Positions 1 through 64,000 of a stretch of 64,000 nucleotides of DNA are shown one piece after another. Numbering within the stretch: the first letter of the stretch is position 1; each line of letters begins with the position of its first letter. The DNA comes from Acinetobacter phage ABPH49: the sequence record MH533020.1; one strand, written 5' to 3'. The notes beneath the pieces are model-generated. The model was given only the letters and a program-made list of their open reading frames with translations. It was not told the origin of the DNA and did not search any database. Both the position numbers and the translations under genes were made by a program.

Positions 1-114
1 ACTTCTTTTTTAATCAGCGCTTTGGCCTCAACCGCCGATCCGGCCTTGATCCATTGCCGCCCGTAGTGCTGGCCGACTTGCCAGCGGATCAAATATTCTT
101 TCATTTTGTTGCCC

Positions 115-375
115 TCATCTTAATTGTGAATCTTTAGACCCGCGCCGGTTGTACGTTGACGCGATCGCCCGATCGTGGTCCTGTTGGCACGTGATGCAAT
201 ACCGGCAACCCGGCACGGCCGCCCGGCGGCGCTCTGGTATAGGCTCCCCGCAATCGTCACAGTGAGTTAATGATTCACCCCGGCGGATCTGGGACCGTGC
301 AAAATCGATCGCGTTGTCTATTGTTGCTTGGATCATGTTTAGATGATCGTCAGCACCTGCAAAACCACTAGCCAT
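115..375 (-). CDS. DksA/TraR-family C4 zinc-finger regulator (about 86 aa from the ATG at 375; the ORF track extends to a GTG at 420)
   Basis: C-terminal CDDCGEPIPERRRAAVPGCRYCITC four-Cys zinc finger typical of TraR/DksA. AAGGGA RBS 9 nt upstream of the ATG at 375. Confidence 0.7.
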   Translation of the reverse strand: MASGFAGADDHLNMIQATIDNAIDFARSQIRRGESLTHCDDCGEPIPERRRAAVPGCRYCITCQQDHDRAIASTYNRRGSKDSQLR

Positions 376-391
376 AAAATAGAGTCCCTTG

Positions 392-420
392 TAAAGTTTC
401 GGACAGTCTACGCCAGCCAC
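392..420 (-). promoter_or_regulatory. Candidate sigma-70 promoter for the DksA/TraR-like gene (TTGCTT-N17-TAGACT on the minus strand)
   Basis: Read on the reverse complement; weak match to consensus. Confidence 0.25.
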
Positions 421-456
421 CGGAGCAAAGCAAGCAAAAATATTTTAATTTTGTTG

Positions 457-484
457 TTGACTGCTGCAACACAGGGCCTATAAT
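457..484 (+). promoter_or_regulatory. Near-consensus sigma-70 promoter, TTGACT-N16-TATAAT
   Basis: TTGACT at 457-462 and TATAAT at 479-484. The ORF-track ATG at 483 lies inside the -10 element, so it is unlikely to be a real start. Confidence 0.5.
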
Positions 485-515
485 GGAGGTACAAACAACG
501 CGGAGAATTGAAACA

Positions 516-725
516 ATGTTGAACCTTGACCAGTTGAAAGCAGCAATAAATAACGGGGAGCTTGAAACGGCTTACAAGGATTGCCGCCGGTACGGGGTGA
601 TAACCTCCAAAGAGGATCGCCAGTGGTTTGGCGACATTATCACCACGGTTTGGATAAGTTATCTGGGTAGGCCCTTTAAATTCTCCTTGCGGTTAGGTGT
701 GGTAACGGCGGCAACTCTTTATTAA
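516..725 (+). CDS. Small hypothetical protein (69 aa, MLNLDQLKAAINNGELE...)
   Basis: First ATG downstream of the predicted transcription start; GGAG about 10 nt upstream. Followed by a hairpin terminator. Confidence 0.4.
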   Translation: MLNLDQLKAAINNGELETAYKDCRRYGVITSKEDRQWFGDIITTVWISYLGRPFKFSLRLGVVTAATLY

Positions 726-731
726 ATTGTG

Positions 732-767
732 TTGACAACCCAGCGCAAGCTGGGTTATTCTGTTGTC
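732..767 (+). terminator. TTGACA followed by ACCCAGC-GCAA-GCTGGGT hairpin and U-rich tail; terminator for the 516-725 gene and/or a promoter-hairpin module
   Basis: 7-bp stem with a GNRA loop followed by TATTCTGTTGTC. An outer inverted repeat TTGACAAC/GTTGTCA encloses it. Confidence 0.45.
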
Positions 768-959
768 AGCAGGAAACGCCACCCCACGGCGAAAAGGCGG
801 GGCTAACGCAGCCGGGCACGGCGCGGAAGGTTAATCGCCGGTAGCTCGTCCAAAATTTCTTTTGTAAAGATTGAGAAAAAGCTTGATCGTGGGTGTGAGT
901 GTGCTATTCTTATCACATGGCACCGGATGACGGGGAAGACAAACACCACCCCTGCCTGT

Positions 960-1015
960 CATTCTGCAAACGAGAATGATTATCATTCAACATCCTAAAT
1001 GAGAACCATTCTCAT
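960..1015. promoter_or_regulatory. Palindrome cluster built on AGAATG/CATTCT half-sites (candidate operator or origin element)
   Basis: CATTCTgcaaacgAGAATG at 960-978, GAATGAT-T-ATCATTC at 974-988, ATGAGAAccaTTCTCAT at 999-1015. Confidence 0.5.
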
Positions 1016-1067
1016 CCCGACCGGGAGAGATCTAGACCGAAAAACTGATTTACAAAAACAGGATACC

Positions 1068-1269
1068 CTAGAAAAATTTTTCGCCCTCCCCTCTTCTGAT
1101 ATAATACGATCGGAAATTTAAAAAATCGATCGAGATCCTAAAAATTTTTCGCCCTGCCCTTCTGTAGATTACGAAACCGAAAATGAAAAACCGATCGAGT
1201 ACCAGAAAATTTTTTCGCCCTCCCCTGCCCGGGGTATTTCGATCTCGATTTTGAAAAACCGATCGAGAA
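1068..1269. repeat. Three tandem direct repeats of about 66 bp (AAAATTTTTCGCCCTCCCC ... AAAAACCGATCGAG)
   Basis: Units at about 1068-1137, 1138-1202 and 1203-1269 share both end motifs with a variable ~20-bp core. The region is non-coding; only a spurious antisense ORF covers it. Confidence 0.75.
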
Positions 1270-1284
1270 CTCAAGTTTTTTTTA

Positions 1285-1500
1285 ATCCCACGAGGTTGGT
1301 AGGAGCGGGCCGATGGAGACCCTTCCGGTGGGTCAAGGTGTTGGGATACGTGGCGAAGTTATCCACACTTGGAGGTAAGTGGGTGGTAAGCTGTAGGTGG
1401 ATGGAGGCCCTGAGTGGGTGATTACCGGCAACCGAGTGGCCGCCGGGATCTCAATTTGAATCTCGATTTGGATTTGATTTTGATTCAGGTTTTATAATAT
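1285..1500 (+). other. G-rich non-coding tract (GGTGG/GGAGG-rich) followed by GATTTG and AAATATC micro-repeats
   Basis: Strongly strand-asymmetric G-rich composition with no ORF; the AAATATC repeats run into the 3' end of the 1512-2291 gene. Confidence 0.35.
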
Positions 1501-1511
1501 CCTGAAAAATA

Positions 1512-2291
1512 TCAAATATCTCCAAATATCTTGTCGAGATTGTACTGGTGGGACGGGTAAATCATCTGGAAAAGATCTCCCTCTTCTTTCGTAGGCTTCG
1601 TCCAGTCAACAAATATCTTCTTCACCTCTGCGATAGGGATCGTTAAATATCCGCTATCACCGGGCAGCTGCATCCCGACCTTACCCTCTGTAAGGTTCAA
1701 CACACATCCATTGCGGTAAACGTAGAAGCCGTGGCCGCACCACACGGCACGAATACCCTGCACTGGGTCCATGATCTGATACTCACCACGCTTCAAGTCA
1801 GGGTACATGGTGCAACGCCTCAGGCCGAGCGACGTAATTACCTCAACAAACAACGGGGCGACTTTATGTGCGGCTATGTGGGAATCAACAGTCATGGCGT
1901 ATGGGAGGTTTCTAGTAAGTTCTTCCCTCATGTGGGTCACCATAATCTTCAGCTGTTCCAGAGACAGCTCGTCAAGGTCTGGTTCCTCATGTAAGCCGCC
2001 TGACGCCTCTAGGGCACATACCACGTCATGGCGGAAGTCATCCATCTTCTCGTAGACTTTGTCGTGGTACTCCATGAAGTCACTGAAGTCGGGGGCCGAA
2101 AGGCTGTTAAGCTCCTTCACCAATGGGTGCACGTCATCAAGATCATCAGCATTATCGAGATTGTTGGCAATCGTGGCAATCTCCGACATCAGGTCATCCG
2201 CACTCGGAGAGGCTGGAGTCTTGCAATTGTAATTGGCATAGTATTCGGTAACACCCAATACGTGATCCATAGTGATATGGTTTAGTGGCAC
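1512..2291 (-). CDS. Hypothetical protein (about 260 aa; GTG start at 2291 after GGAGG, alternative ATG at 2270)
   Basis: Long ORF. The upstream part of the 303-aa track ORF is occupied by the terminator hairpin of the preceding gene. No confident family assignment. Confidence 0.55.
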   Translation of the reverse strand: MPLNHITMDHVLGVTEYYANYNCKTPASPSADDLMSEIATIANNLDNADDLDDVHPLVKELNSLSAPDFSDFMEYHDKVYEKMDDFRHDVVCALEASGGLHEEPDLDELSLEQLKIMVTHMREELTRNLPYAMTVDSHIAAHKVAPLFVEVITSLGLRRCTMYPDLKRGEYQIMDPVQGIRAVWCGHGFYVYRNGCVLNLTEGKVGMQLPGDSGYLTIPIAEVKKIFVDWTKPTKEEGDLFQMIYPSHQYNLDKIFGDI

Positions 2292-2370
2292 AAAACCTCC
2301 TGTACGCCATTCTAAAGACGTTGATTGTTTACTGGTGTGGTTGGATGGGTTGGGGGTTGAAAGTTGAATA

Positions 2371-2394
2371 GCGGCCCGCAGGGGCCGCACAGAA
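2371..2394 (-). terminator. Hairpin GCGGCCCCTGCGGGCCGC downstream of the 2396-2698 gene
   Basis: Perfect 7-bp GC stem immediately after the stop; weak U tract. Confidence 0.45.
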
Positions 2395-2395
2395 G

Positions 2396-2698
2396 CTACA
2401 GCAGGTACGCCACCAACCAGCACCGGGTCTTCATGAACTCAAGGGTCCAATCAACCGCTTCGTTGAACTCCGCGACGTGCTCGGCGCTGGCGCTGATCCG
2501 AAGGATATTGAAGGTATTATCGTCAACATCCAGAGTCACGTGACTGTTGAAGTCCTGACTCTCAAATTCGGCAACCACCAAATCTTCCATCTCAGCGTTG
2601 TCCGACCAAACGTTTTCAGGGTCGGTGCTCTCGAATGCCAGCCGGGCGGTAGAGATTATCGACTTGATCCCGAGATCTTTTCTTTCGTGATGTTTCAT
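2396..2698 (-). CDS. Acidic hypothetical protein (100 aa)
   Basis: ORF with a GGGAGA RBS; Asp/Glu-rich. Confidence 0.55.
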   Translation of the reverse strand: MKHHERKDLGIKSIISTARLAFESTDPENVWSDNAEMEDLVVAEFESQDFNSHVTLDVDDNTFNILRISASAEHVAEFNEAVDWTLEFMKTRCWLVAYLL

Positions 2699-2706
2699 GT
2701 TCTCCC

Positions 2707-2856
2707 CTATCGATGCAGGATGTATGCGAAGTACGCGCTGTTGCGGTTGGCCTTCACGCCATAATACGCCTCATGCCCGTAGCCAAACAGCCAGCCGGTG
2801 ACGATCAGGATGTACTCCCACATCTTCCAGCGTGCTTTGAGTGCCAGCTTTTTCAT
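2707..2856 (-). CDS. Small hydrophobic protein (49 aa, MKKLALKARWKMWEYILIVTGWLFGY...)
   Basis: Not in the ORF track (under 60 aa). Strong GGAGGGG RBS, ATGA overlap with the upstream gene, one predicted TM segment. Confidence 0.45.
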   Translation of the reverse strand: MKKLALKARWKMWEYILIVTGWLFGYGHEAYYGVKANRNSAYFAYILHR

Positions 2857-3017
2857 TTCCCCTCCGGGTGGTTGATTGTCGTCAATGTCTCACCCAGAGT
2901 CCGGGCCAGCTGCTCACGGAGTTGTTGGGTGCCTTGGTATTTCACGGCCGTGTCACGGAGCCTGTTTACAAGCTCCCGAAACACGTGCGGCTTTACGTGG
3001 GTCTTAGTCTCGTTCAT
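2853..3017 (-). CDS. Small hypothetical protein (54 aa, MNETKTHVKPHVFRELVNRL...)
   Basis: Not in the ORF track. Fills the gap between the two neighbouring genes; its stop overlaps the next ATG (ATGA). Weak RBS. Confidence 0.35.
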   Translation of the reverse strand: MNETKTHVKPHVFRELVNRLRDTAVKYQGTQQLREQLARTLGETLTTINHPEGK

Positions 3018-3456
3018 CTTTCTTTGCCGGTGCGATGAAGTAGTTCTGACCCTGTTTCACTTGCACAAAGAAGCCACGGAACCACACGCTACCGTCCAGC
3101 ATGTCTGTATTCATAGCCACATCGTACAGATCGAGGGTTTCACGGGATGGGCGCATGGTGGCCGTCAGAAGAGTGTCGAATGCACTCATTGAAAGCTCGT
3201 ACATGTGGCCGTCTTTGTCTTCCAGATGGATGTTGGCTGCGCTACGCCCACGGCTGTAAGTGTTGTAACGGAGTTCCAGCTTCCGACTGATGTGCTGATC
3301 CACAATCTTGTGCGTCTGCGAAGGCATCCAGTGATATTTGTCCCGATCCTCCTCGATCCGGATGTCGCCTTCCCAGCCAGTATACCACTTGCCGTCTTTT
3401 TCCCCGCCATCGTAAACTACCGCAGGATACTTTCGTTTGTTCAGCTTTTTGTTCAT
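3004..3456 (-). CDS. Hypothetical protein (150 aa)
   Basis: ORF with a GGAGG RBS (ggaggtaaaATG). Confidence 0.65.
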   Translation of the reverse strand: MNKKLNKRKYPAVVYDGGEKDGKWYTGWEGDIRIEEDRDKYHWMPSQTHKIVDQHISRKLELRYNTYSRGRSAANIHLEDKDGHMYELSMSAFDTLLTATMRPSRETLDLYDVAMNTDMLDGSVWFRGFFVQVKQGQNYFIAPAKKDERD

Positions 3457-3545
3457 TTTACCTCCACAGCGTTATCAGTAGGTGGAGTGTACCACACACA
3501 ACCACCAATGCAAGCCCTAATCTGATCATCCAAAATGAGATCAGG

Positions 3546-3767
3546 TCACCCATGCGATCCTTTTCGATTTTTGGCCTCCTTTTGGTTTATTGCAATAAAC
3601 CATGCCACTGTAAATGCTATGCACGTTATGGATCTGGCGATCTTGTCATTCTCGACACCGAACAGGTGGTTCAACAACATGTGGGTGCCGACACCAAATG
3701 CAGCCAGTAAGGCTCCACACAGGGCCATCCAAAACATCACGACCAGAAACTGTAAGAAAATCTTCAT
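3546..3767 (-). CDS. Small membrane protein (73 aa from the ATG at 3767; the ORF track uses an upstream TTG)
   Basis: Two hydrophobic helices; ATGA overlap with the upstream gene. Confidence 0.5.
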   Translation of the reverse strand: MKIFLQFLVVMFWMALCGALLAAFGVGTHMLLNHLFGVENDKIARSITCIAFTVAWFIAINQKEAKNRKGSHG

Positions 3768-3964
3768 TTCTTTATGAACTCCTTCTCTATCATATTCCCC
3801 AACAAGTAGCAAGTGACAAATACAGCAGCTATTCCAACGAACTTAATGAACATCCACAAGTTATTGTTTATTAGCCATGCGGCACTGATCATCAAAGCTG
3901 CAACGATCATGATCACAATGATAGCACACAACCCATAAAACATACGCTTTAGAAAATTAGACAT
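3764..3964 (-). CDS. Small membrane protein (66 aa, MSNFLKRMFYGLCAIIVIMIVAALMI...)
   Basis: GGAGG RBS 5 nt upstream of the ATG at 3964; two TM helices. The ORF-track N-terminal extension lacks an RBS. Confidence 0.6.
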   Translation of the reverse strand: MSNFLKRMFYGLCAIIVIMIVAALMISAAWLINNNLWMFIKFVGIAAVFVTCYLLGNMIEKEFIKK

Positions 3965-4005
3965 GAAAACCTCCAACATTTAGTAAAGATCCGTTATAAT
4001 TAGGA

Positions 4006-4044
4006 GATCAATAATGACGACCGGTTAGGGAGTTATTATTGATC
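4006..4044. promoter_or_regulatory. 10/11-bp inverted repeat GATCAATAATG ... TATTATTGATC separated by about 17 bp (candidate operator in the leader of the leftward operon)
   Basis: Seen directly in the sequence between the 4153-4533 gene and the small membrane-protein genes. Confidence 0.3.
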
Positions 4045-4152
4045 GAATAATTATCATGAGCGACCAGCGGGAGCGAGTGTTCTTATGTTAATACTTGTGT
4101 TCCTTTTTAAGAACACCACTCCACGCCGATCTTGTAGCTGTTGACTACAACA

Positions 4153-4533
4153 TCATCTCTCGAGACGCTTGGTGAACTTCCTCACCGCGTTGTCAACCTC
4201 CTCATCATCGGTACCGGCCTGCCAGTGGATAACGAGAAGTGATCCCAACTCTATCATCTCTCGGTCCACGTCGTCAAACCTTTCCGTCAACATTTGGATC
4301 AGATCCTTCTCACTGTCCTGAACGTCGTCTGGATAGGTGAAACTGTTGAACTTGACATACGTGTCTTCGAATCCATCACTGAACTTCCGCTCAATTTGGA
4401 AACCTTTCCCGTTGGCCGTGATGTTGTACACGATGCTTGACTCTTCCCCTGAGTCTGGGATATCCGTTACTGTGAAGATCCCGTACATCCCTGTACGAAC
4501 GGCGATTGCTTCGCCAGATACGTTTCTTGCCAT
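4153..4533 (-). CDS. Hypothetical protein (126 aa)
   Basis: ORF with a GGAGA RBS. Confidence 0.6.
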   Translation of the reverse strand: MARNVSGEAIAVRTGMYGIFTVTDIPDSGEESSIVYNITANGKGFQIERKFSDGFEDTYVKFNSFTYPDDVQDSEKDLIQMLTERFDDVDREMIELGSLLVIHWQAGTDDEEVDNAVRKFTKRLER

Positions 4534-4542
4534 GAACTCTCC

Positions 4543-6309
4543 TTACATGAACTCATCGAAGTAGATCACCTCGCCAAATGGCGCTATCCACGGTGCCCGT
4601 CGCCCACCCAGCTTGACCCACAAGGTTTGGTTGTACTTGTGGTACCAATCTTTCTCGTTGGCTGGAGAGTGGAACTCGCAGTCAGTGAAGATTATCAGCT
4701 GATCAACCCGCTCGTCAAGCGTGTCGAGGTAATTAAACACGCAGAACACGTCAGTCCCCCACGAAGTCTCGATCTTGTAATCGTTGATCTCGAAGGCATT
4801 CTCTTTCGTGTACCGGCATACCTTGCCCACGTGCGTTGACCAGCAGAACAATACCACCTCGAACTCGTCGAACTGGTTCATCAGTCCACCGATCTCATTT
4901 CGAACATGGCGGAGAAGGCCGTCGTTAAATGACCCTGACACGTCGAAACCAATGAATACCTTGATGATCTTCTTGGTATCCTTGCCCGGCAACACGACCG
5001 ACTGGTTCGGCTTAATGTACCCACCTGACCGCAGTGAGCGAGTCAATGACCACGACCGACGATGTGGACGGCGATACGACACGTTTTCCTTACGCAGAGA
5101 CATCAGGGTCTTACGGATCATCTCCATGTAGTTGATACAGGCTTGTTGGCCGTCTTCCAACCACTCGCGGGCCTCTTTTGGTGCAGCTGCCCCAGCGTTA
5201 ATGATCGCAACCTCGCATGTGCGACGCATAACCGCCTGATTTTCTTTCATCTCCTCTTCGGAAATCTCAGGCTGCTTTGATGTGTCTACGCCCAGTGCAC
5301 TTTGGATATCCCCGAGGGAAGTCTTTCCGTCATCATCCTCTTCACCTTCCTGATCGGAGGATCCCTTTCCGCCGACGCCGGATCCTTCTCCCTCTTCTTC
5401 ACCCTCGCCCTCTTCAGGTTCGCCTTCCCCGTCGCCAGAATCTGCTTCGCCTGAGCCTTCCAAATCCCCCTCGTCGTCCTCTTCTTCCTCGGTATCATCG
5501 TCTTCATCCGGGGAAGACCCGCCACCTTCTTCTTCTTCGGGTTCCTCAGGTGGTGGAGTGCCAGAATCATCCTCTTCTCCCTCCGGCTTGTTGCCGGATC
5601 CGTCTTCATTGAGGTGGACGTCGTGGGACTTGTCTGGAACATCCTCGCCAGACTCTACACGCTTGTAGATGTCTCGGTAAATGTCTTCAGTCGCCCAGTT
5701 CAGGTACTTGAAGTCTACGCAGCACAGGGACAACCATCCGAACTCTTCACCACGGACAAAGACAGTTTTCTCTGCATCAGGGAACCACGCCTTGCCGAGG
5801 GCATCAGTTTTACTGTGCTCGATTACCAGACTTGTGTTGATGCCGTGATCCGCAGCGATGTTGAACTCATCATTGTTGAACTCTTTACCACGGAAGATGT
5901 GTTCGTTCAGTACGTGGCGCACCTCATGCTCCATGACAAAGACAACCTCGCGAGGGGTCTTCTCTTTGAACCAAACATCCAGCTCCTCCTTCAGCCGCTG
6001 CCGCTTAGCGAAGGACATACCCAGACTGTCGATGCGCTTGTGGACCATCTCACGGCGCTTCTCTGACATCCCGGCGATGAACTCGACGGAGTAGTAGAAG
6101 TTGCGACCATCAGTGGCGCAGGTACTTAACCACTCTGTGGCCTCAACAACCGGCATGGATGCGAGCATGGTGCCGTAGAACGGGCGAACACGCTGAAGCT
6201 GTATGGATGCCATCTCCAACAGGCGGGTCGCCTTCTCGGAGTTTATACGCGCCTCTGCAAGCTCTTCTTGGGTCATGTGTTTTGGTGCAGTTAACAACTC
6301 GATAGACAT
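4543..6309 (-). CDS. VWA-domain protein: N-terminal HExxH putative metallopeptidase-like domain, Asp/Glu/Gly-rich linker of about 110 aa, C-terminal vWA domain with DxSGS MIDAS (DUF2201/CobT-like architecture)
   Basis: MEHEVRH (HExxH) motif. Acidic low-complexity tract EEDDSGTPPPEEPEEEEGGG...EGEGEEEGEG. C-terminal FIGFDVSGSF (MIDAS) with vWA-like beta/alpha pattern. Start chosen at the ATG at 6309 (GGAGG RBS) rather than the track start at 6336. Confidence 0.8.
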   Translation of the reverse strand: MSIELLTAPKHMTQEELAEARINSEKATRLLEMASIQLQRVRPFYGTMLASMPVVEATEWLSTCATDGRNFYYSVEFIAGMSEKRREMVHKRIDSLGMSFAKRQRLKEELDVWFKEKTPREVVFVMEHEVRHVLNEHIFRGKEFNNDEFNIAADHGINTSLVIEHSKTDALGKAWFPDAEKTVFVRGEEFGWLSLCCVDFKYLNWATEDIYRDIYKRVESGEDVPDKSHDVHLNEDGSGNKPEGEEDDSGTPPPEEPEEEEGGGSSPDEDDDTEEEEDDEGDLEGSGEADSGDGEGEPEEGEGEEEGEGSGVGGKGSSDQEGEEDDDGKTSLGDIQSALGVDTSKQPEISEEEMKENQAVMRRTCEVAIINAGAAAPKEAREWLEDGQQACINYMEMIRKTLMSLRKENVSYRRPHRRSWSLTRSLRSGGYIKPNQSVVLPGKDTKKIIKVFIGFDVSGSFNDGLLRHVRNEIGGLMNQFDEFEVVLFCWSTHVGKVCRYTKENAFEINDYKIETSWGTDVFCVFNYLDTLDERVDQLIIFTDCEFHSPANEKDWYHKYNQTLWVKLGGRRAPWIAPFGEVIYFDEFM

Positions 6310-6383
6310 TCTTTCCTCCAAAAGAAAATGGGCCATCTGTTAAGATGACCCATTGTTTCATGTGTTGATTACGAAGTCAACAC

Positions 6384-7661
6384 CTATTTGAATGCACTCG
6401 CCATCGATGCATATCGCGCCATGTACATCGAGACGATATTCGACAGGTCTTTCACTTTTCGCAGCAAGCTGGTGATCAGGTTATCGCCACGCAGTGGGTT
6501 CATGTCCAGAATCGCCTCTTCCTCTTTGGCAACCTGACGCATCAGCTTCATGGAGACAGCAATGATCGAGTCCTTGGCTTCATGGATGTGGTTTTTCATC
6601 ATGAATTTCAGGAAGTTAGCTACACGACTCAGGAACTCGTCGTTGCTGTACTTGTCGATATTCATCACATCTTTCTTCAGCTGGCGCAGGCAGTAATACA
6701 CCAACACGGACACCAGATCGATCTCGTTAGGTGCCAGTTTGTTTTTGTGCTCTGTTACCTTCCCGCTGAGTACGTCCTCGGCGTCTGGAAGCTTCTTAGA
6801 CCGCACGTGGTGGTCCATCAGGGCAGTTACCATGTCTGAACCAACCAGACCTTGAATAGCCACTTCTGCCAACTCACGGTCCAGCTCTCCGGCATCATAA
6901 TCATCGAGAACATTGCCGCAGTCTACCAGTTGGCGAGGTGACGAGAAGCATGGCCCTTCGAAGCCTTGTGTACCAACCAGATGGCCGGTATAGATTTTGT
7001 CCGGGTTTTTCTTGATGAAGGTTACGACGCTCTGGTGCACGTTCTGAGGAACAGCGAAGTCCTCGATCCACACAGTTGCGTTATAATCAACCTCAACAAT
7101 CATCATTCGGTTAACCAACGGACCCAACAGCTCGGTTGTTGCACCGTTGTCGCCCGGGCGGTTACCAGCACCGATAAAGACGGACTTCGGGAAGGTGAAC
7201 TCGCCGATACGGTGATCCAGCATGATCTGGTATGCCGCCTGTTGACACGCCGGGCTGGCGTTTGTCAGCTCGTCAAGGAAGACGAATCCGCGCCAGTTTG
7301 GGTCGGTAGGCCAGAAGCTTGGCGTTGCGTACACGGTTCTGACGATAGTCTTTCCGTTCTCGACAACCTCAACTGGGATCTGCACACCGGCCAAGTCGGC
7401 AGGTTCTTTATCCGACAGGCGGATATCACAGACTGACCCCCACGACGTACCGATGTAATCTGGGAACATCTCCGCCGCGAGTTGGGCAATCTTTTGGGAT
7501 TTACCAAGACCGGCACCGCCGAAGAAGAAGATCGCCTTGCCAGTTTTGGCACAGTGTTTGATCAGGGGTTCCATCTGGCGCATGGTTATGCGACGAGTGA
7601 AGATGTTTTGCTTTTTGTACTGAGCCACAATATTTCCTCTTTCATGTGAATGAGGCCCCAT
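6384..7661 (-). CDS. MoxR/CobS-like AAA+ ATPase
   Basis: Walker A GGAGLGKS, Walker B VFLDELTN, sensor/Arg-finger region AGNRPGDNG. Lies directly upstream of the VWA protein. The start is uncertain: ATG at 7661 with an AAGG RBS, while the track uses a TTG at 7688. Confidence 0.8.
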   Translation of the reverse strand: MGPHSHERGNIVAQYKKQNIFTRRITMRQMEPLIKHCAKTGKAIFFFGGAGLGKSQKIAQLAAEMFPDYIGTSWGSVCDIRLSDKEPADLAGVQIPVEVVENGKTIVRTVYATPSFWPTDPNWRGFVFLDELTNASPACQQAAYQIMLDHRIGEFTFPKSVFIGAGNRPGDNGATTELLGPLVNRMMIVEVDYNATVWIEDFAVPQNVHQSVVTFIKKNPDKIYTGHLVGTQGFEGPCFSSPRQLVDCGNVLDDYDAGELDRELAEVAIQGLVGSDMVTALMDHHVRSKKLPDAEDVLSGKVTEHKNKLAPNEIDLVSVLVYYCLRQLKKDVMNIDKYSNDEFLSRVANFLKFMMKNHIHEAKDSIIAVSMKLMRQVAKEEEAILDMNPLRGDNLITSLLRKVKDLSNIVSMYMARYASMASAFK

Positions 7662-7684
7662 GATAAGGACCTTTTGACAGGATG

Positions 7685-7906
7685 TCAAATTACTTTTTCG
7701 TACCCTTCTGCATAGAGGTCAGTGACAAACCATGCAACCAACTTGACTCCACCTTCAGAGAATGGATCCAGTGCCGACGGGTATGGGGTAGCCATAGTTC
7801 CATCTCGCCTTTCAAACCAATTTGTCAGGGTTTTGTTTGCGAAGTCGAATCGGTAAGTATGTCCCGAGATTGGTTCGCGAAAAGTCAAGGTATCATCTTG
7901 ATTCAT
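7685..7906 (-). CDS. Hypothetical protein (73 aa)
   Basis: ORF with a GGAGA RBS. Confidence 0.5.
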   Translation of the reverse strand: MNQDDTLTFREPISGHTYRFDFANKTLTNWFERRDGTMATPYPSALDPFSEGGVKLVAWFVTDLYAEGYEKVI

Positions 7907-8102
7907 AGATGCTCTCCAAGTCTAACCACTGATCAAGACCAACAGCCTTTCCATCGGTCTTCCGGTATTTAGTAATCTTGCCAGTTGAGCACTGGACCGC
8001 ACTGACCCAGTATTTCTGACCCCCGTCCCGCAGTTGCTCTGACCAACCCCACCCGAGGGTGTTGCTGATCTTGCCTCTGTGAGTGAATTCTTTCTTAGCC
8101 AT
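7893..8102 (-). CDS. Hypothetical protein (69 aa, Trp/Gly-rich)
   Basis: ORF with a GGAGG RBS. Confidence 0.55.
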   Translation of the reverse strand: MAKKEFTHRGKISNTLGWGWSEQLRDGGQKYWVSAVQCSTGKITKYRKTDGKAVGLDQWLDLESIYESR

Positions 8103-8156
8103 TATTTACCTCCAGAACAACCCCAACTCCGCCGCAAGTTTGGCATGGGCCAACCT

Positions 8157-8447
8157 TCATGTCCGATTCATCATAGAAGAATCCTTGGTGGCACCCATTT
8201 CCCCGGCAAACATGGGCTTTAGCTTTTTTCGTTGCCGGATGATCCAGAATCCACTGTGACCACCTTTCCCAACCTCCTCGAGGTAACCTTTGGAGATCAG
8301 GCCTTCCGCCACCTTTCCGATTTTAACAGGTAACAGGCAGTCCCCGTCCCAATACTGGGTTTTTCGACGAGGACTGGCCTCTATCTCCCAGCCAAATACA
8401 ACAGCAGCTTGGAGGAAACTTGCCTCGCGTTTGTTAATCTTGCTCAT
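8157..8447 (-). CDS. Hypothetical protein, possible winged-helix fold (96 aa from the ATG at 8447)
   Basis: MSKINKREASFLQAAVVFGW...; 1-nt TGATG overlap with the HD gene stop. Confidence 0.45.
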   Translation of the reverse strand: MSKINKREASFLQAAVVFGWEIEASPRRKTQYWDGDCLLPVKIGKVAEGLISKGYLEEVGKGGHSGFWIIRQRKKLKPMFAGEMGATKDSSMMNRT

Positions 8448-8926
8448 CACTGACCCCCGTGAAGGATTTCGTGCAGCTGGCGGGCAGAGTCCAGACGAAC
8501 CCACATCGCGTGGTATTTACGCATACGCAGCAGATCCTTGTCGGTAATGCCCTTCAGGCGGCGAATGTCGGTATTGTGGCGCAGGTCGGCCAGCTTAACC
8601 AGTGTTGCATTCGGGCTTTGCATCAGGCCATTGAGGTATTCCTCAGGCGTCTGACCTTCCTTCTTGGTCATGCGGTCGACAATGTCCACGACGGACTTGT
8701 CAAATCCGGCCTCGAGGAGGTATTCCAAAGTGACGTTGGTATCTTCCACCAGATCGTGCATTACCGCAGCCGCTTTCACCAACGGGTCCTGCGACTTGAC
8801 GTAGTGCATCACTTTCAAGCAGTGCAGGATGTATGGTTGACCACCCTTGTCAAACTGGCCGTGGTGATGGGTAGCTGCCAGATAGATTGCTTTAGCCAGT
8901 TGTTCTTCTTTGCTCATCAGTTCCAT
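8447..8926 (-). CDS. HD-domain phosphohydrolase (MESH1/SpoT-hydrolase-like, 159 aa)
   Basis: AATHHHGQFDKGGQPYILHCLKV ... MHDLVEDT, an H..HD metal-binding pattern. AGGAG RBS. Confidence 0.8.
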   Translation of the reverse strand: MELMSKEEQLAKAIYLAATHHHGQFDKGGQPYILHCLKVMHYVKSQDPLVKAAAVMHDLVEDTNVTLEYLLEAGFDKSVVDIVDRMTKKEGQTPEEYLNGLMQSPNATLVKLADLRHNTDIRRLKGITDKDLLRMRKYHAMWVRLDSARQLHEILHGGQ

Positions 8927-8938
8927 TATCTTCTCCTA

Positions 8939-9895
8939 TTAAAACATCTGTGGTGGCGGGAAGTATCTAATTTCTTCGTACTTAGGATATGAAGGATATC
9001 CTAACTTCTCCCCCTCGTCAACAAAAAACTGACCATCAGGCCAAACCATCCGAACCAGTGGTGGGATCTCTGGAAGGTTTTTAATCTCCTCGTCGAGCAT
9101 CTTTGCAACATCCTGCGTCCGGCAGAAGGAAGCACATACCCTGTCATTTGGGAAAATAACAGATTCATGCTCTGTGCCGATCTCCATCCACATGTGGGTG
9201 TCACGATTGGACCAGCTGGAATAGTCCCTGACATTGGACCCATAATCCGGCCGCGCCGGTGCATTGCCGAAGTTTATCCGCAAGCCACCCAGCTGCGTCC
9301 TAACCCTATTGACGCCATACCCGAATTCCTTCGTCACCAGAGAGATCTCTGTCCCGAGCGTCAGCTCTTTGTGTTCTTCGGTGAGAAGACTACTCACCGC
9401 ACTTAAACCCTCTATGCAGTACCAGAGGGACCCAACTTTTGGGCCACTACCCTGTTGGGAATCGAGCTTATAGAAATGCTCGAAAAGCTCCTCCAGAACG
9501 GTTTTTATGGAGGTGTTGTAGAATTTAACCATCCCAGTCCCGCTGACTGTCGGCATCAGATTAGGGCTTGCATTGGTGGTGGTGTGGTATCGGATAGATG
9601 GAGCCTCACGATAGAGAACAAAGGAAACGTCATCCCTTTCCTGATGCTTTACTGAATAGGCAGCGGCGCTGCCCATATTGATCATCGCATCAAGAATGCG
9701 CTCATGGAACTGAACAGACCGGTAATTTGGTATTTTACGCAAGGCTGAGTAAAACAGTGACTCATTTTTGTCGTTGGTCTGAGTGTCCCAATTGCCATTC
9801 AACATCGCCTTCATCTCCCTTTCTGAGAAGTTTGGTGTGCGTATGGATCGTTGTCCGACCCACCACGGATTTTTGTCAATTTTCATATTCCCTCC
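8939..9895 (-). CDS. Hypothetical protein (318 aa)
   Basis: Long ORF; GGAGGG RBS 3 nt before the ATG at 9895. No recognisable motif. Confidence 0.65.
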   Translation of the reverse strand, partial: GGNMKIDKNPWWVGQRSIRTPNFSEREMKAMLNGNWDTQTNDKNESLFYSALRKIPNYRSVQFHERILDAMINMGSAAAYSVKHQERDDVSFVLYREAPSIRYHTTTNASPNLMPTVSGTGMVKFYNTSIKTVLEELFEHFYKLDSQQGSGPKVGSLWYCIEGLSAVSSLLTEEHKELTLGTEISLVTKEFGYGVNRVRTQLGGLRINFGNAPARPDYGSNVRDYSSWSNRDTHMWMEIGTEHESVIFPNDRVCASFCRTQDVAKMLDEEIKNLPEIPPLVRMVWPDGQFFVDEGEKLGYPSYPKYEEIRYFPPPQMF

Positions 9896-9944
9896 TTCAT
9901 TAGATTCACATAAAGGTACCATGATATTTTTATGATTTCAAGTG

Positions 9945-9973
9945 TTGACTTCGGATAATTCGACATGTAATAT
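9945..9973 (+). promoter_or_regulatory. Sigma-70 promoter TTGACT-N17-TAATAT with TG at -14, heading the rightward block
   Basis: Sits at the divergent junction. Shares TTGACTTCGG...TAATAT with the promoter at 42165. Confidence 0.55.
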
Positions 9974-10005
9974 TGGCACATCTTAAACGAACTGAGGGTA
10001 TGAAT

Positions 10006-10704
10006 ATGTCTCGAGTTATGACCAAGAAAGAAAAGATGGCCTACATCCAAGAAACCAAGAAGATCTTGGCCGGAGCACCGACAGACTTTATCGCGGGGTT
10101 TGATCATCAGAAAGGTACGGACTTCATGGCTTACCGCGACAACCCATACACCCGTGAAGATGGGGACAAGGGCCGCCACTGGGCCGCTGGTTTTGAACGG
10201 GCAACCATTACCAATCGGGTACGGGAGGAACTGAAGAACACCGTTCCTGTGACCTTCGGCGAGATCCTTGCTCTGCCACGTAAAGATATGGAGTCTTGGG
10301 ACACATCTCGTATTTGCAGCCTGATCGAGCACCACATGATCCAAGGTGTCTATAACGCAACAAGCGTCTGGGTGGAAGATAAGGCCTTTGAGCGCATCGA
10401 CGTCGAGACGATCTTCTACGACAATGGTGATGGAGAACGTACCCGCACTATCGGCCTGTTGAGCTTCGACAGTATCCCTGTGATGCTTTACAACCACTCT
10501 GGTCGTGGTAGTTTTGAATACTCCAACGAATTTGTTTTGAATTCGCTTGTGTTCAAGAACATGGCGTTGTATATTCAAAGTGTTCTTTTGGAACACGACG
10601 ATGATGCGGATATTGTTGAGTATTCGCCAGATGATGACGCGGAGCACCTGATCAACTTCTATGGGTCCCGTCTGGAAATTGTAAAAGGAGAGGAAAATGT
10701 CTAA
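10006..10704 (+). CDS. Hypothetical protein (232 aa), first gene of the rightward block
   Basis: GAGGG RBS 7 nt before the ATG at 10006. The ORF-track TTG start at 9973 lies inside the promoter -10. Confidence 0.6.
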   Translation: MSRVMTKKEKMAYIQETKKILAGAPTDFIAGFDHQKGTDFMAYRDNPYTREDGDKGRHWAAGFERATITNRVREELKNTVPVTFGEILALPRKDMESWDTSRICSLIEHHMIQGVYNATSVWVEDKAFERIDVETIFYDNGDGERTRTIGLLSFDSIPVMLYNHSGRGSFEYSNEFVLNSLVFKNMALYIQSVLLEHDDDADIVEYSPDDDAEHLINFYGSRLEIVKGEENV

Positions 10705-10954
10705 GACAATCAAGCGCCACCCTGCTGTTTACGAGTGTGATCCGGGTGAATCTCTCGGAGGAGAGGCCAAGTACGATGTCCTGCTCAAATCGGGTTGGCA
10801 CTTCTCTGACCTTGACGAGATGCCTGATGACACCCCGGTAGGTCACCCTAACCTCCGCCGGGAGGCTCGTTTCGAGACGGTGAAGGAGTTCTTTGATGCC
10901 AAACCTCGCCGTCTTAAAGACAAGAATGGAAATCCAGTTGCGGAGGGCGTGTGA
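10697..10954 (+). CDS. Hypothetical protein (85 aa)
   Basis: AAGGAGAGG RBS; overlaps the previous stop. Confidence 0.6.
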   Translation: MSKTIKRHPAVYECDPGESLGGEAKYDVLLKSGWHFSDLDEMPDDTPVGHPNLRREARFETVKEFFDAKPRRLKDKNGNPVAEGV

Positions 10955-11301
10955 TGAAAACCTCTAAAATCGATGAGGCGTTGATACTTTTCCTGTTGTG
11001 CTGGGCTATCATCGCCACGTGGTTTGCTATTCCAAGCGGCCCGCGATCGGATCTTCTTCAATCCAAAGAGGAGATCGCTGCCATCATGAAGGCCAGTGGC
11101 TACCGGGACGTAACTTTTGGACCGGAAGTTAAGCAGATGGGCAAGGAGTGGGGTCCTTGCCTGATCTTTGATGCCCGATATGAGAAGTCTCATGTCAGTG
11201 GTGGATACTGCACACCGAAATTTATGGACTGGGGTGTTGTCATTACTGACTACAAAGTTTCCGATATGGAACATAAAATCGAGGAGAGTTATCAAAAATG
11301 A
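10951..11301 (+). CDS. N-terminally membrane-anchored protein (116 aa)
   Basis: GGAGGG RBS, ATGA overlap, one N-terminal TM helix. Confidence 0.6.
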   Translation: MMKTSKIDEALILFLLCWAIIATWFAIPSGPRSDLLQSKEEIAAIMKASGYRDVTFGPEVKQMGKEWGPCLIFDARYEKSHVSGGYCTPKFMDWGVVITDYKVSDMEHKIEESYQK

Positions 11302-11555
11302 AAAAGTTACTGATTCTGGTCACCGCCGTTCTGCTGTCTGGCTGCGATCCAACAACAAGGGACGTCAGTGGGACATTTGCAATCCCACAGGAGCTGAAGG
11401 ACAAAGGCTGTACAATGTACCGCATGAAGAATGAGTACGCAGAGGCTATTTATGTCCTGTACTGTCCGAATGCGAACACAACAACGCAGCTGCAAGCCAA
11501 GCATCCCGCAAACGGATCAGTCATCAATGGTGTGTATTATGAAGAAAACCATTAA
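11298..11555 (+). CDS. Predicted lipoprotein (85 aa; signal peptide with LLSGC lipobox)
   Basis: MKKLLILVTAVLLSGC...; GAGGAG RBS; ATGA overlap. Confidence 0.65.
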   Translation: MKKLLILVTAVLLSGCDPTTRDVSGTFAIPQELKDKGCTMYRMKNEYAEAIYVLYCPNANTTTQLQAKHPANGSVINGVYYEENH

Positions 11556-11760
11556 GTATGAGTACCGGATTGCCCGGTTTACGGTGTCTCTATATCCGAC
11601 CCCGAGAATGTCTTTCCGTATAGAGCGTCGCCGAACCGATAAGTACCTGTTTGTTTTCCCATACGCATGGGTGCCGGTGCGGCACAACGCATGGGTAACA
11701 ATCTCTGGTGTTGGGTGCTGCTTAGTCCCTCCCGAGGGGGGATTACTTTGCGGAGTATGA
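11539..11760 (+). CDS. Possible small basic protein (73 aa)
   Basis: In-frame part of the track ORF 11431-11760 beginning at an ATG that overlaps the previous gene's end. Weak RBS. Confidence 0.3.
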   Translation: MKKTIKYEYRIARFTVSLYPTPRMSFRIERRRTDKYLFVFPYAWVPVRHNAWVTISGVGCCLVPPEGGLLCGV

Positions 11761-11897
11761 AACTTTGGAGGAGGCCGTGGATTCTATTAAAAAGGCTCTT
11801 GACAAGCAGACGGATCCCGAGGTAACATTAACCTACTTTGACGCAGCCGGTAATAAAATCGGCTCTGAAAAAGAAGGAACTGACCTATATTAAGGCC

Positions 11898-11933
11898 TTG
11901 ACAACTGAAGTGGGAAGATGAGATACTCTTCCC
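11898..11933 (+). promoter_or_regulatory. TTGACA + GGGAAGA-loop-TCTTCCC hairpin module (candidate promoter with a stem-loop) upstream of the 11962 gene
   Basis: TTGACA at 11898; possible TGaGATACT extended -10 lies inside the hairpin loop. Confidence 0.35.
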
Positions 11934-11961
11934 AACGCAAACAACAAAGAAGGATAAAATT

Positions 11962-12969
11962 ATGACTCTGCAAACTCAAATCTCTACTATCAAAGATGTA
12001 AACCGCGCTTATGGCTACACCGATTGTGGCTCTCTGGTCCGCAAACTGGGTAACAAGAAGCTGAATGCAGCTGACCGAAACATCGCGTATGACCTGAACT
12101 TTGACGACCTCCTGATGATGGGTTATAAACTCTCTGGCAACGGCACCTGTGACTATACCGGCTTACCTTTCTTCGGTACCGATAACGAAGCCTTCGCCCC
12201 GACCATCGAGCGTATCGACGACTGCAAGGGCTATGTCCGTGGCAATATCGCCATTGTTGGTGCCCGGGCAAACTATCTCAAAGATAAGTTTATCGACAAG
12301 AACCATCAGGACCCTTCCGATCTGGAGCTGAGCAAAGACGACATCAAGATCATCAACGCCATGCTGCCGCGTGTACACGCCAAGGGTTATCTGGAAGCCC
12401 TGAAGGGGAAATACATCCCTAACTTCGCAACCGAAGAAGAACTGGTAAAAATGCTGGACGAGAAGTGGTTCTTACCATCACTCCACCGCATCAACGACCA
12501 GCTGGAAGAGATCGCCAAAGGATCTGCTCCAGAGGATGGTAACATTTCCCTTCAGGGCGTGGGTGCGAAACTGGAAGTTCCTGAGGTGGATACCTCAGAA
12601 GAGGTTGATGCAGCACCTCTGGAGATCGACACCTCAACCCCGGCAGAAGATGAAGCAGAGAAGCCTTCTTTGCCAGATGATGTGGAGATTGCCGCGAGTT
12701 ACGCAAAACTCTGCCGGGCACTGGGTAAAGTGATGACTGTGAATATCACCTTCAGCCAGTACAAGAGTATCTACACCAACAAGCGTTGCCCGTTCACCGG
12801 TGAAGAGTTGACAGAGCGTTACCCTCTGATCCTCGACCGATCGTTGCCTCTGGAGTCTGGCAACGTGAAGATGACCAGCAACCGAGTTGGGCAGGCAATG
12901 AACGAATTTATCGACGCCACAGGCCTGTCTGTTTTCGAACTGGCTAAAAACCTGAAGAAGTTGGCGTAA
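11962..12969 (+). CDS. Hypothetical protein with two degenerate Endonuclease-VII/HNH-like repeats separated by an acidic linker (335 aa)
   Basis: Repeat 1: CDYTGLPFFG...PTIERIDDCKGYVRGNIAIVGARAN. Repeat 2: KRCPFTGEEL...LILDRSLPLESGNVKMTSNRVG. Pattern C..TG...(D/E)R.D...G.VRGN...V.AN, but the catalytic His pair is missing. Confidence 0.6.
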   Translation: MTLQTQISTIKDVNRAYGYTDCGSLVRKLGNKKLNAADRNIAYDLNFDDLLMMGYKLSGNGTCDYTGLPFFGTDNEAFAPTIERIDDCKGYVRGNIAIVGARANYLKDKFIDKNHQDPSDLELSKDDIKIINAMLPRVHAKGYLEALKGKYIPNFATEEELVKMLDEKWFLPSLHRINDQLEEIAKGSAPEDGNISLQGVGAKLEVPEVDTSEEVDAAPLEIDTSTPAEDEAEKPSLPDDVEIAASYAKLCRALGKVMTVNITFSQYKSIYTNKRCPFTGEELTERYPLILDRSLPLESGNVKMTSNRVGQAMNEFIDATGLSVFELAKNLKKLA

Positions 12970-13000
12970 CACCACAGGGCAAACAACAAAGAGGATAGCA

Positions 13001-13207
13001 ATGAACGAAGAACTGATAGTTGATAGCGGGGAATATCCCGGCGTAGCCACCCCAAAGTTTAAGGTTGGTGACCGGGTACGCGACCTCGTAACTCAAAATG
13101 TGTTTTACATTGCGAGTGCGGTGTGGCAACCAGCCTTCGAAAACTGGTGCTACTCTTCCGGCGAAGATACGATGTTTATCTCGGAAGTCGATCTCGAAGG
13201 GGTGTAA
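13001..13207 (+). CDS. Hypothetical protein (68 aa)
   Basis: AAAGAGGA RBS. Confidence 0.6.
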   Translation: MNEELIVDSGEYPGVATPKFKVGDRVRDLVTQNVFYIASAVWQPAFENWCYSSGEDTMFISEVDLEGV

Positions 13208-13213
13208 AAACCC

Positions 13214-13251
13214 TTGACACTGAAACAGGAGCATGTAACAATGCTCCTGTT
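13214..13251 (+). promoter_or_regulatory. Promoter-hairpin module: TTGACA-N17-(TGt)AACAAT with the -10 inside the loop of an 11-bp perfect stem (AACAGGAGCAT/ATGCTCCTGTT)
   Basis: Seen directly; shares the ATGTAAYAATGC core with the module at 34371. Confidence 0.45.
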
Positions 13252-13276
13252 CTCACATAAACCCAAGGAGTTATAA

Positions 13277-13873
13277 ATGGTCACTTTTGAAGAAATGAAC
13301 AATATTATCAGTATCGAGCGTGTTAAAATCGAGGATTGTTCGAAGCCTCTCCGAGTTTTCCGCCTGAAAGTCCGCGAAGATGGTTCTATGGAGCATGAAG
13401 AGCAGGGCTACGCACTGACAGAAGAGTCCCTGAATACCATCCGCCAGTCAGGCTATGATATTGTTCAGGTGGAAGATATCATCGCTGCGGACATGCCTGC
13501 TCGGATATTTTACGATCTGGACCAATTGGCTGCGACAACCGGTGCGGTTGCTTTCCTTGAGGAAGAAGCGCGCCGCCTGCGCCTTGCTTGGGATATTGCG
13601 TCGGCAAAGCGCGTCATGGAAGAGGAAGAGAAAAAAGAGTCCCTTAAAAAGTCGGTGGCTGTTCTCGGCCTTTGTGGGGTAAGTGGCAAACTGATAAGGG
13701 ACATCCTTGCCGAGCGCCACGGGGTCAGCTGCCTGATGGCTCGCCCAAACGATGTTTGGGATTTCCCGCAAGAGATGTTGGCGGACACCCCGCAGGAAAG
13801 CTGGAAACAGACAAAGCTTCGCCGGGGGCCGGGCCACAATAAATTCAGCAAGCGTAAGGGGAAGAAAAAATAA
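13277..13873 (+). CDS. Hypothetical protein with a basic C-terminal tail (198 aa)
   Basis: AAGGAG RBS; C-terminal ...RRGPGHNKFSKRKGKKK. Confidence 0.65.
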   Translation: MVTFEEMNNIISIERVKIEDCSKPLRVFRLKVREDGSMEHEEQGYALTEESLNTIRQSGYDIVQVEDIIAADMPARIFYDLDQLAATTGAVAFLEEEARRLRLAWDIASAKRVMEEEEKKESLKKSVAVLGLCGVSGKLIRDILAERHGVSCLMARPNDVWDFPQEMLADTPQESWKQTKLRRGPGHNKFSKRKGKKK

Positions 13874-14232
13874 TGAAAGACGTAGACTATTACCGGTCTA
13901 TTTACAACCGGGATGAACTCAATCTTGAGAAAATCCTGATGCTTCTTGACGAGACCTGTAAGGACCGTGACAACGATTCACTCATCGACCGTCCACTTGG
14001 ATACCTTCGTGACATTCTCGCCCTTGGCGAGGCGTACAGGAAGGAATTGTACGCAGTTCGTGTGGTTGGTCTGTCGAAGTTTGTTTCTGGCGACTTGGTT
14101 GTCGATAAGGTTCTCGGATTTAAGTTCGAGGTAACAGACGCGCAGGTCGAACTTAACGACGGCGCTTACAAATGGATGTACCGCCGTGGTGCATACTGGA
14201 TCCCAGAGGAAGACTTGGAGGAAGTGCAATGA
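13873..14232 (+). CDS. Hypothetical protein (119 aa)
   Basis: TAATG overlap; ORF. Confidence 0.6.
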   Translation: MKDVDYYRSIYNRDELNLEKILMLLDETCKDRDNDSLIDRPLGYLRDILALGEAYRKELYAVRVVGLSKFVSGDLVVDKVLGFKFEVTDAQVELNDGAYKWMYRRGAYWIPEEDLEEVQ

Positions 14233-14504
14233 AAAGTGCAGATGCAGCAATCCGCGAAGCCATTTCAGCTTTGCGTTATCTGGCAAAACACGAACGCCCT
14301 GTCGGTGGTGAAAGCCTGTTCAACTCGGCTCACCTCGAACAGCTGGCTCAGCAACTGGTACCAGTCCAATACGAGGTTGGGTTTGTTGTTCAGTTGCCGA
14401 AAGGTCTGGCGAAGAATATCAAAGATGACGGGTATTACCGTGGGGTCTGCGATATGATGGACTGTGTTCGCGCCGCAGGTAGTAAGATGGTAGGGGACGA
14501 ATGA
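14229..14504 (+). CDS. Hypothetical protein (91 aa)
   Basis: GGAGG RBS; ATGA overlap. The track ORF starts upstream with no RBS. Confidence 0.55.
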   Translation: MKSADAAIREAISALRYLAKHERPVGGESLFNSAHLEQLAQQLVPVQYEVGFVVQLPKGLAKNIKDDGYYRGVCDMMDCVRAAGSKMVGDE

Positions 14505-14686
14505 TGACAAAATCTCATGAAGAGCGTATCCTGTTTGCACAGGTTAACGATATGCCGATGGACTTTGTTGATTGGTTCTTCGATAACAAAGCCCCGGCAA
14601 TCAGCAGCTCGATGGTTCTGTGTGCAGCGGCCTTCATGTATGAAGGTTGGAAAGGTCGTGACGATCAAGATGGCCGGGGGTGTTAA
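14501..14686 (+). CDS. Hypothetical protein (61 aa)
   Basis: ATGA overlap. Confidence 0.45.
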   Translation: MMTKSHEERILFAQVNDMPMDFVDWFFDNKAPAISSSMVLCAAAFMYEGWKGRDDQDGRGC

Positions 14687-15133
14687 ATGAGTATGACTCC
14701 AGAGCAAAAGAAGATCCTGATTGACACCTGCAACGTGTTAATAAAAAGGGAGAATACCTCCGAGTATTCTGATAACCTGCGTGAAGTGGCGAAGGTCGCA
14801 CTGTCCGTTCTGACTGACAGCAAAGACCCGATCGCATACCTGACTTGGCATCAGGGTTGCCGGGCACCGGATGATTGTGAGTATTATCTGGAAGCTTGGA
14901 TGCACAAAACTGAAGAGCGCAGCATTGACGGGAGTCCTGCAATTCCCGTGTACGCCAATCCGTGGGAAGTTCGTAATCCTGATTATTGGATCACTTATTA
15001 CCCGGAAGTGGTCGGCTTCGATGACAAAGCCCACTCCCAAAGTGGCGCGGAGTCCTGTGCGAAACGTATTGCCAAAGAGATCGGCGGTTTTGTCCGCCCT
15101 GTCTATATTGGCGACATCCAAAAAGTGGTCTGA
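14687..15133 (+). CDS. Hypothetical protein (148 aa)
   Basis: ORF with a GGGGGTG RBS. Confidence 0.6.
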   Translation: MSMTPEQKKILIDTCNVLIKRENTSEYSDNLREVAKVALSVLTDSKDPIAYLTWHQGCRAPDDCEYYLEAWMHKTEERSIDGSPAIPVYANPWEVRNPDYWITYYPEVVGFDDKAHSQSGAESCAKRIAKEIGGFVRPVYIGDIQKVV

Positions 15134-15149
15134 CCGAGGAGATAAAATC

Positions 15150-15512
15150 ATGGGTTTTGAAAAGGATAAGCAGTACAAGTTCCTGAGTGCAACCACCCGT
15201 CAGCGCTTCGTTGACCGAGGTGTCGCAGATGCTGACGATTATGTGGCTAACGAGATAATTGGCGATAAATCCTTCACCGTTCTGCATATCGATTCAGCGG
15301 GTTGTGTGACGGAGATTAAAGTTGGAGAGAAAGTGTTCACCAGCGATGATATCGACCAGTCTTTCCTCTTTGATGAGGAAGAGATCGAGTTCTTCTACGA
15401 GTACGTTCCCGTAGATGACCCGGCGTACCGGTCGTATCTGGTGGGTAAGCTGGCCGCACTCCGTGAAGAGTGCGATGCAATCGAGCAAGAAATCAACAAC
15501 CTTAAAAAGTGA
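15150..15512 (+). CDS. Hypothetical acidic protein (120 aa)
   Basis: GAGGAGA RBS 7 nt before the ATG at 15150. The track ORF 14871-15512 is an overlapping N-terminal extension. Confidence 0.55.
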   Translation: MGFEKDKQYKFLSATTRQRFVDRGVADADDYVANEIIGDKSFTVLHIDSAGCVTEIKVGEKVFTSDDIDQSFLFDEEEIEFFYEYVPVDDPAYRSYLVGKLAALREECDAIEQEINNLKK

Positions 15513-15520
15513 GGTGACAA

Positions 15521-15706
15521 ATGGTAATGCATGAAGTTATGAATCCGATTATGGACCTGATCGACGACATCTGCGATGGTAATACAGAGCTGGCAATGAA
15601 GGCATTGGTTCTGTGCACAGCAACCTTGCTGGCGCAAAACGACATGGATGGTGTTGAGATCGGCGTTGCCGGTCAAAAGATCACAGTAACGATCGAGGAA
15701 GAGTAA
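15521..15706 (+). CDS. Hypothetical protein (61 aa)
   Basis: GAGGTG RBS. Confidence 0.5.
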   Translation: MVMHEVMNPIMDLIDDICDGNTELAMKALVLCTATLLAQNDMDGVEIGVAGQKITVTIEEE

Positions 15707-15707
15707 T

Positions 15708-16025
15708 ATGTGGTACGTCACACTGACGTCACTTCTCTTCCATGCATTGGTTCTGGTATTCATAGTCTGGCCGGTGATTCGTGAGACGTCGAGGGCGATC
15801 GCCCGCTGCGCCTCCATCTACCGCTGGACAATGGCTGGCCGCGAAGCAAACGGCCTGCCGAAATACCGGTGGAAGGTGTTCAAGTACAGCTGCGGCTGGT
15901 TCTGGAACTTCTTCGGGAGTGAAATAACCCGGGTGTCATCTAACCACGGAGAGTGGTTCGGCATTGGCGATTGGAAGGTCTACACAGGGGATAAAGATGA
16001 GAGCGCTGCTGAAGATCGAATGTAA
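15708..16025 (+). CDS. Membrane-anchored Trp-rich protein (105 aa)
   Basis: One N-terminal TM helix; GAGGAAGAG RBS. Confidence 0.55.
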   Translation: MWYVTLTSLLFHALVLVFIVWPVIRETSRAIARCASIYRWTMAGREANGLPKYRWKVFKYSCGWFWNFFGSEITRVSSNHGEWFGIGDWKVYTGDKDESAAEDRM

Positions 16026-16185
16026 AGGGAAGGTCTTGTTCAACAGCGGGGTCCAGCACGATGTCCCCGAGGTTGGAGAGAAGATCTGGGTGAACTTCAA
16101 AGAGGTGGAGGTTACTGAGATAAAGAAACTGTACAGCCGCGACGAAGTCGTTGCACTGGTGGAGGTAAAGAAAAATGAACAATAA
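15997..16185 (+). CDS. Possible small protein (62 aa, MRALLKIECKGKVLF...)
   Basis: GGGGA RBS; overlaps the previous gene by 29 nt. Confidence 0.4.
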   Translation: MRALLKIECKGKVLFNSGVQHDVPEVGEKIWVNFKEVEVTEIKKLYSRDEVVALVEVKKNEQ

Positions 16186-16402
16186 TGAGCGTCCAACAGT
16201 CATGTACGCAGTATATGACACCGTACTCAACGAGATCCCGCAGATGGGTCACGTACTGACACCAACTCAAAAGGCGGTGTTTGGTATTGAACGAGATGCA
16301 GCATACATTGTTGCGAACTGCAACTTTAAGCATCCCAATCGGTTCCGAGTAGTTCCTGTTGAGATTTTCCATGTTGACAACGTGGAACAACCCATGCAAT
16401 AA
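16175..16402 (+). CDS. Hypothetical protein (75 aa)
   Basis: GGAGG RBS. Confidence 0.55.
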   Translation: MNNNERPTVMYAVYDTVLNEIPQMGHVLTPTQKAVFGIERDAAYIVANCNFKHPNRFRVVPVEIFHVDNVEQPMQ

Positions 16403-16451
16403 TGCTCCACATGAAGACGGCCCACACCGGGCCGTTATTTAGGAGTTTGAA

Positions 16452-16886
16452 ATGCAATTCGATATTGATGATTACCGTGTGACAATCAAAGACAGCAAGT
16501 CTGACACGATTATCGATGCCCTCTTTGGACACCACCCGGGCAATAAGTTTGCGGTGATCTCCCTCCCAGATGAGTTGATGCACCCCGCCATAATCCCTTT
16601 TGTGAAGTTTAAGATAAAAATGATGATTGACTTCACGGAGAGAAAGAGTAAGATGAATTCCACTTCTCGATACATTCCCAACCGGGATCGTCCAACGAAG
16701 TGGGTGGTGCGGAAGTTCAAGTCCGAGTTTGAAAAGGTTCATGGTCACGACATTGAGGTCGCGAAGACAAACTGGGATTACAACAAGGCACCAAAGCATA
16801 ACAACACAGGCCGGTTTGGGGACCTGAAAGCATTCTGCGGGATGCGAAAAGGACAGGAACTTGACCTCGTAGCGAAAGGAGAGTGA
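16452..16886 (+). CDS. Hypothetical protein (144 aa)
   Basis: AGGAG RBS. Confidence 0.6.
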   Translation: MQFDIDDYRVTIKDSKSDTIIDALFGHHPGNKFAVISLPDELMHPAIIPFVKFKIKMMIDFTERKSKMNSTSRYIPNRDRPTKWVVRKFKSEFEKVHGHDIEVAKTNWDYNKAPKHNNTGRFGDLKAFCGMRKGQELDLVAKGE

Positions 16887-16887
16887 G

Positions 16888-17403
16888 ATGACTACGCCAT
16901 ACTCAGAGTACATGGCCCGTCAGTTGGAGGGGTGTGTAAACGACCCAGAGGGTCCTCGATACTACGGTAATATTGAGGTGGATCTCGAAGATATAACTGA
17001 TCAGCAAGAAAAAGCGTTGATGGAACAGTTCAAATCTATCGGCGTGTCCTGTCAGATGATAAACAATCTGGACAGGCCGGTATTGATAGGTTTTGAGAGT
17101 GAAGAATACATAGGTTGGTCAATTTTATCCTGCGTAACTCTCGGCCTGTTTAACAAGACTCATTACGATGTTGGTCGAGATCTTGTCCGGGTGAGTATGT
17201 ATGCCATGAAGTATGGACTGCAAAAATACACCGTGGAGGAGAATGCGGTGTATCTCGAGTTCATGATTTATTTGGCAAACAACCAGTTCTGTAATTGGGA
17301 AGATGCGGTAACACGGGTAAACTCTGTGTACCCAGATCTCCCCCGGTCAGAGATCAACAAGGCTGGGGATCGTATTCGTCGTGAAGTTGCGGGGTTGGAA
17401 TAA
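16888..17403 (+). CDS. Hypothetical protein (171 aa)
   Basis: AAGGAGAG RBS. Confidence 0.6.
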   Translation: MTTPYSEYMARQLEGCVNDPEGPRYYGNIEVDLEDITDQQEKALMEQFKSIGVSCQMINNLDRPVLIGFESEEYIGWSILSCVTLGLFNKTHYDVGRDLVRVSMYAMKYGLQKYTVEENAVYLEFMIYLANNQFCNWEDAVTRVNSVYPDLPRSEINKAGDRIRREVAGLE

Positions 17404-17900
17404 TGATTGATTACCAAATTGGGGATTTGTTCCCACACGCTTACGCCTCGGTACTGGAAGGCCACCCAACGGTTGTTGCACACTGTTGCAACTGCTTCAA
17501 CACGATGAAGTCTGGGATTGCACCGCTGGTTGCGAAGAACTTCCCAGAGGCAGAGTCCGTTGATAAGCTGACCACCAAAGGTGATCGTGGCAAACTGGGA
17601 ACCACAACAGAGGCCTTCAGTCAGGGCATTCTGGTGTTCAACCTGTACGGCCAGTTTGGCTACTGGAAACGTCGTGAAGGTAAGATGGACCTCGAGTACC
17701 CAGCCCTTGACTCTGCCCTCGGTCAAATGGCCGCAAGCATTCACGCAAAGTGCCGGGTCAATGATATCCGTCCCAACGAGGTGAAGGTACTCTTGCCGAT
17801 GATCGGTGCCGGTCTGGCAGGTGGTGATTGGAACGTAATTTCCCAGCTGATCGAGAAAAATCTCGGTAAATTCAGCGTTACTGTTTTCAAATTGAAATAG
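17403..17900 (+). CDS. Macro-domain protein (ADP-ribose-binding / ADP-ribosyl hydrolase fold, 165 aa)
   Basis: VVAHCCNCFNTMKSGIA (N-terminal macro motif) and LLPMIGAGLAGGDW (G-rich diphosphate-binding loop). TAATG overlap. Confidence 0.75.
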   Translation: MIDYQIGDLFPHAYASVLEGHPTVVAHCCNCFNTMKSGIAPLVAKNFPEAESVDKLTTKGDRGKLGTTTEAFSQGILVFNLYGQFGYWKRREGKMDLEYPALDSALGQMAASIHAKCRVNDIRPNEVKVLLPMIGAGLAGGDWNVISQLIEKNLGKFSVTVFKLK

Positions 17901-17908
17901 GAGAGAAG

Positions 17909-19276
17909 ATGAGCGAGTACAAAGATCAGTACGAAGGTAAAGTGTTTGGTGGTGAGTTGGCCCTGATGGCCTGCTATGCTTGCAACCTGTACGGTAATCT
18001 GCGTAAAGACATGCGGGGCCGATTCAAAGACAACACTTCTGTGGAGACGTCTTCCGTGGAGAAGCTGGTTGTTGACAACGACACCATGATCGCGATCACC
18101 CGCAACACCGCGTATGCGTTGGTCGGCCCGTTGGTTGAGAGAGCGGTTAGTAAATCCTACGGCATGATGGCTCTATGGGACGCTGCTGTAGCAGAGCACA
18201 AAGTGGCTGTCGTTGCAGGGTTCAAAGGCCGCAAGTACCCAAGTACCGGCCAATTCCGCAATGCGATCCGCCATGCAAAACAAGTGCTGTCGTTCGAAGG
18301 CCTTGACGCCGAGGGTAATCCGATGTACGCTCCCGGCCCATACCCGAAAATTGCCTACGGCGGTACTGTTAAGATCCACGGCACCAACGGGAGTTTCTTC
18401 AAGCTTCACCCGGAAGCCGAGATCGTTTACCAGTCCAAAGAGCGCGTTCTGTCTCTGGAGAGCGACAACTATGGCTTCTATGCCAAGTACAAGCCGAAAG
18501 AGGACGTAATTAACGGCATCTTCGGTGAGGTCGTCGAATACCTGAAAGGATCCGGCCTTGATGATGGTGAGATTTATCCGATCCGCATCAGTGGTGAGTA
18601 CGCCGGTGAAGGTATCCAGCGCGGGGTTGCAGTTGGTGAAGTGCCACGCTTCTTTGCCATCTTCGGTATTGCCTTTGGCCCAGAGCAGAACTGGTTGCCG
18701 GAAGTTGATGGTTTCGGTCATGATCTTGAAGATCATCGCATCTTCAACATCGTCGACCTCGGCGGCGTAGACATTCTGTATCTGGACGTGGAAAACCCTC
18801 AGGCAATCCAGAATGAGCTGATTGAGCGGACGCTCGCGGTAGAGAAAGAGTGCCCGGTTGGTAAGTTCTTCGGCGTGACTGGTGTCGGAGAAGGTAAGGT
18901 ATGGAAGCCTCTGGCTGCGGAATACGCAGGGGACACTGGCCTGTGGTTCAAGGTGAAGGGTGAGAAGCACTCCACCACCAAGGTCAAGACACTGGCGGAG
19001 ATCGACCCGGTTAAGCTGGCTAACATCGCGGAGTTTGTTGAGTACGCACTGACCGATGCTCGTCTGGATCAGGGGTTGGCAGAACTCTTCCCAGATGGTA
19101 AGCTGGATATCCGTCGCACTGGTGACCTGCTGCGTTGGGTTAACCGCGACATCCACAAAGAAGAGTCTGACGTTCTGGAGAAGTCCGGCCTGACGATGAA
19201 GGATATCTCCAACGCCGTCGGTCTGAAGACCCGCACTTGGTTCTTCGAGCAGATTAACAATCAGGAGGTGGTGTAA
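17909..19276 (+). CDS. Rnl2-family RNA ligase with an N-terminal extension of about 150 aa (455 aa)
   Basis: Nucleotidyltransferase motifs KIHGTN (I), GEYAGEGIQ (III), EGKVWKP (IV) and FKVKGEKH (V) match T4 Rnl2 (KIHGTN / GEFAGPGIQ / EGYVLKP / KCK). Confidence 0.8.
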   Translation: MSEYKDQYEGKVFGGELALMACYACNLYGNLRKDMRGRFKDNTSVETSSVEKLVVDNDTMIAITRNTAYALVGPLVERAVSKSYGMMALWDAAVAEHKVAVVAGFKGRKYPSTGQFRNAIRHAKQVLSFEGLDAEGNPMYAPGPYPKIAYGGTVKIHGTNGSFFKLHPEAEIVYQSKERVLSLESDNYGFYAKYKPKEDVINGIFGEVVEYLKGSGLDDGEIYPIRISGEYAGEGIQRGVAVGEVPRFFAIFGIAFGPEQNWLPEVDGFGHDLEDHRIFNIVDLGGVDILYLDVENPQAIQNELIERTLAVEKECPVGKFFGVTGVGEGKVWKPLAAEYAGDTGLWFKVKGEKHSTTKVKTLAEIDPVKLANIAEFVEYALTDARLDQGLAELFPDGKLDIRRTGDLLRWVNRDIHKEESDVLEKSGLTMKDISNAVGLKTRTWFFEQINNQEVV

Positions 19277-19632
19277 TGGACATCATTCAAAGCCGTGATG
19301 GTAAGGTGGTGATCGCTGGAAACAGCCAGAGCTTGGTTATCTCCAACTCCAACGGGGTTGTGACAGTGAATGGTGTGGAGATCTCACAGGTTTCCAACTG
19401 CTCGCTGGTCATCAAAATCGATGGCAACGCCGGACCAGTAACCCTGAATGGCAGCGGCAATGTCGAAGTTTGGGGCAGTGTTGACGGCAACGTGCAGTCA
19501 ATGTCTGGTGACATCGATATTCGCGGTTCGGTAGGTAGCGGTGTAACAAGTGCATCCGGCAATATCGAGGTCGGTGAAGAAGTCTGGGGCAACGTAACAA
19601 CAATGTCCGGGGATATCCTCACCAAGCGATAA
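19276..19632 (+). CDS. Bactofilin-like beta-helical repeat protein (118 aa)
   Basis: Repeated G-x-V-x-G-x-(I/V) hexapeptide-like pattern (VNGVEISQ/VTLNGSGNVEVWGSVDGNVQSMSGDIDIRGSVGSGV...) resembling the bactofilin DUF583 domain. AGGAGG RBS. Confidence 0.5.
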   Translation: MDIIQSRDGKVVIAGNSQSLVISNSNGVVTVNGVEISQVSNCSLVIKIDGNAGPVTLNGSGNVEVWGSVDGNVQSMSGDIDIRGSVGSGVTSASGNIEVGEEVWGNVTTMSGDILTKR

Positions 19633-19639
19633 GAACCTT

Positions 19640-19667
19640 TTGCCGCCCTTAGGTGGGCGGCTTTTCC
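19640..19667 (+). terminator. Intrinsic terminator GCCGCCC-ttaggt-GGGCGGC + TTTTCC
   Basis: Seen directly after the 19276-19632 gene. Confidence 0.6.
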
Positions 19668-19680
19668 CATTGGAGGTAAA

Positions 19681-20118
19681 ATGCGATTATGTGCCACTCT
19701 GTTGGCCTTTACACTGTCTTTGGCACCAGCTTTATCGTATGCCCAAGAGAGTGCAAAGAAACCCCATCAGCGCGTCATACACACGTGCAGCACTAAAGAC
19801 AACTCGACGTATGCCCTTGCCTGCAACATCTACAAGGAGGCCGAAGGAGAGGGTCTGGAGGGGCAAATGGCGATCGGTTTTGTGACGATCAACCGGGCGC
19901 AGCATGATAAGTTCCCGACGTCGGTCCGAAAAGTAGTTTACCAGCACAAACAATTCAGCTGGACAATCTACAAAAACGGGTATAAGATTCGTAATCAAGA
20001 GGTGTGGGAACAGAGCATTAAAATCTCTAAGTTCCTGATAAAGATAAGGAATATGCCGGTGCTGTATAATTACCTTGACAACACACATGGTTCCCTGTAC
20101 TTTCACACCACGCAATAA
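19681..20118 (+). CDS. Secreted SleB-like cell-wall hydrolase (signal peptide + Hydrolase_2 domain); endolysin candidate
   Basis: N-terminal signal peptide MRLCATLLAFTLSLAPALSYA. LACNIYKEAEGEGLEGQMAIGFVTINRAQ matches the SleB/CwlJ catalytic region. GGAGG RBS. Confidence 0.7.
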   Translation: MRLCATLLAFTLSLAPALSYAQESAKKPHQRVIHTCSTKDNSTYALACNIYKEAEGEGLEGQMAIGFVTINRAQHDKFPTSVRKVVYQHKQFSWTIYKNGYKIRNQEVWEQSIKISKFLIKIRNMPVLYNYLDNTHGSLYFHTTQ

Positions 20119-20194
20119 AGCCTTACTGGTCAAAGTCTTTTAAGAAGACAGTGGTGATCGGTAACCACCAGTTTTATAAACTAAAGGAGCCATC

Positions 20195-20437
20195 ATGAAA
20201 GGTCGTCTGTTCAAGTCCCTCAAGTCACTGCAAATCGTTGCAATCTTCCTTGCACCAATGGCGATTTGGATCTTCGTGGGACAGTTCGTCGCAGGGATGT
20301 TTTTCTCCGGCGTGTACGCTGAACACCCAAGCATCGTGCCGTTTATGTTCATGGCTGGGTTTGCAGTTGGACGCATCGCAGAGTTGGTAATGTGCGGCAT
20401 GGTGGAAGTATTCAAAAGAAAAGAGGGGATCGAGTGA
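20195..20437 (+). CDS. Small membrane protein (80 aa, 2 TM)
   Basis: AAGGAG RBS; hydrophobic helices. Confidence 0.55.
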   Translation: MKGRLFKSLKSLQIVAIFLAPMAIWIFVGQFVAGMFFSGVYAEHPSIVPFMFMAGFAVGRIAELVMCGMVEVFKRKEGIE

Positions 20438-21765
20438 GCTACGAAATCGGCAGTGAGTCCGCCATCAAGAGCATCATGAGCGGAAAAAATACATTCATTA
20501 CAGGCCCGGGTGGCTCTGGTAAGTCACAGATCATCCACACGGTACAGGACATGTTGGGAGAATCTTCCCTGTCTCTGGCACCAACGGGTATCGCGGCATT
20601 GAACATCAACGGCATGACAGCACACCGTGCGATGGGACTGTCGATGGGTGTGACAATGGACGAAGACATTACAAAGGTCCGTTCCAACAAACAGGCCAAG
20701 CTGTTGTCTTCTCCGGCAATCAAGCGTATCATTCTGGACGAGGTCAGTATGATCCGTGCAGACAAGCTGTACGAAATGGACCACAAGTTCCGCCACTTCC
20801 GCAAAAACAGTAAGCCGTTTGGTGGTTTGCAGGTTGTAGCGTTTGGCGACGGATTCCAGATCAGCCCGGTCCTGACGCAGCGTGAAGCGATGGATTTCAG
20901 AAACCTGTATGGTTCAGAGATCCCGTTCGACTCGCAGACGTGGTCAGAAGCAGGGTTCCATAACATCCTGCTGGACAAGGTTTGGCGTCAGGAGGACAAG
21001 GAGTTTAGTGGTGCCCTGAACAATCTTCGTGTTGGCCGGGACATTGATGCGGCGATCGCCTTCATCAACAACCGCTGCGCTAACAAGGGGATTCATTCGG
21101 ACGCGGTAACCCTGACTTCGACCAACAAATTGGCCGACGAGATCAACTTGCGGGAGTTTAATGCTCTCCCGGGCAAGAAGTCTACCCACAGGGCGAGTAT
21201 CTTGGGCGACTTCAAGGATCGACCAGTTGCTGAGGTTCTGGAATTGAAGGAGGGTTTGAAGGTGATGATCACCGCCAATGACCAAGCCGTTCCTTCCCGG
21301 TACGTCAATGGTACGGTCGGAATCGTCCGGCGCATGGCCTCGAGCTACATTCTTGTTGATATCGACGGGGATCTGGTTGAAATCATGCCGAAAGAGTGGA
21401 AGAATATCGGTTATGAGATCCAACGTCATCAGGAAGAGGTGTTTGACAAGGAAGGTAATCCGAAGTTCGTGATGGTGGATAAGAAGGTTGAGGTAAATCT
21501 CGGCCAGTACACTCAGTTCCCTTTGAAGTTGGGTTACGCCATCACCACCCACAAGTCCCAAGGCCTGACTCTGGGTCGTGTGAACATTGACCTCGGTCAC
21601 GCTGGTGCATTCACCGCCGGTCAGGCTTACGTGGCGCTGTCACGTGCTCGCTCCACCGAAGGCCTGCGGATGGTTAAACCTCTGCGAAGAAAAGATATCA
21701 TCGTAGATAAGCGTGTGGTAGACTTCTACCTGAAGACATTCCCAACGCTGAGAGGAGAAGGTTGA
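20434..21765 (+). CDS. SF1B DNA helicase (Dda/RecD/Pif1-like)
   Basis: Walker A GPGGSGKS, Walker B ILDEVSM, GDGFQISPV, TTHKSQG and VALSRAR motifs. A GTG start at 20434 (GAGGGG RBS, GTGA overlap) places Walker A at about residue 27. The track ATG at 20392 lacks an RBS. Confidence 0.85.
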   Translation: MSYEIGSESAIKSIMSGKNTFITGPGGSGKSQIIHTVQDMLGESSLSLAPTGIAALNINGMTAHRAMGLSMGVTMDEDITKVRSNKQAKLLSSPAIKRIILDEVSMIRADKLYEMDHKFRHFRKNSKPFGGLQVVAFGDGFQISPVLTQREAMDFRNLYGSEIPFDSQTWSEAGFHNILLDKVWRQEDKEFSGALNNLRVGRDIDAAIAFINNRCANKGIHSDAVTLTSTNKLADEINLREFNALPGKKSTHRASILGDFKDRPVAEVLELKEGLKVMITANDQAVPSRYVNGTVGIVRRMASSYILVDIDGDLVEIMPKEWKNIGYEIQRHQEEVFDKEGNPKFVMVDKKVEVNLGQYTQFPLKLGYAITTHKSQGLTLGRVNIDLGHAGAFTAGQAYVALSRARSTEGLRMVKPLRRKDIIVDKRVVDFYLKTFPTLRGEG

Positions 21766-21956
21766 TGGAAGACGAATACGTTAACCACACTATCGTGTTG
21801 CCGGGTCCGTGCCCGGTAATCATTGCAGTTTCCAAAACTATCGCCGTAGATGCTGCAAAAAGCATGTATGGTGAGAAATGGGAAAGTAAAGGGGTAACTG
21901 TGCGTAAGACCACGGTGAATGATTTCCGACTGCTGAATCCAAGGGGTACAAAATGA
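21765..21956 (+). CDS. Hypothetical protein (63 aa)
   Basis: GAGGAGAAGG RBS; TGATG overlap. Confidence 0.5.
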   Translation: MEDEYVNHTIVLPGPCPVIIAVSKTIAVDAAKSMYGEKWESKGVTVRKTTVNDFRLLNPRGTK

Positions 21957-22159
21957 GCATACCGTTTTATGATGACGGGGTGTCAGCTTTCTACTTCCCC
22001 CCGGAAGATAAAGATCAGGGTGGTAACATCCAGATTATCGATGAAGAGGGTGGGGAGATTTGGCTGACAACTGATCAGGCAGCTGCACTGCGTGAGGTCC
22101 TTAACAAGGCACTCAAGATCGCAGACGAGAAAGAGGGGACCTTCGATGTCAACAATTAA
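21953..22159 (+). CDS. Hypothetical acidic protein (68 aa)
   Basis: AAGGGG RBS. Confidence 0.55.
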   Translation: MSIPFYDDGVSAFYFPPEDKDQGGNIQIIDEEGGEIWLTTDQAAALREVLNKALKIADEKEGTFDVNN

Positions 22160-22379
22160 AGATTGCTTCGGCAACGAGGTGCGTCTGGGAGACACGATTT
22201 ACTTCTCCCGGGGTAATGCTGGTGCCAAGCCGTGGGAAAAGTCGGTGGTTACCAAGATCACTGCAAAAACCATCACCTTCCACGGTAAGACGGGAAGTAT
22301 GTACCGGTCAGAGTCAGAGGAGCTTCGGCGGGGTGAAGGTTGTTTCGTAATTGACATGGGAGCACGTGCAGATGGCTAA
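22149..22379 (+). CDS. Hypothetical protein (76 aa)
   Basis: AGAGGGGA RBS 6 nt before the ATG at 22149. Confidence 0.5.
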   Translation, partial: STIKDCFGNEVRLGDTIYFSRGNAGAKPWEKSVVTKITAKTITFHGKTGSMYRSESEELRRGEGCFVIDMGARADG

Positions 22380-22557
22380 GAAATTCAAGGGTGGCGATGT
22401 TGTAATCCTGAACAGCGGTGGTCCCCACATGACCATCAGTCGCTACGAAGACGATGAAATTTGCAGCGCTACATGGTGGAACGGCTCAGAGTTCACTGCC
22501 GCCCGGTTCCATCAGGAATCTCTGACCAAGGTGGAGAAGAAGGAGGCCAAGCAATGA
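22372..22557 (+). CDS. Small DUF2158/YodC-like protein (61 aa)
   Basis: GGDVVILNSGGPHMTIS motif; paralog of the 33181-33525 gene. Confidence 0.5.
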   Translation: MAKKFKGGDVVILNSGGPHMTISRYEDDEICSATWWNGSEFTAARFHQESLTKVEKKEAKQ

Positions 22558-22742
22558 TGGTTAAGGACCTGTCAAAGGATCTGACTGCACTGAGCAATGA
22601 TAAATTGCTGAAGATGCGAGACGTCGCCAACGATAACTACTTGGAAGCCAAGATCGAGATGGCGAAGGCAGAACAGTACCTGTACCAGATTTTCGGTGAA
22701 ATTGATCGTCGCCGGATGTTGGAAGGGCAGAGGCAAGCATAA
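22554..22742 (+). CDS. Hypothetical coiled-coil protein (62 aa)
   Basis: GGAGG RBS; ATGA overlap. Confidence 0.5.
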   Translation: MMVKDLSKDLTALSNDKLLKMRDVANDNYLEAKIEMAKAEQYLYQIFGEIDRRRMLEGQRQA

Positions 22743-22936
22743 TGGCACCGGCAGACTTCACATACCAGATTAACGAACGGCTGAAGTTCGATCAGGGCGA
22801 CAAGTCTTATCATTTCCGTGGAGAAGGCAAGGTCCTTCTCCAACAGAACTACCCGCAGTGCAACTGCTATCTGGTGGAAATGGACGACGGTCGCAAGGTG
22901 CAGGTCGTCGAGGAGCACATCCTCGGCAAGATTTGA
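22742..22936 (+). CDS. Hypothetical protein (64 aa)
   Basis: TAATG overlap. Confidence 0.5.
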   Translation: MAPADFTYQINERLKFDQGDKSYHFRGEGKVLLQQNYPQCNCYLVEMDDGRKVQVVEEHILGKI

Positions 22937-22945
22937 GGAGTTCCA

Positions 22946-23182
22946 ATGGAAAGCAAAGAGTTAGGGCTGTACTGTATTGAGGTCCGGGGTGCAGCCCCGG
23001 AGAGTGGTAAATTAGAGACTGCCCGCCAAGTTTACGTGGTGGCAGACTCTCCAGAGCACGCAAAATTGCAAGTTAGCGGCTTGTCTGGTGTGGTTTGCAC
23101 CTTCGATAACGACAAGCATGAAAGTAAACTGGTTGGTTTTGGCAGCACGACTGATCCGAAGAAGTCAAAAATTTATCACTAA
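22946..23182 (+). CDS. Hypothetical protein (78 aa)
   Basis: GAGGAG RBS. Confidence 0.55.
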   Translation: MESKELGLYCIEVRGAAPESGKLETARQVYVVADSPEHAKLQVSGLSGVVCTFDNDKHESKLVGFGSTTDPKKSKIYH

Positions 23183-23194
23183 GGAGTAGCACAA

Positions 23195-23464
23195 ATGACT
23201 CAAAGTATCGAGATTGCAACATTCGTAGAAGGTATTGGCGCAGTGGTTCTGGACGTTCAATACAACTACCTCCCCGCCGTGATCGGTGCCAATTCCGACT
23301 GGGATTCCCGCAACCACATCGAAATTGTCGAAGCATCTTTGTGGCAAAAAGGTGAAAAGCTGGACGTTGACATTGATCTGAATCAGGTGTACCCTGTAGT
23401 TTCGGCTCGACTTCAGGAAGTTGAGATGGAACAGGCATTCGAAGAAGAGGAAGGGGGCTTTTGA
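23195..23464 (+). CDS. Hypothetical acidic protein (89 aa)
   Basis: AAGGAG RBS. Confidence 0.55.
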   Translation: MTQSIEIATFVEGIGAVVLDVQYNYLPAVIGANSDWDSRNHIEIVEASLWQKGEKLDVDIDLNQVYPVVSARLQEVEMEQAFEEEEGGF

Positions 23465-23634
23465 TGGATGATGTTTACATCATCACTCATGCAGACTCCA
23501 CCGTTCTTTCCAAGGAAATCGTGCGGGTAAGTGACCTGTTTGGTTACCGATTCGTAGGTCCAGTCAGTACAGCAACCTGTATGAAGACTGGCAAGATCAT
23601 GTACACGGCAACACTGGTGCGAGGGAAAGAATGA
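23464..23634 (+). CDS. Small protein (56 aa, MDDVYIITHADSTVLSKEIVRV...)
   Basis: Not in the ORF track. TGATG overlap upstream and ATGA overlap with the primase-helicase start. Confidence 0.4.
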   Translation: MDDVYIITHADSTVLSKEIVRVSDLFGYRFVGPVSTATCMKTGKIMYTATLVRGKE

Positions 23635-25829
23635 GCGGTGGAATCTTTGGTGATGGCCTGCTAGGCGGGTACAAGTTGGGGTACAAAAACCCTAAAGCAT
23701 CGGCGACACGAAGCTCAGGGGGCGGTAGAATGGAAAAGTATCAGGAAACGTTGGAGGATATCCTGACATATCCTTCGAAGGCAATCCCAGAACGAGGAAT
23801 CTCCGAGGAGACAGCACGTCACTTCGGTATCCGGGTAAAGCTTTCAGCTAAGGATGGCCTGACGCACGAAGCACACTATTTCCCTTACTACATCGAGGGC
23901 AAGGTGTGTGGCTACAAAAAGCGTGATCTGACGATCCCTAAACTCCAGAACGGTCACTTCTCGACCATCGGGTATCAGGGCGTACAGTGCGAGCTGTTTG
24001 GTATGCACGCTGCCAACAAAACATCCAAACGGATGATCGTTATCACCGAAGGTGAGTATGACGCGGCGATTGCATGGCAGACGATCCGCGAGAACTACAA
24101 GAAAGACGGTAAGCCGGTAAAAATCAACCCGACGGTGGTTTCAATCACCAACGGTACCAGCAACGCAGTGCAGTGTTTGTCCCAAAAGGTCAACTACAAG
24201 CTGGTGAATAAGTTCGAGCAGGTGATCGTTGCATTCGATGGTGACAAAGCCACCGAGGCAGAGAAAGCCAAGGGCATCATGAAGGGTAAAGACGCCACGG
24301 CGGCGGTGTACTCGGTAATCCCGCAGATGAAAGTCTCGGACATCCCTGAGGACATGGACCCTTGTGACATGTACAACAAAGGCATGGCCGTCCAGCTGTT
24401 CTGGTCGTTCTTCAAGCCAAAAGAGTACGTCCCTGAGGGCTTCAGCCTGTACGAGCAGTTCCGCGACAAAGCGCATGAACTTCCAACGCTGGGCCGTCCG
24501 TGGCCTTGGCCGACGATGACCAAGAAGACTCTGGGCCGAAGACTCGGCGAGGGCTACTTCATTGGTGCAGGCGTCAAGATGGGTAAGTCGGAGTGGCTTA
24601 ACCAGTTGGTAGAGCACATCATTGTCACGGAGAGGACAAAGGTTGCGGTGTTCAAGTTCGAGGAAGAGAACAAGATCACCTGTCAGAAGGTTGCCGGGAA
24701 GCGGTACCACAAGGACTTTACAAACGCTGAGAAGGTGTTGTACCCTCAAGAAGATGGGTCTTACAAGGACATCTGGGGTAATGAGGTCCACCCGGGGATG
24801 CGTGGATACTTCACGCAGGAAGAGCTGGTTGAAGCAACGGATAGTGTTGGAGACAACATCATCTATTACAACAACTACGGTCGAGCAGTTTGGGACGAAG
24901 TTAAGGGCGCGATCCGACACGCCGTGTTGGTAGAGGGCTGTCTTGACATCTTCATCGACCCAATCACTCGTCTGGTGCAGGGTATGAGCGCCAGTGACGC
25001 GAACATCGAGCTTGAACGCTTCTCTGATGAAATCAGTAAGATGGCGAAAGAGTTGGGCTTCACGTACTACTGCTTCTGCCACCTGAACAAGCCAGAGAAC
25101 GGCAAGCCGCACGAATTCGGCGGTCAGGTTCAGTCTGCACAGTTCGCCGGTTCTCGTTCGATGATGCGTAACACGTACTACATGATTGGTATTGAGCGAT
25201 CGAAAGATCCTGAGTTGTCACTGAAGCAACGCAACACCTCTCATTTCGTTATCCTTGATGACCGTAAGCATGGTCGTTCTGGTAAATTCCCGGTCTTCTA
25301 CGACATTGATACCGGTGATTACCTCGAACCACCTGAAGGTTTCTTGGATTCTCAGTACGAGACGCTGAGGGAGTGGTATCTGGCCTATCCAGACTCCGAT
25401 CCTACCAAGCTGGCACCGCGTGATGCATCCGTGCCTCTGTCGCCGGAGCAAGAGGTGGTGACCGAGTCGGACCTGACGCAGGACGACATTCCGGCCATGC
25501 GTGATCAGGACAAAGAGCCTGTTTACCCGGAAGAGGAAGAGGACGAGCCAGAGTTCAATCAGGATGATGAACCAGTAGCTGAGGAAAAGACTGACACTCC
25601 GACGGAGGAACCAAAAACTCCAGAGGTTGTGAGTGAAGAACCAAAACCGGAACCACAGCAGGAAGCCCCTGTAGAGCCTGTGGCTGAACCGGTAGTCGAA
25701 CCAGTGCAACCGGAAGGTCGTGAAGAGATCTCTTCTCCTGCCGCCCCTGCGGAGCCGCCTGAACCACCTGTGGCGAGTTTCGGAGAGTGGCAAGAGGATG
25801 ACGACGACGATGACTCCTGCCCGTTCTAA
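23631..25829 (+). CDS. Bifunctional primase-helicase (TOPRIM primase + DnaB/gp4-like helicase) with an acidic Pro/Glu-rich C-terminal tail ending ...DDDDDDSCPF
   Basis: TOPRIM motifs MIVITEGEYDA and VAFDGDKATE. Walker A FIGAGVKMGKSEW and Walker B LVEGCLDIFIDP. C-terminal about 120 aa is a low-complexity acidic tail. GAGGG RBS. Confidence 0.9.
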   Translation: MSGGIFGDGLLGGYKLGYKNPKASATRSSGGGRMEKYQETLEDILTYPSKAIPERGISEETARHFGIRVKLSAKDGLTHEAHYFPYYIEGKVCGYKKRDLTIPKLQNGHFSTIGYQGVQCELFGMHAANKTSKRMIVITEGEYDAAIAWQTIRENYKKDGKPVKINPTVVSITNGTSNAVQCLSQKVNYKLVNKFEQVIVAFDGDKATEAEKAKGIMKGKDATAAVYSVIPQMKVSDIPEDMDPCDMYNKGMAVQLFWSFFKPKEYVPEGFSLYEQFRDKAHELPTLGRPWPWPTMTKKTLGRRLGEGYFIGAGVKMGKSEWLNQLVEHIIVTERTKVAVFKFEEENKITCQKVAGKRYHKDFTNAEKVLYPQEDGSYKDIWGNEVHPGMRGYFTQEELVEATDSVGDNIIYYNNYGRAVWDEVKGAIRHAVLVEGCLDIFIDPITRLVQGMSASDANIELERFSDEISKMAKELGFTYYCFCHLNKPENGKPHEFGGQVQSAQFAGSRSMMRNTYYMIGIERSKDPELSLKQRNTSHFVILDDRKHGRSGKFPVFYDIDTGDYLEPPEGFLDSQYETLREWYLAYPDSDPTKLAPRDASVPLSPEQEVVTESDLTQDDIPAMRDQDKEPVYPEEEEDEPEFNQDDEPVAEEKTDTPTEEPKTPEVVSEEPKPEPQQEAPVEPVAEPVVEPVQPEGREEISSPAAPAEPPEPPVASFGEWQEDDDDDDSCPF

Positions 25830-26277
25830 GGTGTGTAAGAAGTGCGGGGCTGAAAAGCCCCTCACTGACTTTTACCGCCACAGTGGAATGCTTGATGGGT
25901 TCTTAAACCACTGCAAGTCGTGCGTCAAGTCTCGGGTTAAGAATCACCGGGATGAGAACATAATGGAAGTTCGACAAAAAGATCAGGAAAGGGCTGCGAG
26001 AAGGGATATGGTTGCAGCTACCAAATCAGGAAAGAAGTATCGTCAGCGAAACCCAGAGAAATACAGGGCACACACGGCGGTAGGTAATGCAGTTAGGGAT
26101 GGAACCCTTATTAAACCTACCAATTGTGAGAGGTGTGGGTCTGGAGGCAGGATTACCGGACACCACCACTCTTACGCTGAAGAATTCCATCTTGACGTAC
26201 TGTGGTTATGCTATCCTTGCCACTCGGCAGAGCATAAAAGGTTAAACCTTCTGGGGATTGACCCAGACAATGGTTGA
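25798..26277 (+). CDS. HNH homing endonuclease (zinc-ribbon N-terminus + HNH), overlapping the primase-helicase 3' end
   Basis: CKKCGAEKPLTDFY...CKSC zinc ribbon. ERCGSGGRITGHHHSYAEEFHLDVLWLCYPCHSAEH, an HNH motif with CxxC...CxxCH. AGA/AGG-rich codon usage unlike its neighbours. Paralog of the 47840-48283 gene. Confidence 0.75.
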   Translation: MTTTMTPARSKVCKKCGAEKPLTDFYRHSGMLDGFLNHCKSCVKSRVKNHRDENIMEVRQKDQERAARRDMVAATKSGKKYRQRNPEKYRAHTAVGNAVRDGTLIKPTNCERCGSGGRITGHHHSYAEEFHLDVLWLCYPCHSAEHKRLNLLGIDPDNG

Positions 26278-26283
26278 CTTTTC

Positions 26284-26317
26284 CAAAGGGGTGGCGTAAG
26301 CTGCCCCTTAGTTTTAT
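26284..26317 (+). terminator. Hairpin AAGGGG-tggcgtaagctg-CCCCTT + AGTTTTA
   Basis: Seen directly after the HNH gene. Confidence 0.45.
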
Positions 26318-26331
26318 CCACGGAGGACAAG

Positions 26332-26496
26332 ATGAAGAAGAAATATATCATTTTTGGAAGGATGGGTGTTGACTATGACTGGCATCAGGTCGGCACCGTG
26401 TATGCTGAGTTCTTGGACCAGCGCATGAAGCACTATTACAAAACATGGCGACAGCTGAAAACTGAGGAGATTACGTATGACCGTGATGAAGGGTAA
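26332..26496 (+). CDS. Small protein (54 aa, MKKKYIIFGRMGVDYDWHQVG...)
   Basis: Not in the ORF track. GGAGG RBS 5 nt upstream of the ATG at 26332; overlaps the start of the next gene. Confidence 0.4.
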   Translation: MKKKYIIFGRMGVDYDWHQVGTVYAEFLDQRMKHYYKTWRQLKTEEITYDRDEG

Positions 26497-26863
26497 AGAA
26501 GAACTGGGCGTTCTGTTGGAAGACGGAAAGAAGTACGCGCGAATTGTCGGAGCGATCGGTCAGGCTGCTGACCTCCACATTGGGTCCGGTAAGGCAGAAG
26601 ACGCTGAGTCAATCATCACCTTCGCCCAGCTGATAAATGACACCTCTGGGTTGCTGGAAACCCTCGTCTCCGAGTTGGATAAAACCCGACAGGCAGCGGA
26701 TGCACGTCTGGAGTGTGTCCAGATTTATCACCGCCGCCAGCAATACATCACCAATATTGCTGCAAAATACCCTGATCTGCCTGTAAGCGAGGTCATGGAG
26801 ATGACGCGTCAGTACATGATCCGAACAAATAAAGAGGTTGCCGATGGCGCAGAGTCGGCATGA
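26477..26863 (+). CDS. Hypothetical protein (128 aa)
   Basis: GAGGAG RBS. Confidence 0.55.
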   Translation: MTVMKGKEELGVLLEDGKKYARIVGAIGQAADLHIGSGKAEDAESIITFAQLINDTSGLLETLVSELDKTRQAADARLECVQIYHRRQQYITNIAAKYPDLPVSEVMEMTRQYMIRTNKEVADGAESA

Positions 26864-27044
26864 ATTGATTGCGATGGGTATTCGCATGGCTATGGATGTT
26901 GTCCAGCAGGCTCGGGATAACATCTGCGCCGGTGGCGATGCAACATCTCGCCAGTACGAAGAGTCCATCGTAGGGCCGTATCTCGATGGGGTACACGACG
27001 AGTTGAACGACATAGCAAGTGACCTGCATAAAAAGGGAGAGTAG
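26844..27044 (+). CDS. Hypothetical protein (66 aa)
   Basis: AGAGG RBS; overlaps the previous gene's 3' end. Confidence 0.45.
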   Translation: MAQSRHELIAMGIRMAMDVVQQARDNICAGGDATSRQYEESIVGPYLDGVHDELNDIASDLHKKGE

Positions 27045-27046
27045 TG

Positions 27047-27331
27047 ATGGCAAGAATAACAAGACCAAAAGACCGTATCGCACACCTCACCGATGAGGCG
27101 ATAAAAGAGGCTTTCGAGGGGACAAACTTTGGCCGCGAGGATTACGATGTGATCTTGGCCGAGGTTGTTGTCAAGCGTGCCGCCGGGTATTGGTGCGGAC
27201 ACACCGCAACCTACCTCGCCGAGAAACTGGGCCTGATCTCACCTAAGACCCACAACCCGACAAAAGCTGGTTATGAGTGGGCCTGCGAAGTGTTCTATTC
27301 CCGCCGGGAGAGAAAGGGGGCGACTTCATGA
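27047..27331 (+). CDS. Hypothetical protein (94 aa)
   Basis: GGGAGAG RBS. Confidence 0.55.
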   Translation: MARITRPKDRIAHLTDEAIKEAFEGTNFGREDYDVILAEVVVKRAAGYWCGHTATYLAEKLGLISPKTHNPTKAGYEWACEVFYSRRERKGATS

Positions 27332-27633
27332 CAAAATTCAAAGGAACCAAAGGGCCTTGGGAGGCATTCGTCGGGCATGGTGGGTTGACACTCGCAATCC
27401 ACACTCCCGGGGACAGAGGCTGCGATAATGTTGTGGGGTGGATGGGTTTCGACAGTATTGACGAAACAGCCAAGGTCAAGGTTGCGAATGCAAGACTGAT
27501 AGCTGCCGCCCCAGAGCTGCTTGAGGTACTGGAATCAATAATCTCTTGCCAAGAAAACAATGGTGCCATTTCGGCAGCGCACCTAATCGCTGCGAAGGCT
27601 GTTGTACGTAAAGCTCTTACTCAAAGAGGTTGA
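27328..27633 (+). CDS. Hypothetical protein (101 aa)
   Basis: AAGGGGG RBS; ATGA overlap. Confidence 0.55.
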   Translation: MTKFKGTKGPWEAFVGHGGLTLAIHTPGDRGCDNVVGWMGFDSIDETAKVKVANARLIAAAPELLEVLESIISCQENNGAISAAHLIAAKAVVRKALTQRG

Positions 27634-27634
27634 C

Positions 27635-27901
27635 ATGTACAGAAATGAAGACGAATGCCTTGCTGCGGGGCTTGACCCCAAAGAGGTAGAGAAAATTGCC
27701 AGAGGTCTGAGCCGCTATGGAAAGATGGCGAAGGATCTGGGAATCTCTGTTTTCGGTGGGTCTGGGTCGGGATCTTTGCGATTCAACCAGATGAACGGAA
27801 AGCCAGAGCTTATTGTTGCCGACCTCGTCGGTGGCATTTTTGACGGCGGAGACGGGGCAACGGATTACGATTCTGATGGCCTGCGACGCGGAGAGATGTA
27901 A
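27635..27901 (+). CDS. Hypothetical Gly-rich protein (88 aa)
   Basis: AAGAGG RBS. Confidence 0.55.
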   Translation: MYRNEDECLAAGLDPKEVEKIARGLSRYGKMAKDLGISVFGGSGSGSLRFNQMNGKPELIVADLVGGIFDGGDGATDYDSDGLRRGEM

Positions 27902-27910
27902 GGAGAGTGA

Positions 27911-30583
27911 ATGAAGGGGTTGTTCATTGGAGATCTGGAGGCCAACGGCCTGCTGGATGAATTGACTCACTTCCACTGTGTCCTGTTCAAAGAGTACGAG
28001 AAGGAGAACTACCACCTTTTCCTGAACAAGGCGCATGAGGAATTTGAGTCTGCATTGGCTTATGCCGAGGACAGGGCAAATGTGCCCGGCACCAACCTGA
28101 CCGTGTATGATTTCACGGAATTGAACACATGGTTTGTTACTTGTCCAAGATCAATCGCGATCCACAACCTGTTTGGTTACGACCTGCGGGCGATGAAGAT
28201 GTTGTACAACACAGAGTACGATATGTTCAAGGATCCGAAGTGCATGGGCACCATCAACGGGAAGCAGGTGAACCTGTTCGACACGCTGTCTATGTCGAGA
28301 ACCCTGTTCCCTGACCGACCGCTACCACGTGGTTGCCCTGACCAGATGAAAAACCCGGTCACCGGCAAGATGAAAAAGATGGGTCCTCACGGTCTGGAAG
28401 CTTGGGGTCTGCGAGTAGCCAACCTGAAGCCGTCGATCGAGGACTGGCGTGACCTCCCGCTGTGGAAATACGTTGACCGTGTTTGGGAAGACGTAACCAT
28501 CAACGAATTGGTGTGGACTGCACTGATCGCTGAGACACGGAGCGATAACACCCCGGAAGACAAGCGCTTCTATTACGACGAGGTCCCAGACCCGAAACGT
28601 ATGAAGCTGATCAACTGGAAAAACGCCCTGCGTCGTGGTATGTTGACCGACTACCTGATGGTTGAGCAGGAAATCCAAGGGGTCGTGTTCGATATCGAGA
28701 AGGCCTTGAAGCTTCGCGATGTGATCGACGCCCTGATGCGGGACATTGAGGAGGACGTTGAGCCGAAACTTCCGATGAAGGAAATGACGGCATCCGCCCG
28801 GCCAAACTTCCCGGCCAGCCCGTTCAAGGCTGATGGCACTATCTCGGGCAATGGTTGGAAATGGTTGGAACGTCTCGGGTATAAAGTCGATTGGGACGCA
28901 CTGAACTTCAAAGGCCCACCGGCCAAGGCATTCAAGGCTGATGGATCGCTGAGTGCATCAGGCATCAAGTATTGTAATGAGCACGGGATTGAAGATGAGG
29001 ATGTGATGCCTAACTTCATCCGTAATCAGAACAAGCGTGGTGAAAACCTGTCGCCGCTCCCGGCAGACCAGTTGGAAAAAGCACATCAGGATCTTCGTGA
29101 CAAGAAAGAACCTGACTTCCTGATCCCGATGCGAATTGGTAACCAAGACGACATCAAGAAATACCTGATCAGGGACGCTGGGTGGAAGCCTACGCTGTGG
29201 CGAACCAACGACGTAACCAAGGACCAGTTCAAGAAACAGCGTCCAGACAGTGACGTTGACGCGCTGGTTAAGCTGTACATCCAGAAACTGGACGAGTCGG
29301 AGTACCGAGATCTGATCCTGAACAACATTGGTTTCCCGTTGTCTAAGTTCAAGAACCCGGATCAGGCTTACAAGTTCTTCCGCAAGAAAGCGCGGCAGTT
29401 GCCTTCCTCGCCGAAGCTGAAGGATGAGCGTGGGGAGTTGTGTCCAAACCTCGAGAAGATCGATGGTGAGCTGGCAAAACAGATCGTTAAGTGGCTGTCT
29501 TCACGTAACCGCCGTTCTGTTCTTGACCCGCTGAAAGAGGACAAGGTTGATACCGGCTGGCTGAACCACCCACGACTGAAGATCGATGGTAAACTCCCGG
29601 CCAGATTCTCGGGGATTACCAACACCGGACGTCGTAAGCACACGATCGTAGCCAACGTTCCGAAGCCGGATCCGAAGGTTCTCTTCGGTTACGAGATGCG
29701 TGAGTTGTTTACGGTACCAAAAGGCCATTATCAGGTTGGTATCGACGGTTCTAACCTCGAGGGGATGATCGCCGCATGGGGCGCTTATGAGTTCGATGGT
29801 GGTGAATACCTGCGGATCATGGAGTCCGGTGACGCCCACGCCCGAAATGCCGAGGCATACTCGAAGGCAGCTGGGGTTACGGTAACACGTAACGGCGGTA
29901 AGAGCATCACCTACGGCATCATGTATGGTGCACAGGCCGCGAAGATTGCAGCGATGTTGGGCATATCCTTGGAGAAAGCACAGGCTGTAATCGACGCATT
30001 CTGGGACAGCAACATCGGGTTGAAAGGTCGTAAAGAGGCCCTCGAGAAGTTCTGGGAGTCGAATGGTAAGCGCTTCATCTACGGTCTGGACGGTCGTAAA
30101 ATCTACACCCGCTCCAAGCACAGCCTGTTGAACGCCTACCAGCAGAACGGCGGCGCAAGCCTGTTCGACCTTGTTGGTATCCTGCTGCACAACCAGCTGG
30201 TCAAGAAGGGTTGGTACGATCAGGGTGTTCGTCGGACGATTTACTATCACGATGAATACCAGCTTCAGGTTCCAAACAGCTTCAAAAAGGTGTGGGAGTT
30301 CGACACGCTGGAACAAGCAGATGCGTTCGTTGCAGACATGACGAGCAAGAAGCGTGTTCTGGATGGTCACGACTACAAGAAGCAGTGCAAGGATGAGAAC
30401 GGCGACAAGATCAAGGGTAAGTTCGACCCAATCTTGAACGCCAGAGGGAAGATCGAGATCGGGTACTGCCCGGTCGGCGAGATGGTTGTGAAGTGTGTTG
30501 AGCAAGCGGCACGCCTCATGAAGTCTCCAGTACACATCACCGGTGCATACCTGACGGGTATGAACTGGGGAGACTGCCACTGA
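27911..30583 (+). CDS. Family-A DNA polymerase with N-terminal 3'-5' exonuclease domain (890 aa)
   Basis: Exo I IGDLEANGL. Pol motif A GIDGSNLEGMIAA, motif B RNGGKSITYGIMYGAQAAK, motif C YYHDEYQLQV. AAGGAGAG RBS. Confidence 0.92.
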   Translation: MKGLFIGDLEANGLLDELTHFHCVLFKEYEKENYHLFLNKAHEEFESALAYAEDRANVPGTNLTVYDFTELNTWFVTCPRSIAIHNLFGYDLRAMKMLYNTEYDMFKDPKCMGTINGKQVNLFDTLSMSRTLFPDRPLPRGCPDQMKNPVTGKMKKMGPHGLEAWGLRVANLKPSIEDWRDLPLWKYVDRVWEDVTINELVWTALIAETRSDNTPEDKRFYYDEVPDPKRMKLINWKNALRRGMLTDYLMVEQEIQGVVFDIEKALKLRDVIDALMRDIEEDVEPKLPMKEMTASARPNFPASPFKADGTISGNGWKWLERLGYKVDWDALNFKGPPAKAFKADGSLSASGIKYCNEHGIEDEDVMPNFIRNQNKRGENLSPLPADQLEKAHQDLRDKKEPDFLIPMRIGNQDDIKKYLIRDAGWKPTLWRTNDVTKDQFKKQRPDSDVDALVKLYIQKLDESEYRDLILNNIGFPLSKFKNPDQAYKFFRKKARQLPSSPKLKDERGELCPNLEKIDGELAKQIVKWLSSRNRRSVLDPLKEDKVDTGWLNHPRLKIDGKLPARFSGITNTGRRKHTIVANVPKPDPKVLFGYEMRELFTVPKGHYQVGIDGSNLEGMIAAWGAYEFDGGEYLRIMESGDAHARNAEAYSKAAGVTVTRNGGKSITYGIMYGAQAAKIAAMLGISLEKAQAVIDAFWDSNIGLKGRKEALEKFWESNGKRFIYGLDGRKIYTRSKHSLLNAYQQNGGASLFDLVGILLHNQLVKKGWYDQGVRRTIYYHDEYQLQVPNSFKKVWEFDTLEQADAFVADMTSKKRVLDGHDYKKQCKDENGDKIKGKFDPILNARGKIEIGYCPVGEMVVKCVEQAARLMKSPVHITGAYLTGMNWGDCH

Positions 30584-30585
30584 CC

Positions 30586-30617
30586 ACAAGGCCACCTTCG
30601 GGTGGCCTTTTCTATTT
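30586..30617 (+). terminator. Strong intrinsic terminator AAGGCCACC-TTCG-GGTGGCCTT + TTCTATTT
   Basis: UUCG-tetraloop hairpin. The GCCACCTTCGGGTGGC core is identical to the terminator at 32655. Confidence 0.7.
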
Positions 30618-30644
30618 GCATCGTAAAACAGATGGTGATATACT
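30616..30644 (+). promoter_or_regulatory. Sigma-70-like promoter TTGCAT-N17-TATACT
   Basis: Seen directly, immediately after the terminator and ahead of the AT-rich island. Confidence 0.5.
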
Positions 30645-30668
30645 GCACGAAACTTTAAAGGGGCTATT

Positions 30669-31226
30669 GTGAACTATTCAGATTTTCCAGATATTCAGCA
30701 AGATGAGTGGAGCTTGACAAGACCTACGTTCCCAACGCCAAAGGGTGGGGATTTAACGGTTGTTGGGTGGTCGGGCAGGGTAGGTAGGATAGGTGCACAT
30801 AAAGCCTATATCGTGGAGTGCAGTGAATGTAAAAAGGATCCATGCTTGCATGGGGGTGGCGTTTTTAAAATCTCTAAACAAGGCCTCAGCAAAGGGGGAA
30901 TACCCTGCGGCTGTGCAAGAAGGGTGTATTGGACACCAGAGCAATATAAGGTGTTGATCGAAAGAATCCTGAATGGGAGCGAATTAAAATTTTTAGGCTT
31001 CGTAGATAACAATGTGGAAAATGGGAACAAGACAAAGGTGAGGGTATTTTGTCAAAAACATGGTGAGTGTAACAAAACTTCGATAAGACAAGCTCTGAGA
31101 TCAGGAATAAGTTGCCCTTCGTGCACTGCCGATAGGCTGGTGAAAATAATTAATCTCAAAAAGTCATCTCGCCACGCCGGATTGCGAAAGATATTTTGGA
31201 AGCCTCCCCAAAAAGCTATACTTTGA
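30669..31226 (+). CDS. Zinc-finger endonuclease-like protein (185 aa; GTG start)
   Basis: ECSECKKD...PCGCARR...FCQKHGEC...ISCPSCTA Cys clusters. Paralogous to the N-terminal half of the 31259-31924 product. AAAGGGG RBS. Confidence 0.5.
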   Translation: MNYSDFPDIQQDEWSLTRPTFPTPKGGDLTVVGWSGRVGRIGAHKAYIVECSECKKDPCLHGGGVFKISKQGLSKGGIPCGCARRVYWTPEQYKVLIERILNGSELKFLGFVDNNVENGNKTKVRVFCQKHGECNKTSIRQALRSGISCPSCTADRLVKIINLKKSSRHAGLRKIFWKPPQKAIL

Positions 31227-31258
31227 GAACCTCAGACAAAAAGTCGGGTGGGAAGAAT

Positions 31259-31924
31259 ATGGTACAAATTGAGTGTTCGATCTGTGCAAAAGACATGTAT
31301 GCAGAGGCAGGACTTTGTGATGGGGTATTTTATACTCTTCCGAGACACTTGCTGAGAGAACCTCCGCAGCTCCCTTGTCGTTGTTCTAGAAGACCCAGTT
31401 ACACTAAAGAGCAATTGGACTACAGGGCAAAAAAGGTCTGTGAGGGGTTAGGTTATGAATTTGTTGAGTGGGTTAAAGAAATAAGGACATCAGGGAAGAT
31501 ACGTTACAGATGCAAAATCCACGGAATTCACTCAATAAGGATGAAAAATATGGTTAATGGAACAGGGTGCCCAGAGTGTGCAGGAAAAAACCAAAAACAA
31601 TGCTACATAAATACGGTATACGACAACCGTACAGCTGTAGCTATTAAGTTTGGTATCACCAAAGACAGCGACAAGAGGGTTAAACATCAGAATTACAGAA
31701 ACCTCTTCCAGATGGAACAATCTGCGGTGTACGAGTTCAAAACCGTTAAGGCGTGCAAGGATGCAGAGAAGGCCTGCAAGGGCGAGCTGAAGTGCGGGGT
31801 TCTGTCAAAGAGAGAGCTGAAGGATGGGCACTCAGAGACTGTTTCTCTGTTGGATCTGGAGAAGGTAATTGCCATTTACGAGAGATTTGGTGGTGTGAGG
31901 GTGTTGACACCAGCCAAGGAGTAG
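31259..31924 (+). CDS. Zinc-finger + T5orf172/GIY-YIG-like domain protein (putative homing endonuclease, 221 aa)
   Basis: N-terminus ECSICAKD...PCRCSRR...GCPECAG. C-terminus YINTVYDNRTAVAIKFGITKDSDKRVKHQN resembles the T5orf172/GIY-YIG-like core. Confidence 0.5.
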   Translation: MVQIECSICAKDMYAEAGLCDGVFYTLPRHLLREPPQLPCRCSRRPSYTKEQLDYRAKKVCEGLGYEFVEWVKEIRTSGKIRYRCKIHGIHSIRMKNMVNGTGCPECAGKNQKQCYINTVYDNRTAVAIKFGITKDSDKRVKHQNYRNLFQMEQSAVYEFKTVKACKDAEKACKGELKCGVLSKRELKDGHSETVSLLDLEKVIAIYERFGGVRVLTPAKE

Positions 31925-31964
31925 TCCACAATGCAGAAAATCAACCACAAGATAGGAGATTGAA

Positions 31965-32648
31965 ATGTTTAAACAGCTGATCGAACTGAAAGACAAATAC
32001 TTCCCAAGCAAAAAGTCACTGGAGCGGGAGGCCCGCAAAGAACGGACCAAAAAGGCCATCGACTACTACGAGGAGCTGTGTACCCTGACCAATAGTCTGG
32101 GGATTCCCTGTGATAGTGGGTATTATATCGAAATTGAAGATCGGTGTACTCAGCTACTCAGGAACATAATCGTCTCGGATTGCTCTGTATCGAAGCCCGG
32201 GAGCACCAAGATCTACATCGCTACCTTTGAAGAGGCATACCGGTTCAGGAACAGCTTAGAACTTCTCCTGCCGGAGCTTGACGAACCGGCGACATCGATG
32301 ATTGCAGAGATCACTGCTGCTACTGAGCGGGTGAAGCAGGGTTTGTGGTCTGAATCCGATCGCATATCCCCGATCATCAAGCGGGATGAAAATGGTTGGG
32401 TTATCTGCAAGGGGGTTGAAGATAGCGAAGTAAGTCTCGTACTTCATATTGATGACGCCCATCCACCGAAGCTGTGTAAGATCGAGGATCGTGACATGGA
32501 TAAGGATGTCACAGACCTCTCTTGGCTATCTTCTTACGAGAGACACCAGATCGGAAAAGCGATCGATGAATTCCTCTCCGAATACGACAAGGCTGATGCC
32601 CGTGAGATGCGTAAGTTCTACACCGGCGTGTACAACGGGTCAGTCTGA
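31965..32648 (+). CDS. Hypothetical protein (227 aa)
   Basis: GGAGA RBS; ORF. Confidence 0.6.
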   Translation: MFKQLIELKDKYFPSKKSLEREARKERTKKAIDYYEELCTLTNSLGIPCDSGYYIEIEDRCTQLLRNIIVSDCSVSKPGSTKIYIATFEEAYRFRNSLELLLPELDEPATSMIAEITAATERVKQGLWSESDRISPIIKRDENGWVICKGVEDSEVSLVLHIDDAHPPKLCKIEDRDMDKDVTDLSWLSSYERHQIGKAIDEFLSEYDKADAREMRKFYTGVYNGSV

Positions 32649-32654
32649 ATAAGA

Positions 32655-32684
32655 AAGCCACCTTCGGGTGGCTTTATTTTTATC
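32655..32684 (+). terminator. Strong intrinsic terminator AAGCCACC-TTCG-GGTGGCTT + TATTTTTAT
   Basis: Same hairpin core as the terminator at 30586. Confidence 0.7.
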
Positions 32685-32690
32685 TGGGGG

Positions 32691-32719
32691 TTGACTCCCG
32701 GCTTTGGGGGTGCCATAAT
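32691..32719 (+). promoter_or_regulatory. Sigma-70 promoter TTGACT-N17-CATAAT
   Basis: Seen directly; similar to the promoters at 42165 and 9945. Confidence 0.55.
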
Positions 32720-32745
32720 CTCTCCATCGAAACACAGGAGGCTAT

Positions 32746-32934
32746 ATGGTAATTTACAACAAAGAGGGTATACGGGTCCTTCAACATGACCATTTGCAAC
32801 TCTTCCACGTCCAACAATGGATGGAGGGGGATTGCCCACGGTCATACGGCCGCAGCTACGACTACCACACGGTTCTGGAAACGAGAAGTATCGAAGAGGT
32901 CAACAAGAAGGTGAAGGAGCTTTCTGATGCTTAA
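32746..32934 (+). CDS. Hypothetical protein (62 aa)
   Basis: AGGAGG RBS. Confidence 0.5.
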   Translation: MVIYNKEGIRVLQHDHLQLFHVQQWMEGDCPRSYGRSYDYHTVLETRSIEEVNKKVKELSDA

Positions 32935-33181
32935 AGAAGATTTCTTTTACCACCTTGGGCAAACGTCTCAAAAGTTTGAACCGAAGGGAATAAGAATCTC
33001 GTCGAAGTGGGAAGAGCACAAACTCTTTATTTGCGGACCTTCCAGCATCGACCCGACACTGGTGCTCGGGATTGACATCTGGCCCGCTGAGCGTACTGTG
33101 TATAAAAGTGAGAGCCGGGCATTGTTGCAGTTGAACAAGCTCCAGCGCTGGTTTAAAGAATGGGAAAAGGAGTATAAATAA
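32927..33181 (+). CDS. Hypothetical protein (84 aa)
   Basis: AAGGAG RBS. Confidence 0.55.
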   Translation: MLKEDFFYHLGQTSQKFEPKGIRISSKWEEHKLFICGPSSIDPTLVLGIDIWPAERTVYKSESRALLQLNKLQRWFKEWEKEYK

Positions 33182-33525
33182 TGAAAGTTGGCGATATTGT
33201 TGTTCTGAAGAGTGGCGGACCTAACATGGTGATCAGTGCCCTCAACAACCGAGGGTCTGCTGAAGGTAAGCAAGGTACTGCGATCTGTAACTGGATGCAT
33301 GAGGGTAATTACCACTGCTCTGAGATACCGAAGAATGCTTTGCAGTTGTACCATGAGCCAAAGCATAACGAGACGGGGATCTTCGTCACGGCAAGCAGCC
33401 CTCACTATCGGTATGGTAGAAAGGTTGAGATGAGTGGAGACATCTCCATGTCCCAGTTTAAAGAAGCATTCTCGGATATCCTGTCTCTGGGCGCAACTTT
33501 CAGATTCTCCTCGGAGGAAGATTAA
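33181..33525 (+). CDS. DUF2158/YodC-like protein (114 aa), paralog of the 22372-22557 gene
   Basis: VGDIVVLKSGGPNMVIS motif; AAGGAG RBS. Confidence 0.55.
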   Translation: MKVGDIVVLKSGGPNMVISALNNRGSAEGKQGTAICNWMHEGNYHCSEIPKNALQLYHEPKHNETGIFVTASSPHYRYGRKVEMSGDISMSQFKEAFSDILSLGATFRFSSEED

Positions 33526-33927
33526 ATGTTAGAACTTAAAAATTGGGTGGAGTTCACGAAGAAATACCCACCGGCGGAGATCTTCTTCCAGCAGAACAAA
33601 GAAAAGCAGGAGAAGCGCTGCAAGCAGCTGTGCGAGATCCTTTTCACACTGGAGCCTACCAACAGTGATCACCCGGCGGCAAAGCTGCGCCTGATGTGGC
33701 AATGGTGGCGTGAGTTTGAGGTCCTTCTCAAGCTGGGCATCGACGACATGAAGCGCGAAGAGGTCGTCACCACGGCAGCTTGCTTCAAGCAGACGGCAAA
33801 AGATGCCATCCGGCTGATGGAAATGTATTACAAGGCTGATCAGTACCTGTGGGCGCATTATCAAACCGGCGGCATCTCTATCAAGAAGATGACCGAACTT
33901 GTCGAAAAAGAGATTGGGAGGGGTTGA
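33526..33927 (+). CDS. Hypothetical protein (133 aa)
   Basis: GGAGGAAGA RBS. Confidence 0.55.
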   Translation: MLELKNWVEFTKKYPPAEIFFQQNKEKQEKRCKQLCEILFTLEPTNSDHPAAKLRLMWQWWREFEVLLKLGIDDMKREEVVTTAACFKQTAKDAIRLMEMYYKADQYLWAHYQTGGISIKKMTELVEKEIGRG

Positions 33928-33928
33928 G

Positions 33929-34366
33929 ATGGAACATTATTTAGTTTCTCACAAAGACGGGTTCAAGGGTATTCAGGACATCATTACGATCTGCAACAAT
34001 GGCGACCTCCTTACCTATTCCAAAGAAACCCGGTGGGTGAAGTGTCACCTGTGGTCTGAAGATTACATTCGTGAGCACGGAGAGCGGATCTCCCGCTATT
34101 CGTTGAAAAGTTCAGGCATCACTCCGCCAGTCCGAGATTTTAAGGATCTGGCTTGGGAGTGGAATGAAGAGCGTCAAGAATACCATGCAGTTGCCCACAT
34201 TCAGGGCTATGTAGACCTGATTATCTTCCACGATGGGTCTGACTGGTGCCTGCATTACGAAGACCGGGACCCTAGTGAGCTAATCTTCAAAGGTGAGTTT
34301 TATCAGCTTCAAGATAAGGCCCAATCTCTTCACGAAGAGTCTTTGATGGCTGAATTCTTCGAATAA
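33929..34366 (+). CDS. Hypothetical protein (145 aa)
   Basis: GGGAGGGG RBS 5 nt before the ATG at 33929. Confidence 0.55.
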   Translation: MEHYLVSHKDGFKGIQDIITICNNGDLLTYSKETRWVKCHLWSEDYIREHGERISRYSLKSSGITPPVRDFKDLAWEWNEERQEYHAVAHIQGYVDLIIFHDGSDWCLHYEDRDPSELIFKGEFYQLQDKAQSLHEESLMAEFFE

Positions 34367-34370
34367 TCGG

Positions 34371-34408
34371 TTGACGGAAGGAAAGGGGTATGTAATAATG
34401 CCCCTATC
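34371..34408 (+). promoter_or_regulatory. Promoter-hairpin module: TTGACG-N17-(TGt)AATAAT with the -10 in the loop of stem AGGGGTAT/ATGCCCCT
   Basis: Shares the ATGTAAYAATGC loop core with the module at 13214. Confidence 0.45.
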
Positions 34409-34428
34409 TTGAAACGAGGAGTCATATT

Positions 34429-34680
34429 ATGGACATGAAGAAGCAAAAAGAAGAGCTGTCTGCAAAAAGAGTTGCCGAGATTGATCGTACCAAGCGTCAA
34501 CGTCTAAGTTTGGAGATGGTAAGGGCGCTCGTCAAGAAGGAATCCAGAAAGGGGGTTCTCTCGATGATTGAGGCAAAAAGGGCGCTCGAAGCGATCGACA
34601 AGTTGGACCACCACACGATGGTTGTTCTGTCACAACAGCAGGAAAATCACCGTATTCGGGAGAAGCGTAATGGAAAATAA
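34429..34680 (+). CDS. Hypothetical basic coiled-coil protein (83 aa)
   Basis: GAGGAG RBS. Confidence 0.55.
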   Translation: MDMKKQKEELSAKRVAEIDRTKRQRLSLEMVRALVKKESRKGVLSMIEAKRALEAIDKLDHHTMVVLSQQQENHRIREKRNGK

Positions 34681-34891
34681 AGAAATCAGTTTAGAAGACC
34701 TTCAGGAAAATCTGCGCCAAGACCTGAAGAAGCTGACCAAGTCGCAGCTGATCGAGGTGGTTATCCAATCGCAGATGCAGGTGATGGATCTGGTTTGGTC
34801 TTTGGATAACGAGAGAAAAGACCACCGCCGGTTGAAGCAGGTAGCCAGCTCCCGCCCTCTGCGCTCCGTCGGCGGGGTAACTCTCCCATGA
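34670..34891 (+). CDS. Hypothetical protein (73 aa)
   Basis: GGGAGAAG RBS. Confidence 0.5.
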   Translation: MENKEISLEDLQENLRQDLKKLTKSQLIEVVIQSQMQVMDLVWSLDNERKDHRRLKQVASSRPLRSVGGVTLP

Positions 34892-35067
34892 ATAAGCCAG
34901 ACACTGATTACTGTGCTCATGCTATCATCATCGGTCGCTGCCTTATGGGGATCTGGTCTACCAAGCACGGGGCTATCTCTGTTGCGGAGGCAATGTACCC
35001 ACACCGGGGCTGGGAGGTTACGATTGCAACGCGGGAACATTACAGACTTTTGGGGGTACGTCCATGA
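34888..35067 (+). CDS. Small protein (59 aa, MNKPDTDYCAHAIIIGRCLMG...)
   Basis: Not in the ORF track. ATGA overlaps at both ends; weak RBS. Confidence 0.35.
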   Translation: MNKPDTDYCAHAIIIGRCLMGIWSTKHGAISVAEAMYPHRGWEVTIATREHYRLLGVRP

Positions 35068-35429
35068 AAAACTACAATGAACTTTCCGACGTCCAGATCA
35101 ACCGGATGGTTGCCGGAACCTTAGGTTTCGACGAATTCGGCTTTGGATGGGTAGACGGGTATGACGGCATGTACCAGTACATGTCGAAGAAGGGATCTGA
35201 GTGGCGTTCCATGCTGCCGGATTACTGCAACAATATCGCCTACGGGGCAGAGCTGGCCTTCAACGAGAAGATCACGATCATGTTTGATGGTGGTATCAAC
35301 CCGATCGCCGGTACGGTTGATAGCGTTGGGCAGTGCTTCGAGGTATCCTTTGAGCACCTGATCGAGGACAAAAATCCTCTGCGGGCAGCGATGATCGTTT
35401 ACTTACTGAAGAAGAGGGTTTTGCTATGA
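35064..35429 (+). CDS. Hypothetical protein (121 aa)
   Basis: GGGGG RBS. Confidence 0.55.
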   Translation: MKNYNELSDVQINRMVAGTLGFDEFGFGWVDGYDGMYQYMSKKGSEWRSMLPDYCNNIAYGAELAFNEKITIMFDGGINPIAGTVDSVGQCFEVSFEHLIEDKNPLRAAMIVYLLKKRVLL

Positions 35430-35728
35430 ACACACCTGTGGTCACTGCGTTGGTAAAATACGACCTGTTCCCACATTATGTGGTATGTACCGGGACCCTC
35501 CGTAATGACGGCGGTATTCAAATGTCCGGGGCTTCTTACTATCCGGCGGGGAGCGTTCTTCGTATCCTCCCTGAATCCTGTTATCAGGAGGAACGGCGCA
35601 AGCGAGGGGAACTCGAGCGCCGCCACTCGGCAGGGGTTGAGCGTCTTCGCTATGAACTCTTGTCGGAGGCTGGGGTTTTGGAACTCGTAGGACGAGGAGA
35701 GGGGAATGGCGCGGATACGGGTTACTGA
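35426..35728 (+). CDS. Hypothetical protein (100 aa)
   Basis: ATGA overlap; GAAGAGGG RBS. Confidence 0.5.
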   Translation: MNTPVVTALVKYDLFPHYVVCTGTLRNDGGIQMSGASYYPAGSVLRILPESCYQEERRKRGELERRHSAGVERLRYELLSEAGVLELVGRGEGNGADTGY

Positions 35729-35897
35729 CCGGGGAGGCTGCTACATCCCGTCCTCTGAGATAAGAGAACTTCCAGAGGTCAAGGAAATGCAGCGCCTTGC
35801 CAAAATAATTGTTGAAAAGTCTCGGGAAATGTCTTACCGTATGTTGGAAGGATTGCCGGAGAAGATGGAAGAAGAGAACTTCAACAATCCCGAATAA
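35706..35897 (+). CDS. Hypothetical protein (63 aa)
   Basis: GGAGAGGGGA RBS. Confidence 0.5.
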   Translation: MARIRVTDRGGCYIPSSEIRELPEVKEMQRLAKIIVEKSREMSYRMLEGLPEKMEEENFNNPE

Positions 35898-35903
35898 AAG
35901 TTG

Positions 35904-35932
35904 TTGACAGCAGAAATTCACCGGGTTAATAT
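35904..35932 (+). promoter_or_regulatory. Sigma-70 promoter TTGACA-N17-TAATAT
   Basis: Seen directly upstream of the 667-aa gene. Confidence 0.55.
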
Positions 35933-35964
35933 ACTCGCACATTCACTGAAGAGGAGTTTTAAAG

Positions 35965-37968
35965 ATGGCAAATTTCGCCAAGTTCGCAGAAGCAGTTAAA
36001 GCACGTTTCGTTCAACTGGAAGCACGCGGTCTGTTCAAGGTCGAGCTGTCGAAAGACGAGATCTGGGACGCATATATGGCAGCGTTCCCGGCGGGCACCA
36101 ACGAAATGTTCCGTGAGCGCCGTGAGTACGACTGTAACACCTGTAAGCAATTCCTGCGTACCGCCGGTGGGTCTGTGGCAATCGGCGACAACGGTGAGCT
36201 GCTGTCAATCTGGGAAGTCGACGCTGAAGGTTACTACCAAGAAGTGGCCGACAAGATGGCGGCGCTGGTCAAGTCTGCTCAGATCCGTGGCAAGTTCTAC
36301 CACTACGAAAACCGTGTGGGCATGAAAGAAACCCGCAACCTGTCCAATGTGGGTGACAAAGTTGAAGTGTACAACCACTTCTACGCTCCGCTGGCAAACA
36401 GCAGTGTCAAGCGTAAAGACGACATCGCAACTCAGCTGGGCCGCGAGCGTGCCAACAAAGACGTGCTGCTGCGGACGATGGAAGAGATCAGTCTCGATTC
36501 GGCAGAAACCGTACTGGAGCTGATTGCCCAGAACAGCCTGTACCGTGGAGAAGAGCACAAGCGCACCATCGAGCTGTTTGTACGACTGAAGCGTGCGTTC
36601 GATAAAGCCGACAACAAAGACACGTTCGCGTGGGTTGAGAGCCAGAAACTGGGTGAAGCTTCCAAGATCCGTAACACCGTGATCGGCACCCTGCTGTCCG
36701 ACCTGTCAGAAGGTCAGGATCTGGAGAAGGCGGTTAAGTCGTTCGAAAGCAAAGTGGCACCGACCAACTACAAGCGCCCTACCGCGCTGGTAACTCCGGC
36801 CATGATCAAAAAGGCACAGGAGAAGGTTGAAGAGTTGGGCCTGATCGATGCACTGCCGCGCCGCTTCGCAGTGGCTACTGACCTGAACATCACGAACGTA
36901 CTGTTCGCTGACCGTTCCGTCAAGCCTGCGATGAACGTGTTCGAAGAGCTGGCGCAGGGTACCGGCGTCAAAGCCAAGGACTTCGGCAAGGTTGAAGAGA
37001 TCGGCATCGAAGACTTCCTGACCAAGGTACTGCCGTCGGCAGAATCTCTGGAAGTTCTGGTGGAGAACGGCCACACTGGCAACCTGATGAGCCTGATCGC
37101 TCCTCAGCACGCAGACGCTCCGAACCTGATGAAGTGGGGCAATAAGTTCAGCTGGTCGTACAACGGCGATGTTACCGACTCCATTAAGGAGCGTGTGAAG
37201 TCTGCCGGTGGTTGTGTCGAAGGTGCACTGCGTGTGTCTCTGGCATGGAGCAACCCGGACGATCTGGACCTGCACATGCGTACCCCGGACGGCCACCACA
37301 TCTACTACGGTAACAAGCGTGGGGGCGGTGCGGAGCTGGATCTGGACATGAACGGCATGGACAAACATGATGCCAACAACCCGGTAGAGAACATCATCTT
37401 CGTCAGCGAAGGTAAGATCAAAGAGGGTGTCTACACCGTGTGGGTAAATCAGTTCCGCCGTCGTTCTGGTGACCGTGTTGGTTTCACCGTGCAGCTGGAT
37501 CACAAAGGTACGCAGTTTGACTTCAGCCACCCGAAAGAGCACCGCTCCGGCGATGTGAATGTGGTTAAGTTCAACTACAGCCGTAAGGATGGCATCAAGA
37601 TCATCGAATCGATGCCTCATACCAAGCAGTCGAAGGAAGTGTGGGGCGTAACCACCGAGAAGTTCCAGAAGGTCAGTATGGTGATGAACTCGCCAAACCA
37701 CTGGGACGGTGAGCAGACCGGCAACAAGCACGTGTTCTTCATCCTGCAAGGTTGTAAGAACCCTGACGCGGCACGCGGCTTCTACAATGAGTACCTGCGT
37801 GGCGATCTGGAAGAGCACCGTAAAGTGTTCGAGCTGCTGGGTGGCAAGATGAAGGTTGAGCCGTCCGACGATCAACTGAGTGGTGTTGGCTTCTCCAGCA
37901 CGAACCGCAATAAAGTTGTCGTAAAAGTGACTGGAAAGGTTGCACGAACCCTGAAAGTTGTGTTCTAA
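35965..37968 (+). CDS. Large hypothetical protein (667 aa) in its own promoter-to-terminator unit
   Basis: Long ORF with a GAGGAG RBS. No recognisable catalytic motif; it is probably not structural given its place in the replication/early block. Confidence 0.8.
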   Translation: MANFAKFAEAVKARFVQLEARGLFKVELSKDEIWDAYMAAFPAGTNEMFRERREYDCNTCKQFLRTAGGSVAIGDNGELLSIWEVDAEGYYQEVADKMAALVKSAQIRGKFYHYENRVGMKETRNLSNVGDKVEVYNHFYAPLANSSVKRKDDIATQLGRERANKDVLLRTMEEISLDSAETVLELIAQNSLYRGEEHKRTIELFVRLKRAFDKADNKDTFAWVESQKLGEASKIRNTVIGTLLSDLSEGQDLEKAVKSFESKVAPTNYKRPTALVTPAMIKKAQEKVEELGLIDALPRRFAVATDLNITNVLFADRSVKPAMNVFEELAQGTGVKAKDFGKVEEIGIEDFLTKVLPSAESLEVLVENGHTGNLMSLIAPQHADAPNLMKWGNKFSWSYNGDVTDSIKERVKSAGGCVEGALRVSLAWSNPDDLDLHMRTPDGHHIYYGNKRGGGAELDLDMNGMDKHDANNPVENIIFVSEGKIKEGVYTVWVNQFRRRSGDRVGFTVQLDHKGTQFDFSHPKEHRSGDVNVVKFNYSRKDGIKIIESMPHTKQSKEVWGVTTEKFQKVSMVMNSPNHWDGEQTGNKHVFFILQGCKNPDAARGFYNEYLRGDLEEHRKVFELLGGKMKVEPSDDQLSGVGFSSTNRNKVVVKVTGKVARTLKVVF

Positions 37969-37973
37969 TACAC

Positions 37974-37998
37974 ACATGGCCCCGGTGCTCGGGGCCTA
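37974..37998 (+). terminator. Hairpin GGCCCCG-gtgct-CGGGGCC + TAAACAA
   Basis: Seen directly after the 667-aa gene. Confidence 0.5.
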
Positions 37999-38029
37999 AA
38001 CAACAAATTCCATTGAGAGGAGAATAAAG

Positions 38030-38428
38030 ATGACTACTACCGCAAACCTGTTCGAACTGGCTGCACGTCGTAAGTTCCGTTTCGAGTCCCCACGTGGCCT
38101 GCTGACCGTAGAAGACCTGTTCGAGCTGCCGCTGACCGGCAAGCTGTCCCTGAACACCGTGGCGCAGCTGGTTAACCGCGACGTTAAGGCGCTGACCGAG
38201 GAAAGCTTCGTCGATACCCCGACCATTCAGGCATCTCTGGCGACTGACAAGCTGGAACTGGTTAAGCGTGTAATCGCTATCCGTAAAGAAGAAGGCGAAC
38301 AGCAAGATCGTGCCCGCAACGCTGCGGCTCAGAAACAAATCCTGCTGGCGGCGCTGGAGCGTAAAGACCAGCAAGATATCAACGAGCTGACCCGCGAAGA
38401 GCTGCTCGCTAAGCTGAAAGACCTGTAA
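38030..38428 (+). CDS. Hypothetical protein (132 aa), monocistronic between two terminators
   Basis: GAGAGGAG RBS; Lys/Glu/Gln-rich alpha-helical composition. Confidence 0.65.
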   Translation: MTTTANLFELAARRKFRFESPRGLLTVEDLFELPLTGKLSLNTVAQLVNRDVKALTEESFVDTPTIQASLATDKLELVKRVIAIRKEEGEQQDRARNAAAQKQILLAALERKDQQDINELTREELLAKLKDL

Positions 38429-38441
38429 GGTAAAATCCCAG

Positions 38442-38470
38442 AGGCCCCTTCCGGGGCCTTTCTTACATTA
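38442..38470 (+). terminator. Intrinsic terminator GAGGCCCC-TTCC-GGGGCCTT + TCTT
   Basis: Seen directly. Confidence 0.6.
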
Positions 38471-38481
38471 GGAGAGAAGAG

Positions 38482-39021
38482 ATGATTACTATTCGTATCC
38501 CTGCTCAGATTCGTGGTGAAGAGCGAACCAACGTGAAAGACCTGAACCTTGGCTTTGTTCGCCTTTCCTCTGTGTTCCAGCACCAGTTCGACCAGAAACT
38601 GGCCCGTGCCGTTCGTGGCATCACTCTGGAAAAGCGCCCAACTGTTGGCAATACCCGATTCTTCCCGATCGACCTTGACCTGTCGCAGGAAGATATCGAA
38701 GAGTTCCGCATTGCCTCCGCCACCCAAGACCTGAGCCGATACACTACCAAGGTCCACAAGAAAGCCCAGAGTCTGGTAGACCTGATGGTTAGCCAGTGGG
38801 TAGCCATGATCCGTGATGAGCTGGCAGTATTCTCTGAGCAGAACCCGGGCAAGGCCGCCGCCGTAACTGCCGTAATCGAAGGCGCAGATACCGTGCTGAA
38901 TGAAGAAATCCTGCCGGTCAACGTGTTCCTCCGTGACTACGCCGACCGCACACCTCAGCTTCAGGTGGAAACATCTGTTAACTTCGTGGTCACCGAGGCT
39001 GAAGTAAAACAGGAAGGCTAA
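38482..39021 (+). CDS. Hypothetical protein (179 aa)
   Basis: AGGAGAG RBS. Confidence 0.6.
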   Translation: MITIRIPAQIRGEERTNVKDLNLGFVRLSSVFQHQFDQKLARAVRGITLEKRPTVGNTRFFPIDLDLSQEDIEEFRIASATQDLSRYTTKVHKKAQSLVDLMVSQWVAMIRDELAVFSEQNPGKAAAVTAVIEGADTVLNEEILPVNVFLRDYADRTPQLQVETSVNFVVTEAEVKQEG

Positions 39022-39368
39022 TGGCAAAGGTCCTCAACTTCTACAAAGAGGGCCTAAAGATCCCAGACGGTGCTGTGTACATTGGCAGGCGCATGGTTAA
39101 ACACGGGCTTTCTGCCAGCAAGTTTGCCAACCCCTTCCGTTTATCTGACGATGAACCAAGGGGTGCTACCATTGAGCGGTACCGGCACTGGCTCTGGGAA
39201 AATATCAGGTCCGGCAAGATAACAGAGAAAGATCTGCTTGCATTGGAAGGTAAAGATGTAGTATGCTTCTGTCATCCGGCACCATGTCATGGTGATGTGG
39301 TGGTAAAGGCTGTTGAATGGGCAATTAGGAGAAGAGATGAAAGATTATCGTCGTACAAAAAGAAGTGA
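39021..39368 (+). CDS. Hypothetical protein with a C-x-C-H-P-x-P-C-H-G-D motif (115 aa)
   Basis: VVCFCHPAPCHGDVVVKAV motif. I have a loose recollection that this resembles a DUF4326-type domain, but I have not verified that. Confidence 0.55.
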   Translation: MAKVLNFYKEGLKIPDGAVYIGRRMVKHGLSASKFANPFRLSDDEPRGATIERYRHWLWENIRSGKITEKDLLALEGKDVVCFCHPAPCHGDVVVKAVEWAIRRRDERLSSYKKK

Positions 39369-39753
39369 TAACTCCCCTGTCGAGTACATGATGGGCACCG
39401 GTGAGATCTGCATGGTGATTCACGCAGACGGTAATACCAACATCATGACCGATGCTGACCGTGTCGTCATTTCCACCAAGTATGCCGCAGTGGCCCTGCG
39501 TAATATGCTGAATGATGCGTATTCTCGCGGTGAGCTGGGTGTCGAACCAGAGAAGAAGGTTAGTGTATTCTGTGAGTGGGATATCGGCCAAGAGAACCTT
39601 GTGTTTAACAGCAAGGAAGAGGCTAAACAGTGGCTGATCGACAACACCAATCTGGAAGAGTGCTACGAAGAAGGCCTCGAGGGCGTTGAAGCCGTTGATG
39701 ACCTGATCGGCGCGGGTCTGGTTGGATTCACAGAACTGACTGGCGGCCACTAA
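39337..39753 (+). CDS. Hypothetical acidic protein (138 aa)
   Basis: AGGAGAAGAG RBS directly before the ATG at 39337; overlaps the previous gene by 32 nt. Confidence 0.5.
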   Translation: MKDYRRTKRSDNSPVEYMMGTGEICMVIHADGNTNIMTDADRVVISTKYAAVALRNMLNDAYSRGELGVEPEKKVSVFCEWDIGQENLVFNSKEEAKQWLIDNTNLEECYEEGLEGVEAVDDLIGAGLVGFTELTGGH

Positions 39754-40043
39754 TGCGTCGCTCAGCCCGGTTTGACACCGGCACTCCAAAATTGTTCAAA
39801 GGTTGGTTTGCGTTTGTTGGGATCATGATTGTCGCTATGGTTTCATTGACCGCAACGCATATGTATCTTGACGTGCAGGACGACATCAAGTATAACTGTC
39901 AACCTACCGGACAGCAGCGCATGGTGAACTCCATGCTGCACGCATCAGATTCGGCTATGTCCACACTGGTAGTTCAAGACCAGTTTGAATGCGACGGTGG
40001 CCGCATCAAGTGGAAAACTCAGTACAACCAGTTTGGAGGTTAA
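39753..40043 (+). CDS. Membrane-anchored protein (96 aa)
   Basis: One TM helix (WFAFVGIMIVAMVSLTA); TAATG overlap. Confidence 0.5.
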   Translation: MRRSARFDTGTPKLFKGWFAFVGIMIVAMVSLTATHMYLDVQDDIKYNCQPTGQQRMVNSMLHASDSAMSTLVVQDQFECDGGRIKWKTQYNQFGG

Positions 40044-40044
40044 A

Positions 40045-40278
40045 ATGGCACAGAACTTGCACATCAACAACTATCAAGAGCGTGTAACCATGCTGGCGCG
40101 GGAGATCTTTATTGCCGCCGGGGGTAAAATGGTACCATCGGATGCCTTCATCCACGCTAAGCGGTTCATCGAAGAACAGCAGTGGCAAGAAGATAAGGCT
40201 CGTAAGGAGTCAGAAGAGGAGTTGGCACGCACGCTGGCCCGAGCAAACAAACCACACGGGGGTACGTTACGTGGCTAA
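40045..40278 (+). CDS. Hypothetical protein (77 aa)
   Basis: GGAGG RBS 5 nt before the ATG at 40045. Confidence 0.5.
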   Translation: MAQNLHINNYQERVTMLAREIFIAAGGKMVPSDAFIHAKRFIEEQQWQEDKARKESEEELARTLARANKPHGGTLRG

Positions 40279-40285
40279 GAATCAC

Positions 40286-40885
40286 ATGATGTTGGATATT
40301 GAGACTCTCGATCTCAAACCAACGGCTGCGGTATTGAGCATCGCGGCGACATTCTTCGATCCGCTTACCGGCGAGCTGGGTGAAAGCTTTGATAAGCAGA
40401 TCAACCTGAAGTCGTGCACGGACCTCGGCCTGACTGTTGATCCTTCCACAATTATGTGGTGGATGGAGCAGTCGAAGGAGGCTCAGGACGCCTTCAAAGG
40501 TAACAACAAGGCGCAGGCCTTGTCAGAGGTACTCATCAACTTCCACAACTGGGTAACTCTGCATAGAGGCTATCTGTTTTCAGATGGTGAGTCAGACCTC
40601 TGTGTATGGGGAAACGGCAAAGACTTCGATTGCGTAATCATCGAAAATGCCTACCTCGCTGCGGGGATTAAACGCCTGTGCCCTTGGAAATTCTGGGAAA
40701 CAATGGATGTTAGAACCCTTGTCCAGCTCGGGTCAATGGCTGGTGTTCCTGACTTCAAGAAAATGGCACTTGACAACTTCAAAGGTGTCAAGCACAATGC
40801 TCTCGATGACGTGCAGAACCAGATTAAGTACGTTGTCCAGTACACACAGGCGCTGGTAGGCAAAGGTGGTGTTGATGCTCAGTAA
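40286..40885 (+). CDS. DEDDh (DnaQ-like) 3'-5' exonuclease (199 aa)
   Basis: Exo I MMLDIETLD; DGESD (Exo II region); HNALDDV (Exo III with His). Start at the first ATG after the upstream stop. Confidence 0.75.
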   Translation: MMLDIETLDLKPTAAVLSIAATFFDPLTGELGESFDKQINLKSCTDLGLTVDPSTIMWWMEQSKEAQDAFKGNNKAQALSEVLINFHNWVTLHRGYLFSDGESDLCVWGNGKDFDCVIIENAYLAAGIKRLCPWKFWETMDVRTLVQLGSMAGVPDFKKMALDNFKGVKHNALDDVQNQIKYVVQYTQALVGKGGVDAQ

Positions 40886-41396
40886 ATTGAAAGCGTGGTT
40901 CGCCAAGTGGCTGCATGGTAAAGTTGAAAAGGTTTCGGTTCAGGATCCTTATCTTCGACAATTCGTAACTTTGGAAAAGGAACGAAAAGAAGATGTTTCC
41001 CCGACCGGACGTCGAAATCTTGAAGCCCTTCGGCACCAAAAAGAGATCGACAAAGCCATCTCGCAGATGGCGAGTCTTCGCAAACGAAACATCGTGAAGC
41101 CGAAGCCGGGTAACCACCCGGGTTGGCGTAGCCAAGGATCTCCATACGACGCTACGTTTGGTATTCGTTCGAATGAAAGACCGCGCCAGAGTGATGGTGG
41201 AACTATTGACCCGGCAACCGCCGTGACAATGGGATACATGCTGGGTTCTATGCCTGATGTGTCTACCTCACACTCAACGCGGTCCAGCAGCAGTAGTGAT
41301 AGCTGTGATTACCACAGCAGTCATAGCAGCTCATCATCGAGCAGTTATGACAGCAGCTCTTACGACAGTGGGTCTTCCTACTCAAGTTCAAGCTGA
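40875..41396 (+). CDS. Hypothetical protein with an extreme Ser-rich C-terminal tail (173 aa)
   Basis: C-terminal STSHSTRSSSSSDSCDYHSSHSSSSSSSYDSSSYDSGSSYSSSS; GGTGG RBS. Confidence 0.55.
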   Translation: MLSKLKAWFAKWLHGKVEKVSVQDPYLRQFVTLEKERKEDVSPTGRRNLEALRHQKEIDKAISQMASLRKRNIVKPKPGNHPGWRSQGSPYDATFGIRSNERPRQSDGGTIDPATAVTMGYMLGSMPDVSTSHSTRSSSSSDSCDYHSSHSSSSSSSYDSSSYDSGSSYSSSS

Positions 41397-41445
41397 GATT
41401 AAACCGAGCAAACGCTCATCATAAACTGGGAATAGGAGAAGTATC

Positions 41446-41838
41446 ATGGGAACACAAACAAACAAAGCGCCACAACGACTGACCGACGAAGAGTTTCAGG
41501 GTTGCCTGAAGCACTGGCCTACCGCTTATGCCACCGGGCAGAGCGAAGACCCACATCAGTTGTTTGCGTCATTGATGGGCGTAACTCGTAACGAGGCCAA
41601 GCGCATTTCGTGGACTTACATCTACACGAACAAAAAGCCGTGGGTTATGGACCACATGGCTTACGAACGGCACCGTATCAGCGTCCTGTCTCGAGAACTG
41701 ATCAAGATGCACCGTGCCAACGGGGTGGACATGTCAGTTTATCAACTGCTCAATTGGGCGGATGACGAGGTTCAAAAAGAGAAAGCGGCCCGGGCAGAAC
41801 GTATTGCCAAGCAAAAGGAGGAGGCTAAAAATGTTTGA
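41446..41838 (+). CDS. Hypothetical protein (130 aa)
   Basis: AGGAGAAG RBS. Confidence 0.6.
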   Translation: MGTQTNKAPQRLTDEEFQGCLKHWPTAYATGQSEDPHQLFASLMGVTRNEAKRISWTYIYTNKKPWVMDHMAYERHRISVLSRELIKMHRANGVDMSVYQLLNWADDEVQKEKAARAERIAKQKEEAKNV

Positions 41839-42124
41839 TCTTCTTATCACGATCTCTACTCCGCCGACAGGTAGCGTCCTCCTGTCCGCGATCCTGAAGG
41901 TATTCTTCACGGCGGCACTGATCAGCCTGTTCATCCTCCCGATGATAATTGCTGGTGCCCGCCGGGTTAAGAACTGGTTCTGGACCAGCATGTTCGTCTG
42001 GATCAGTGTCCTTCCGTTGGTGATCCCTTCGAAAGACCCCGGGATGGCGGTCTTGTGGCTGGTATGCTGGCTGATTGCGATGGTGACCAGCGTGCTGATG
42101 CCTACGGAAAAAGAGCATCAATGA
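41831..42124 (+). CDS. Membrane protein (97 aa, 3 TM)
   Basis: AAGGAGGAGG RBS before the ATG at 41831. The track ORF 41714-42124 has an unsupported N-terminal extension. Confidence 0.55.
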   Translation: MFDLLITISTPPTGSVLLSAILKVFFTAALISLFILPMIIAGARRVKNWFWTSMFVWISVLPLVIPSKDPGMAVLWLVCWLIAMVTSVLMPTEKEHQ

Positions 42125-42128
42125 AAAT

Positions 42129-42154
42129 AAACCGCCTTCGGGCGGTTTTTTCGT
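42129..42154 (+). terminator. Intrinsic terminator AACCGCC-TTCG-GGCGGTT + TTTTCG
   Basis: Seen directly. Confidence 0.7.
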
Positions 42155-42164
42155 ATCTGGGGTA

Positions 42165-42193
42165 TTGACTTCGGGTTTTGGAACACTTAATAT
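42165..42193 (+). promoter_or_regulatory. Sigma-70 promoter TTGACT-N17-TAATAT
   Basis: Near-identical to the promoter at 9945 (TTGACTTCGG...TAATAT). Confidence 0.55.
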
Positions 42194-42223
42194 GGGTTCT
42201 CAAACAACAGAGGAGGATAGTAA

Positions 42224-42550
42224 ATGAGCGAGATTACTTTGGAAAACGTAAGCTTGGTAACTGCACCACCTGCAAAGATTCAGGATGCAATCGAACTTCG
42301 TCGCCAGCTGGGTGAGGCGATCAAGAGCTACGGCAAGCCGGTCGCCACAGAACTGACTGACGACGTCCTGTTGCACTTCTCCCGCTGCAACCACAGCGTG
42401 ATCATGGACGACATCGTAAAACGTATGCGTGTCCTGAGCGACCTGAAGAAGGCCCGATCTAACGATACAGACGTCCTCAGCGAAATGCACCAAGGCACTT
42501 TGCTGGCGGTAAAGATCCGCATCGACGAGGAAAAACTCCTAGAGAAATAA
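42224..42550 (+). CDS. Hypothetical protein (108 aa)
   Basis: GAGGAGGA RBS. Confidence 0.6.
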   Translation: MSEITLENVSLVTAPPAKIQDAIELRRQLGEAIKSYGKPVATELTDDVLLHFSRCNHSVIMDDIVKRMRVLSDLKKARSNDTDVLSEMHQGTLLAVKIRIDEEKLLEK

Positions 42551-42553
42551 AGC

Positions 42554-42585
42554 TTGACACCGTCGCCCAGTGCGGTAAACTGGGC
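42554..42585 (+). promoter_or_regulatory. TTGACA + GCCCAGT-gcggtaa-ACTGGGC hairpin module (same family as the 732-767 module)
   Basis: Seen directly; no clear -10 at canonical spacing. Confidence 0.3.
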
Positions 42586-42614
42586 ACTCAATAACTTATA
42601 TGGGAGTAAACAAC

Positions 42615-43295
42615 ATGTTATTTAATCGCAACGAAGTCGTATTTGGTCGCACCATCGAGAAGCCATCTCAGGATGACATCAAGAACACAATGGGCCTGTG
42701 GAACGCATCAGTCGAAGACGCCATCAAGTTTGGTGGGGACGTTACCAGAGCTGCCATTCAGGCCATGAACCTGCGTGGAGACTACAAGCACATTGTTGTC
42801 GATGTCAAAACCCACATGCTGATGCCCAACATGATCCCTGCGATCCCGGGCTGGCACACTGATGGCGTACCGCGCGGTGCAGACCTGAACCCGGCCAGTA
42901 AAGGTGACCCGAACATCTATGCACAGGAAACCATGCGTAGCCCTCGGTATCACCTTCTGGTCACCGGGGGCAACTGCCCAACTCGCTTCATCCGTGACCG
43001 CGATATCGAGATCGGTATCGAGAATGGTCATAACCCTAAGCTCTACTCTGACATCAGCGCTTATGTCAAGCTTCGCGAGGGCCGGGGTTGGTTTGATACC
43101 TACGACGCGCCGGACTCTCAGGTGGTCGAGTGGGATTGGTGGGAATTGCACACCGCACAGCGTGCCCGGGGTCATGGTTGGCGCTATCTGATCCGCGTAA
43201 CAGAGACGGACCACATTGCACCGCAAACGGATCTTCGTCAGGTACTTCGCACACAACAACAAGTCTACATGCCTACGGAGGTGTTCGGGTGGTAA
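42615..43295 (+). CDS. Putative 2OG-Fe(II) oxygenase / cupin-like protein (226 aa)
   Basis: PGWHTDG (HxD) with a distal His in HGWRY, consistent with the HxD...H iron-binding facial triad. Weak, motif-only call. GGGAG RBS before the ATG at 42615. Confidence 0.45.
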   Translation: MLFNRNEVVFGRTIEKPSQDDIKNTMGLWNASVEDAIKFGGDVTRAAIQAMNLRGDYKHIVVDVKTHMLMPNMIPAIPGWHTDGVPRGADLNPASKGDPNIYAQETMRSPRYHLLVTGGNCPTRFIRDRDIEIGIENGHNPKLYSDISAYVKLREGRGWFDTYDAPDSQVVEWDWWELHTAQRARGHGWRYLIRVTETDHIAPQTDLRQVLRTQQQVYMPTEVFGW

Positions 43296-43555
43296 AGGAA
43301 AAGTATGAAATACAAATGTTCGACATAGTCAGGATTATCTGTGTCGACGAACACGGGTTTATGCGGGACGTTGTTAAAACAGGTGTCCCGCTAGATGAAG
43401 ACCTCGTTGTCGTTGAGATTTACCACGACATCCGCTTCGGCTGGCGATATGTGGTAGGTGAAGGGTCTTATCCTTTTGACGTCTACGATGTTGGGGAGCG
43501 GGAGATTTACGAAGTTAATCATCCCCCGGAGGTATTCCATGTCGCAAAATACTAA
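43289..43555 (+). CDS. Hypothetical protein (88 aa; GTG start)
   Basis: GGAGG RBS 7 nt before the GTG at 43289. In-frame part of the track ORF 43130-43555. Confidence 0.4.
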   Translation: MVKEKYEIQMFDIVRIICVDEHGFMRDVVKTGVPLDEDLVVVEIYHDIRFGWRYVVGEGSYPFDVYDVGEREIYEVNHPPEVFHVAKY

Positions 43556-43868
43556 ACTGGAATCTCGGATCTTCATGATCCTTGCTGTTGCCGGAATGGC
43601 TGTGGCGGGAATGCTTTGGGCAGCTAAGGATGAACCGGAGAAGGTTTTTGAACCGCCGATCTTACCGGCTGAGATTTCAAGACTCTCTGAGATCTGTACC
43701 AAAAACGGCGCTTACTCAAGCTACCTGATTATCGAGAAGTCACAACCTCGAAAAGTCATGTGTAAGTTTGAGCGGCGCGTTAAATCGACCGACTCTTTGG
43801 GCGGTCAACACTGGAGTCGTGAGGTCTACACTTACGATGCTAAACAACTTGAGAAGGAGAAAGTATAA
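43539..43868 (+). CDS. N-terminally membrane-anchored protein (109 aa)
   Basis: GGAGG RBS 6 nt before the ATG at 43539; TM helix IFMILAVAGMAVAGMLWAA. Confidence 0.55.
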   Translation: MSQNTKLESRIFMILAVAGMAVAGMLWAAKDEPEKVFEPPILPAEISRLSEICTKNGAYSSYLIIEKSQPRKVMCKFERRVKSTDSLGGQHWSREVYTYDAKQLEKEKV

Positions 43869-44242
43869 TGCTGGAGATCACTGCACTCGTCGTGGTGTTC
43901 CTCGTAATCCTGTTCGCAGCGATTGCGGGTACACCGGCGGTTATCGCCAAGAAGCGTAAGCACCGCCAGTTCCCGGCCATTGTGGCTGTCTGCGTGGTGG
44001 CTTACATCTTCGTAATCTTCAACCTTCAGATCGCGGGCATCTTGTGGCTCGCCGCGCTGATTTGGTCACTGACAACACCGTCCACTGTGATTCAGGGTCC
44101 TAAGGGTGAGCAAGGCCCTCAGGGGTTCATGGGCCAGAAAGGTGATAAGGGTGACCCGGGAAAAGATGCAATCCCGATGTCAAAAGCCGGGAACCTGTAC
44201 ACCAGTCTTCACAACGGGGGCAATGTCAACGTCAATGGCTGA
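43868..44242 (+). CDS. Membrane protein with a collagen-like Gly-X-Y tract (124 aa)
   Basis: Two or three TM helices followed by GPKGEQGPQGFMGQKGDKGDPGKD (seven GXY triplets). AAGGAGAAAG RBS. Confidence 0.6.
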   Translation: MLEITALVVVFLVILFAAIAGTPAVIAKKRKHRQFPAIVAVCVVAYIFVIFNLQIAGILWLAALIWSLTTPSTVIQGPKGEQGPQGFMGQKGDKGDPGKDAIPMSKAGNLYTSLHNGGNVNVNG

Positions 44243-44318
44243 ATTAAAAGAGAAAGGGTCCGTACTGACGTATTACGAACGTGAAGGTTTTTCGAAGCAA
44301 CCGGAGGTAAAGAAATAA

Positions 44319-44498
44319 ATGAGAAAACTGCGTGATTTTAAGTGCCCACAAGGACACGAATTCGAAGCATTGGTTAACGATGACGTGCTGAGCATGTTGT
44401 GTCGTCAGTGTTCGGATCTGGCACACCGTCAGGTATCTGCACCGGCGGGATCTGGTAACGCAGCTCACGGTTTCATGGCTAAAGCGAGGGAGCGTTGA
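44319..44498 (+). CDS. Small zinc-ribbon protein (59 aa, MRKLRDFKCPQGHEF...CRQC)
   Basis: Not in the ORF track. GGAGG upstream; CPxG...CRQC Cys pairs. Confidence 0.45.
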   Translation: MRKLRDFKCPQGHEFEALVNDDVLSMLCRQCSDLAHRQVSAPAGSGNAAHGFMAKARER

Positions 44499-44712
44499 TG
44501 AATGAAGGGCTGAGAGATTTGTTCGAGGAAGCGGTCATGGAGAAAATCAATATCTCCAAAAAGACCCTCGTCGGGATGCGTACCAACTCGGGTACAGAAA
44601 CTCCACCATCTCGGGGATTGACTACAACCTGATGTGGGAGATGTGGCTGAGCGGCCACATGGCTGCTTGGCGAGAGGTTGATGCACTGGTAAAACGTGGG
44701 AAAGGACAATGA
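44498..44712 (+). CDS. Gene split by an apparent -1 frameshift at the CCAAAAAG run at about 44557-44563 (frame-A 44 aa + frame -1 continuation of about 50 aa)
   Basis: The start is coupled to the upstream stop (TGATG). The -1 frame stays open to a TGA that overlaps the next gene's ATG (ATGA). One extra A in the A5 run would give a single 71-aa ORF. Confidence 0.45.
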
Positions 44713-44978
44713 AGAACAGTAAGGTTGCATCATGCCTCCTGTTTGCTCTCTGGGTCCCCGTGGCGCTGTTAATTTGCCTTGCCCGTCTGGTTGTGTGGGT
44801 TTTGGCTAAAGCAGCCTACAGGCTCAACAGAGGAGCTTGGTGGGCGCATGGCAAAGTAGGTAAGCTCGGCAATTCTGTCGGAGAGTGGTTCTACGAATCG
44901 GCATGTTTCGAATGGCTGAGGATTAAGCACGCGGCCAGTCGGAAAAAGGCCCTTGATGAGTGGATGGCTAATGACTGA
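44709..44978 (+). CDS. Membrane protein (89 aa)
   Basis: Hydrophobic N-terminus; ATGA overlap. Confidence 0.55.
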   Translation: MKNSKVASCLLFALWVPVALLICLARLVVWVLAKAAYRLNRGAWWAHGKVGKLGNSVGEWFYESACFEWLRIKHAASRKKALDEWMAND

Positions 44979-45183
44979 ACTGACAAAAAAGCAGGCCTTT
45001 TGGCTGGAGGAGATGAGGGGAAGCTTCATGCAGACTGTCTCCATTTACCACCATAAGCCACGGCCACCGGCGGCACTCATGCGTAAGCTTGAGGCAGCAG
45101 GATACTGCGTTAACGTCATGGACACTTTCTGGAGGTTGACTCCAGAAGGTCTTGAGAAAATAAATCAGGTGTCGCCAAAATAA
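44956..45183 (+). CDS. Hypothetical protein (75 aa)
   Basis: ORF; the start is ambiguous between 44956 and 44971. Confidence 0.5.
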   Translation: MSGWLMTELTKKQAFWLEEMRGSFMQTVSIYHHKPRPPAALMRKLEAAGYCVNVMDTFWRLTPEGLEKINQVSPK

Positions 45184-45186
45184 GTG

Positions 45187-45220
45187 TTGACAGCACCGGC
45201 CAGTCTGGTAAGATGGCCGG
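45187..45220 (+). promoter_or_regulatory. Promoter-hairpin module TTGACA-N16-TAAGAT overlapping hairpin CCGGCCA...TGGCCGG
   Basis: Seen directly. Confidence 0.4.
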
Positions 45221-45248
45221 ACTTTCAACGAAACAGGAGGATATTATA

Positions 45249-45614
45249 ATGGCTAAGTCAGATTTCATCGAAGGCATGATGTTGGATTGCGGTTTTGACT
45301 GCGTTTCTGCGGAAAAGCATATCTCGGTTAGCGAAGAGTACAAGTACGTCATGGTGAATCTCGAGTTCATCGACTCTTCGAAACGGGCATTCAAGGTCAG
45401 CTCTTCGTATGTCGTTAACCGTGGTGGCAAGATCTCCATGCAGGAGTCAGCCAAGGTTGCCGCACAATACCTCAACGACGGCAAGGTGATCAACCGTGAG
45501 CGGATCGTGGCGTACAACGAAGCAGAGTTCACTGAAGAGCTGCTCAATGCAATCAACGACATCAACGAGCTGTTCGAGCAGGCAGACGTTGAAGGGAAAA
45601 AGGTGTACATGTGA
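45249..45614 (+). CDS. Hypothetical protein (121 aa)
   Basis: AGGAGG RBS 8 nt before the ATG at 45249. Confidence 0.6.
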   Translation: MAKSDFIEGMMLDCGFDCVSAEKHISVSEEYKYVMVNLEFIDSSKRAFKVSSSYVVNRGGKISMQESAKVAAQYLNDGKVINRERIVAYNEAEFTEELLNAINDINELFEQADVEGKKVYM

Positions 45615-46095
45615 AGCAGTACGACATCAAGGGTTGGATAAAAAACGCCGGGGGCCTAAGAATCCCTCACGGATTCATCAAGGGTGAGTTGGTTGATGTA
45701 ATTCACCGAGATGGTGAGGTGTTTTATAGTCTACCGGTCGGAAATAGCTCTGCTACAGACTTCAAACATTGGTCGCGACATAGCGGTGCAGATGTTATTT
45801 ATTTCAGGAAGTCATGTGGAGAGTCAGCAGGAAAAGAGAAAGTCTTTTTCGGGAAGCCGTTGCTGGAAGCATCGAAGGAGTTATCGCAGAGGGTATTGAA
45901 CCGGCGGATAAGGAGAGTAAAGAGGTGGATCACACAGAACTGCATGTGGATAGTCGTACATTCCACGGCCTTATTGAGGCTATCTCTCGAGATAAACCAA
46001 ACACGTGGTCGTTCAATGCGGGCGGAAAATCACGCCCATATCGGACACTGACCATCGGGAACACCATCTTCATCGAATTAACGGAGGAAAAATAA
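45611..46095 (+). CDS. Gene split by an apparent -1 frameshift at the CTTTTTC run at about 45844-45850 (track ORFs 45611-46051 and 45814-46095)
   Basis: The upstream frame reads protein-like up to ...KEKVFF, then the -1 frame reads protein-like (...REAVAGSIEGVIAEGIEPADKE...) to a TAA overlapping the next ATG. One extra T merges them into about 161 aa. GTG start with GTGA overlap. Confidence 0.45.
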
Positions 46096-46304
46096 TGGCT
46101 AAGAAGACTTACTCAGTGACCGGTAAAGCAGCAGGCGGTGGTTGTCTGGCACTGACCCTGTTCATGATCACCATGTTCGCGGCGTGGGTTACCCACATCG
46201 TAACCTGCTTCAAGACCGATGCGTGGGGCTTCCTGATCGCCGGTGCCATTGCTGCACCAATTGGTGTGATTCACGGTATTGGCATTTGGTTCGGCGTGTG
46301 GTAA
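46095..46304 (+). CDS. Small membrane protein (69 aa, 2 TM)
   Basis: GGAGG RBS; TAATG overlap. Confidence 0.55.
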   Translation: MAKKTYSVTGKAAGGGCLALTLFMITMFAAWVTHIVTCFKTDAWGFLIAGAIAAPIGVIHGIGIWFGVW

Positions 46305-46349
46305 AATACCCATCCGGTCAATAAGGGCCGGATAACAAAGGAGAAAGAC

Positions 46350-46571
46350 ATGGTGCAGTTGTACGTGGCAGTGGACACCCTGAAAGAACCACCTGAGGTG
46401 ATGACCCCGCCAATGACGCTGATCGAAACGGAAGTCGCAATCCAGAAGATGATCGCGGACCCTATGAACGGGATCACGATCTTCCCTGACGATGAAGGCG
46501 TGTACCACGGGGATTACATGGGGAACACGGTGGCGCTGAAGCCTGTCCCTTATGAACCCGAAGAGCAGTAA
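46350..46571 (+). CDS. Hypothetical acidic protein (73 aa)
   Basis: AAGGAGAAAG RBS. Confidence 0.55.
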   Translation: MVQLYVAVDTLKEPPEVMTPPMTLIETEVAIQKMIADPMNGITIFPDDEGVYHGDYMGNTVALKPVPYEPEEQ

Positions 46572-46577
46572 GTAATT

Positions 46578-46605
46578 CCGGGTGGCTTAGGCCACCCATT
46601 CAATG
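46578..46605 (+). terminator. Hairpin GGGTGGC-TTAG-GCCACCC with a weak U tract
   Basis: Seen directly. Confidence 0.4.
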
Positions 46606-46626
46606 AAGTAACGAAGGAGATAGTGA

Positions 46627-47868
46627 ATGTCAGTAATTACAATGGTAACCGACCCCGCAACCGACAAACAGATCCCTAAAGCAAAAGGCATCATCAAGCG
46701 TATCAACATCAAACAGATCAACGCGGATGGTTCCCCACGCATCACCAACATCAACAAAGGTCCTAACGCCGGTAAGACCATCAAGGCTACCCACCGTTAT
46801 TCGATCCTGTTGGAAGTTGGCGAAGACGCGGTCTGGCTCTCGTTCGGCGAAGGTGAGGTTAAAAACCCGAAATACGCTGACCAGTTCCAAATCAAAGTCG
46901 GCGACCAGTACAAAAACCTTCTGGCGGGCATGGAAATATCGGTGTACCCGGTTCAAGAGAACAAGTGGATGAAGGACGGCGTTGAGCAGACTTCATGGCA
47001 GGCGAAGAAGAAGAACATCAATCTTCTGGATGAGTCCGGTGCTCAGCAACCGACTCAGCAACAGTCCTCCGGTGGCGCAGCTATCCCAGCTGGCGGAACC
47101 AAGATCTTCGGCGAAGTTATCTCGATCGATAACGGCGTTGCTCAGGTCAAGACCGAGAACGGTCTGGTTGGTCCGGTAGTTCTGGGCAGCAATACCGTAA
47201 CCGTTGGTGGCCGTCTGGCAGCGATCGTTGATGCAAGTGGTAACATCCTGTCCGGCTTCAAGGCTTATGGCCCAGCTGGTCAAGGTGGTGGCGCATCGGG
47301 TGGTAAGTCTGCGGGTTCCTTCAAGAAGGATAACTCAGGCGTTGAAACCGGCCATGCGATCAATGGCGCTCTGAACCTGAAGCGTAATGGTCACAAGCTT
47401 GAAGTTCTGGATCTGGCGAAGATCGTTCATGATACCACTGTTGCACTGAAGGCATCTGAACGTGCACGTGACGAGAACAAGGGTGTGTCTGATTACGATA
47501 TCGGCGCAGCTGTTGGTCACGCGGTGTTGAACGCAACCCGCGACGTGAAGCCACAAGATGGTCTGGCTGAAGCTCTGACTACCTACGCACAGGGTCTGTT
47601 GTCTCGAGTAGTACCAGAGATCACAGCCTACGTGAAGGCTGGTGGTGCAGAAGGTATCAAAGCTGCCGAAGCAGAAGCCGCAGCTAAGGCTAAAGCAGAG
47701 CAGGAGGCCGCAGCAGCTGCCGCTCAGCAAGCTTCACAGCCGGTGCAGCAACCTGTTCAGCAGCAACAGTCGATCGATATGTCACCACCACCAATGGATT
47801 TCGACGATGACATTCCGTTTGCTCCGATCGGGTTGCAGTATGCACGACATGCAATCCACGCCATCTAA
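46627..47868 (+). CDS. SSB-like protein: N-terminal OB-fold-like domain, Gly/Gln-rich linkers, Ala/Gln-rich tail carrying an internal E. coli-type SSB-Ct motif ...PPPMDFDDDIPF followed by 15 extra residues
   Basis: MDFDDDIPF is identical to the last nine residues of E. coli SSB. G/Q-rich low-complexity linkers are typical of SSBs. AAGGAGA RBS. Confidence 0.7.
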   Translation: MSVITMVTDPATDKQIPKAKGIIKRINIKQINADGSPRITNINKGPNAGKTIKATHRYSILLEVGEDAVWLSFGEGEVKNPKYADQFQIKVGDQYKNLLAGMEISVYPVQENKWMKDGVEQTSWQAKKKNINLLDESGAQQPTQQQSSGGAAIPAGGTKIFGEVISIDNGVAQVKTENGLVGPVVLGSNTVTVGGRLAAIVDASGNILSGFKAYGPAGQGGGASGGKSAGSFKKDNSGVETGHAINGALNLKRNGHKLEVLDLAKIVHDTTVALKASERARDENKGVSDYDIGAAVGHAVLNATRDVKPQDGLAEALTTYAQGLLSRVVPEITAYVKAGGAEGIKAAEAEAAAKAKAEQEAAAAAAQQASQPVQQPVQQQQSIDMSPPPMDFDDDIPFAPIGLQYARHAIHAI

Positions 47869-48283
47869 GGTGTGTTTCAAGTGTGGGGTGTTAAAGCCCC
47901 TCACTGATTTCTACAAACACCCTAAAATGTCCGACGGAAGAGTCAATAAGTGTAAGTGCTGCAACAAAAAGGATGTTTCTGATAACCGAAGTGATAAGCT
48001 TGAAAAGTATAGGGCTTATGACCGAGATCGTGGGAACAGACAAAGTGATACCTACATCGGGAAGTACAGGAAAGAGTTCCCCAAGAAATACAAGGCACAC
48101 AATGCGGTTAACAATGCGTTACGTGATGGCAGAATAACCAAAGGCCCGTGTGAAATATGCGGCGCTGAGAAGTCGGTAGGTCACCATGACGATTACGACA
48201 AACCGTTGGAGGTAAGGTGGTTGTGTCAAGGTCATCACAAACAGTGGCACGCAGAACATGGCGAAGCACTTAACGCCAGATAA
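47840..48283 (+). CDS. HNH homing endonuclease (paralog of the 25798-26277 gene), overlapping the SSB-like gene 3' end
   Basis: CFKCGVLKPLTDFY...CKCC zinc ribbon. EICGAEKSVGHHDDYDKPLEVRWLCQGHHKQWHAEH HNH motif. The 5' end is about 75% nucleotide-identical to the first HNH gene. Start codon uncertain. Confidence 0.7.
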   Translation: MHDMQSTPSKVCFKCGVLKPLTDFYKHPKMSDGRVNKCKCCNKKDVSDNRSDKLEKYRAYDRDRGNRQSDTYIGKYRKEFPKKYKAHNAVNNALRDGRITKGPCEICGAEKSVGHHDDYDKPLEVRWLCQGHHKQWHAEHGEALNAR

Positions 48284-48318
48284 TAAAAAAGGGAGCCGGA
48301 TGGCTCCCTTTTCTTTTA
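48284..48318. terminator. Bidirectional intrinsic terminator at the convergent junction (AAGGGAGCC-GGAT-GGCTCCCTT flanked by A6 and T-rich tracts)
   Basis: Perfect 9-bp stem with A-rich 5' and T-rich 3' flanks, so it works as a terminator on both strands. Lies between the HNH stop at 48283 and the tail-fiber stop at 48316. Confidence 0.75.
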
Positions 48319-50169
48319 CTTAGGTGTTGCTGGTGTTGCTGGTGCGTCTTTGAAGAGGCGAGTAACCCGAATCTGGAAGGATCCGGTGTTCTTGATGGCC
48401 TCGTTCACGTTGCTGTTTCCACCACCAACCAGTTCAGGTTTGTGAGCTGCACCGCCCTCCGCGACCTGAATGACAATCCAGTCACCTTGATCGGAACCAG
48501 AAGCAATCTTCTGACGCATCCCACGGACACCGAACATTTCCATCTTGCTCCCGTCTTTATCATCAGGTGCATAACCCCAACCAGACTCGTAAGAGTCAGT
48601 GGAGCTACCCAGTGGGTTGATGAAGACCTTCACGTCAATCGCGTATCCCGGGAACGGGTTCTGATACAACTTCCTGACTCCTGCATCCAACCCTACAGTT
48701 ACAGACAGATACTTACCAACCCCATCAGATCCTCCGGCCAATGCCGCCAGATCGATTGTTGCCTCTGTGGTCGGGGTGTCATTGTAGATCACCTTCCCGT
48801 CGTTGACCTTCAACTTCCCGGTAGTCGTTTGACCAACAACAGTTGCGTTTGTTCCGACGTTGACATATTCTGTGGCGGAAACAGACTTAGGACGAATGTC
48901 TTTATCATTGACATCTGCGGAGATACCTGTTGTGGTCCCAGTGACCTTCAGGTTTTGAACAGTCAAGGTGCCGCTGAATTGGCTGTCATTGGAGGCTACA
49001 ACCGACCTTGGCTTGATGTCCTTCCCGTCCACGTTGGCCGCTGGGAATGTGATTCCCTCAACTGTCCCGGTGAACTTGACGTTCCCGATCGTAGAGGTAC
49101 CAGTCACAGTCATTGTGTCGGTAACAGTCAGCTTTTTGGTAGCGATCTGATCAGTATCAACAGACGTCGGCTTCACGTCTTTACCATCGATGGATGCAGA
49201 AATACCCGAGGCAGTACCTGTCACCTGAATGTCCTTGAACACCGCCCGGCCATCGACTACCAGCTGTGGATCACTTGGTGGACGAGCGCCGTTACCAGTG
49301 ATGTGAACATAGTCCATATCCGCGTTCCCGTGGACCGTCAGGGCGTCTTTATCTGCAACCGGTGAAACTGCATTGCCTACAACTGCCGTGGCCGTGGTGG
49401 TGGCATCGGCTTTGATTCCTGACGTCTCGATGGTATGTGGACGAATGACTGTTCTCAGCTTGTCAGCGTATGCTGGGTCGAGGTAATCAAAATCTACCTT
49501 CCCGTCATCACCCATGATGTGCAGGGTGTTAAGCAACATACGGACAGTTGTTGCATCGATAGGGCCTCTGACGAACTTGGCATCTTCCGTAACCTCGAGG
49601 GTTCTGGTTGTTGTCTTGTTCCTAACAGTCAGGTTGTTGAATGTCCCAACGTTCTGATTCGGGTCACCCATTGCGGCTGTGATCGCCGCAACAACGAATG
49701 CCGTTGTAGCCAACGATGTGCTGTCGTCACCCTCCGCCGGTGTAGGGCCGCGCGGGTTTCCTTTGAACAGCGGGCTGATCAGAGGGGCATAAATGTCCGC
49801 GATGGAGGCCGTGTCAATAATCAGTCTCCAGTTCGGGTCATCATGCGGCTTCTCTTTCATCATTACCGGGGATACGGTAGTGGCACCCGGGGCGTACCAC
49901 CAAGAAGCACCCATGTTTGGCTCTGAGAAGGTGTACAACTGGTTGAAGACAGTGGTTGTCCTTCCCGGTGTCCATGCGAAAGGTGGCGTCTTGAAGTACA
50001 GGTTGTCCATCATCGCTTTGCGGATGGAAGGGATCACGCTCCCATCTTCAACTGTTACACCTTGGGTAGCCAGTCCGTTAACGATCCCGTGGACCCTTTC
50101 ACAATCGAGGATCAGTTGGTCTACCGCTGCGTAGAATTCAGGGTTGACGTTGACTCTTGGATCTGCCAC
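48316..50169 (-). CDS. Tail fiber / receptor-binding protein (617 aa; GTG start)
   Basis: Large Thr/Gly/Val-rich beta-repeat protein (repeated ...VTGT...KDI(K/R)P... units). GGAGGAG RBS; last gene of the leftward structural block. Confidence 0.7.
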   Translation of the reverse strand: MADPRVNVNPEFYAAVDQLILDCERVHGIVNGLATQGVTVEDGSVIPSIRKAMMDNLYFKTPPFAWTPGRTTTVFNQLYTFSEPNMGASWWYAPGATTVSPVMMKEKPHDDPNWRLIIDTASIADIYAPLISPLFKGNPRGPTPAEGDDSTSLATTAFVVAAITAAMGDPNQNVGTFNNLTVRNKTTTRTLEVTEDAKFVRGPIDATTVRMLLNTLHIMGDDGKVDFDYLDPAYADKLRTVIRPHTIETSGIKADATTTATAVVGNAVSPVADKDALTVHGNADMDYVHITGNGARPPSDPQLVVDGRAVFKDIQVTGTASGISASIDGKDVKPTSVDTDQIATKKLTVTDTMTVTGTSTIGNVKFTGTVEGITFPAANVDGKDIKPRSVVASNDSQFSGTLTVQNLKVTGTTTGISADVNDKDIRPKSVSATEYVNVGTNATVVGQTTTGKLKVNDGKVIYNDTPTTEATIDLAALAGGSDGVGKYLSVTVGLDAGVRKLYQNPFPGYAIDVKVFINPLGSSTDSYESGWGYAPDDKDGSKMEMFGVRGMRQKIASGSDQGDWIVIQVAEGGAAHKPELVGGGNSNVNEAIKNTGSFQIRVTRLFKDAPATPATPK

Positions 50170-50184
50170 AATAATCTCCTCCGA

Positions 50185-50439
50185 TTAATCTTGTGCCTTT
50201 GTTTTGTCTTCCGTTGGAGCGATACCCCAGCGAAGGGAAATCAGCTTACTCAGCAATTGAGGCGCTGCCACAGCGGATGCATACACCCACATGTACCACT
50301 CGGGAAGGGATTCTTTGAACCCATAATGAAGGAAGATGATTGTCATCGACAACATGCCGACGTTCGACCAAAACTTCGTATGGGATGCTTTGTCTGGTTG
50401 GACCGAAGATCTGACGAGGTCCTTCAAGAATTTTAGCAT
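50185..50439 (-). CDS. Small membrane protein (84 aa, 2 TM); possible holin or lysis-associated protein
   Basis: Hydrophobic helices; GAGAGGG RBS. Confidence 0.45.
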   Translation of the reverse strand: MLKFLKDLVRSSVQPDKASHTKFWSNVGMLSMTIIFLHYGFKESLPEWYMWVYASAVAAPQLLSKLISLRWGIAPTEDKTKAQD

Positions 50440-50467
50440 AAACCCTCTCGTTTATCAACTTGGTGGA

Positions 50468-50932
50468 TTAGGAGAGTATGTGTGCCGCAATGACGAAGAA
50501 CAGAATGGAACTTGTACGGATCCACTCGCTCACCGTGTTGTCCTTTAAGGCACTACAGAAGATGAACGCTTCGATAAAGTACATGTGTCCGCTATGAACT
50601 GCGAAATTGAATACATACTCTGGGAACAACATTGGGTATTGGATTGCAAACACTTGGACAAGCATCATTGGCACGGCCAGCCCAGCCATGAGCTTTTGCC
50701 TAAGCCCCGACAGAACACAACCCACACCAAACAGAAGTGCTGAATCCAATGCCCAACAGATCGTCATGTAGAGATTGAAGTCAAAGAGATAATTGTGCGT
50801 CAGGAAGTACCAGTACACAAGGTTTTCAGAAACGAGATAGGCGAGACATAGTCCCGCCATCACTCGAATATTCTTGTTCACGCCGAAGAGTAGTACGATA
50901 AAGCAGAGGCCGTAAACAATTGAAACTATCAA
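50468..50932 (-). CDS. Polytopic membrane protein (154 aa, about 4-5 TM; TTG start with TTGA overlap)
   Basis: ORF with several hydrophobic helices; the start is uncertain. Confidence 0.45.
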   Translation of the reverse strand: MIVSIVYGLCFIVLLFGVNKNIRVMAGLCLAYLVSENLVYWYFLTHNYLFDFNLYMTICWALDSALLFGVGCVLSGLRQKLMAGLAVPMMLVQVFAIQYPMLFPEYVFNFAVHSGHMYFIEAFIFCSALKDNTVSEWIRTSSILFFVIAAHILS

Positions 50933-51243
50933 CGTCTTTGGTTCTCCATCATGATATTGATCAGTCGCTGCATGTCGGAGCGGAGGGCGCTGATTTCAGA
51001 GCGACTCTCACTTCTCATCTCGGTCAGTGACTCCTGAAGGTGTTTCATCTTACGATCAAAGATCTCATCAAGGCTGTCTTTGGTAACCATGTCAGATTTG
51101 ATACGGATGATTTCCTTTTCGAGGTTGTCCTGCCGCTCTTGCATCTTTTTGTAGTCTGAGTAGGTGATCTTGAGAACACCAAGCAGAACGAACGTAGCGA
51201 AGCCCCAGAGAGCTTTTACGATGGCAATCAAGTCAACAGCCAT
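50929..51243 (-). CDS. N-terminal TM + C-terminal coiled-coil protein (104 aa; i-spanin- or holin-like topology)
   Basis: MAVDLIAIVKALWGFATFVLLGVL TM helix followed by heptad-rich EKEIIRIKSDM...LQESLTEMRSES. GGGGA RBS. Confidence 0.5.
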   Translation of the reverse strand: MAVDLIAIVKALWGFATFVLLGVLKITYSDYKKMQERQDNLEKEIIRIKSDMVTKDSLDEIFDRKMKHLQESLTEMRSESRSEISALRSDMQRLINIMMENQRR

Positions 51244-51253
51244 TTATGTCCCC

Positions 51254-51679
51254 TTATGGATATTCAGGCCAGATGATCTTGGCGGGATAGGCAGGTTGCC
51301 TATTGAGTTTACGGAGGGTGTTGATGTAGCGCTTCAGCTCGAGGATCCTCTGATCATCACCTTGTTCCGGCTCTCCAAGCTCAACGCTGATTTGGATAAC
51401 CTGAAGTTCTTTCAAGGCTCTGTCAGTCTCTTTGCCTACACGTTTTATTGCGAGGTATTCCAGCTCTTCGCTGTCTTTTTCTTCCTTGTCGACCCAAGCA
51501 GGCATTCCATCATCCCCCGCTCCAAGCTTCTTGTCTGGTGGAGGGGTAATAGAGTATGCTTGATAAATGTCGTCAGAGATGAGGAAAGAATCAAGGGGCC
51601 AACTACCGGCCCCTTCGTACATATCCCTCAACTCCCCCGGCAGGAAGGTGCCGGTTTCGGGGCTGAAGAAGTAACTCAT
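51254..51679 (-). CDS. Tail fiber assembly chaperone (Tfa/gpG-like, 141 aa)
   Basis: Lies immediately downstream of the fiber gene. C-terminal ...LELKRYINTLRKLNRQPAYPAKIIWPEYP matches the conserved Tfa C-terminus (...W.xYR..L......P..I.WPe.P). Confidence 0.75.
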   Translation of the reverse strand: MSYFFSPETGTFLPGELRDMYEGAGSWPLDSFLISDDIYQAYSITPPPDKKLGAGDDGMPAWVDKEEKDSEELEYLAIKRVGKETDRALKELQVIQISVELGEPEQGDDQRILELKRYINTLRKLNRQPAYPAKIIWPEYP

Positions 51680-51682
51680 TGG

Positions 51683-52858
51683 TTATCTCCCAACGGCCCA
51701 GACGATGGTTCTCTGTCCGACTTCCCAAGAAGCACCGGTGCCCGGCCATTGAACACAGGCGCGGCATCCGTTACGGTCCCACGCTGCAACTTGACCAAAC
51801 CCGTCCGCTCGGTTAGACTCTCTCTCGAGCTGGATCCCTACCATTACTGTCAGACATTCAGCTGGGAATGGGATCGGCCATGAGATGCTGTCAAACGATT
51901 CATCGTTATAGCCTTTCCACTGACCAACCGCCCACTGGTGGATGTATCCGGTCTTTTCGTCTTTGAACCATCCACGCTCTTGACCAAGACTGGCAGAGGT
52001 TGTAACACGGCTGTCAATGTAGTTCTTCAGGCTTCCGTTGTTTGTTCCGTCACCCCAGATCACCCCAGAAACGTCACCGTTCTCTTGGTAATATGCAGTC
52101 CTGCCGCTGTGTTGCACAGTGATGTTTGAGCGGGCATTCAGCTGGGCAAAGTCTGCCTGACCGTTAGTCCACATAGTGGCAGAGGCTACAGAGCCGTTCC
52201 CTGCGACGATGTCTCCATTAGAGATGAGCTTACGTGCCCAGACTGTCCCGGTGACTTCCATAAAGGCGGAAGTGGCGGAGTCGGCGTGAAGTTCAACCAT
52301 CGAGAATGGTACACCAGACCCCGGGCCGTCAGTCCCCGCAGGGATAAACCGGAAGCGCATCACGTCAACGCCGGTGGCATTCTTGTCACCAACGTTATCC
52401 CCGAGGGTGAAGTCGAAGAAAGTCTTATCTACCGCTGGACTTGAAGCCTCGATGTAGGCATAATCAGACGACGCTGCATTGAAGTTGACCCGTGGGGTTG
52501 TCAACGCACCGGTCATGGTGTCGCCCTTGATGTCAACGAACGCTGCATCAGACTCTGTCTTGCTGTACACCCCGAGGTTGTTTCTGGCGGTAACCTTGTT
52601 TGGAACGTCAGAGAAGTTCAGATCCTTTTTAAGGTACTTGTCGTCAAGACCCGGCATTGCTTCGTCTGCAAGGTAGCGGATCCAATCTGTCTGCATGTTC
52701 CACATATAGTTCCATGCCTGAACAGATGGCCGCTGGCCTTTGTCATAACCCTTGTCCCACAGGTCATTGATCGGGCGGCGCTTGTTTGGTGTGTGAGCTA
52801 CAGGAAGTTCGATATCTTGTTGTGCCCAAACTTCAATTGGGACCGATGGACGTGCCAT
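51683..52858 (-). CDS. Tail fiber protein (391 aa)
   Basis: Conserved fiber N-terminus MARPSVPIEVWAQQDIELP...; the tail-fiber GDTMTG motif (DIKGDTMTGALTTP). GAGGAGAG RBS. Confidence 0.8.
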   Translation of the reverse strand: MARPSVPIEVWAQQDIELPVAHTPNKRRPINDLWDKGYDKGQRPSVQAWNYMWNMQTDWIRYLADEAMPGLDDKYLKKDLNFSDVPNKVTARNNLGVYSKTESDAAFVDIKGDTMTGALTTPRVNFNAASSDYAYIEASSPAVDKTFFDFTLGDNVGDKNATGVDVMRFRFIPAGTDGPGSGVPFSMVELHADSATSAFMEVTGTVWARKLISNGDIVAGNGSVASATMWTNGQADFAQLNARSNITVQHSGRTAYYQENGDVSGVIWGDGTNNGSLKNYIDSRVTTSASLGQERGWFKDEKTGYIHQWAVGQWKGYNDESFDSISWPIPFPAECLTVMVGIQLERESNRADGFGQVAAWDRNGCRACVQWPGTGASWEVGQRTIVWAVGR

Positions 52859-52870
52859 TTAGTTCTCTCC

Positions 52871-53497
52871 TCAATAAACGCTTTCGTCATCTGAAACGTA
52901 GATCTCAGAGGCGATCCCGCCACTAAATCCTTCTACGTCCTCATCAGATCCGAAACCTGAAACTTTGTTTCCGTCTTCCTCAAAACCGAAGGCGGTACCG
53001 TTGGACTCGACAACCCGAAGGTGTGTCGGCATAGGAAGCATGTCCACAATCTCTTGGATGACGTTTCGTACATCAAAGCAAGAGTTCGTAATGTTGATAT
53101 CGAACCGGTAATTCCACCCCTTCCACGTGGAGAAGTTACCCTCTCCGAACAACTGAGTGAGGCTTGCGATCAGTTCTGATCTCGTTCCCGATGTTCTGCT
53201 CGATGCAGACAGGATCATCAGTACCGCTCGGTAATCGTTATCTTCCAGACCGTTTCTTTCGATCCCCAACTGACGGCCAATCTCATCGAGGTTGGCACCT
53301 TTGGCAGAAAGGACGCGGCGGTCTTCCGCCATAGTCACCATAGCCACGTCGATAGTCTTCAACCTTTCGAGGAAGATCTCCAAGAGAGCGATGAAGTTTT
53401 TCTTGTCGTCGAGGAATCCAGAGGGAAGGTAATCCTTCCCCCCTTCAACGAAGTCTGGCAGGGGGTGGATGTGGTTGACATCTTTCAACTCTGCCAT
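52871..53497 (-). CDS. Baseplate protein, P2 gpI / Mu gp48-like (208 aa)
   Basis: Position between the J-like and fiber genes; size and loose sequence pattern. AAGGAGA RBS. Confidence 0.55.
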   Translation of the reverse strand: MAELKDVNHIHPLPDFVEGGKDYLPSGFLDDKKNFIALLEIFLERLKTIDVAMVTMAEDRRVLSAKGANLDEIGRQLGIERNGLEDNDYRAVLMILSASSRTSGTRSELIASLTQLFGEGNFSTWKGWNYRFDINITNSCFDVRNVIQEIVDMLPMPTHLRVVESNGTAFGFEEDGNKVSGFGSDEDVEGFSGGIASEIYVSDDESVY

Positions 53498-53507
53498 TAT
53501 GATCTCC

Positions 53508-55007
53508 TTAGATGATCTGGCTGAACGTCACATCTTCCAGCGACAGAGAGAACAGCTGGTTGAATTCAGCGGTAAAGTCAGCGGAAGTGTACTCGTCATC
53601 TGGTGCGTCACGGTCCTTGACCTCAACGATGATCTTTGTGAATCGCCCGGCGTTGACCGAGATACCCACAGCGGAAACCAGCTGAATGTTGTACAGGGTG
53701 TCGGAGATGTTGAGCGAGTCAACGATCTGTTTAAGACCTGCGGCAATATCCTGCTCTTCCGTCATCGCAACAGGACGACCTTGATATCTGACACGAATAG
53801 CCAGTGGGCGGCTTGCAGCCTTGGAGTGGTAAATCCTCTCCTCTTCCCCGTCCTCAGTAGCCACATCAAGGAACACATCCCCGTAGGTGTTGTTCGACAG
53901 CGCGATGGTGTCGTACAGAACCCGGCTAATCTGCTCGGTAGTTCCACCGTAGCAAACAGTCATGAAGCGGTATGGAGGGATTCCGAGGGCGTTAGTCGAT
54001 CCGGTGTTGTTGTTGAAGATCCTTACCTTCTCCAACCCCTCTACCTTTTCTCTCAGGGCAGAAAGAACCGCTGATCGGGTTGCCTTACCTTGAGTGACGA
54101 TAGTGAGTGCTCGAATCTTGTACTCGTTGTCTGTTTCGACATCAGATCCATCTGTGAATGCACGGAGGTTCGTGATTGAAACAAAACCAGCTGGAGTTGG
54201 AGAGATGCTGCGAACAGAATTGCTTTCACGTGAGATTTCTCCTGCCTCTACGGCGATACAGTCGAGGGTGATCGTCTTGTTGCCCACCAGAGGGGTGAAG
54301 CGAAGGTCGACACGGCTCGACAGGCCAATCATGTTCCCAGTCGCATCGTACCCGATCAGCATACCACCGGCAGCGGTGTTGATGAGGATTCTGTTATCGT
54401 TCTCGAGGATGGTGTTCTCCACGATGAAACGCTTGATGTTCGACATGAACGTGTTCAGCACCGGGTTGTTCGGTGTTTTGTTCGTCAGGTTGTAGGTGAA
54501 GGTCTTGGTCGTCTGGTCGTTCATGTTCTGAATCGTCAGGCGGTAAGTACCAACAGACCACATCTGGTTCGTGATCTCCATAGCAATGATGTTGCCAGCC
54601 ACCTGAGTGTCATTGGAGAATTCGAAGTTACCATCGTCAATGGTGTACGCGGCTTGCGTGTAGACCATGTTATATGGTACGGTATTATCAACAGTCATTT
54701 CCACCTGACCGGTACCTTTTGTCTTACCTTTGCGGAAAACACCGCGCTTGGCAAGCAGGTCGTCAAGGTAGATTCCCTCAGCACCATGAATGGTTTGAGC
54801 CGAGTAAACGTCGGCCATCAAGGCCCAGAGTTGATATTCCCTTTCGTTGAAGATAGAGCTGAATTTGTCAGCAATCGAGTTGTTTTGGGTGTTGAAGTTT
54901 TCACCAAAAACGGACTTCATCGCCGCTTTAGTTTCTGCGGAAAGATCCGCGAATGCTGGCAGCTCAAAGCCTGCATCGGTAAGACCGTATTTGACGTCAT
55001 TAGCCAC
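53508..55007 (-). CDS. Baseplate wedge protein, J-like (499 aa; GTG start)
   Basis: Position and size; loose similarity to the P2 gpJ N-terminal pattern. GGAGA RBS. Confidence 0.6.
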   Translation of the reverse strand: MANDVKYGLTDAGFELPAFADLSAETKAAMKSVFGENFNTQNNSIADKFSSIFNEREYQLWALMADVYSAQTIHGAEGIYLDDLLAKRGVFRKGKTKGTGQVEMTVDNTVPYNMVYTQAAYTIDDGNFEFSNDTQVAGNIIAMEITNQMWSVGTYRLTIQNMNDQTTKTFTYNLTNKTPNNPVLNTFMSNIKRFIVENTILENDNRILINTAAGGMLIGYDATGNMIGLSSRVDLRFTPLVGNKTITLDCIAVEAGEISRESNSVRSISPTPAGFVSITNLRAFTDGSDVETDNEYKIRALTIVTQGKATRSAVLSALREKVEGLEKVRIFNNNTGSTNALGIPPYRFMTVCYGGTTEQISRVLYDTIALSNNTYGDVFLDVATEDGEEERIYHSKAASRPLAIRVRYQGRPVAMTEEQDIAAGLKQIVDSLNISDTLYNIQLVSAVGISVNAGRFTKIIVEVKDRDAPDDEYTSADFTAEFNQLFSLSLEDVTFSQII

Positions 55008-55079
55008 GGCTGATCTCCAGTTGTTAATTTAGGCAATAGTCGTATTTTACCATGTTTGTCAGTAAATTGAAAGAAACGC

Positions 55080-55112
55080 CCATAGAAAAAGGGACCCGAA
55101 GGTCCCTTTGAA
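55080..55112 (-). terminator. Intrinsic terminator AAAGGGACC-TTCG-GGTCCCTTT + T5 (minus strand) after the tailspike gene
   Basis: Seen directly. A possible TGgTAAAAT extended -10 promoter follows at about 55035-55065 on the minus strand. Confidence 0.65.
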
Positions 55113-55113
55113 T

Positions 55114-56511
55114 TTAGGCTGGTGTGCCATCCATCTTTATCCAAGACATTGGACTGTTAGATTTTAGGCAGATTGGGATGCCAAGCACTTTGTCGAAGAA
55201 AATCATTCCCTCGGGTCCCGTTGTCGGTCTAGTTTGTCCAGACATCGGGATAGACCTTGCAACTTGGTCTATAAAGGCCTTCACCTCAAACCAGTCCACA
55301 TTTACCGCATGGTTTGTCCCATCTGCATTGGAGTTTGTCGCTCTAGACCAACCGATCACCGCGTAGTTGGCCGGGGTTGTTAGCCCCAAGGCTGTAGGTT
55401 TTGAGCTGAACACGAAATCCCCAGCCTTATAAAACGATCCGACAGTTGGCATTTGTTCAGAGAACAAGACTGAATTAGCTGTCGTATGCCAAGAGCCGGA
55501 GCTTCTTGACCGAATGTCGACACGGCAGGTGCTGTCTATTGTTACTTTGCCACCACCTGCCCATCTGTACCCCTCAAATCCAACACCTGTTATCGTTGTT
55601 CCGCCAGACATCGTCAGTGTACCTGTTGAGTCGTCTGACCACACCCCTCTTGAGTTGTCAAGGCTGAGCTGTATCTCAACGCCCTGTAGGTGTACATCGG
55701 AGTTAGCACCAGATCTGGCCCTAAATACCGCACGCTGTGTACCTGCCTTACCGACGTTGTAAAACTTGCAGTTGCTTACCCGGATATGACTGCCGAAACT
55801 GATGGCATCTCCCGATAGGTTATTGAACGTTGCATTGTTCAATACCACCTGAGATGCTGGAGAGGTCTGATAAAACAGACATCCACTCAAGTCCGTCTCC
55901 ACAAGGCCTAATGTTCCTGCCGAAGCACCTGTGAATTTACCCCCATCAACTACAAAAACCCCACCGTAGTTCTGGGCAAATATCGGGCGACTACAGATAT
56001 CTGCATCACACTCTACCAAACGGAAAGAATCGGACGACCCATTGTATCTCTCCGACCGGAAGTAGTAGGCAATCTTGTATCCGAAACAAAATAACCTGAA
56101 CGCCGCCGCGAAGTCTACCCTGCCGAAATGAAATCCTGTGGCGTTATCAAAAATCCACTGCTTCAAGTCCTGAGCGTATTCATTTTCCTTCCCGAGGTAG
56201 ATGTTGTAATTCCAGTGTATGTCTGAAATCCTTGGGATATCTAGACACCTGTCAAGAGACAACCCTCGACCTATTGGAGCGCCAACAATGTTACGTATAA
56301 CTATCTTACTGGAACTACCGATATTTGTAGGTGTCTGACCACCAAACATCATGGCGTAGTATGAATTTCCTACGTTCAGGTCCTCGAAGAGTGATTCAAA
56401 TCCAGACCCAGAGAGCAGAGGTTTGTACGCAACCACTCCCTTTTTAGATAGGTCATAAGTCTGCTTCGAATACCAGAAGCTCACCCCAGAAACTACGTTT
56501 CTGGACGTCAT
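55114..56511 (-). CDS. Tailspike, right-handed beta-helix (pectate-lyase-like) body (465 aa as annotated; probably the C-terminal part of a split gene)
   Basis: Beta-helix-like repeats (NATFNNLSGDAISFGSHIRVSNCKFYNVG...). The ATG at 56511 has no RBS, and the same frame is open with no stop for a further 85 nt upstream, merging into the 56597-56848 ORF after a 1-nt shift. Confidence 0.7.
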   Translation of the reverse strand: MTSRNVVSGVSFWYSKQTYDLSKKGVVAYKPLLSGSGFESLFEDLNVGNSYYAMMFGGQTPTNIGSSSKIVIRNIVGAPIGRGLSLDRCLDIPRISDIHWNYNIYLGKENEYAQDLKQWIFDNATGFHFGRVDFAAAFRLFCFGYKIAYYFRSERYNGSSDSFRLVECDADICSRPIFAQNYGGVFVVDGGKFTGASAGTLGLVETDLSGCLFYQTSPASQVVLNNATFNNLSGDAISFGSHIRVSNCKFYNVGKAGTQRAVFRARSGANSDVHLQGVEIQLSLDNSRGVWSDDSTGTLTMSGGTTITGVGFEGYRWAGGGKVTIDSTCRVDIRSRSSGSWHTTANSVLFSEQMPTVGSFYKAGDFVFSSKPTALGLTTPANYAVIGWSRATNSNADGTNHAVNVDWFEVKAFIDQVARSIPMSGQTRPTTGPEGMIFFDKVLGIPICLKSNSPMSWIKMDGTPA

Positions 56512-56596
56512 GAAGAATTGCGAGGTACTGACATCCTCATGGTCAATAATGAACGTGAAGCTCCCTCGCCCGCCAGCGCAAATAATCCCAGTCCCG

Positions 56597-56848
56597 TCAG
56601 AAGATGAAATTACTTGTTCTCAGGGTTACCTTGCCGCCAGAGGGGGCTGAGATTGTCCTCCCTGTATCACTCGAAGCCTTGATTGCTTGACGAAGGCCGT
56701 CATCGCCGGGTATCACGCCGGAAACATCGCAGTAATCCTCCAAGTGAATTACACCGGTCAGGAGGTGAAGCTTATCCAGATCTTGCTGCAATTCCCCGGT
56801 TGAGGACGCTGTCTTGATCATCCATGCTGGAACTTTGGTTGTTGACAT
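56597..56848 (-). CDS. Tailspike N-terminal fragment (83 aa) terminated by TGA; separated from the beta-helix body by an apparent +1 frameshift
   Basis: Strong GGAGAG RBS. ...VIPGDDGLRQAIKASSDTGRTISAPSGGKVTL resembles the pectate-lyase-fold N-terminal cap (GDGxTDDT.A.Q.A.....GG.V). Deleting one T near 56597 fuses it to the downstream frame (...NFIFDGTGIICAGG...). Confidence 0.55.
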   Translation of the reverse strand: MSTTKVPAWMIKTASSTGELQQDLDKLHLLTGVIHLEDYCDVSGVIPGDDGLRQAIKASSDTGRTISAPSGGKVTLRTSNFIF

Positions 56849-56893
56849 ATCTTTCTCTCCTTTACCGCCCCGAAGGGCGGCAATGTTGTCTCG

Positions 56894-59230
56894 TTATGCG
56901 GCTACCACGGTATTATCGTAGAATGTTCTCCACGCTGCCCCGTCGTAGAATACTGGGACTCCAGTCCCTGCACCCACTGCTTCTCCTGCACGCCGTCCGT
57001 TGGTTGCGTACATCATTCCGCCGACAGATGCTGAGGTCGGGAGTTCTGCAACTTTTACAGAGGCTGGGGCCACCTCACGTTTAGATACCAAGCTCCCGTT
57101 GTTGGTGATCCTCAAAGCCTGAGAGGTGTTTGGTGTTGAGAAAGCCAAACCTCCGTGAGAACCTCCACCAGAAACAATACACTTATTACCCGAACTGTCC
57201 TCAAGTTCGAGGTTGATTGATGCACCCCCGGGACCGGTTCTGACAAAACCAACACCTTGGGCGCTGTACGTCACGACCCTGATCGGTGCCCCGCTCTCGC
57301 CACTGGTACCAAACTCAAGGGTGTTTGATGCAGAGTTATGATAAATCAGACTCTGCCCTACGGTACTAGTGTCCCCGCCGATACGTACCCTGAACCCTTT
57401 GCCGAGGTGCAGCACCGAATTCGGCTTCAAGATTCTTACGTTTCTGTTCAGGTCTACATGCCCGCTCTCACCCCCATAGCTCTGGTCGTAAGGACGGATG
57501 TACAAAGCAGGTGTTTGAGCACCGGTTCCGTCGTAGTTATACAGCGCAAACCCCCGGTTACCAATCCCAGACCCATATGTTCCAAGGGCGAGATTGTCCG
57601 CCGACATGTTAAACACGCTCTGACCGTTGAACCTGATCCTTGGGTCATACAGCGTATTTCCGTCCAACCTAATCTCTGCCGAAGATGCAGCAGCGGTACC
57701 CTTCAAACTTGCAAGGGGCTGCGTCATCGCCTGTTTGTTGCCGGTATTGAACTCAATAACCATGCAGTAGACATCGGAACGGGAGTCAGAGTCATCAACC
57801 TTTGAGGGGTATGCAACAAGGATCCTATCCCCGAACAATACTGCGTGTTGTACACCACCAACCCCAGCTGCTGCCTGATACCCCGCACTTGTGCTGGTTA
57901 GCCTTTTCACTTCAGATCCTGTATCGAAATCTCGGGAGAATGCAGAATCCAATGGGCATTTCCTGACATAAAGGCCAGATTGCACCCCTTTAGGGTTTGC
58001 ATTATCGTATCTGTTCGAGTAAAAGAACCAGACAGATTTGAAGTCTGGGGTGAAGACCGGGGTAATTGGGTTTACACTGAACGGCATCGGGAATTCCGCC
58101 GCGTCAGAAATAGACTCAAAACCTTCTGTGGCTACCCATGCTTTGCACTTCGAGATGCCAACGTTCTGAGAACGGGACACAACAAGGATCTGGCCCGTGT
58201 CAACCCTACGGAGGAAGTTAAGTTCGCATTGAAGAACCGCCCCGTTGTTATTGTTGTTCGCCGCAGACAGCAACACCTTAGTAGTGTAAGACCAGTCCGT
58301 AGGATCCACGATCAGGATCCCGAGGCTCCCAACCGCGTCGTGGTAACCGCAAGCAAATTTCCCATCCCCCAAAAGGACAAAGCCGTGGTAAGCGACGATG
58401 TCCCTTCCCGTGTCTGGAAGGAAATCAATGGCTTTTACTTCTTGCCACTGCACTCCGTTATTTGACGAAGTGTAGATTGAATGACGGATTGGAGCTTGGT
58501 CATTTGTGCCTTTTCTGAATCTCACAATTGAAACCAAGGTCCCATCAAGCAAGGCCCCGAGTGACCAAGCACTTGCAGCCTCTGTGCTTGTTCTTGGTGC
58601 AATGGTTCTTACCTTTCCGAAGTCAATCCCGTTTCGTGTGCCGACAATCATCGCATCACTAGCAATGGTTCCGTGACCGGAGGCCAAGTTGAAGCCGAAA
58701 TAAGCCCGATCCCCGACAACAACACCCTTCCCCTGCGGCCAGTTTGAGAATCCAACACCAAAGTCGGTAACCCGTGTGGAGAAGTTACCGAGAGCCTCGA
58801 CAGGGTCTTGGATCATCTTCTGGACTTCGTCGTAAGTTGGGCTGGGGTCAGACGAAGAAAGTCCAACAGCCACCAGAACTTCCTCGCCAACTTTCAGCGC
58901 ATCCTCAGGTTTAAGGACAATCTTGTTGTTTTGTACAGAGTACGCCCCAAGCTCTTCAAGTTGGAGAACACCCCCTCTGAACAGTAGGGCCTCCTTGAAA
59001 ATCAAGGAGGGTGACAACTCTACTTCACCGCCCGTGGCTACGTATGTCCAAGTTTCCAGTTTCCCGCCTGAACCTGAACCTCCAGAGATTTTAGACGCCT
59101 TGACCTTCTTTGTCACCCCTTTCTGGTCAACCACGAAGACATCATCAGCTCCGATGGTGCTCGCCTCTGGAAGGTCTGTGATCTTAATCAGAGTCAGGTC
59201 TTCTGCACCTACATCAACCAAAGTTCCCAT
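56894..59230 (-). CDS. Large tail spike / fiber protein with a sialidase-like beta-propeller module (778 aa)
   Basis: Asp-box/BNR-like YTSSNNGVQWQEV and further S-x-D-x-G-like repeats in the central region. N-terminus typical of baseplate-attached spikes. GAGAGAGG RBS. Confidence 0.65.
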   Translation of the reverse strand: MGTLVDVGAEDLTLIKITDLPEASTIGADDVFVVDQKGVTKKVKASKISGGSGSGGKLETWTYVATGGEVELSPSLIFKEALLFRGGVLQLEELGAYSVQNNKIVLKPEDALKVGEEVLVAVGLSSSDPSPTYDEVQKMIQDPVEALGNFSTRVTDFGVGFSNWPQGKGVVVGDRAYFGFNLASGHGTIASDAMIVGTRNGIDFGKVRTIAPRTSTEAASAWSLGALLDGTLVSIVRFRKGTNDQAPIRHSIYTSSNNGVQWQEVKAIDFLPDTGRDIVAYHGFVLLGDGKFACGYHDAVGSLGILIVDPTDWSYTTKVLLSAANNNNNGAVLQCELNFLRRVDTGQILVVSRSQNVGISKCKAWVATEGFESISDAAEFPMPFSVNPITPVFTPDFKSVWFFYSNRYDNANPKGVQSGLYVRKCPLDSAFSRDFDTGSEVKRLTSTSAGYQAAAGVGGVQHAVLFGDRILVAYPSKVDDSDSRSDVYCMVIEFNTGNKQAMTQPLASLKGTAAASSAEIRLDGNTLYDPRIRFNGQSVFNMSADNLALGTYGSGIGNRGFALYNYDGTGAQTPALYIRPYDQSYGGESGHVDLNRNVRILKPNSVLHLGKGFRVRIGGDTSTVGQSLIYHNSASNTLEFGTSGESGAPIRVVTYSAQGVGFVRTGPGGASINLELEDSSGNKCIVSGGGSHGGLAFSTPNTSQALRITNNGSLVSKREVAPASVKVAELPTSASVGGMMYATNGRRAGEAVGAGTGVPVFYDGAAWRTFYDNTVVAA

Positions 59231-59847
59231 CAGTTTCCTCTCTCAATTAGTTTGCCGTCTTGGGTAGAGATCCCTCTACCGTCTTGTGTGCCAATACCAG
59301 ACCTTGTTGCCGTGATTGGGTCTTGGACTGACCATTTGTTATACCATGTTGCATCACCGTAGATCGGGAGTCGGAAGTTGATCAAGTAGTACAACTTATT
59401 CTGCCATTTAATCCACTGGTTATCCCCGCACAGGGTTACGCCATCTTCTGGGGGCGTTGGATAAGCAAATTGGCTACTTCCTGTGAAGGCGATGTTGATG
59501 TCTTCACCTTCGTTTGTGGTTACCGTCATGTAGCATTCGTAGCTACGACTAGAGGCTTCCATTGCAGAGTTAAAGCTGGTAATATCAATTACGTCCGGCT
59601 CTTCTCTGACCGTTTGTTTGATTCTTCCATCCAGCACCGACTTCATGACCTTTTTGGAAATGAAAGTCCGGTATGGGAACCCAAAGGATTCGTCGAAGAA
59701 CCAGTCACCTGCCCAAACGCTGAATTTGATCCACAGTCGCTGGCGCAGGGAGATTTGGTTGGAGGTGATGAGGTTCAAACCATCACCCGAGATATCCAGA
59801 TCCCCGGTTACCGGGTCCATCTGGAGATCAGAAAACAGAGTTGGCAT
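59230..59847 (-). CDS. Baseplate protein with a gpW/gp25-like N-terminal domain (205 aa)
   Basis: N-terminus ...DPVTGDLDISGDGLNLITSNQISLRQRLWIKFSVWAGDWFFDESFGFPY follows the gp25/W pattern. AAGGAGA RBS; TGATG overlap. Confidence 0.55.
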   Translation of the reverse strand: MPTLFSDLQMDPVTGDLDISGDGLNLITSNQISLRQRLWIKFSVWAGDWFFDESFGFPYRTFISKKVMKSVLDGRIKQTVREEPDVIDITSFNSAMEASSRSYECYMTVTTNEGEDINIAFTGSSQFAYPTPPEDGVTLCGDNQWIKWQNKLYYLINFRLPIYGDATWYNKWSVQDPITATRSGIGTQDGRGISTQDGKLIERGN

Positions 59848-59856
59848 TTATTCTCC

Positions 59857-60600
59857 TTAAACCTTCGGTCCGGTGTTGCCAGACCCGGTCTGAACACCAC
59901 TGTGTCGGTGGTTGACGTAATCTTGCCAGAAGGCATTGAGGTCAACACCTTGAGCCGTGATGAAGTTTCCATCTTTGGTGATGGTACCACCATTGAACTT
60001 CGATTCACCGTCGGCATAGATTGTCAGGCCGCCATTGGCGTTCCCTGCGGTGATCTGCCCTTCCGGGGTGATGGTCAACGATCCTGCTCCGTTACCTCCA
60101 GACAGGGTCCCATCCTTCAGCAACTTGAAAGATCCTTTTGGCGTCTCAAGGGTGTAATCCCCGTCCGGGGTCATGGAGAACTTGACTTTATCGTTCTCAA
60201 GCTCTACGTTGTCCGGGTGGATTGGTTTGGAGTTGCCCTCGGTGAAGATCTCTGTCACTGCCCAGCCTGCAAACAGCTGGTGGGTGTTCTTATCGTTGAC
60301 GTCGTTCTCGTTTCGTTCGCTGAAACTCAGGCCGACGATGTCTCCCGGCTTAACCGGCATCGAAAGTCTGGCCTTGCCACCATTACCGGAGGGGAGTTGA
60401 AGTGGTACGTCGAAAATTACTGGATAACGATCCTCGGCCCCGCTCTCGAACACTGTAAAGGCCATTGGCTGAACATCAACCCTTGGCCCGTTAACGTTGA
60501 CTGAGACAACCCGTGCACGGATGTTCGTGTGCACGTTGTTCCTCATGTACCGGTCAGTGTAAATGCCGAGAGCAGCGTCAAGTCTATCTGTCGCCGCCAT
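59857..60600 (-). CDS. Baseplate central spike, gpV/Mu gp45-like (247 aa)
   Basis: N-terminal OB-like region. C-terminal VNHRHSGVQTGSGNTGP matches the gpV HxH....G..T..P apex motif. AAGGAG RBS. Confidence 0.7.
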   Translation of the reverse strand: MAATDRLDAALGIYTDRYMRNNVHTNIRARVVSVNVNGPRVDVQPMAFTVFESGAEDRYPVIFDVPLQLPSGNGGKARLSMPVKPGDIVGLSFSERNENDVNDKNTHQLFAGWAVTEIFTEGNSKPIHPDNVELENDKVKFSMTPDGDYTLETPKGSFKLLKDGTLSGGNGAGSLTITPEGQITAGNANGGLTIYADGESKFNGGTITKDGNFITAQGVDLNAFWQDYVNHRHSGVQTGSGNTGPKV

Positions 60601-60610
60601 TGAAAACTCC

Positions 60611-61600
60611 TTACTTGATCAGCTGACCACGGGTTTCTGCCAGTGCCAGTTCTGTGATCCAATCACCACCTTCCAGCTGCCCTTTATGCTTAATCTGGAC
60701 AACCTTGTAAAAGCCGGTATACTGACGGCTCTTTAGGTAGACTGTCGATTCGGGGAGGATAGCGCCGTTGAGAAGCGTCTCCACAACAAGACCGGCATCT
60801 TCTCGGACCTGAGAGTGGGTTGGAAGCTTCGGCTTACCATCCTTCGTGGTTGTCTTTGTCTTTTTCTCAGCCTGCTTGGCAAGACGTCTCTTTTTCGGCT
60901 CAGGGTTCTGCGGGGTTGGTGAGCCACGCATCCCGGTTTCCTCGCTGATCTCGAACATGACCTGACTGAATCGTGAACCCTCTTTGGTCCAGTAAACAGC
61001 CCCGTCTTGCACGGAGAAAGAAGCACCCGTGTTTTTCGCCAAGTTGGCAAGGTTCTGGGAGGCATTGCCGGAGAAGGCCATAGAATGTTGCAGGGTTGCA
61101 CCCTCGGATCCTACAACGCGGCCCTTGGGTAGCTTCAGATCCGTAATCAAGTCGTTGATCACCTGATCCACTGGGGTTCCTGCCCGGTATGACCGGGACG
61201 TGGTGGCAGTTGTCAGGTTGAGAACGCCATCCCCGAGGATCAGTTTTGTCTTTCTTGTTGGACCATCCCAAGAGTCCTGCATGAACTCGACGGTACCAGA
61301 GAAGATCAGCTTATCGTCATCGTCATAACCGGCATGGAAAAGCACTGCAAGCGATTCTCGCTGGTTTTGGTCAAGGTATGCCACAGTCTCATCGGATAGG
61401 TTGTAAATCGTCACGTAGCCCTTGTTAGGCTCCTTAGATTTGTCCTTCATGATGTCGAACTCGATGTTCAAGTCCTTGATCAGATAAGCTTCACCACCTT
61501 GCGCCTTGGAAGACGCATACTTCTCGATGTTTGTCGGCTTCTCCCCGATATAAACAGGTCGGCCAACAGTCAGGCTGTATGTGCGACGAGTAGCTCTCAT
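60611..61600 (-). CDS. Baseplate hub-like protein (gpD / Mu gp44-like, 329 aa)
   Basis: Position immediately upstream of the spike gene; size. GGAGG RBS. Confidence 0.5.
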   Translation of the reverse strand: MRATRRTYSLTVGRPVYIGEKPTNIEKYASSKAQGGEAYLIKDLNIEFDIMKDKSKEPNKGYVTIYNLSDETVAYLDQNQRESLAVLFHAGYDDDDKLIFSGTVEFMQDSWDGPTRKTKLILGDGVLNLTTATTSRSYRAGTPVDQVINDLITDLKLPKGRVVGSEGATLQHSMAFSGNASQNLANLAKNTGASFSVQDGAVYWTKEGSRFSQVMFEISEETGMRGSPTPQNPEPKKRRLAKQAEKKTKTTTKDGKPKLPTHSQVREDAGLVVETLLNGAILPESTVYLKSRQYTGFYKVVQIKHKGQLEGGDWITELALAETRGQLIK

Positions 61601-61612
61601 TCTCTCCTCCGA

Positions 61613-61981
61613 TTACTCAATAGCCTCAACGTCTTGAACTCGGGAGGCATAAACCATTTGAATTGGTGTCTGGATCCCGATACTATATCTGCCAACACGT
61701 TCACCGATATTTCTCAGTGGGAGAAGGATCAAGTTCCCTGCTGGGATATTATCCTTGTAGCGATAAGGATCGAGGATGTTTACGAAGCAAGTGAGTTTGC
61801 ATGTGAATGTCGGGGCTGTCCCAACGTTCCCAAAACTGAATTGCCAATATTCTCCGCGTTCATTCCAAACAAAGGTGACCTCGTAGGTCACCGAATCGAG
61901 AACAACGCGAAACGTCTGCCAAGGATAACCGTCCAACTCGAAGTCGAACGTCCTTACGTATTCTTGAGTCGTCTCTGCCAT
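61613..61981 (-). CDS. Tail/baseplate assembly protein (122 aa)
   Basis: ORF within the tail module; AGAGG RBS. Confidence 0.5.
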   Translation of the reverse strand: MAETTQEYVRTFDFELDGYPWQTFRVVLDSVTYEVTFVWNERGEYWQFSFGNVGTAPTFTCKLTCFVNILDPYRYKDNIPAGNLILLPLRNIGERVGRYSIGIQTPIQMVYASRVQDVEAIE

Positions 61982-61983
61982 TA

Positions 61984-62823
61984 TTACCTCTTCAGGCTGG
62001 TAGGATCGAATTTACCGTCTGGACGAATGGTCTTGGCCGGTTCATCGACGATATCGTATTTCTTCCCAGTGAATTTAGTGTCCACTTCAGCGAAGGTTGT
62101 TTTGCTCTTGGAGATGTACGGAGAGTTATTTCTTTTGCCTTGGGCATCGTTATCTGCATCACCGCCTTTGGCAGTCTGCTTAGCGCCCCCACTCTTCTTC
62201 CCGGCCTTTTTAGGCGGGGTAGTGGCAAGAACTGTTCTCCCGATCGCTACTCTCCTGAACTCTTCCATTTCAATCTGGAAAGCCAAAGAGCTGCCGTCCT
62301 GAGCATTCCTGTTGACAGACAGCGAAGTAATGACGTAGCCGGTCAGGATATTATCTTCCGTCACCAGAGTCAACATGTTTCTTTCTTTTGCGATCTTCTC
62401 AAGGATCTCGAGGCCCTTGGTTGACCTCTTCGACTGCATCGGGTTGTCTGGATCAGTATCTCTATCGAGGTAGTTCTTCGGATTGATAAAGGTGATTACG
62501 TCAGAGATCCGTGCAGTGAATGAAAACTTACCATCCTGTTCCTGAACGTGGTCAGATGCGTTTGACTTTGATTCAAGGGGGAAGGTTGACTTCTGGAAGG
62601 TTTTGGTGTAGGTTGTGTCTTGAACAACGTCGAACAGAATCGCTACGTCGTCTTTGTTATTCTTTTCGTCGAGAAGGTTGGCGCGGCCACCGTTAATCAG
62701 GCCGGACGCAAACAGCGTGTATTGGACCTGACTTTCTTGCTCTGCAAGTTGTGACGCCTTGTCATTCTCTCTGGTTCTTTTTGCTGCATCCGCATCAGCT
62801 TGAGCTTGGTTTGTTGTAGCCAT
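61984..62823 (-). CDS. Tail protein (279 aa) immediately downstream of the tape measure gene
   Basis: Position; GGAGGG RBS. Confidence 0.55.
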   Translation of the reverse strand: MATTNQAQADADAAKRTRENDKASQLAEQESQVQYTLFASGLINGGRANLLDEKNNKDDVAILFDVVQDTTYTKTFQKSTFPLESKSNASDHVQEQDGKFSFTARISDVITFINPKNYLDRDTDPDNPMQSKRSTKGLEILEKIAKERNMLTLVTEDNILTGYVITSLSVNRNAQDGSSLAFQIEMEEFRRVAIGRTVLATTPPKKAGKKSGGAKQTAKGGDADNDAQGKRNNSPYISKSKTTFAEVDTKFTGKKYDIVDEPAKTIRPDGKFDPTSLKR

Positions 62824-62859
62824 TTGTGCCCTCCTGAGGTAGTGTCCATTTTATCATTT

Positions 62860-62891
62860 ATTTAGCAAAAGAAAAAGGGGCCGAAGCCCCT
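62860..62891 (-). terminator. Intrinsic terminator GGGGC-TTCG-GCCCC + TTTTTCTTTT (minus strand) after the tape measure gene
   Basis: Seen directly. Confidence 0.65.
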
Positions 62892-63983
62892 TTATTCGTT
62901 ACCTCCACCAGTCAACAGGTTGAAGTTGAAGCCATTCTGCTCGTCGACCACAGCCTTCACGTATTTCTGAAGTTCACCTGCGTCGATCTTGATGGTAACA
63001 TCGCCCTCTACTTGCTGGGTTGGCAATTTGCCCGGGAATGGGTTGGCAGACTGATAAGCCACCTGATCCAGCCCTGCGGCTCTCAGGTACTCAGCACGAC
63101 GATCCTCTTTCTCGTTCTGCAAACCATCCCACCACTCTGTGATATCTGTCCACATGGTTGGGCGGTTGTTATTGTCCTGAACCTCTTTGAGGAAGCCCGG
63201 CATGTCAGACTGGATTTCGTTAAGCCTTCCGAACATATCGGCTGCAACGATCCACGCAGGGAGGCCAACAGAGAAACCTCTTCCGCCACCTTTCCCTCCT
63301 TTTCCCCCACCAGTTCCAGCAGCACCTCCACCTTTACCCATTGTGGTAACTGCGTCCTTGACAGCTCCAAGGGCACCTGCCAGTCCAGCAATCTTGGTCA
63401 GCCAACCGAACAGCTTGGCAACGAAGCTAGTGAAGATGACGATCCCGAGGATGTAAGCACCCCAGTCAAAGATCTTGTCGAATGCTTCACCCTTGACTCC
63501 CCACTCTTCGAGGTAATGATCGAGGATTCTCGAGAAGAGTACAAAAGCATCGTGGACGTATGTTACCATGTCCCACGCACCTTCGATCATCTTGCTGAAG
63601 AATTTACCCAAGTTCTTAGCCAGCTCACCGTTTTCAGAGAGGACCTTAGCCAAGTCGTTGAAGATCTTGGTCATCTGCTCACCAAAACCACCTTGGAAGA
63701 TGTCGTTCTGGAAGTTGATCCAAGTCTGGGCCATGCGCTGGGCTGCTACTCGGTTACCCTCGAGTGCTTTGTTCAGAGCGCCACCCTTACGGGCCGCTTC
63801 AGCGTAGTATTTGGCAACGAATGGCAGAACCTTGGCAGCTTTCAGCTCGCCCTTCTGCATCTTGTCCATGAGTTTCTCAACGTCGATGGAGGTGTCGTTA
63901 AAGGCCTCCTGAGAGGCTTTCACGAACACTTGCAGAGAACCGGGGATACCTTCAGCCAGCTGCTGCTTCAGCTCTTCCGCCAT
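62892..63983 (-). CDS. Tail tape measure protein (363 aa)
   Basis: Alpha-helical. Hydrophobic central segment ILGIVIFTSFVAKLFGWLTKIAGLAGALGAV. Gly-rich tract GKGGGAAGTGGGKGGKGGGRG. Position upstream of the baseplate genes. Confidence 0.65.
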   Translation of the reverse strand: MAEELKQQLAEGIPGSLQVFVKASQEAFNDTSIDVEKLMDKMQKGELKAAKVLPFVAKYYAEAARKGGALNKALEGNRVAAQRMAQTWINFQNDIFQGGFGEQMTKIFNDLAKVLSENGELAKNLGKFFSKMIEGAWDMVTYVHDAFVLFSRILDHYLEEWGVKGEAFDKIFDWGAYILGIVIFTSFVAKLFGWLTKIAGLAGALGAVKDAVTTMGKGGGAAGTGGGKGGKGGGRGFSVGLPAWIVAADMFGRLNEIQSDMPGFLKEVQDNNNRPTMWTDITEWWDGLQNEKEDRRAEYLRAAGLDQVAYQSANPFPGKLPTQQVEGDVTIKIDAGELQKYVKAVVDEQNGFNFNLLTGGGNE

Positions 63984-64000
63984 GATCTGACCTTTACCCA

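Follow-up and report, generated by a model that had tools for sequence, protein, structure and literature searches.

What function is served by a stretch of about 780 bp that a phage keeps free of genes and fills with repeats? Positions 726-1511 of a window of 64,000 nucleotides (the whole stretch of DNA that was analysed) from the rV5-like Acinetobacter phage ABPH49 (MH533020.1) raise this question. This non-coding region, hereafter the hub, contains direct repeats of 66-68 bp in three copies, a pair of 19-bp palindromes, a block rich in G, and AT-rich micro-repeats. An initial annotation, made from the sequence alone, had proposed a replication origin, a packaging region, or a multi-site array for a regulator. 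We found that the hub is a conserved control region, an ordered gene-free DNA platform, in which predicted inward promoter(s) and small structured RNA(s), palindromes at 29-bp phasing, direct repeats, a G-rich block, and an AT-rich tract follow one another; the data support a non-coding, multi-site region of the nucleoprotein type. The features of the locus, with the basis of each call in brackets, are as follows.

457-484, + strand: P0, near-consensus sigma-70 promoter TTGACT-16-TATAAT (11/12 matches)
516-725, + strand: variable small-ORF cassette, 69 aa (ORF list and comparison between phages)
732-761, + strand: P1, promoter-like site TTGACA-18-TATTCT (10/12 matches)
771-869, + strand: element A, candidate structured RNA (conservation, covariation)
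883-910, + strand: P2, promoter-like site TTGATC-16-TATTCT with TG before the -10 (sequence reading and cross-genus alignment)
917-958, + strand: element B, short conserved segment (cross-genus alignment)
966-1016, no strand assigned: two 19-bp palindromes, Fur-box-like array (Fur matrix, phasing, blastn)
1039-1056, + strand: degenerate copy of the unit end-motif, GAAAAACTGATTTACAAA (repeat-family search; ChuuTotoro copy at +70)
1070-1271, + strand: three direct-repeat units (Tandem Repeats Finder, repeat search)
1285-1440, + strand: G-rich, C-poor block (composition scan)
1448-1531, no strand assigned: AT-rich tract with GATTTG-type and CAAATATC micro-repeats (75% A+T)

Each element that the initial annotation had described was recovered in place or a few bases off. 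It had overlooked that the most conserved part of the hub is 771-1016, as well as the structured RNA, the Fur-box-like nature of the palindromes, and a layout parallel to the injection-stop region of phage T5. Its statement that the region contains no credible ORF held: the ORFs of 40-68 aa are broken by 1- or 2-nt indels (1076, 1210, and 1276-1277) in the near-identical phage Kashira, whose annotation calls zero genes across the hub, and coding potential was rejected because these indels break the frames. ARAGORN found no tRNAs in the hub, and on this result tRNAs or tRNA remnants in the 66-bp units were rejected; tRNA features laid over the hub in one database record were not reproduced and were likewise set aside. 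Rfam searches, at the gathering threshold and at E <= 10, gave zero family matches in the hub. A clustering of GATC sites proved weak (8 sites in 460 bp against a window mean of 7 per kb, with other 460-bp windows holding 9-10); as the genome is GATC-rich and the count unexceptional, a GATC/Dam cluster was dropped as a special feature.

The promoter at 457-484 and the TTGACA hairpin module noted previously are both present. P0 points inward, away from the predicted left genome end, and is the predicted driver of the small + strand ORF. This 69-aa cassette, the sole + strand gene within a run of - strand genes, has as its only PHROG match a family with unknown function, and Kashira, 97% identical over the hub, has a different ORF in the same slot. 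Since the slot is filled by three unrelated ORF types across different phages, the upstream ORF was rejected as a conserved partner protein. An 8-bp GNRA hairpin (737-756) lies within the spacer of P1 and is likely the terminator of the cassette; between the window and Kashira it shows two compensatory double substitutions (742/751 and 744/749). The TTGACA hairpin module occurs as a single instance in the window and was rejected as a recurrent element on that ground. According to the cross-genus alignment, the -35 and -10 of P1 are kept across genera. P2 falls under the promoter-scan threshold in the window; its form in relatives, TTGCAA-17-TATATT, is stronger than the window version.

Element A follows a predicted sigma-70 promoter. 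It comprises a proposed H-type pseudoknot (777-802, CGCC/GGCG plus CCCC/GGGG), a bulged hairpin (807-825), the invariant GGAAGGTnnATCGCCGGTAG, and a 3' end of TTTGTAAAG. The element is 70-76% conserved in about 358 records, with a 26-nt core that is invariant. All 16 distinct variants fold alike into the bulged hairpin, with covarying pairs, and the Hena1-like clade has CCAA/TTGG in the pseudoknot stem instead of CCCC/GGGG. No Rfam family matched element A. Its core was absent, save for one MAG contig, from 185,579 genomes of bacterial and archaeal species, and a host origin was rejected for this reason. Element A is a candidate for a new conserved structured RNA that is phage-specific.

Element B is present twice in rV5-type phages. 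Its invariant motif, GA(A/G)GACAA(A/T)CACC (935-947), may form a hairpin loop, with stems that read GGGG/CCCC, CCGG/CCGG, or CCC/GGG depending on the clade. Because its folding energies fail to beat those of shuffled sequences, the structure is only suggested, and element B was not retained as a well-supported RNA hairpin.

The cluster of AGAATG/CATTCT half-sites reported earlier at 960-1015 was found again. Palindrome 1, AACGAGAATGATTATCATT (969-987), includes the perfect GAATGAT-T-ATCATTC, and palindrome 2, AATGAGAACCATTCTCATC (998-1016), is offset from it by 29 bp; this phasing is kept in 13 of the 16 mapped lineages. Both were scored with a Fur weight matrix trained only on E. coli sites (9 K-12 promoter regions), which recovers the known box GATAATGATAATCATTATC. 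The top three 19-mers of the 64-kb window by this matrix are those at 966 (16.0 bits), 972 (14.5), and 995 (14.1). Hub sites score 12-20 bits against leave-one-out scores of 9.2-17.3 bits for real operators, figures to be read with the AT-rich and palindromic character of the matrix, by which single sites in shuffled windows reach 15.4 bits. Operator-level scores are also found in all hubs, with 2-14 Fur-like sites per hub, and in T5. Pairs of Fur-like sites offset by 6 bp (966/972 here) occur in nearly all hubs, and overlapping sites 6 bp (or 3 bp) apart are a known operator feature (Chen et al. 2007, PMC2189734).

Fur operators of Enterobacterales have the 19-bp box GATAATGATAATCATTATC, in the 7-1-7 reading (PMC2189734). 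The likeness to them lies in the matrix scores and the 6-bp-offset pairs, together with a GAGAAT/ATTCTC half-site variant that the hub sites have in common with the recovered fhuA, ryhB, and fepB-entC Fur sites. In contrast to Fur operators, the hub sites are discrete 19-bp palindromes at a fixed 29-bp phasing, occur not before iron genes but in terminal repeats and the non-coding hub of a phage, and overlap no convincing promoter. The predicted P2 start is about 50-100 nt upstream of them, and a - strand promoter candidate near them (TTGAAT-18-CAGAAT) has key -10 positions that are not conserved. On these sequence features, we regard the hub palindromes as Fur-operator-like, putative Fur sites.

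The three direct repeats of about 66 bp, placed at 1068-1269 by the initial annotation, correspond to units at 1070-1137, 1138-1203, and 1204-1271. Tandem Repeats Finder gave a period of 66 with 77% matches over 1070-1226 (score 182), and the repeat search detected both sub-blocks in three copies over 1070-1282, at spacings of 65-68 bp. Each unit combines an A5-6T5-6 tract and a variable stretch with (A)TACG, a short dyad that stays symmetric though variable in sequence, and TTGAAAAACCGATCGAG(A/T)AC; the degenerate end-motif at 1039-1056 is what putatively remains of a fourth unit. The idea that every unit is a sigma-70 promoter was rejected on account of unsuitable hexamer spacings. The repeats are kept in relatives, the outcome that the initial annotation had set as a check on itself: KB57, PVP-SE1, and Hena1 have three unit copies each. 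The unit architecture is found in three copies in four genera and the palindromes are kept in about 358 phage records, a recurrence beyond what chance would give. Mydovirus matches the 35-nt end piece 1236-1270 at 97% identity, and zero substitutions separate the window from Kashira over 917-1289. Stephanstirmvirinae carry unrelated repeats in place of the units.

Composition bore out the strand-asymmetric G-rich block described at 1285-1440, which is 40% G and 19% C with a GC skew of +0.37 (rank 41 of 6385 among 156-nt windows). A G-rich composition is found at the equivalent position in ChuuTotoro, FV3, T5, and Kpn13-P3 (skews +0.35 to +0.72); the sequence of the block is not conserved and holds 6 of the 15 substitutions relative to Kashira. 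The GATTTG and AAATATC micro-repeats already noted are present at 1448-1485 and 1513-1531, and the AT-rich tract overlaps the 3' end of gene 1512-2423, which is on the - strand. Clusters of AAATATC lie 476-557 bp past the first palindrome in most hubs of Vequintavirinae and Stephanstirmvirinae, the exceptions being FV3, an outlier at 675 bp, and the Aeromonas hub, which has none.

The segment 771-1015 matches about 358 phage records from Vequintavirinae, Stephanstirmvirinae, and one Aeromonas Plateaulakevirus. The ordered hub was present in all the Vequintavirinae and Stephanstirmvirinae examined and in the Aeromonas myophage, and the order of its elements is constant. Its position relative to the genome ends can be read from relatives with published terminus mapping. 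The Gotham record opens with a 459-bp terminal repeat, and its palindromes begin at 11,168, with a second cluster at 11,298, 8.2% of the genome from the left end. The direct terminal repeat of KPP-1 occupies 116,316-116,829 and its hub lies at 125,149, 6.2% from the left end. The distance between hub and terminal repeat is 8.8 kb in KPP-1 and 11.3 kb in Gotham. The terminal repeats of the relatives (459-514 bp) carry hub-type palindromes. In Kashira, a homologous gap that looks like a terminus lies about 13.5 kb (9.4%) left of the hub, by which the terminus of ABPH49 is predicted to lie outside the window, at about 9.4%. In the relatives with mapped ends, about 20-30 small leftward genes of early type make up a block that is bordered on its inner side by the hub and on its outer side by a palindrome-bearing terminal repeat.

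We compared this arrangement with Repeat Region 3 of phage T5, the region of the injection stop signal, iss (Heusterspreute 1987; Wang 2005, annotation of AY587007; Davison, bioRxiv 10.1101/866236), whose role as a stop signal is itself inferred from position. Both are large untranslated regions dense in direct and inverted repeats and palindromes, with flanking ORFs that vary. They share a family of 19-23-bp palindromes, (A)AATGAGAATnATTCTCATT(T), the hub palindromes being homologous to T5 palindromes E, G, and I. In blastn searches, the window matched the T5-like phage Kpn13-P3 with 85.7% identity over 49 nt (E = 5e-7), and phAPEC8 matched T5 with 96.8% over 31 nt (E = 1e-10); the palindromes of Kpn13-P3 match other hubs as well and also have the 29-bp phasing. 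The Kpn13-P3 region in turn has matches in 579 T5-like records, located at about 9-10 kb and within the left terminal repeat, and in Salmonella phage S114 the region is annotated as 'similar to DNA injection stop signal'. The order in T5 (9194-10409) is DnaA boxes, palindromes E/G/I, nine DRD repeats, a G-rich block, and two TTGAGATA motifs 22 bp apart. Hubs too have DnaA box(es), a direct-repeat array, and a G-rich block, and agree with T5 in the order of these parts and in their polarity relative to the left end. A TTGAGATA (DRA) pair at 22-23 bp takes the same relative place in the hubs of KB57, Hena1, phAPEC8, and nieznany and is absent from the ABPH49 window. Palindrome E of T5 lies at 7.8% of the genome and the limit of first-step transfer at 7.9%, and the hubs lie at about 6-9%. 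In both cases, a variable small-ORF region is transcribed toward the region, with a terminator hairpin at its end.

The hub also differs from the T5 region. It is without the IRD'-spacer-IRC' inverted repeat, paired DnaA boxes, and site-specific nick of T5: neither paired DnaA/DnaA* boxes nor a 131-bp inverted repeat was found in the hub, which has a single perfect box at 1359, whereas T5 has 8 DnaA/DnaA* boxes per first-step-transfer region. No DRD repeats (GTGCAAATCCGACA, 9 copies in T5) were found in the hub, where the 67-bp units stand instead. The T5 region is located within a terminal repeat of about 10 kb or along its inner edge; the hub is not, and it has in addition the element A RNA candidate, element B, and 67-bp A/T-tract units. 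At the sequence level, similarity to T5 does not go beyond the palindrome array, plus TTGAGATA in relatives, and the resemblance could reflect convergent use of one host protein, not common descent. The pre-early genes A1 and A2 of T5 are needed for transfer to resume. When 15 T5 pre-early proteins were compared by tblastn with the window, the left end of Gotham (1-13.5 kb), and the other hub loci, no homologues of A1, A2, or dmp appeared below E = 0.35, a search that remote homologues could escape; the presence of such homologues was rejected on this result.

The reading that we favour, tentatively and at somewhat short of an even chance, is that the hub is the Vequintavirinae counterpart of T5 Repeat Region 3, a T5-iss-like docking platform for host factors, next to an early gene block that would be the first to enter. 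A host protein that Enterobacterales and Aeromonas have in common, most likely Fur, would bind the palindromes, and a second, clade-specific factor would bind the 67-bp units. Both factors would form a nucleoprotein complex on the first DNA entering the cell, and this complex would pause, anchor, or insulate the genome at the hub during expression of the early block. Transcription across the hub from the inward P0, P1, and P2 would yield RNAs, or help the block to be released or opened. Because homologues of T5 A1, A2, and dmp were not found in the window or in the left 13.5 kb of Gotham, the palindromes are more likely bound by a factor of the host than by one of the phage.

It is unlikely, though worth weighing, that the hub is instead a replication origin, in which transcription from P0-P2 would generate an R-loop on the G-rich non-template block, DnaA would bind at 1359, the A+T tract would unwind, and the units would act as iterons. 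The perfect DnaA box TTATCCACA (1359-1367), inside the G-rich block, is the only one in the 64-kb window; the G-rich + strand lies downstream of + strand promoters, the AT-rich repeat tract comes next, and the three direct repeats are conserved. With its direct repeats, DnaA box, AT-rich tract, and nearby transcription, the hub resembles iteron/DnaA-box origins such as lambda ori, P1 oriR, and oriC. It differs from them in the length of its units, 66-68 bp, whereas typical iterons are 17-22 bp, in a DnaA box that is not conserved outside Kashira, and in having neither a cognate initiator gene nor a skew signal. No initiator gene was found next to the hub, where the only adjacent slot of conserved position is that of the variable cassette, and the cumulative GC skew changes direction near 10 kb, together with gene orientation, rather than at the hub; as it tracks gene orientation only, it was discarded as an origin signal. 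The T5 region has been called 'reminiscent of oriC' (Davison, bioRxiv 10.1101/866236), but the T5 origins were mapped near the genome centre and not in the homologous region, equally origin-like as it is (Davison preprint).

Similarly doubtful is a module that combines regulatory RNA with a transcription factor and takes no part in DNA entry. Small RNAs from P1 and P2 (A and B) would act on host or phage targets, and the Fur-like boxes would gate read-through by iron or titrate Fur after genome amplification. The covariation and invariant core of element A agree with such a module, as do the conservation of P1 and P2, a GTAAA-N5-GTAAA motif (which we take to be CpxR-box-like) just upstream of the P2 -35 in several genera, G-U stem pairs in element B that favour the + strand (read by eye in the alignment), and the number of Fur-like sites per hub, which score at the level of real operators. 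However, it leaves unexplained the palindromes in the terminal repeats, the constant distance to the end, and the direct-repeat, G-rich, and TTGAGATA parts shared with T5, and the element B structure that it invokes is without statistical support.

We consider it very improbable that the 67-bp units are transcribed as a tandem-repeat RNA decoy, of the type III antitoxin or phiTE pseudo-ToxI type, against a host defence nuclease. The dyads that keep their symmetry while varying in sequence, and a promoter-like site directly 5' of unit 1 in KB57 and PVP-SE1, would suit a decoy, but type III antitoxin repeats are about 34-45 nt and the units are longer (66-68 nt), there is no Rfam match, the A-tract/T-tract blocks and fixed motifs are what one would sooner expect of DNA sites, and Stephanstirmvirinae have unrelated repeats in the unit position. 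A relative, the Vequintavirinae phage phiTE, does carry a non-coding tandem-repeat decoy RNA (PMC3475682), but its repeat is 36 nt with no sequence similarity to the hub, and it lies at 106.7 kb, whereas the phiTE hub is at 39.5 kb; the identity of the units with pseudo-ToxI was rejected because the loci are different.

A packaging (pac/cos) site or physical terminus, as suggested by the initial annotation, is scarcely credible: repeats, palindromes, and bent A/T tracts recall pac regions, the palindromes are common to the terminal repeats, and several records (R7, EC152, and phi1_175008) begin in the first unit, but the hub is unlikely to be such a site because it lies well inside the genome in the two relatives with mapped termini (8.8 kb away in KPP-1 and 11.3 kb in Gotham), and the R7 record starts exactly in the A6T6 tract of unit 1, which we read as an assembly break in a tandem repeat, so that hub-starting records were discarded as evidence for a terminus.

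If the hub is a counterpart of T5 Repeat Region 3, the DNA of rV5-like phages may enter, or be switched on, in two stages. To our knowledge, two-step injection has not been reported for rV5-like phages. As a circumstantial point in favour of the T5-like reading, Demerecviridae and Vequintavirinae are both highly sensitive to daunorubicin, and the drug blocks the T5-like phage Bas33 after first-step transfer (PMC13250531). A broader proposal, which we regard as decidedly unlikely when taken as a whole, is that rV5-like and phAPEC8-like myophages and the Aeromonas relative share two-stage delivery or activation, in which Fur on the terminal-repeat and hub palindromes would be the stop, anchor, or looping factor and would make commitment iron-gated. 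If true, this would make Fur operators of T5 palindromes E, G, and I, for which there has been no explanation since 1987.

For over 50 years it has been asked how and why the entry of T5 DNA halts at 8%, and the function of the T5 palindromes and repeats has been called impossible to guess. Here, a second, unrelated-looking group of large myophages keeps the palindrome array, the order of elements, the relative distance to the end, and the terminal-repeat copy, with no A1/A2 homologues found. In consequence, a host factor, with Fur as a concrete candidate, is now directly testable, and comparison across families can give the rules of the region. The rV5-like phages, which are much used in therapy and biocontrol, may have an unrecognised early checkpoint.

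The hub, the conserved non-coding region at 726-1511 of the window, contained all the elements that the initial annotation had named there, and nearly all the genes around it lie on the minus strand. From left to right, the elements are ordered as follows:

457-484, predicted promoter P0, which would drive the small ORF
516-725 (+), small ORF, the sole plus-strand ORF adjoining the hub
726-1511, non-coding stretch between the small ORF and the 3' end of the gene at 1512-2423 (-)
732-761, promoter-like site P1, with a GNRA hairpin (737-756) in its spacer
771-869, element A, candidate structured RNA
883-910, promoter-like site P2, weak in the window and stronger in relatives
917-958, element B, candidate RNA segment with invariant GAGACAAACACC
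969-987 and 998-1016, two 19-bp palindromes
between the palindromes and the units, degenerate unit remnant
1070-1271, three direct repeats ("units") of 66-68 bp
1285-1440, G-rich block, 40% G versus 19% C
after the G-rich block, AT-rich CAAATATC tract, with AT-rich micro-repeats at 1448-1531

The units were recovered by TRF (period 66, score 182), with both sub-blocks in three copies. At its left end, the window shares 97-98% identity with Serratia phage vB_SmaM-Kashira, which belongs to Vequintavirinae (rV5-like myophages, about 145 kb) and whose annotation calls no gene across the hub. The short ORFs of the stretch, which had been judged not credible, are indeed not genes, being broken by 1- and 2-nt indels relative to Kashira (1076, 1210, and 1276-1277). 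No Rfam family matched in the stretch. ARAGORN found no tRNA in the window; the tRNA-Ile and tRNA-Met annotated on the minus strand over the counterpart of elements A and B in K45PH128C2 (OY978796; locus L003, 2599-2752) may be wrong in call or coordinates. The clustering of GATC in the hub is unremarkable, because the window is GATC-rich throughout (448 sites in 64 kb, or 7.0 per kb, about 1.8 times the hand-estimated 3.9 or so per kb expected at 50% GC).

The initial annotation would have been undermined by repeats conserved in no relative, and this is clearly not the case, as parts of the hub recur widely. By BLAST, 771-1015 matched about 358 phage records at 70-88% identity, from Vequintavirus, Seunavirus, Mydovirus, Certrevirus, Henunavirus, Stephanstirmvirinae (phAPEC8 and Justusliebigvirus types), and one Aeromonas Plateaulakevirus. 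The sequence of 1031-1510 (repeats, G-rich block, and micro-repeats) is kept only in Kashira and, up to 1270, in ChuuTotoro. The repeat architecture is general: KB57, PVP-SE1, and Hena1 have three units each, with the consensus AAAAAATTTTTTCGC, about 10 variable nucleotides, and AAAATACGATTT.GAATTTGAAAAACCGATCGAGAACC. Between the window and Kashira, we found 0 substitutions in 917-1289 and six in the G-rich block. Hence, it is sequence that is constrained in the palindromes and units, and only composition in the G-rich block.

Some records deserve comment. Hubs resembling those of E. coli rV5-type and phAPEC8-type phages occur in 21 records labeled "Campylobacter phage" (MG0656xx; 135-151 kb) and in one labeled "Acinetobacter phage", and these host labels look doubtful. 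Several deposited genomes (R7, PQ002170; PP681140; PP357458) start within the first unit, probably because the assembly broke in the tandem repeat. For Salmonella phage R7, position 1 of the record falls right in the A6T6 tract, with 12-91 annotated as "attL" (locus L029, 1-91); R7 is classed as Demerecviridae, yet over its first 600 bases it does not differ from PVP-SE1.

The ORF slot at 516-725 is a swappable cassette, occupied by three unrelated proteins across phages, and the protein of Kashira differs from that of the window. One type (LGWQGGTVHQVA...) is common to Kashira, JLBYU50, and phiTE (loci L002, 2731-2997, and L004, 1256-1438). The window-Kashira differences bunch at 726-770, the junction with the swapped cassette. 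Two compensatory double substitutions there (742/751 and 744/749) leave the P1 hairpin intact. The motif GTAAA-N5-GTAAA abuts the -35 element of P2 upstream in Certrevirus, Seunavirus, Mydovirus, and Stephanstirmvirinae hubs (position 2643 in locus L001; 1599 in L007, L004, and L008; 1594 in L005), and is degenerate in the window (about 864-880). A GC-rich inverted repeat, CCGGC...GCCGG, at 1425-1446 ends the G-rich block directly before the AT-rich tract and may be a terminator of plus-strand transcripts; at this place, ChuuTotoro carries a strong but unrelated hairpin, CGGCAGG-ATAC-CCTGCCG.

The 26-nt core of element A, CGCCACCCCACGGCGAAAAGGCGGGG, is invariant in most lineages and can fold into an H-type pseudoknot with stems CGCC/GGCG and CCCC/GGGG, the second of which is replaced by CCAA/TTGG in the Hena1-like clade. 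The hairpin that follows (807-825) occurs in 16 distinct sequence versions, all with one fold of basal stem, 1-nt bulge, and upper stem. This covariation is good comparative evidence that element A forms a structured RNA. Element A matched no Rfam family, and among 185,579 bacterial and archaeal species (one genome each), its core was found only in one MAG contig. For element B, a hairpin displaying GAGACAAACACC is plausible, and the fold had no statistical support. The rV5-type phages lack element A and have in its stead two tandem modules of promoter, element B, and palindrome (FV3, locus L006, 1295-1420 and 1440-1585; Gotham, locus L032, 11,168 and 11,298).

The palindromes have the consensus AATGAGAATnATTCTCATT. 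In 13 of the 16 mapped lineages, each hub has one to four copies, spaced exactly 29 bp from start to start; the Aeromonas phage has a spacing of 28 bp, a T5-like phage one of 29-35-29, and JLBYU50 one of 23 bp, and the FV3 copies are split. Because the palindromes look like the Fur box, nine promoter regions of E. coli K-12 known to be Fur-regulated (fepA-fes, fepD-entS, fepB-entC, fhuA, ryhB, cirA, tonB, exbB, and fecA) served to train a palindromic 19-mer matrix, which converged on the textbook consensus GATAATGATAATCATTATC. The three best 19-mers of the 64-kb window were at 966 (16.0 bits), 972 (14.5), and 995 (14.1), and only one further site exceeded 12 bits; real Fur operators scored 9.2-17.3 bits in leave-one-out. 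Every hub and the T5 region contained 2-14 sites of 12-20 bits, mostly paired at a 6-bp offset, the spacing of genuine Fur clusters (Chen et al., PMC2189734). The scores measure the Fur-likeness of the palindromes, not Fur binding. T5 also has a strong pair (17.8 and 16.3 bits, GGAACTGATAATCATTATCATCCTC) at 228-252 (locus L033), 228 bp from its left end, in the 3' part of dmp. The palindromes are near-identical among phages of Escherichia, Klebsiella, Serratia, Pectobacterium, Erwinia, and Aeromonas, and the adjacent direct repeats differ from clade to clade (67-bp units, DRD repeats, or the AAACTTTAAATTTTG type of phAPEC8). Such a distribution is consistent with the palindromes being bound by one protein common to these hosts and the repeats by proteins particular to each lineage.

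The weakest BLAST match of the palindrome region was in Klebsiella phage Kpn13-P3, at a locus with DnaA boxes, the same palindromes, and numerous GTGCAAATCCGACA repeats. In 579 T5-like records, this locus has matches at about 9-10 kb, within "left terminal repeat" features, and the matching region of Salmonella phage S114 is annotated "similar to DNA injection stop signal on T5st0". The T5 region (AY587007, 9194-10409) contains, in order, DnaA boxes, palindromes E, G, and I (AAATACGAATCATTATCATTCG, AAATGAGAATCATTATCATTTGC, and AAATGAGATTGATTCTCATT), nine DRD repeats, a strongly G-rich block (skew +0.72), and two TTGAGATA repeats 22 bp apart. It is the presumptive injection stop signal (iss), conserved beside unconserved ORFs, with palindromes and repeats of a function described as impossible to guess (Davison, bioRxiv 10.1101/866236). 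The hubs likewise run from palindromes through direct repeats to a G-rich block, and a TTGAGATA pair at 22-23 bp ends the series in KB57, Hena1, phAPEC8, and nieznany. Local blastn aligned the hubs significantly with T5, S114, and Kpn13-P3, in the palindrome array only. However, the hub lacks paired DnaA boxes in the IRD'-spacer-IRC' arrangement, DRD repeats, and a long terminal repeat. By tblastn, none of 15 T5 pre-early proteins was found in the window, the left 13.5 kb of Gotham, or the other hub loci. T5 transfer resumes only with A1 and A2, and neither was found in these sequences. As several defining features are missing, we do not file the hub as a member of the T5 iss. In the literature searched, no paper connected Fur boxes with T5-like phages or with the iss region; to our knowledge, there is no earlier description of this layout in rV5-like and phAPEC8-like myophages, of the resemblance of the shared palindromes to Fur operators, or of element A.

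The record of Gotham (Vequintavirus) opens with its 459-bp terminal repeat; the first palindrome lies at 11,168 and the second cluster at 11,298, or 8.2% of 137 kb, and about 30 small ORFs, all on the minus strand, separate the end from the hub. In KPP-1 (Mydovirus), the direct terminal repeat (514 bp, 116,316-116,829) was confirmed by PhageTerm, and the hub is at 125,149, or 6.2% of the genome. For T5, the corresponding figures are 7.8% for palindrome E and 7.9% for the limit of first-step transfer. In Kashira, no genes occupy a 1.2-kb gap that lies about 13.5 kb to the left of the hub and shares ATTTAACATAAAACACGTTATACGCAC with the terminal repeats of KPP-1 and Gotham; thus, the terminus of the window phage is predicted to lie about 9% of the genome away, beyond the window. 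The terminal-repeat regions of relatives contain the same AATGAGAAT-type palindromes (12-19.6 bits by the Fur matrix), AAATATC motifs, and G-rich tracts (Gotham, L032, 8-50 and 121-165; KPP-1, L092, 900-975 and 1437-1519; Kashira, L093, 2688-2755), so that one motif set flanks the early block at both sides.

We tentatively read the hub as a T5-iss-type platform, on which host factors would dock in the first-entering part of the genome, and consider this slightly less than an even chance. A replication origin, proposed initially, is unlikely: a DnaA box (TTATCCACA at 1359, in the G-rich block, the only perfect one in 64 kb), an AT tract, and promoters followed by a non-template strand rich in G favor it, but there is no initiator gene or skew signal, and the T5 origins were mapped elsewhere (Davison, bioRxiv 10.1101/866236). 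To a purely regulatory module of RNA and Fur we give the same low probability as to an origin. That the units act as a repeat-RNA decoy is very improbable, and a pac or cos site, also suggested initially, is less probable still, as the terminal repeats of Gotham and KPP-1 are located away from the hub.

Circumstantial backing for the T5-iss-type platform comes from daunorubicin, to which Demerecviridae and Vequintavirinae are both highly sensitive and which stops a T5-like phage after first-step transfer (PMC13250531). On such a platform, host factors, with Fur as the likeliest candidate, would bind the first-entering DNA and assemble a nucleoprotein complex, which may pause or insulate DNA entry, and elements A and B may act there as RNAs. 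The GTAAA-N5-GTAAA upstream of P2 corresponds to the CpxR box consensus, and such a motif would connect P2 to envelope stress.

Follow-up and report, generated by a model that had tools for sequence, protein, structure and literature searches.

Several intergenic regions of Acinetobacter phage ABPH49 (MH533020.1) pair a TTGACN hexamer with a short stem-loop, which raises the question of whether the two form one functional unit and, if so, which transcript the hairpin serves. The window, meaning the whole 64,000-nucleotide stretch analysed, belongs by sequence to a Serratia phage of the Vequintavirinae and is 98.8% identical to vB_SmaM-Kashira. The promoter-hairpin cassette is a real feature of this DNA, of a kind already described as PeSLs in T4-like phages, and in the window about half of the early promoters of host type carry a short hairpin around the -10 box.

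Layout of the cassettes

The preliminary description listed six rightward sites, all of whose sequences are present. Five of these and two that were overlooked (26274 and, on the minus strand, 7688) combine a predicted sigma-70-type promoter with a stem:

7653..7688 (-): promoter TTGACA-N17-TATCAT; hairpin 7672-7653 (-), AGGTCCT/GGGGCCT, loop exactly the -10 hexamer; z -2.30
11898..11934 (+): promoter TTGACA-N18-GATACT, TGa-extended; hairpin 11911-11934 (+), arms TGGGAAGA/TCTTCCCA, -10 in loop; z -3.57; ATG 11962
13214..13251 (+): promoter TTGACA-N17-AACAAT, TGt-extended; hairpin 13224-13251 (+), 11 bp, loop GTAACA; z -5.64; ATG 13277
26274..26309 (+): promoter TTGACT-N17-TAAGCT; hairpin 26286-26309 (+), 10 pairs including 2 G.U, loop GUAA; z -3.09
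34371..34405 (+): promoter TTGACG-N17-AATAAT, TGt-extended; hairpin 34384-34405 (+), arms AGGGGTAT/ATGCCCCT, loop GTAATA; z -4.51; ATG 34429
42554..42585 (+): promoter TTGACA-N16-TAAACT; hairpin 42565-42585 (+), GCCCAGT/ACTGGGC, -10 straddling loop and 3' arm; z -2.34; ATG 42616
45187..45220 (+): promoter TTGACA-N16-TAAGAT, TGg-extended; hairpin 45196-45220 (+), CCGGCCA/TGGCCGG, -10 in loop; z -3.63; ATG 45240

These sites follow the pattern TTGACN-N16-18-extended -10, with the ATG a further 26-34 nt on, and at all seven the spacer and discriminator pair as a 7-11 bp stem that leaves the -10 in the loop. At 11898 the stop codon of the upstream gene is 4 nt ahead of the -35, and at 7688 it is the TGA within TTGACA itself. 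Judged by their sigma-70 consensus -35, 16-18 nt spacer, often TGn-extended -10 and tight 26-34 nt distance to a Shine-Dalgarno sequence (SD) and ATG, the sites are very probably real promoters. The promoter reading proposed earlier is supported, but its assignment to the middle class is not, since the host consensus is unmodified and the cassettes are of predicted early type. All start sites, 3' ends and timing given here are predicted.

Some structural details also required correction. The 6-11-bp perfect stem ascribed to every site is interrupted at 34371, where five G-C/A-T pairs, a T.G wobble and two further pairs give 8 pairs in RNA. The loop said to be common to 13214 and 34371, ATGTAAYAATGC, is in truth GTAAYA, with AT...AT and G/C paired. 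Finally, the single layout claimed for six sites holds for five and fails at 732, which differs in having a spacer hairpin within a conserved, structured non-coding region:

732..774 (+): TTGACA, hairpin 737-756, TATTCT/T-rich tail, second hairpin 757-774; z -3.52

Here the first hairpin, AACCCAGC-GCAA-GCTGGGTT, occupies the 'spacer' and the -10-like TATTCT comes after it. An ORF (483-725, +) lies upstream, and a plus-strand gene was not found downstream. Both hairpins covary (A-U/G.U/G-C, C-G to A-U, and G-C/G.U/A-U), giving three covarying pairs among the three sequences compared.

As originally described, canonical promoters and UUCG-loop terminators alternate with these modules. They are listed together with two hairpins that lack a promoter:

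457..484 (+): promoter TTGACT-N16-TATAAT, without hairpin; z +0.75
6327..6380 (-): promoter TTGACT-N17-AACAAT, its -10 overlapping the 5' arm of a canonical terminator (12-bp stem and T-run)
9945..9973 (+): TTGACT-N17-TAATAT, first rightward promoter, at a divergent junction, without hairpin; z +0.71
32654-32685 (+): canonical UUCG-loop terminator with T-run
32691-32719 (+): promoter TTGACT-N17-CATAAT, directly after that terminator; z -0.05
35904..35937 (+): promoter TTGACA-N17-TAATAT, weak 5-bp CGGGT-TAATAT-ACTCG; z -0.78, not significant
37978..37996 (+): intercistronic hairpin without U-tract or recognisable promoter
42129-42148: canonical terminator preceding the 42165 promoter
42165..42205 (+): promoter TTGACT-N17-TAATAT, weak bulged hairpin around -10; z -1.08
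46580..46597 (+): intercistronic hairpin GGGTGGC-TTAG-GCCACCC, without U-tract or promoter

The weak -10 hairpin at 42165 is retained despite the strong terminator just upstream, and compaction alone is insufficient to account for it.

Hairpin excess, context and covariation

That the hairpins are a selected feature is supported. Folding with ViennaRNA against dinucleotide shuffles gave z-scores of -3.5, -3.6, -5.6, -4.5, -2.3 and -3.6 for the six original sites (732, 11898, 13214, 34371, 42554 and 45187), compared with +0.75 to -1.1 for the hairpin-less promoters 457, 9945, 32691, 35904 and 42165. A further test, centred on the -10, showed stronger folding at 6 of 14 window promoters than in 99% or more of the flank shuffles (p<=0.01), a level reached by only 4% of -10-like hexamers taken from anywhere in the genomes. 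Pooling the window with Kashira-left and ChuuTotoro, 15 of 45 promoters passed, although many of the 45 are orthologous pairs and not independent. The literal definition given at the outset, TTGACA or TTGACG followed within 1-14 nt by a perfect stem, is satisfied by 4 of 13 intergenic TTGAC[AG] sites against a base rate of 7.5% (p ~0.01). Loop centres peak on the -10, with 16 of 52 falling within -5..+4.

Strong hairpins are confined to promoters that directly adjoin an upstream ORF. All 17 lie at promoters with a reading frame ending at most 20 nt before the -35, and the other 14 promoters carry none (Fisher p 5e-4); a frame of at least 50 codons served as a crude gene proxy, and the detector also counted the TGA inside TTGAC. 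The hairpin is absent from 457 and 9945, which have no same-strand transcription upstream, and from 32691, which has a separate canonical terminator upstream.

The stems also covary. At 13214 and 34371, 5 of 12 pairs do so among five sequences: 13214 differs from ChuuTotoro by two compensatory pair changes, and the 34371 stem covaries in both Kashira and ChuuTotoro. In ChuuTotoro an A-U pair of the 11898 stem becomes G.U, and the 7688 hairpin reads AGGCCCT-TAATAT-AGGGCCT, so that both U.G pairs become Watson-Crick; the 26274 and 42554 hairpins are unchanged in sequence. The ChuuTotoro orthologue of 42165 has another 7-bp stem around its -10 (TTGAGTT/GACTCAA; p 0.013), the stem being wholly replaced and the hairpin retained. 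In CR3-like phages, GGGGCCAT-gtata-ATGGCCCC surrounds a TATAAT upstream of the gene homologous to that of 45187, and a promoter TTGACA-GGGGCC-GNRA-GGCCCC-ATAAT comes directly after the homologue of the gene upstream of 37978. Among the orthologues compared, no disruptive stem changes were seen, only compensatory or wobble changes.

Sense folds were more stable than antisense folds (23 versus 13; Wilcoxon p 0.026), and every one of the greatest differences favoured the sense strand; the asymmetry is modest, with total G.U counts of 32 versus 26 in favour of sense. The core 3' arms stop about 2 nt or less from the predicted start site. Of the seven hairpins with the -10 in the loop, five are followed by only 0-3 T in the 8 nt past the stem, compared with 4-7 in the phage's canonical UUCG-loop terminators, and are therefore not classical intrinsic terminators; the 26274 hairpin is terminator-like, because AGTTTTAT directly follows its stem.

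Proposed composite cassette and alternatives

We favour, with a probability of about 0.6, a composite of promoter and stem-loop in which the hairpin attenuates read-through RNA of the upstream gene or protects its 3' end. In sequence, such a cassette takes up the 50-70 nt that separate two early genes on one strand, starting with the upstream stop codon and, 3-6 nt on, the -35 (TTGACN). The 3' half of the 16-18 nt spacer forms the left arm, the -10, often TGn-extended, lies in the loop, and the G+C-rich discriminator, ending at about the predicted +1, forms the right arm, ahead of a 25-30 nt leader with SD and ATG. This layout is shown, as are the excess over chance, the covariation and the dependence on an abutting ORF upstream; promoter activity, start site and effect on RNA are inferred. 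Host sigma-70 RNA polymerase would initiate where the right arm ends; with the predicted start site at that point, the promoter's own RNA would lack the hairpin. Polymerases that come through from the upstream gene, by contrast, would transcribe all of it, and in their RNA it may act as an attenuator or leaky terminator, as a protector of the upstream message's 3' end, or as both, perhaps helped by collision with polymerase at the embedded promoter. Its placement on the -10 would be explained if, in a promoter pressed up against the ORF before it, only spacer and discriminator are free of sequence constraint. The U-tract-less hairpins between genes at 37978 and 46580 suggest that hairpin function is separable from the promoter. 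The outcome that the preliminary description had named as contrary to its reading, hairpins serving the upstream transcript, is in fact closest to the evidence, but the promoter still appears real, hence a composite unit.

The cassettes are also conserved islands between variable ORFs and coincide with ORF-swap junctions between related phages. It is conceivable, if unlikely, that their main selected role is, as for PeSLs, that of recombination joints mediating gain, loss and swapping of the ORFs they flank, with the hairpin incidental or an aid to recombination. Relative to Kashira, the ORF between the 457 promoter and 732 is replaced, homology ending at 506, just past the SD of that promoter, and resuming exactly at 732; it ends again at 34421, the 3' edge of the 34371 module, beyond which the genes differ. 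ChuuTotoro homology blocks have edges at 451, 13203, 26269 (a block start near the 26274 cassette), 34421 and 35893, and its cassette at the 13214 position resembles the window's 34371 cassette. However, breakpoints are expected at gene boundaries anyway, most Kashira breakpoints lie away from cassettes (3739, 14659, 30778, 44277, 47871 and 55131), and there is little homology to recombine on, since TTGAC, two -10 positions and the SD are all that the cassettes have in common (mean column identity 54%). Somewhat less probable again is control at the DNA level, whereby the inverted repeat at the -10 and the G+C-rich discriminator tune the promoter for timed shut-off of early genes, through supercoil-dependent extrusion or melting or through short-lived open complexes sensitive to (p)ppGpp from the phage's own predicted GTP pyrophosphokinase. 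Consistent with this, the -10 is exactly the loop at several sites, the discriminator is the right arm, a hairpin persists at 42165 and in its ChuuTotoro orthologue although a separate terminator lies upstream, and Kashira has a GTP pyrophosphokinase annotation at the gene matching window 8447-8926. Horwitz and Loeb (1988) reportedly found that extrusion of a cruciform at the -10 repressed a promoter. Against it, and against the cruciform occlusion suggested originally, arms of only 7-11 bp with loops of 4-11 nt disfavour extrusion, the G.T wobbles conserved on the sense strand only would mismatch in both cruciform arms, and sense folds are the stabler. Nor does it fit the restriction of strong hairpins to promoters abutting an ORF, or the scarcity of hairpins at rV5 promoters (2 of 17).

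Two further proposals are very improbable. Palindromic operators, bound by a regulator of the phage or the host, would agree with inverted repeats centred on the -10, but the arms differ wholly between sites (GGGAAGA, CAGGAGCAT, GGGGTAT, GCCCAGT, CCGGCCA) and lack the common half-site that binding of one protein would require; they change by compensation between orthologues, and their spacing varies from 4 to 11 nt. Hairpins that stabilise or process the 5' end of the downstream transcript would suit a position 25-35 nt upstream of start codons, yet demand a start further upstream and a TTGACA that is not a -35. The consensus -35/-10 at 16-18 nt spacing instead puts the start where the 3' arm ends, and the 3-6 nt between upstream stop and TTGAC hold no alternative promoter.

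Relation to known systems

Canonical intrinsic (Rho-independent) terminators resemble the cassettes in having a G+C-rich stem directly after a gene, and 26274 and 732 share their T-rich tail; the paucity of T after most -10-in-loop stems sets the others apart. REP elements are intercistronic hairpins that protect 3' ends. Like the promoter-less cases at 37978 and 46580, they are U-tract-less hairpins between cistrons of one operon, but the window hairpins have no repeated consensus sequence and, in the cassettes, are embedded in a promoter.

The closest known systems are the PeSLs of T4-like phages and promoter-coupled terminators. The latter, in bacteria, likewise place a terminator hairpin and the next tandem gene's promoter in the same DNA, with shorter intergenic regions as a common trait. 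Their stem coincides with the -35 and spacer, a T-tract comes before the -10, and the RNA ends some 10 bp upstream of the start site; a weak overlapping terminator is strengthened by the coupled promoter (Fletcher et al, 2026, bioRxiv 10.64898/2026.08.19.745784). The spacer hairpins of 732 and the CR3-like phages share this geometry, with the -10 directly after the stem, whereas most window stems enclose the -10 and end at +1 without a T-tract.

PeSLs (promoter-early stem-loops) are known from RB49/phi1, PST/T4 and nt-1/KVP40 (Arbiol et al, 2010, PMC2839356; Comeau et al, 2014, PMC4122927). The commonest place for their stem-loop is between -35 and -10 or across the -10, and one such stem-loop lowered lacZ read-through to much the same extent as rrnB T1 (PMC2839356). 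The window phage, in contrast, is a Vequintavirinae myovirus and not T4-like, and its cassettes are not a repeated, mutually similar motif with a Gn-loop-Cn consensus. The likeness is one of layout and setting; activity as promoter, attenuator or mini-circle source is putative here. In both, an upstream stop codon, sigma-70-like -35/-10 boxes and a stable stem-loop are followed by SD and ATG, the neighbouring ORFs are small and of unknown function, and the cassettes lie at junctions where close relatives differ by indel or replacement of an ORF.

Predicted promoters with a hairpin around the -10

The preliminary description had assigned six rightward intergenic sites to a single layout, a TTGACA-like -35 followed by a perfect 6-11-bp stem. 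All six sequences are present in the window at the positions reported for them. Five of them, 11898, 13214, 34371, 42554 and 45187, have a layout in common, and 732 is a different object; the stem at 34371 is not perfect, having 8 pairs that include a T.G wobble, and 13214 and 34371 have GTAAYA as their true common loop. The description had also overlooked 26274 and, on the minus strand, 7688. Overall, the observation stands, and its extent is somewhat wider than originally described.

Cassettes with the -10 in the loop (strand; -10-like hexamer or loop; ViennaRNA z against dinucleotide shuffles)
7688 (-): loop is exactly the -10 hexamer; z -2.3
11898 (+): GATACT; z -3.6
13214 (+): AACAAT; z -5.6
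26274 (+): z -3.1
34371 (+): AATAAT; z -4.5
42554 (+): TAAACT; z -2.3
45187 (+): TAAGAT; z -3.6

In 11898, 13214, 34371, 42554 and 45187 the upstream gene reaches its stop codon 3-6 nt 5' of TTGAC(A/G), and the -10-like hexamer, directly preceded by TGn in four of the five, is found 16-18 nt past the -35. Base pairing joins the 3' half of the spacer to the discriminator, such that the -10 falls within or straddles the loop. In these five a Shine-Dalgarno (SD) sequence and ATG follow the -10 at a tightly constant 29-34 nt; over the cassettes as a whole the range is 26-34 nt. At 7683-7688 (-) the TGA within TTGACA itself terminates the upstream gene, and gene end and -35 share bases there; every TTGACN site includes a TGA. 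A separate, good promoter-like site at 16374-16451 (TTGACA-N18-AATAAT), whose -10 region ATGYAAYAATGCYCC also occurs in 13214 and 34371, lies within the end of the upstream ORF and faces a terminator-like hairpin (about 16416-16438) and its T-run; the SD of gene 16452 comes after these. The arrangement is retained in the ChuuTotoro orthologue, where the T-run is fully canonical. The site could be an attenuated promoter or no promoter at all.

The promoters at 457, 9945, 32691, 35904 and 42165, which have no hairpin or a weak one only, gave ViennaRNA z values between +0.75 and -1.1, and the odd site 732 gave -3.5. When a 36-nt segment centred on the -10 was compared with versions in which the flanks alone were shuffled, 6/14 predicted promoters in the window out-folded at least 99% of the shuffles, as did 15/45 when the left part of Kashira and ChuuTotoro were included. 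Only 4% of 400 -10-like hexamers taken from anywhere in the window, Kashira or ChuuTotoro genomes passed the same test, an excess at promoters of about eight-fold by a test that is somewhat anticonservative. Loop centres also cluster on the -10 (16/52 within -5 to +4 nt). The literal definition of the preliminary description gave a modest enrichment, matching 4 of 13 intergenic TTGAC[AG] sites against a base rate of 7.5% (p about 0.01). Applied to all 107 TTGAC[AG] sites it matched 6, with no enrichment (p 0.34); most of these sites are intragenic, and the enrichment is limited to the intergenic ones. Chance as the origin of the hairpins is excluded by the shuffles together with the genomic background control.

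Across the window, Kashira and ChuuTotoro the stems are kept while their sequence changes. Among five sequences of the 13214 and 34371 cassettes, 5 of 12 pairs show compensatory changes; two of the three 34371 orthologues retain the T.G wobble, which is a Watson-Crick T-A in Kashira; both U.G pairs of 7688 become Watson-Crick in ChuuTotoro; and one A-U pair of 11898 becomes G.U in the same comparison. The ChuuTotoro orthologue of 42165 has an unrelated 7-bp stem, again around the -10. No stem-disrupting change was seen in the Kashira and ChuuTotoro comparisons. At the level of sequence, this covariation shows the stem to be under selection.

More distantly, the gene that 45187 serves has a homologue in CR3-like contigs, preceded there by TTGATT-N17-TATAAT, with GGGGCCAT-gtata-ATGGCCCC bracketing the -10. 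Hairpins were found at 9/78 predicted promoters of IMG/VR relatives (28 of the 40 relatives fetched), a count lowered by the strict TTGAC filter, which misses for example this CR3-like TTGATT orthologue; a search for IMG/VR relatives with a 335-aa protein found none. A subfamily-wide feature is ruled out, since only 2/17 annotated rV5 promoters have such a hairpin. A literature search for promoter hairpins in Vequintavirinae found nothing, and in the rV5 genome paper, which gives 33 promoters and 20 terminators, a term search for stem-loops found no mention of promoter/terminator overlap. Just beyond the window, a leftward array of tiny early ORFs (Kashira 105092-114291, minus strand, positions 1-9200 of the fetched locus; also in ChuuTotoro) has its own promoter family with a conserved leader, ACTTATCAAGCGGCGGGAATGG. 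It contains two very strong -10-in-loop hairpins, TTGACT-cttcccggtgccgccc-TATAAT-aggtggcatcagggg (-21.1 kcal/mol in a 36-nt segment with the -10 at its centre, and -28 over the promoter segment of 50 nt) and TTGACG...gccgtcgtg-TAGAAT-ggcggc.

Function of the hairpin

In every -10-in-loop module the 3' arm of the core stem ends no more than about 2 nt from the predicted start site. The promoter's own RNA therefore cannot carry the hairpin, which could form only in read-through RNA from the upstream gene or in single-stranded DNA. All 17 strong hairpins are found where an open frame of 50 codons or more terminates within 20 nt 5' of the -35, and the 14 other promoters have none (Fisher p 5e-4, with a crude ORF detector). 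Promoters that start transcription units (457, 9945) have no hairpin, and it is absent or weak at those lying behind a separate UUCG-loop terminator (32691, 42165 and TTGCAT-N17-TATACT after the 30588 terminator). The sense strand folded better than the antisense in 23/36 cases (Wilcoxon p 0.026, under a strand-symmetric selection rule), and G.U pairs account for the largest differences (7-10 kcal/mol), every one of which is in favour of the sense strand. Finally, sequence and fold identify hairpins of this kind at which there is no promoter:

37978-37996, + strand: intercistronic hairpin without U-tract and without promoter
46580-46597, + strand: intercistronic hairpin without U-tract and without promoter

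Taken together, the position of the arm end, the abutting ORF, the sense bias and the promoter-less hairpins suggest that the hairpin acts in sense RNA transcribed from the upstream gene. Its place inside the promoter would reflect a shortage of space; since spacer and discriminator are the only unconstrained promoter parts, the -10 would then fall in the loop. Read directly from the sequences, the 8 nt past the core stem contain 0-3 T in 11898, 13214, 34371, 42554, 45187 and 7688, compared with 4-7 in the canonical terminators of the phage. With so few T, attenuation or leaky termination and/or 3'-end protection is expected rather than efficient intrinsic termination, and in read-through RNA the hairpin would serve as an attenuator or leaky terminator and/or protect the 3' end. 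By analogy, polymerase collision at the overlapping promoter could raise its termination. On the sequence evidence we favour composite promoter and attenuator cassettes of the type of the promoter-early stem-loops (PeSLs) of T4-like phages.

The roles suggested in the preliminary description fared less well. Occlusion of the -10 by a cruciform is unsupported, as are protein-binding sites, given that the arms are unrelated between sites, which also rules out one sequence-specific regulator. Hairpins at the 5' end of the downstream RNA are likewise hard to reconcile with a 3' arm that ends at the predicted start. RNase III sites need roughly 20 bp of stem, and the stems here are far too short for them. 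We think it unlikely that the hairpin is a device for mutual control between the early promoter and upstream read-through, with termination that lacks a U-tract and needs promoter-bound polymerase, or that its G+C-rich discriminator arm makes the promoters alarmone-sensitive; the alarmone in question would be the product of the phage's own predicted GTP pyrophosphokinase. If true, either the coupling or the sensitivity would equip this phage clade with a timer of its own for shutting off early genes.

Site 732 and the surrounding genome

In sequence the window matches Serratia phage vB_SmaM-Kashira (ON287374.1; 98.8% identity), a Vequintavirinae myovirus of 144.5 kb; identity to ChuuTotoro is about 77%. 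Genes run leftward over 1-9.9 kb, rightward over 10-48.3 kb (replication genes and many small hypothetical genes) and leftward again over 48.3-64 kb (tail and baseplate genes).

At 732 a hairpin with a GCAA loop (737-756) occupies the spacer; behind it come first a T-rich tail and then another hairpin (757-774), with no + strand gene downstream. Across three phages one pair of the first hairpin is A-U, G.U or G-C and another changes from C-G to A-U; the second hairpin has a pair that is G-C, G.U or A-U, and the consensus fold over 734-851 contains three covarying pairs. The site is best read as the terminator of the small + strand ORF 483-725, or as a structured region at the 3' end of that ORF, and may also be a promoter for a non-coding RNA. 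Rfam gave no match at gathering score over the whole window and chance-level matches only around 732, which rules out a known RNA family.

Site 732 opens a stretch of about 800 nt without a credible ORF (726-1511). By eye, the alignment is roughly 90% identical to ChuuTotoro over about 716-1010, and blastn gives 82% identity for the block 451-1270, versus 72-77% for most coding blocks. The stretch includes a conserved G+C-rich block (765-850), its fold backed by covariation, and three direct repeats of about 66 nt at 1070-1290 (AGAAAAATTTTTCGCCCTCCCCT ... GAAAAACCGATCGAGA). Candidate roles are a replication origin with iterons, a non-coding RNA, or both. A 'non-coding' box is also marked in the rV5 paper.

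Several other features of the window were noted. The Kashira counterparts of 8447-8926 (-) and about 40112-40885 (+) are annotated as GTP pyrophosphokinase and RNase T-like 3' exoribonuclease, respectively; that these act with G+C-rich discriminators or 3' hairpins is speculative. An insertion of about 400 bp with a small ORF (47872-48278) is absent from Kashira. The start of this ORF resembles a second copy at 25830-26086 (GGTGTGT..AAGTG.GGGG...AAAGCCCCTCACTGA.TT.TAC), and the two may be paralogous small homing-endonuclease-like genes. The motif TGRTAAAATR occurs four times (0.41 expected), at 55043-55052 (-), 62847-62856 (-), 35451-35460 (+) and 46299-46308 (+); the minus-strand copies directly follow terminators, 5' of structural genes, and the motif agrees with the late-promoter-like TggTAaAAtA reported for rV5.

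Comparison with known systems

These sequences would extend composite promoter/stem-loop cassettes from T4-like phages to a Serratia Vequintavirinae clade, with one orthologous site (45187) extending the pointer to CR3-like relatives. The hairpin is present only where the promoter is pressed against a preceding gene, and the occurrence of promoters with and without hairpins in one genome offers a clean natural test set for a question common to PeSLs, namely how U-tract-free hairpins around the -10 affect read-through. For annotation, terminator finders will miss such elements, and promoter and "terminator" calls may legitimately overlap.

A G+C-rich hairpin with an immediate U-tract, as in intrinsic terminators, is found only at 26274 (5 T) and 732 (T-rich tail). 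Hairpin promoters of the N4-type virion RNA polymerase have a 5-7 bp stem, a 3-nt loop and conserved flanking bases. These and single-stranded-DNA promoters are ruled out by geometry: the loops here are 4-11 nt, with a sigma-70 -10 inside and a consensus -35 upstream.

By sequence and layout, the closest described elements are the PeSLs, in which an upstream stop codon, an AT-rich stretch, a sigma-70-like -35/-10, a stem-loop, SD and ATG follow one another, G-T pairs are noted in the stems, and one stem-loop lowered lacZ read-through to roughly the extent that rrnB T1 does (PMC2839356). They are reported in T4-like phages only (PMC4122927). The window cassettes match them in layout, position and context: the predicted promoters are sigma-70-like (TTGACN-N16-18, a -10 with A2 and T6, often TGn), a stable stem-loop lies in or beside the promoter (z -2.3 to -5.6), and the cassette fills the intergenic space from stop codon to SD and start, with a short AT-rich stretch. 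However, a PeSL is a repeated motif of about 70-100 bp whose copies are similar enough for homologous recombination, a defining feature that the window cassettes lack. Twelve aligned cassettes have in common an invariant TTGAC, two -10 positions and the SD (mean column identity 54%), and mutual likeness is limited to 13214 and 34371. In Kashira the ORF between promoter 457 and 732 is replaced, homology stopping at 506 (just past the SD) and restarting exactly at 732, and homology to both Kashira and ChuuTotoro stops at 34421, where cassette 34371 has its 3' edge. An association of cassettes with ORF swaps between relatives is suggestive, though most other breakpoints lie away from cassettes and gene boundaries are expected junctions anyway. 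Several small early ORFs of rV5 (NC_011041, 88001-137947) carry annotations of similarity to hypothetical proteins of RB49. PeSLs were first found in this T4-like phage, so the similarity hints at exchange of early-gene cassettes between both phage groups.

In the promoter-coupled terminators of bacteria the stem covers the -35 and spacer and a T-tract comes just ahead of the -10, and the class is defined by an RNA 3' end mapped no further than 35 bp upstream of a start site that is mapped as well; the overlapping promoter raises the efficiency of a weak terminator, probably via polymerase collision (Fletcher et al, 2026, bioRxiv 10.64898/2026.08.19.745784). This geometry is absent from the seven -10-in-loop sites, which enclose the -10. 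It partially fits 732, where the stem lies in the spacer and the T-rich tail overlaps the -10, and it fits the CR3-like spacer hairpins (TTGACA-GGGGCC-GNRA-GGCCCC-ATAAT).
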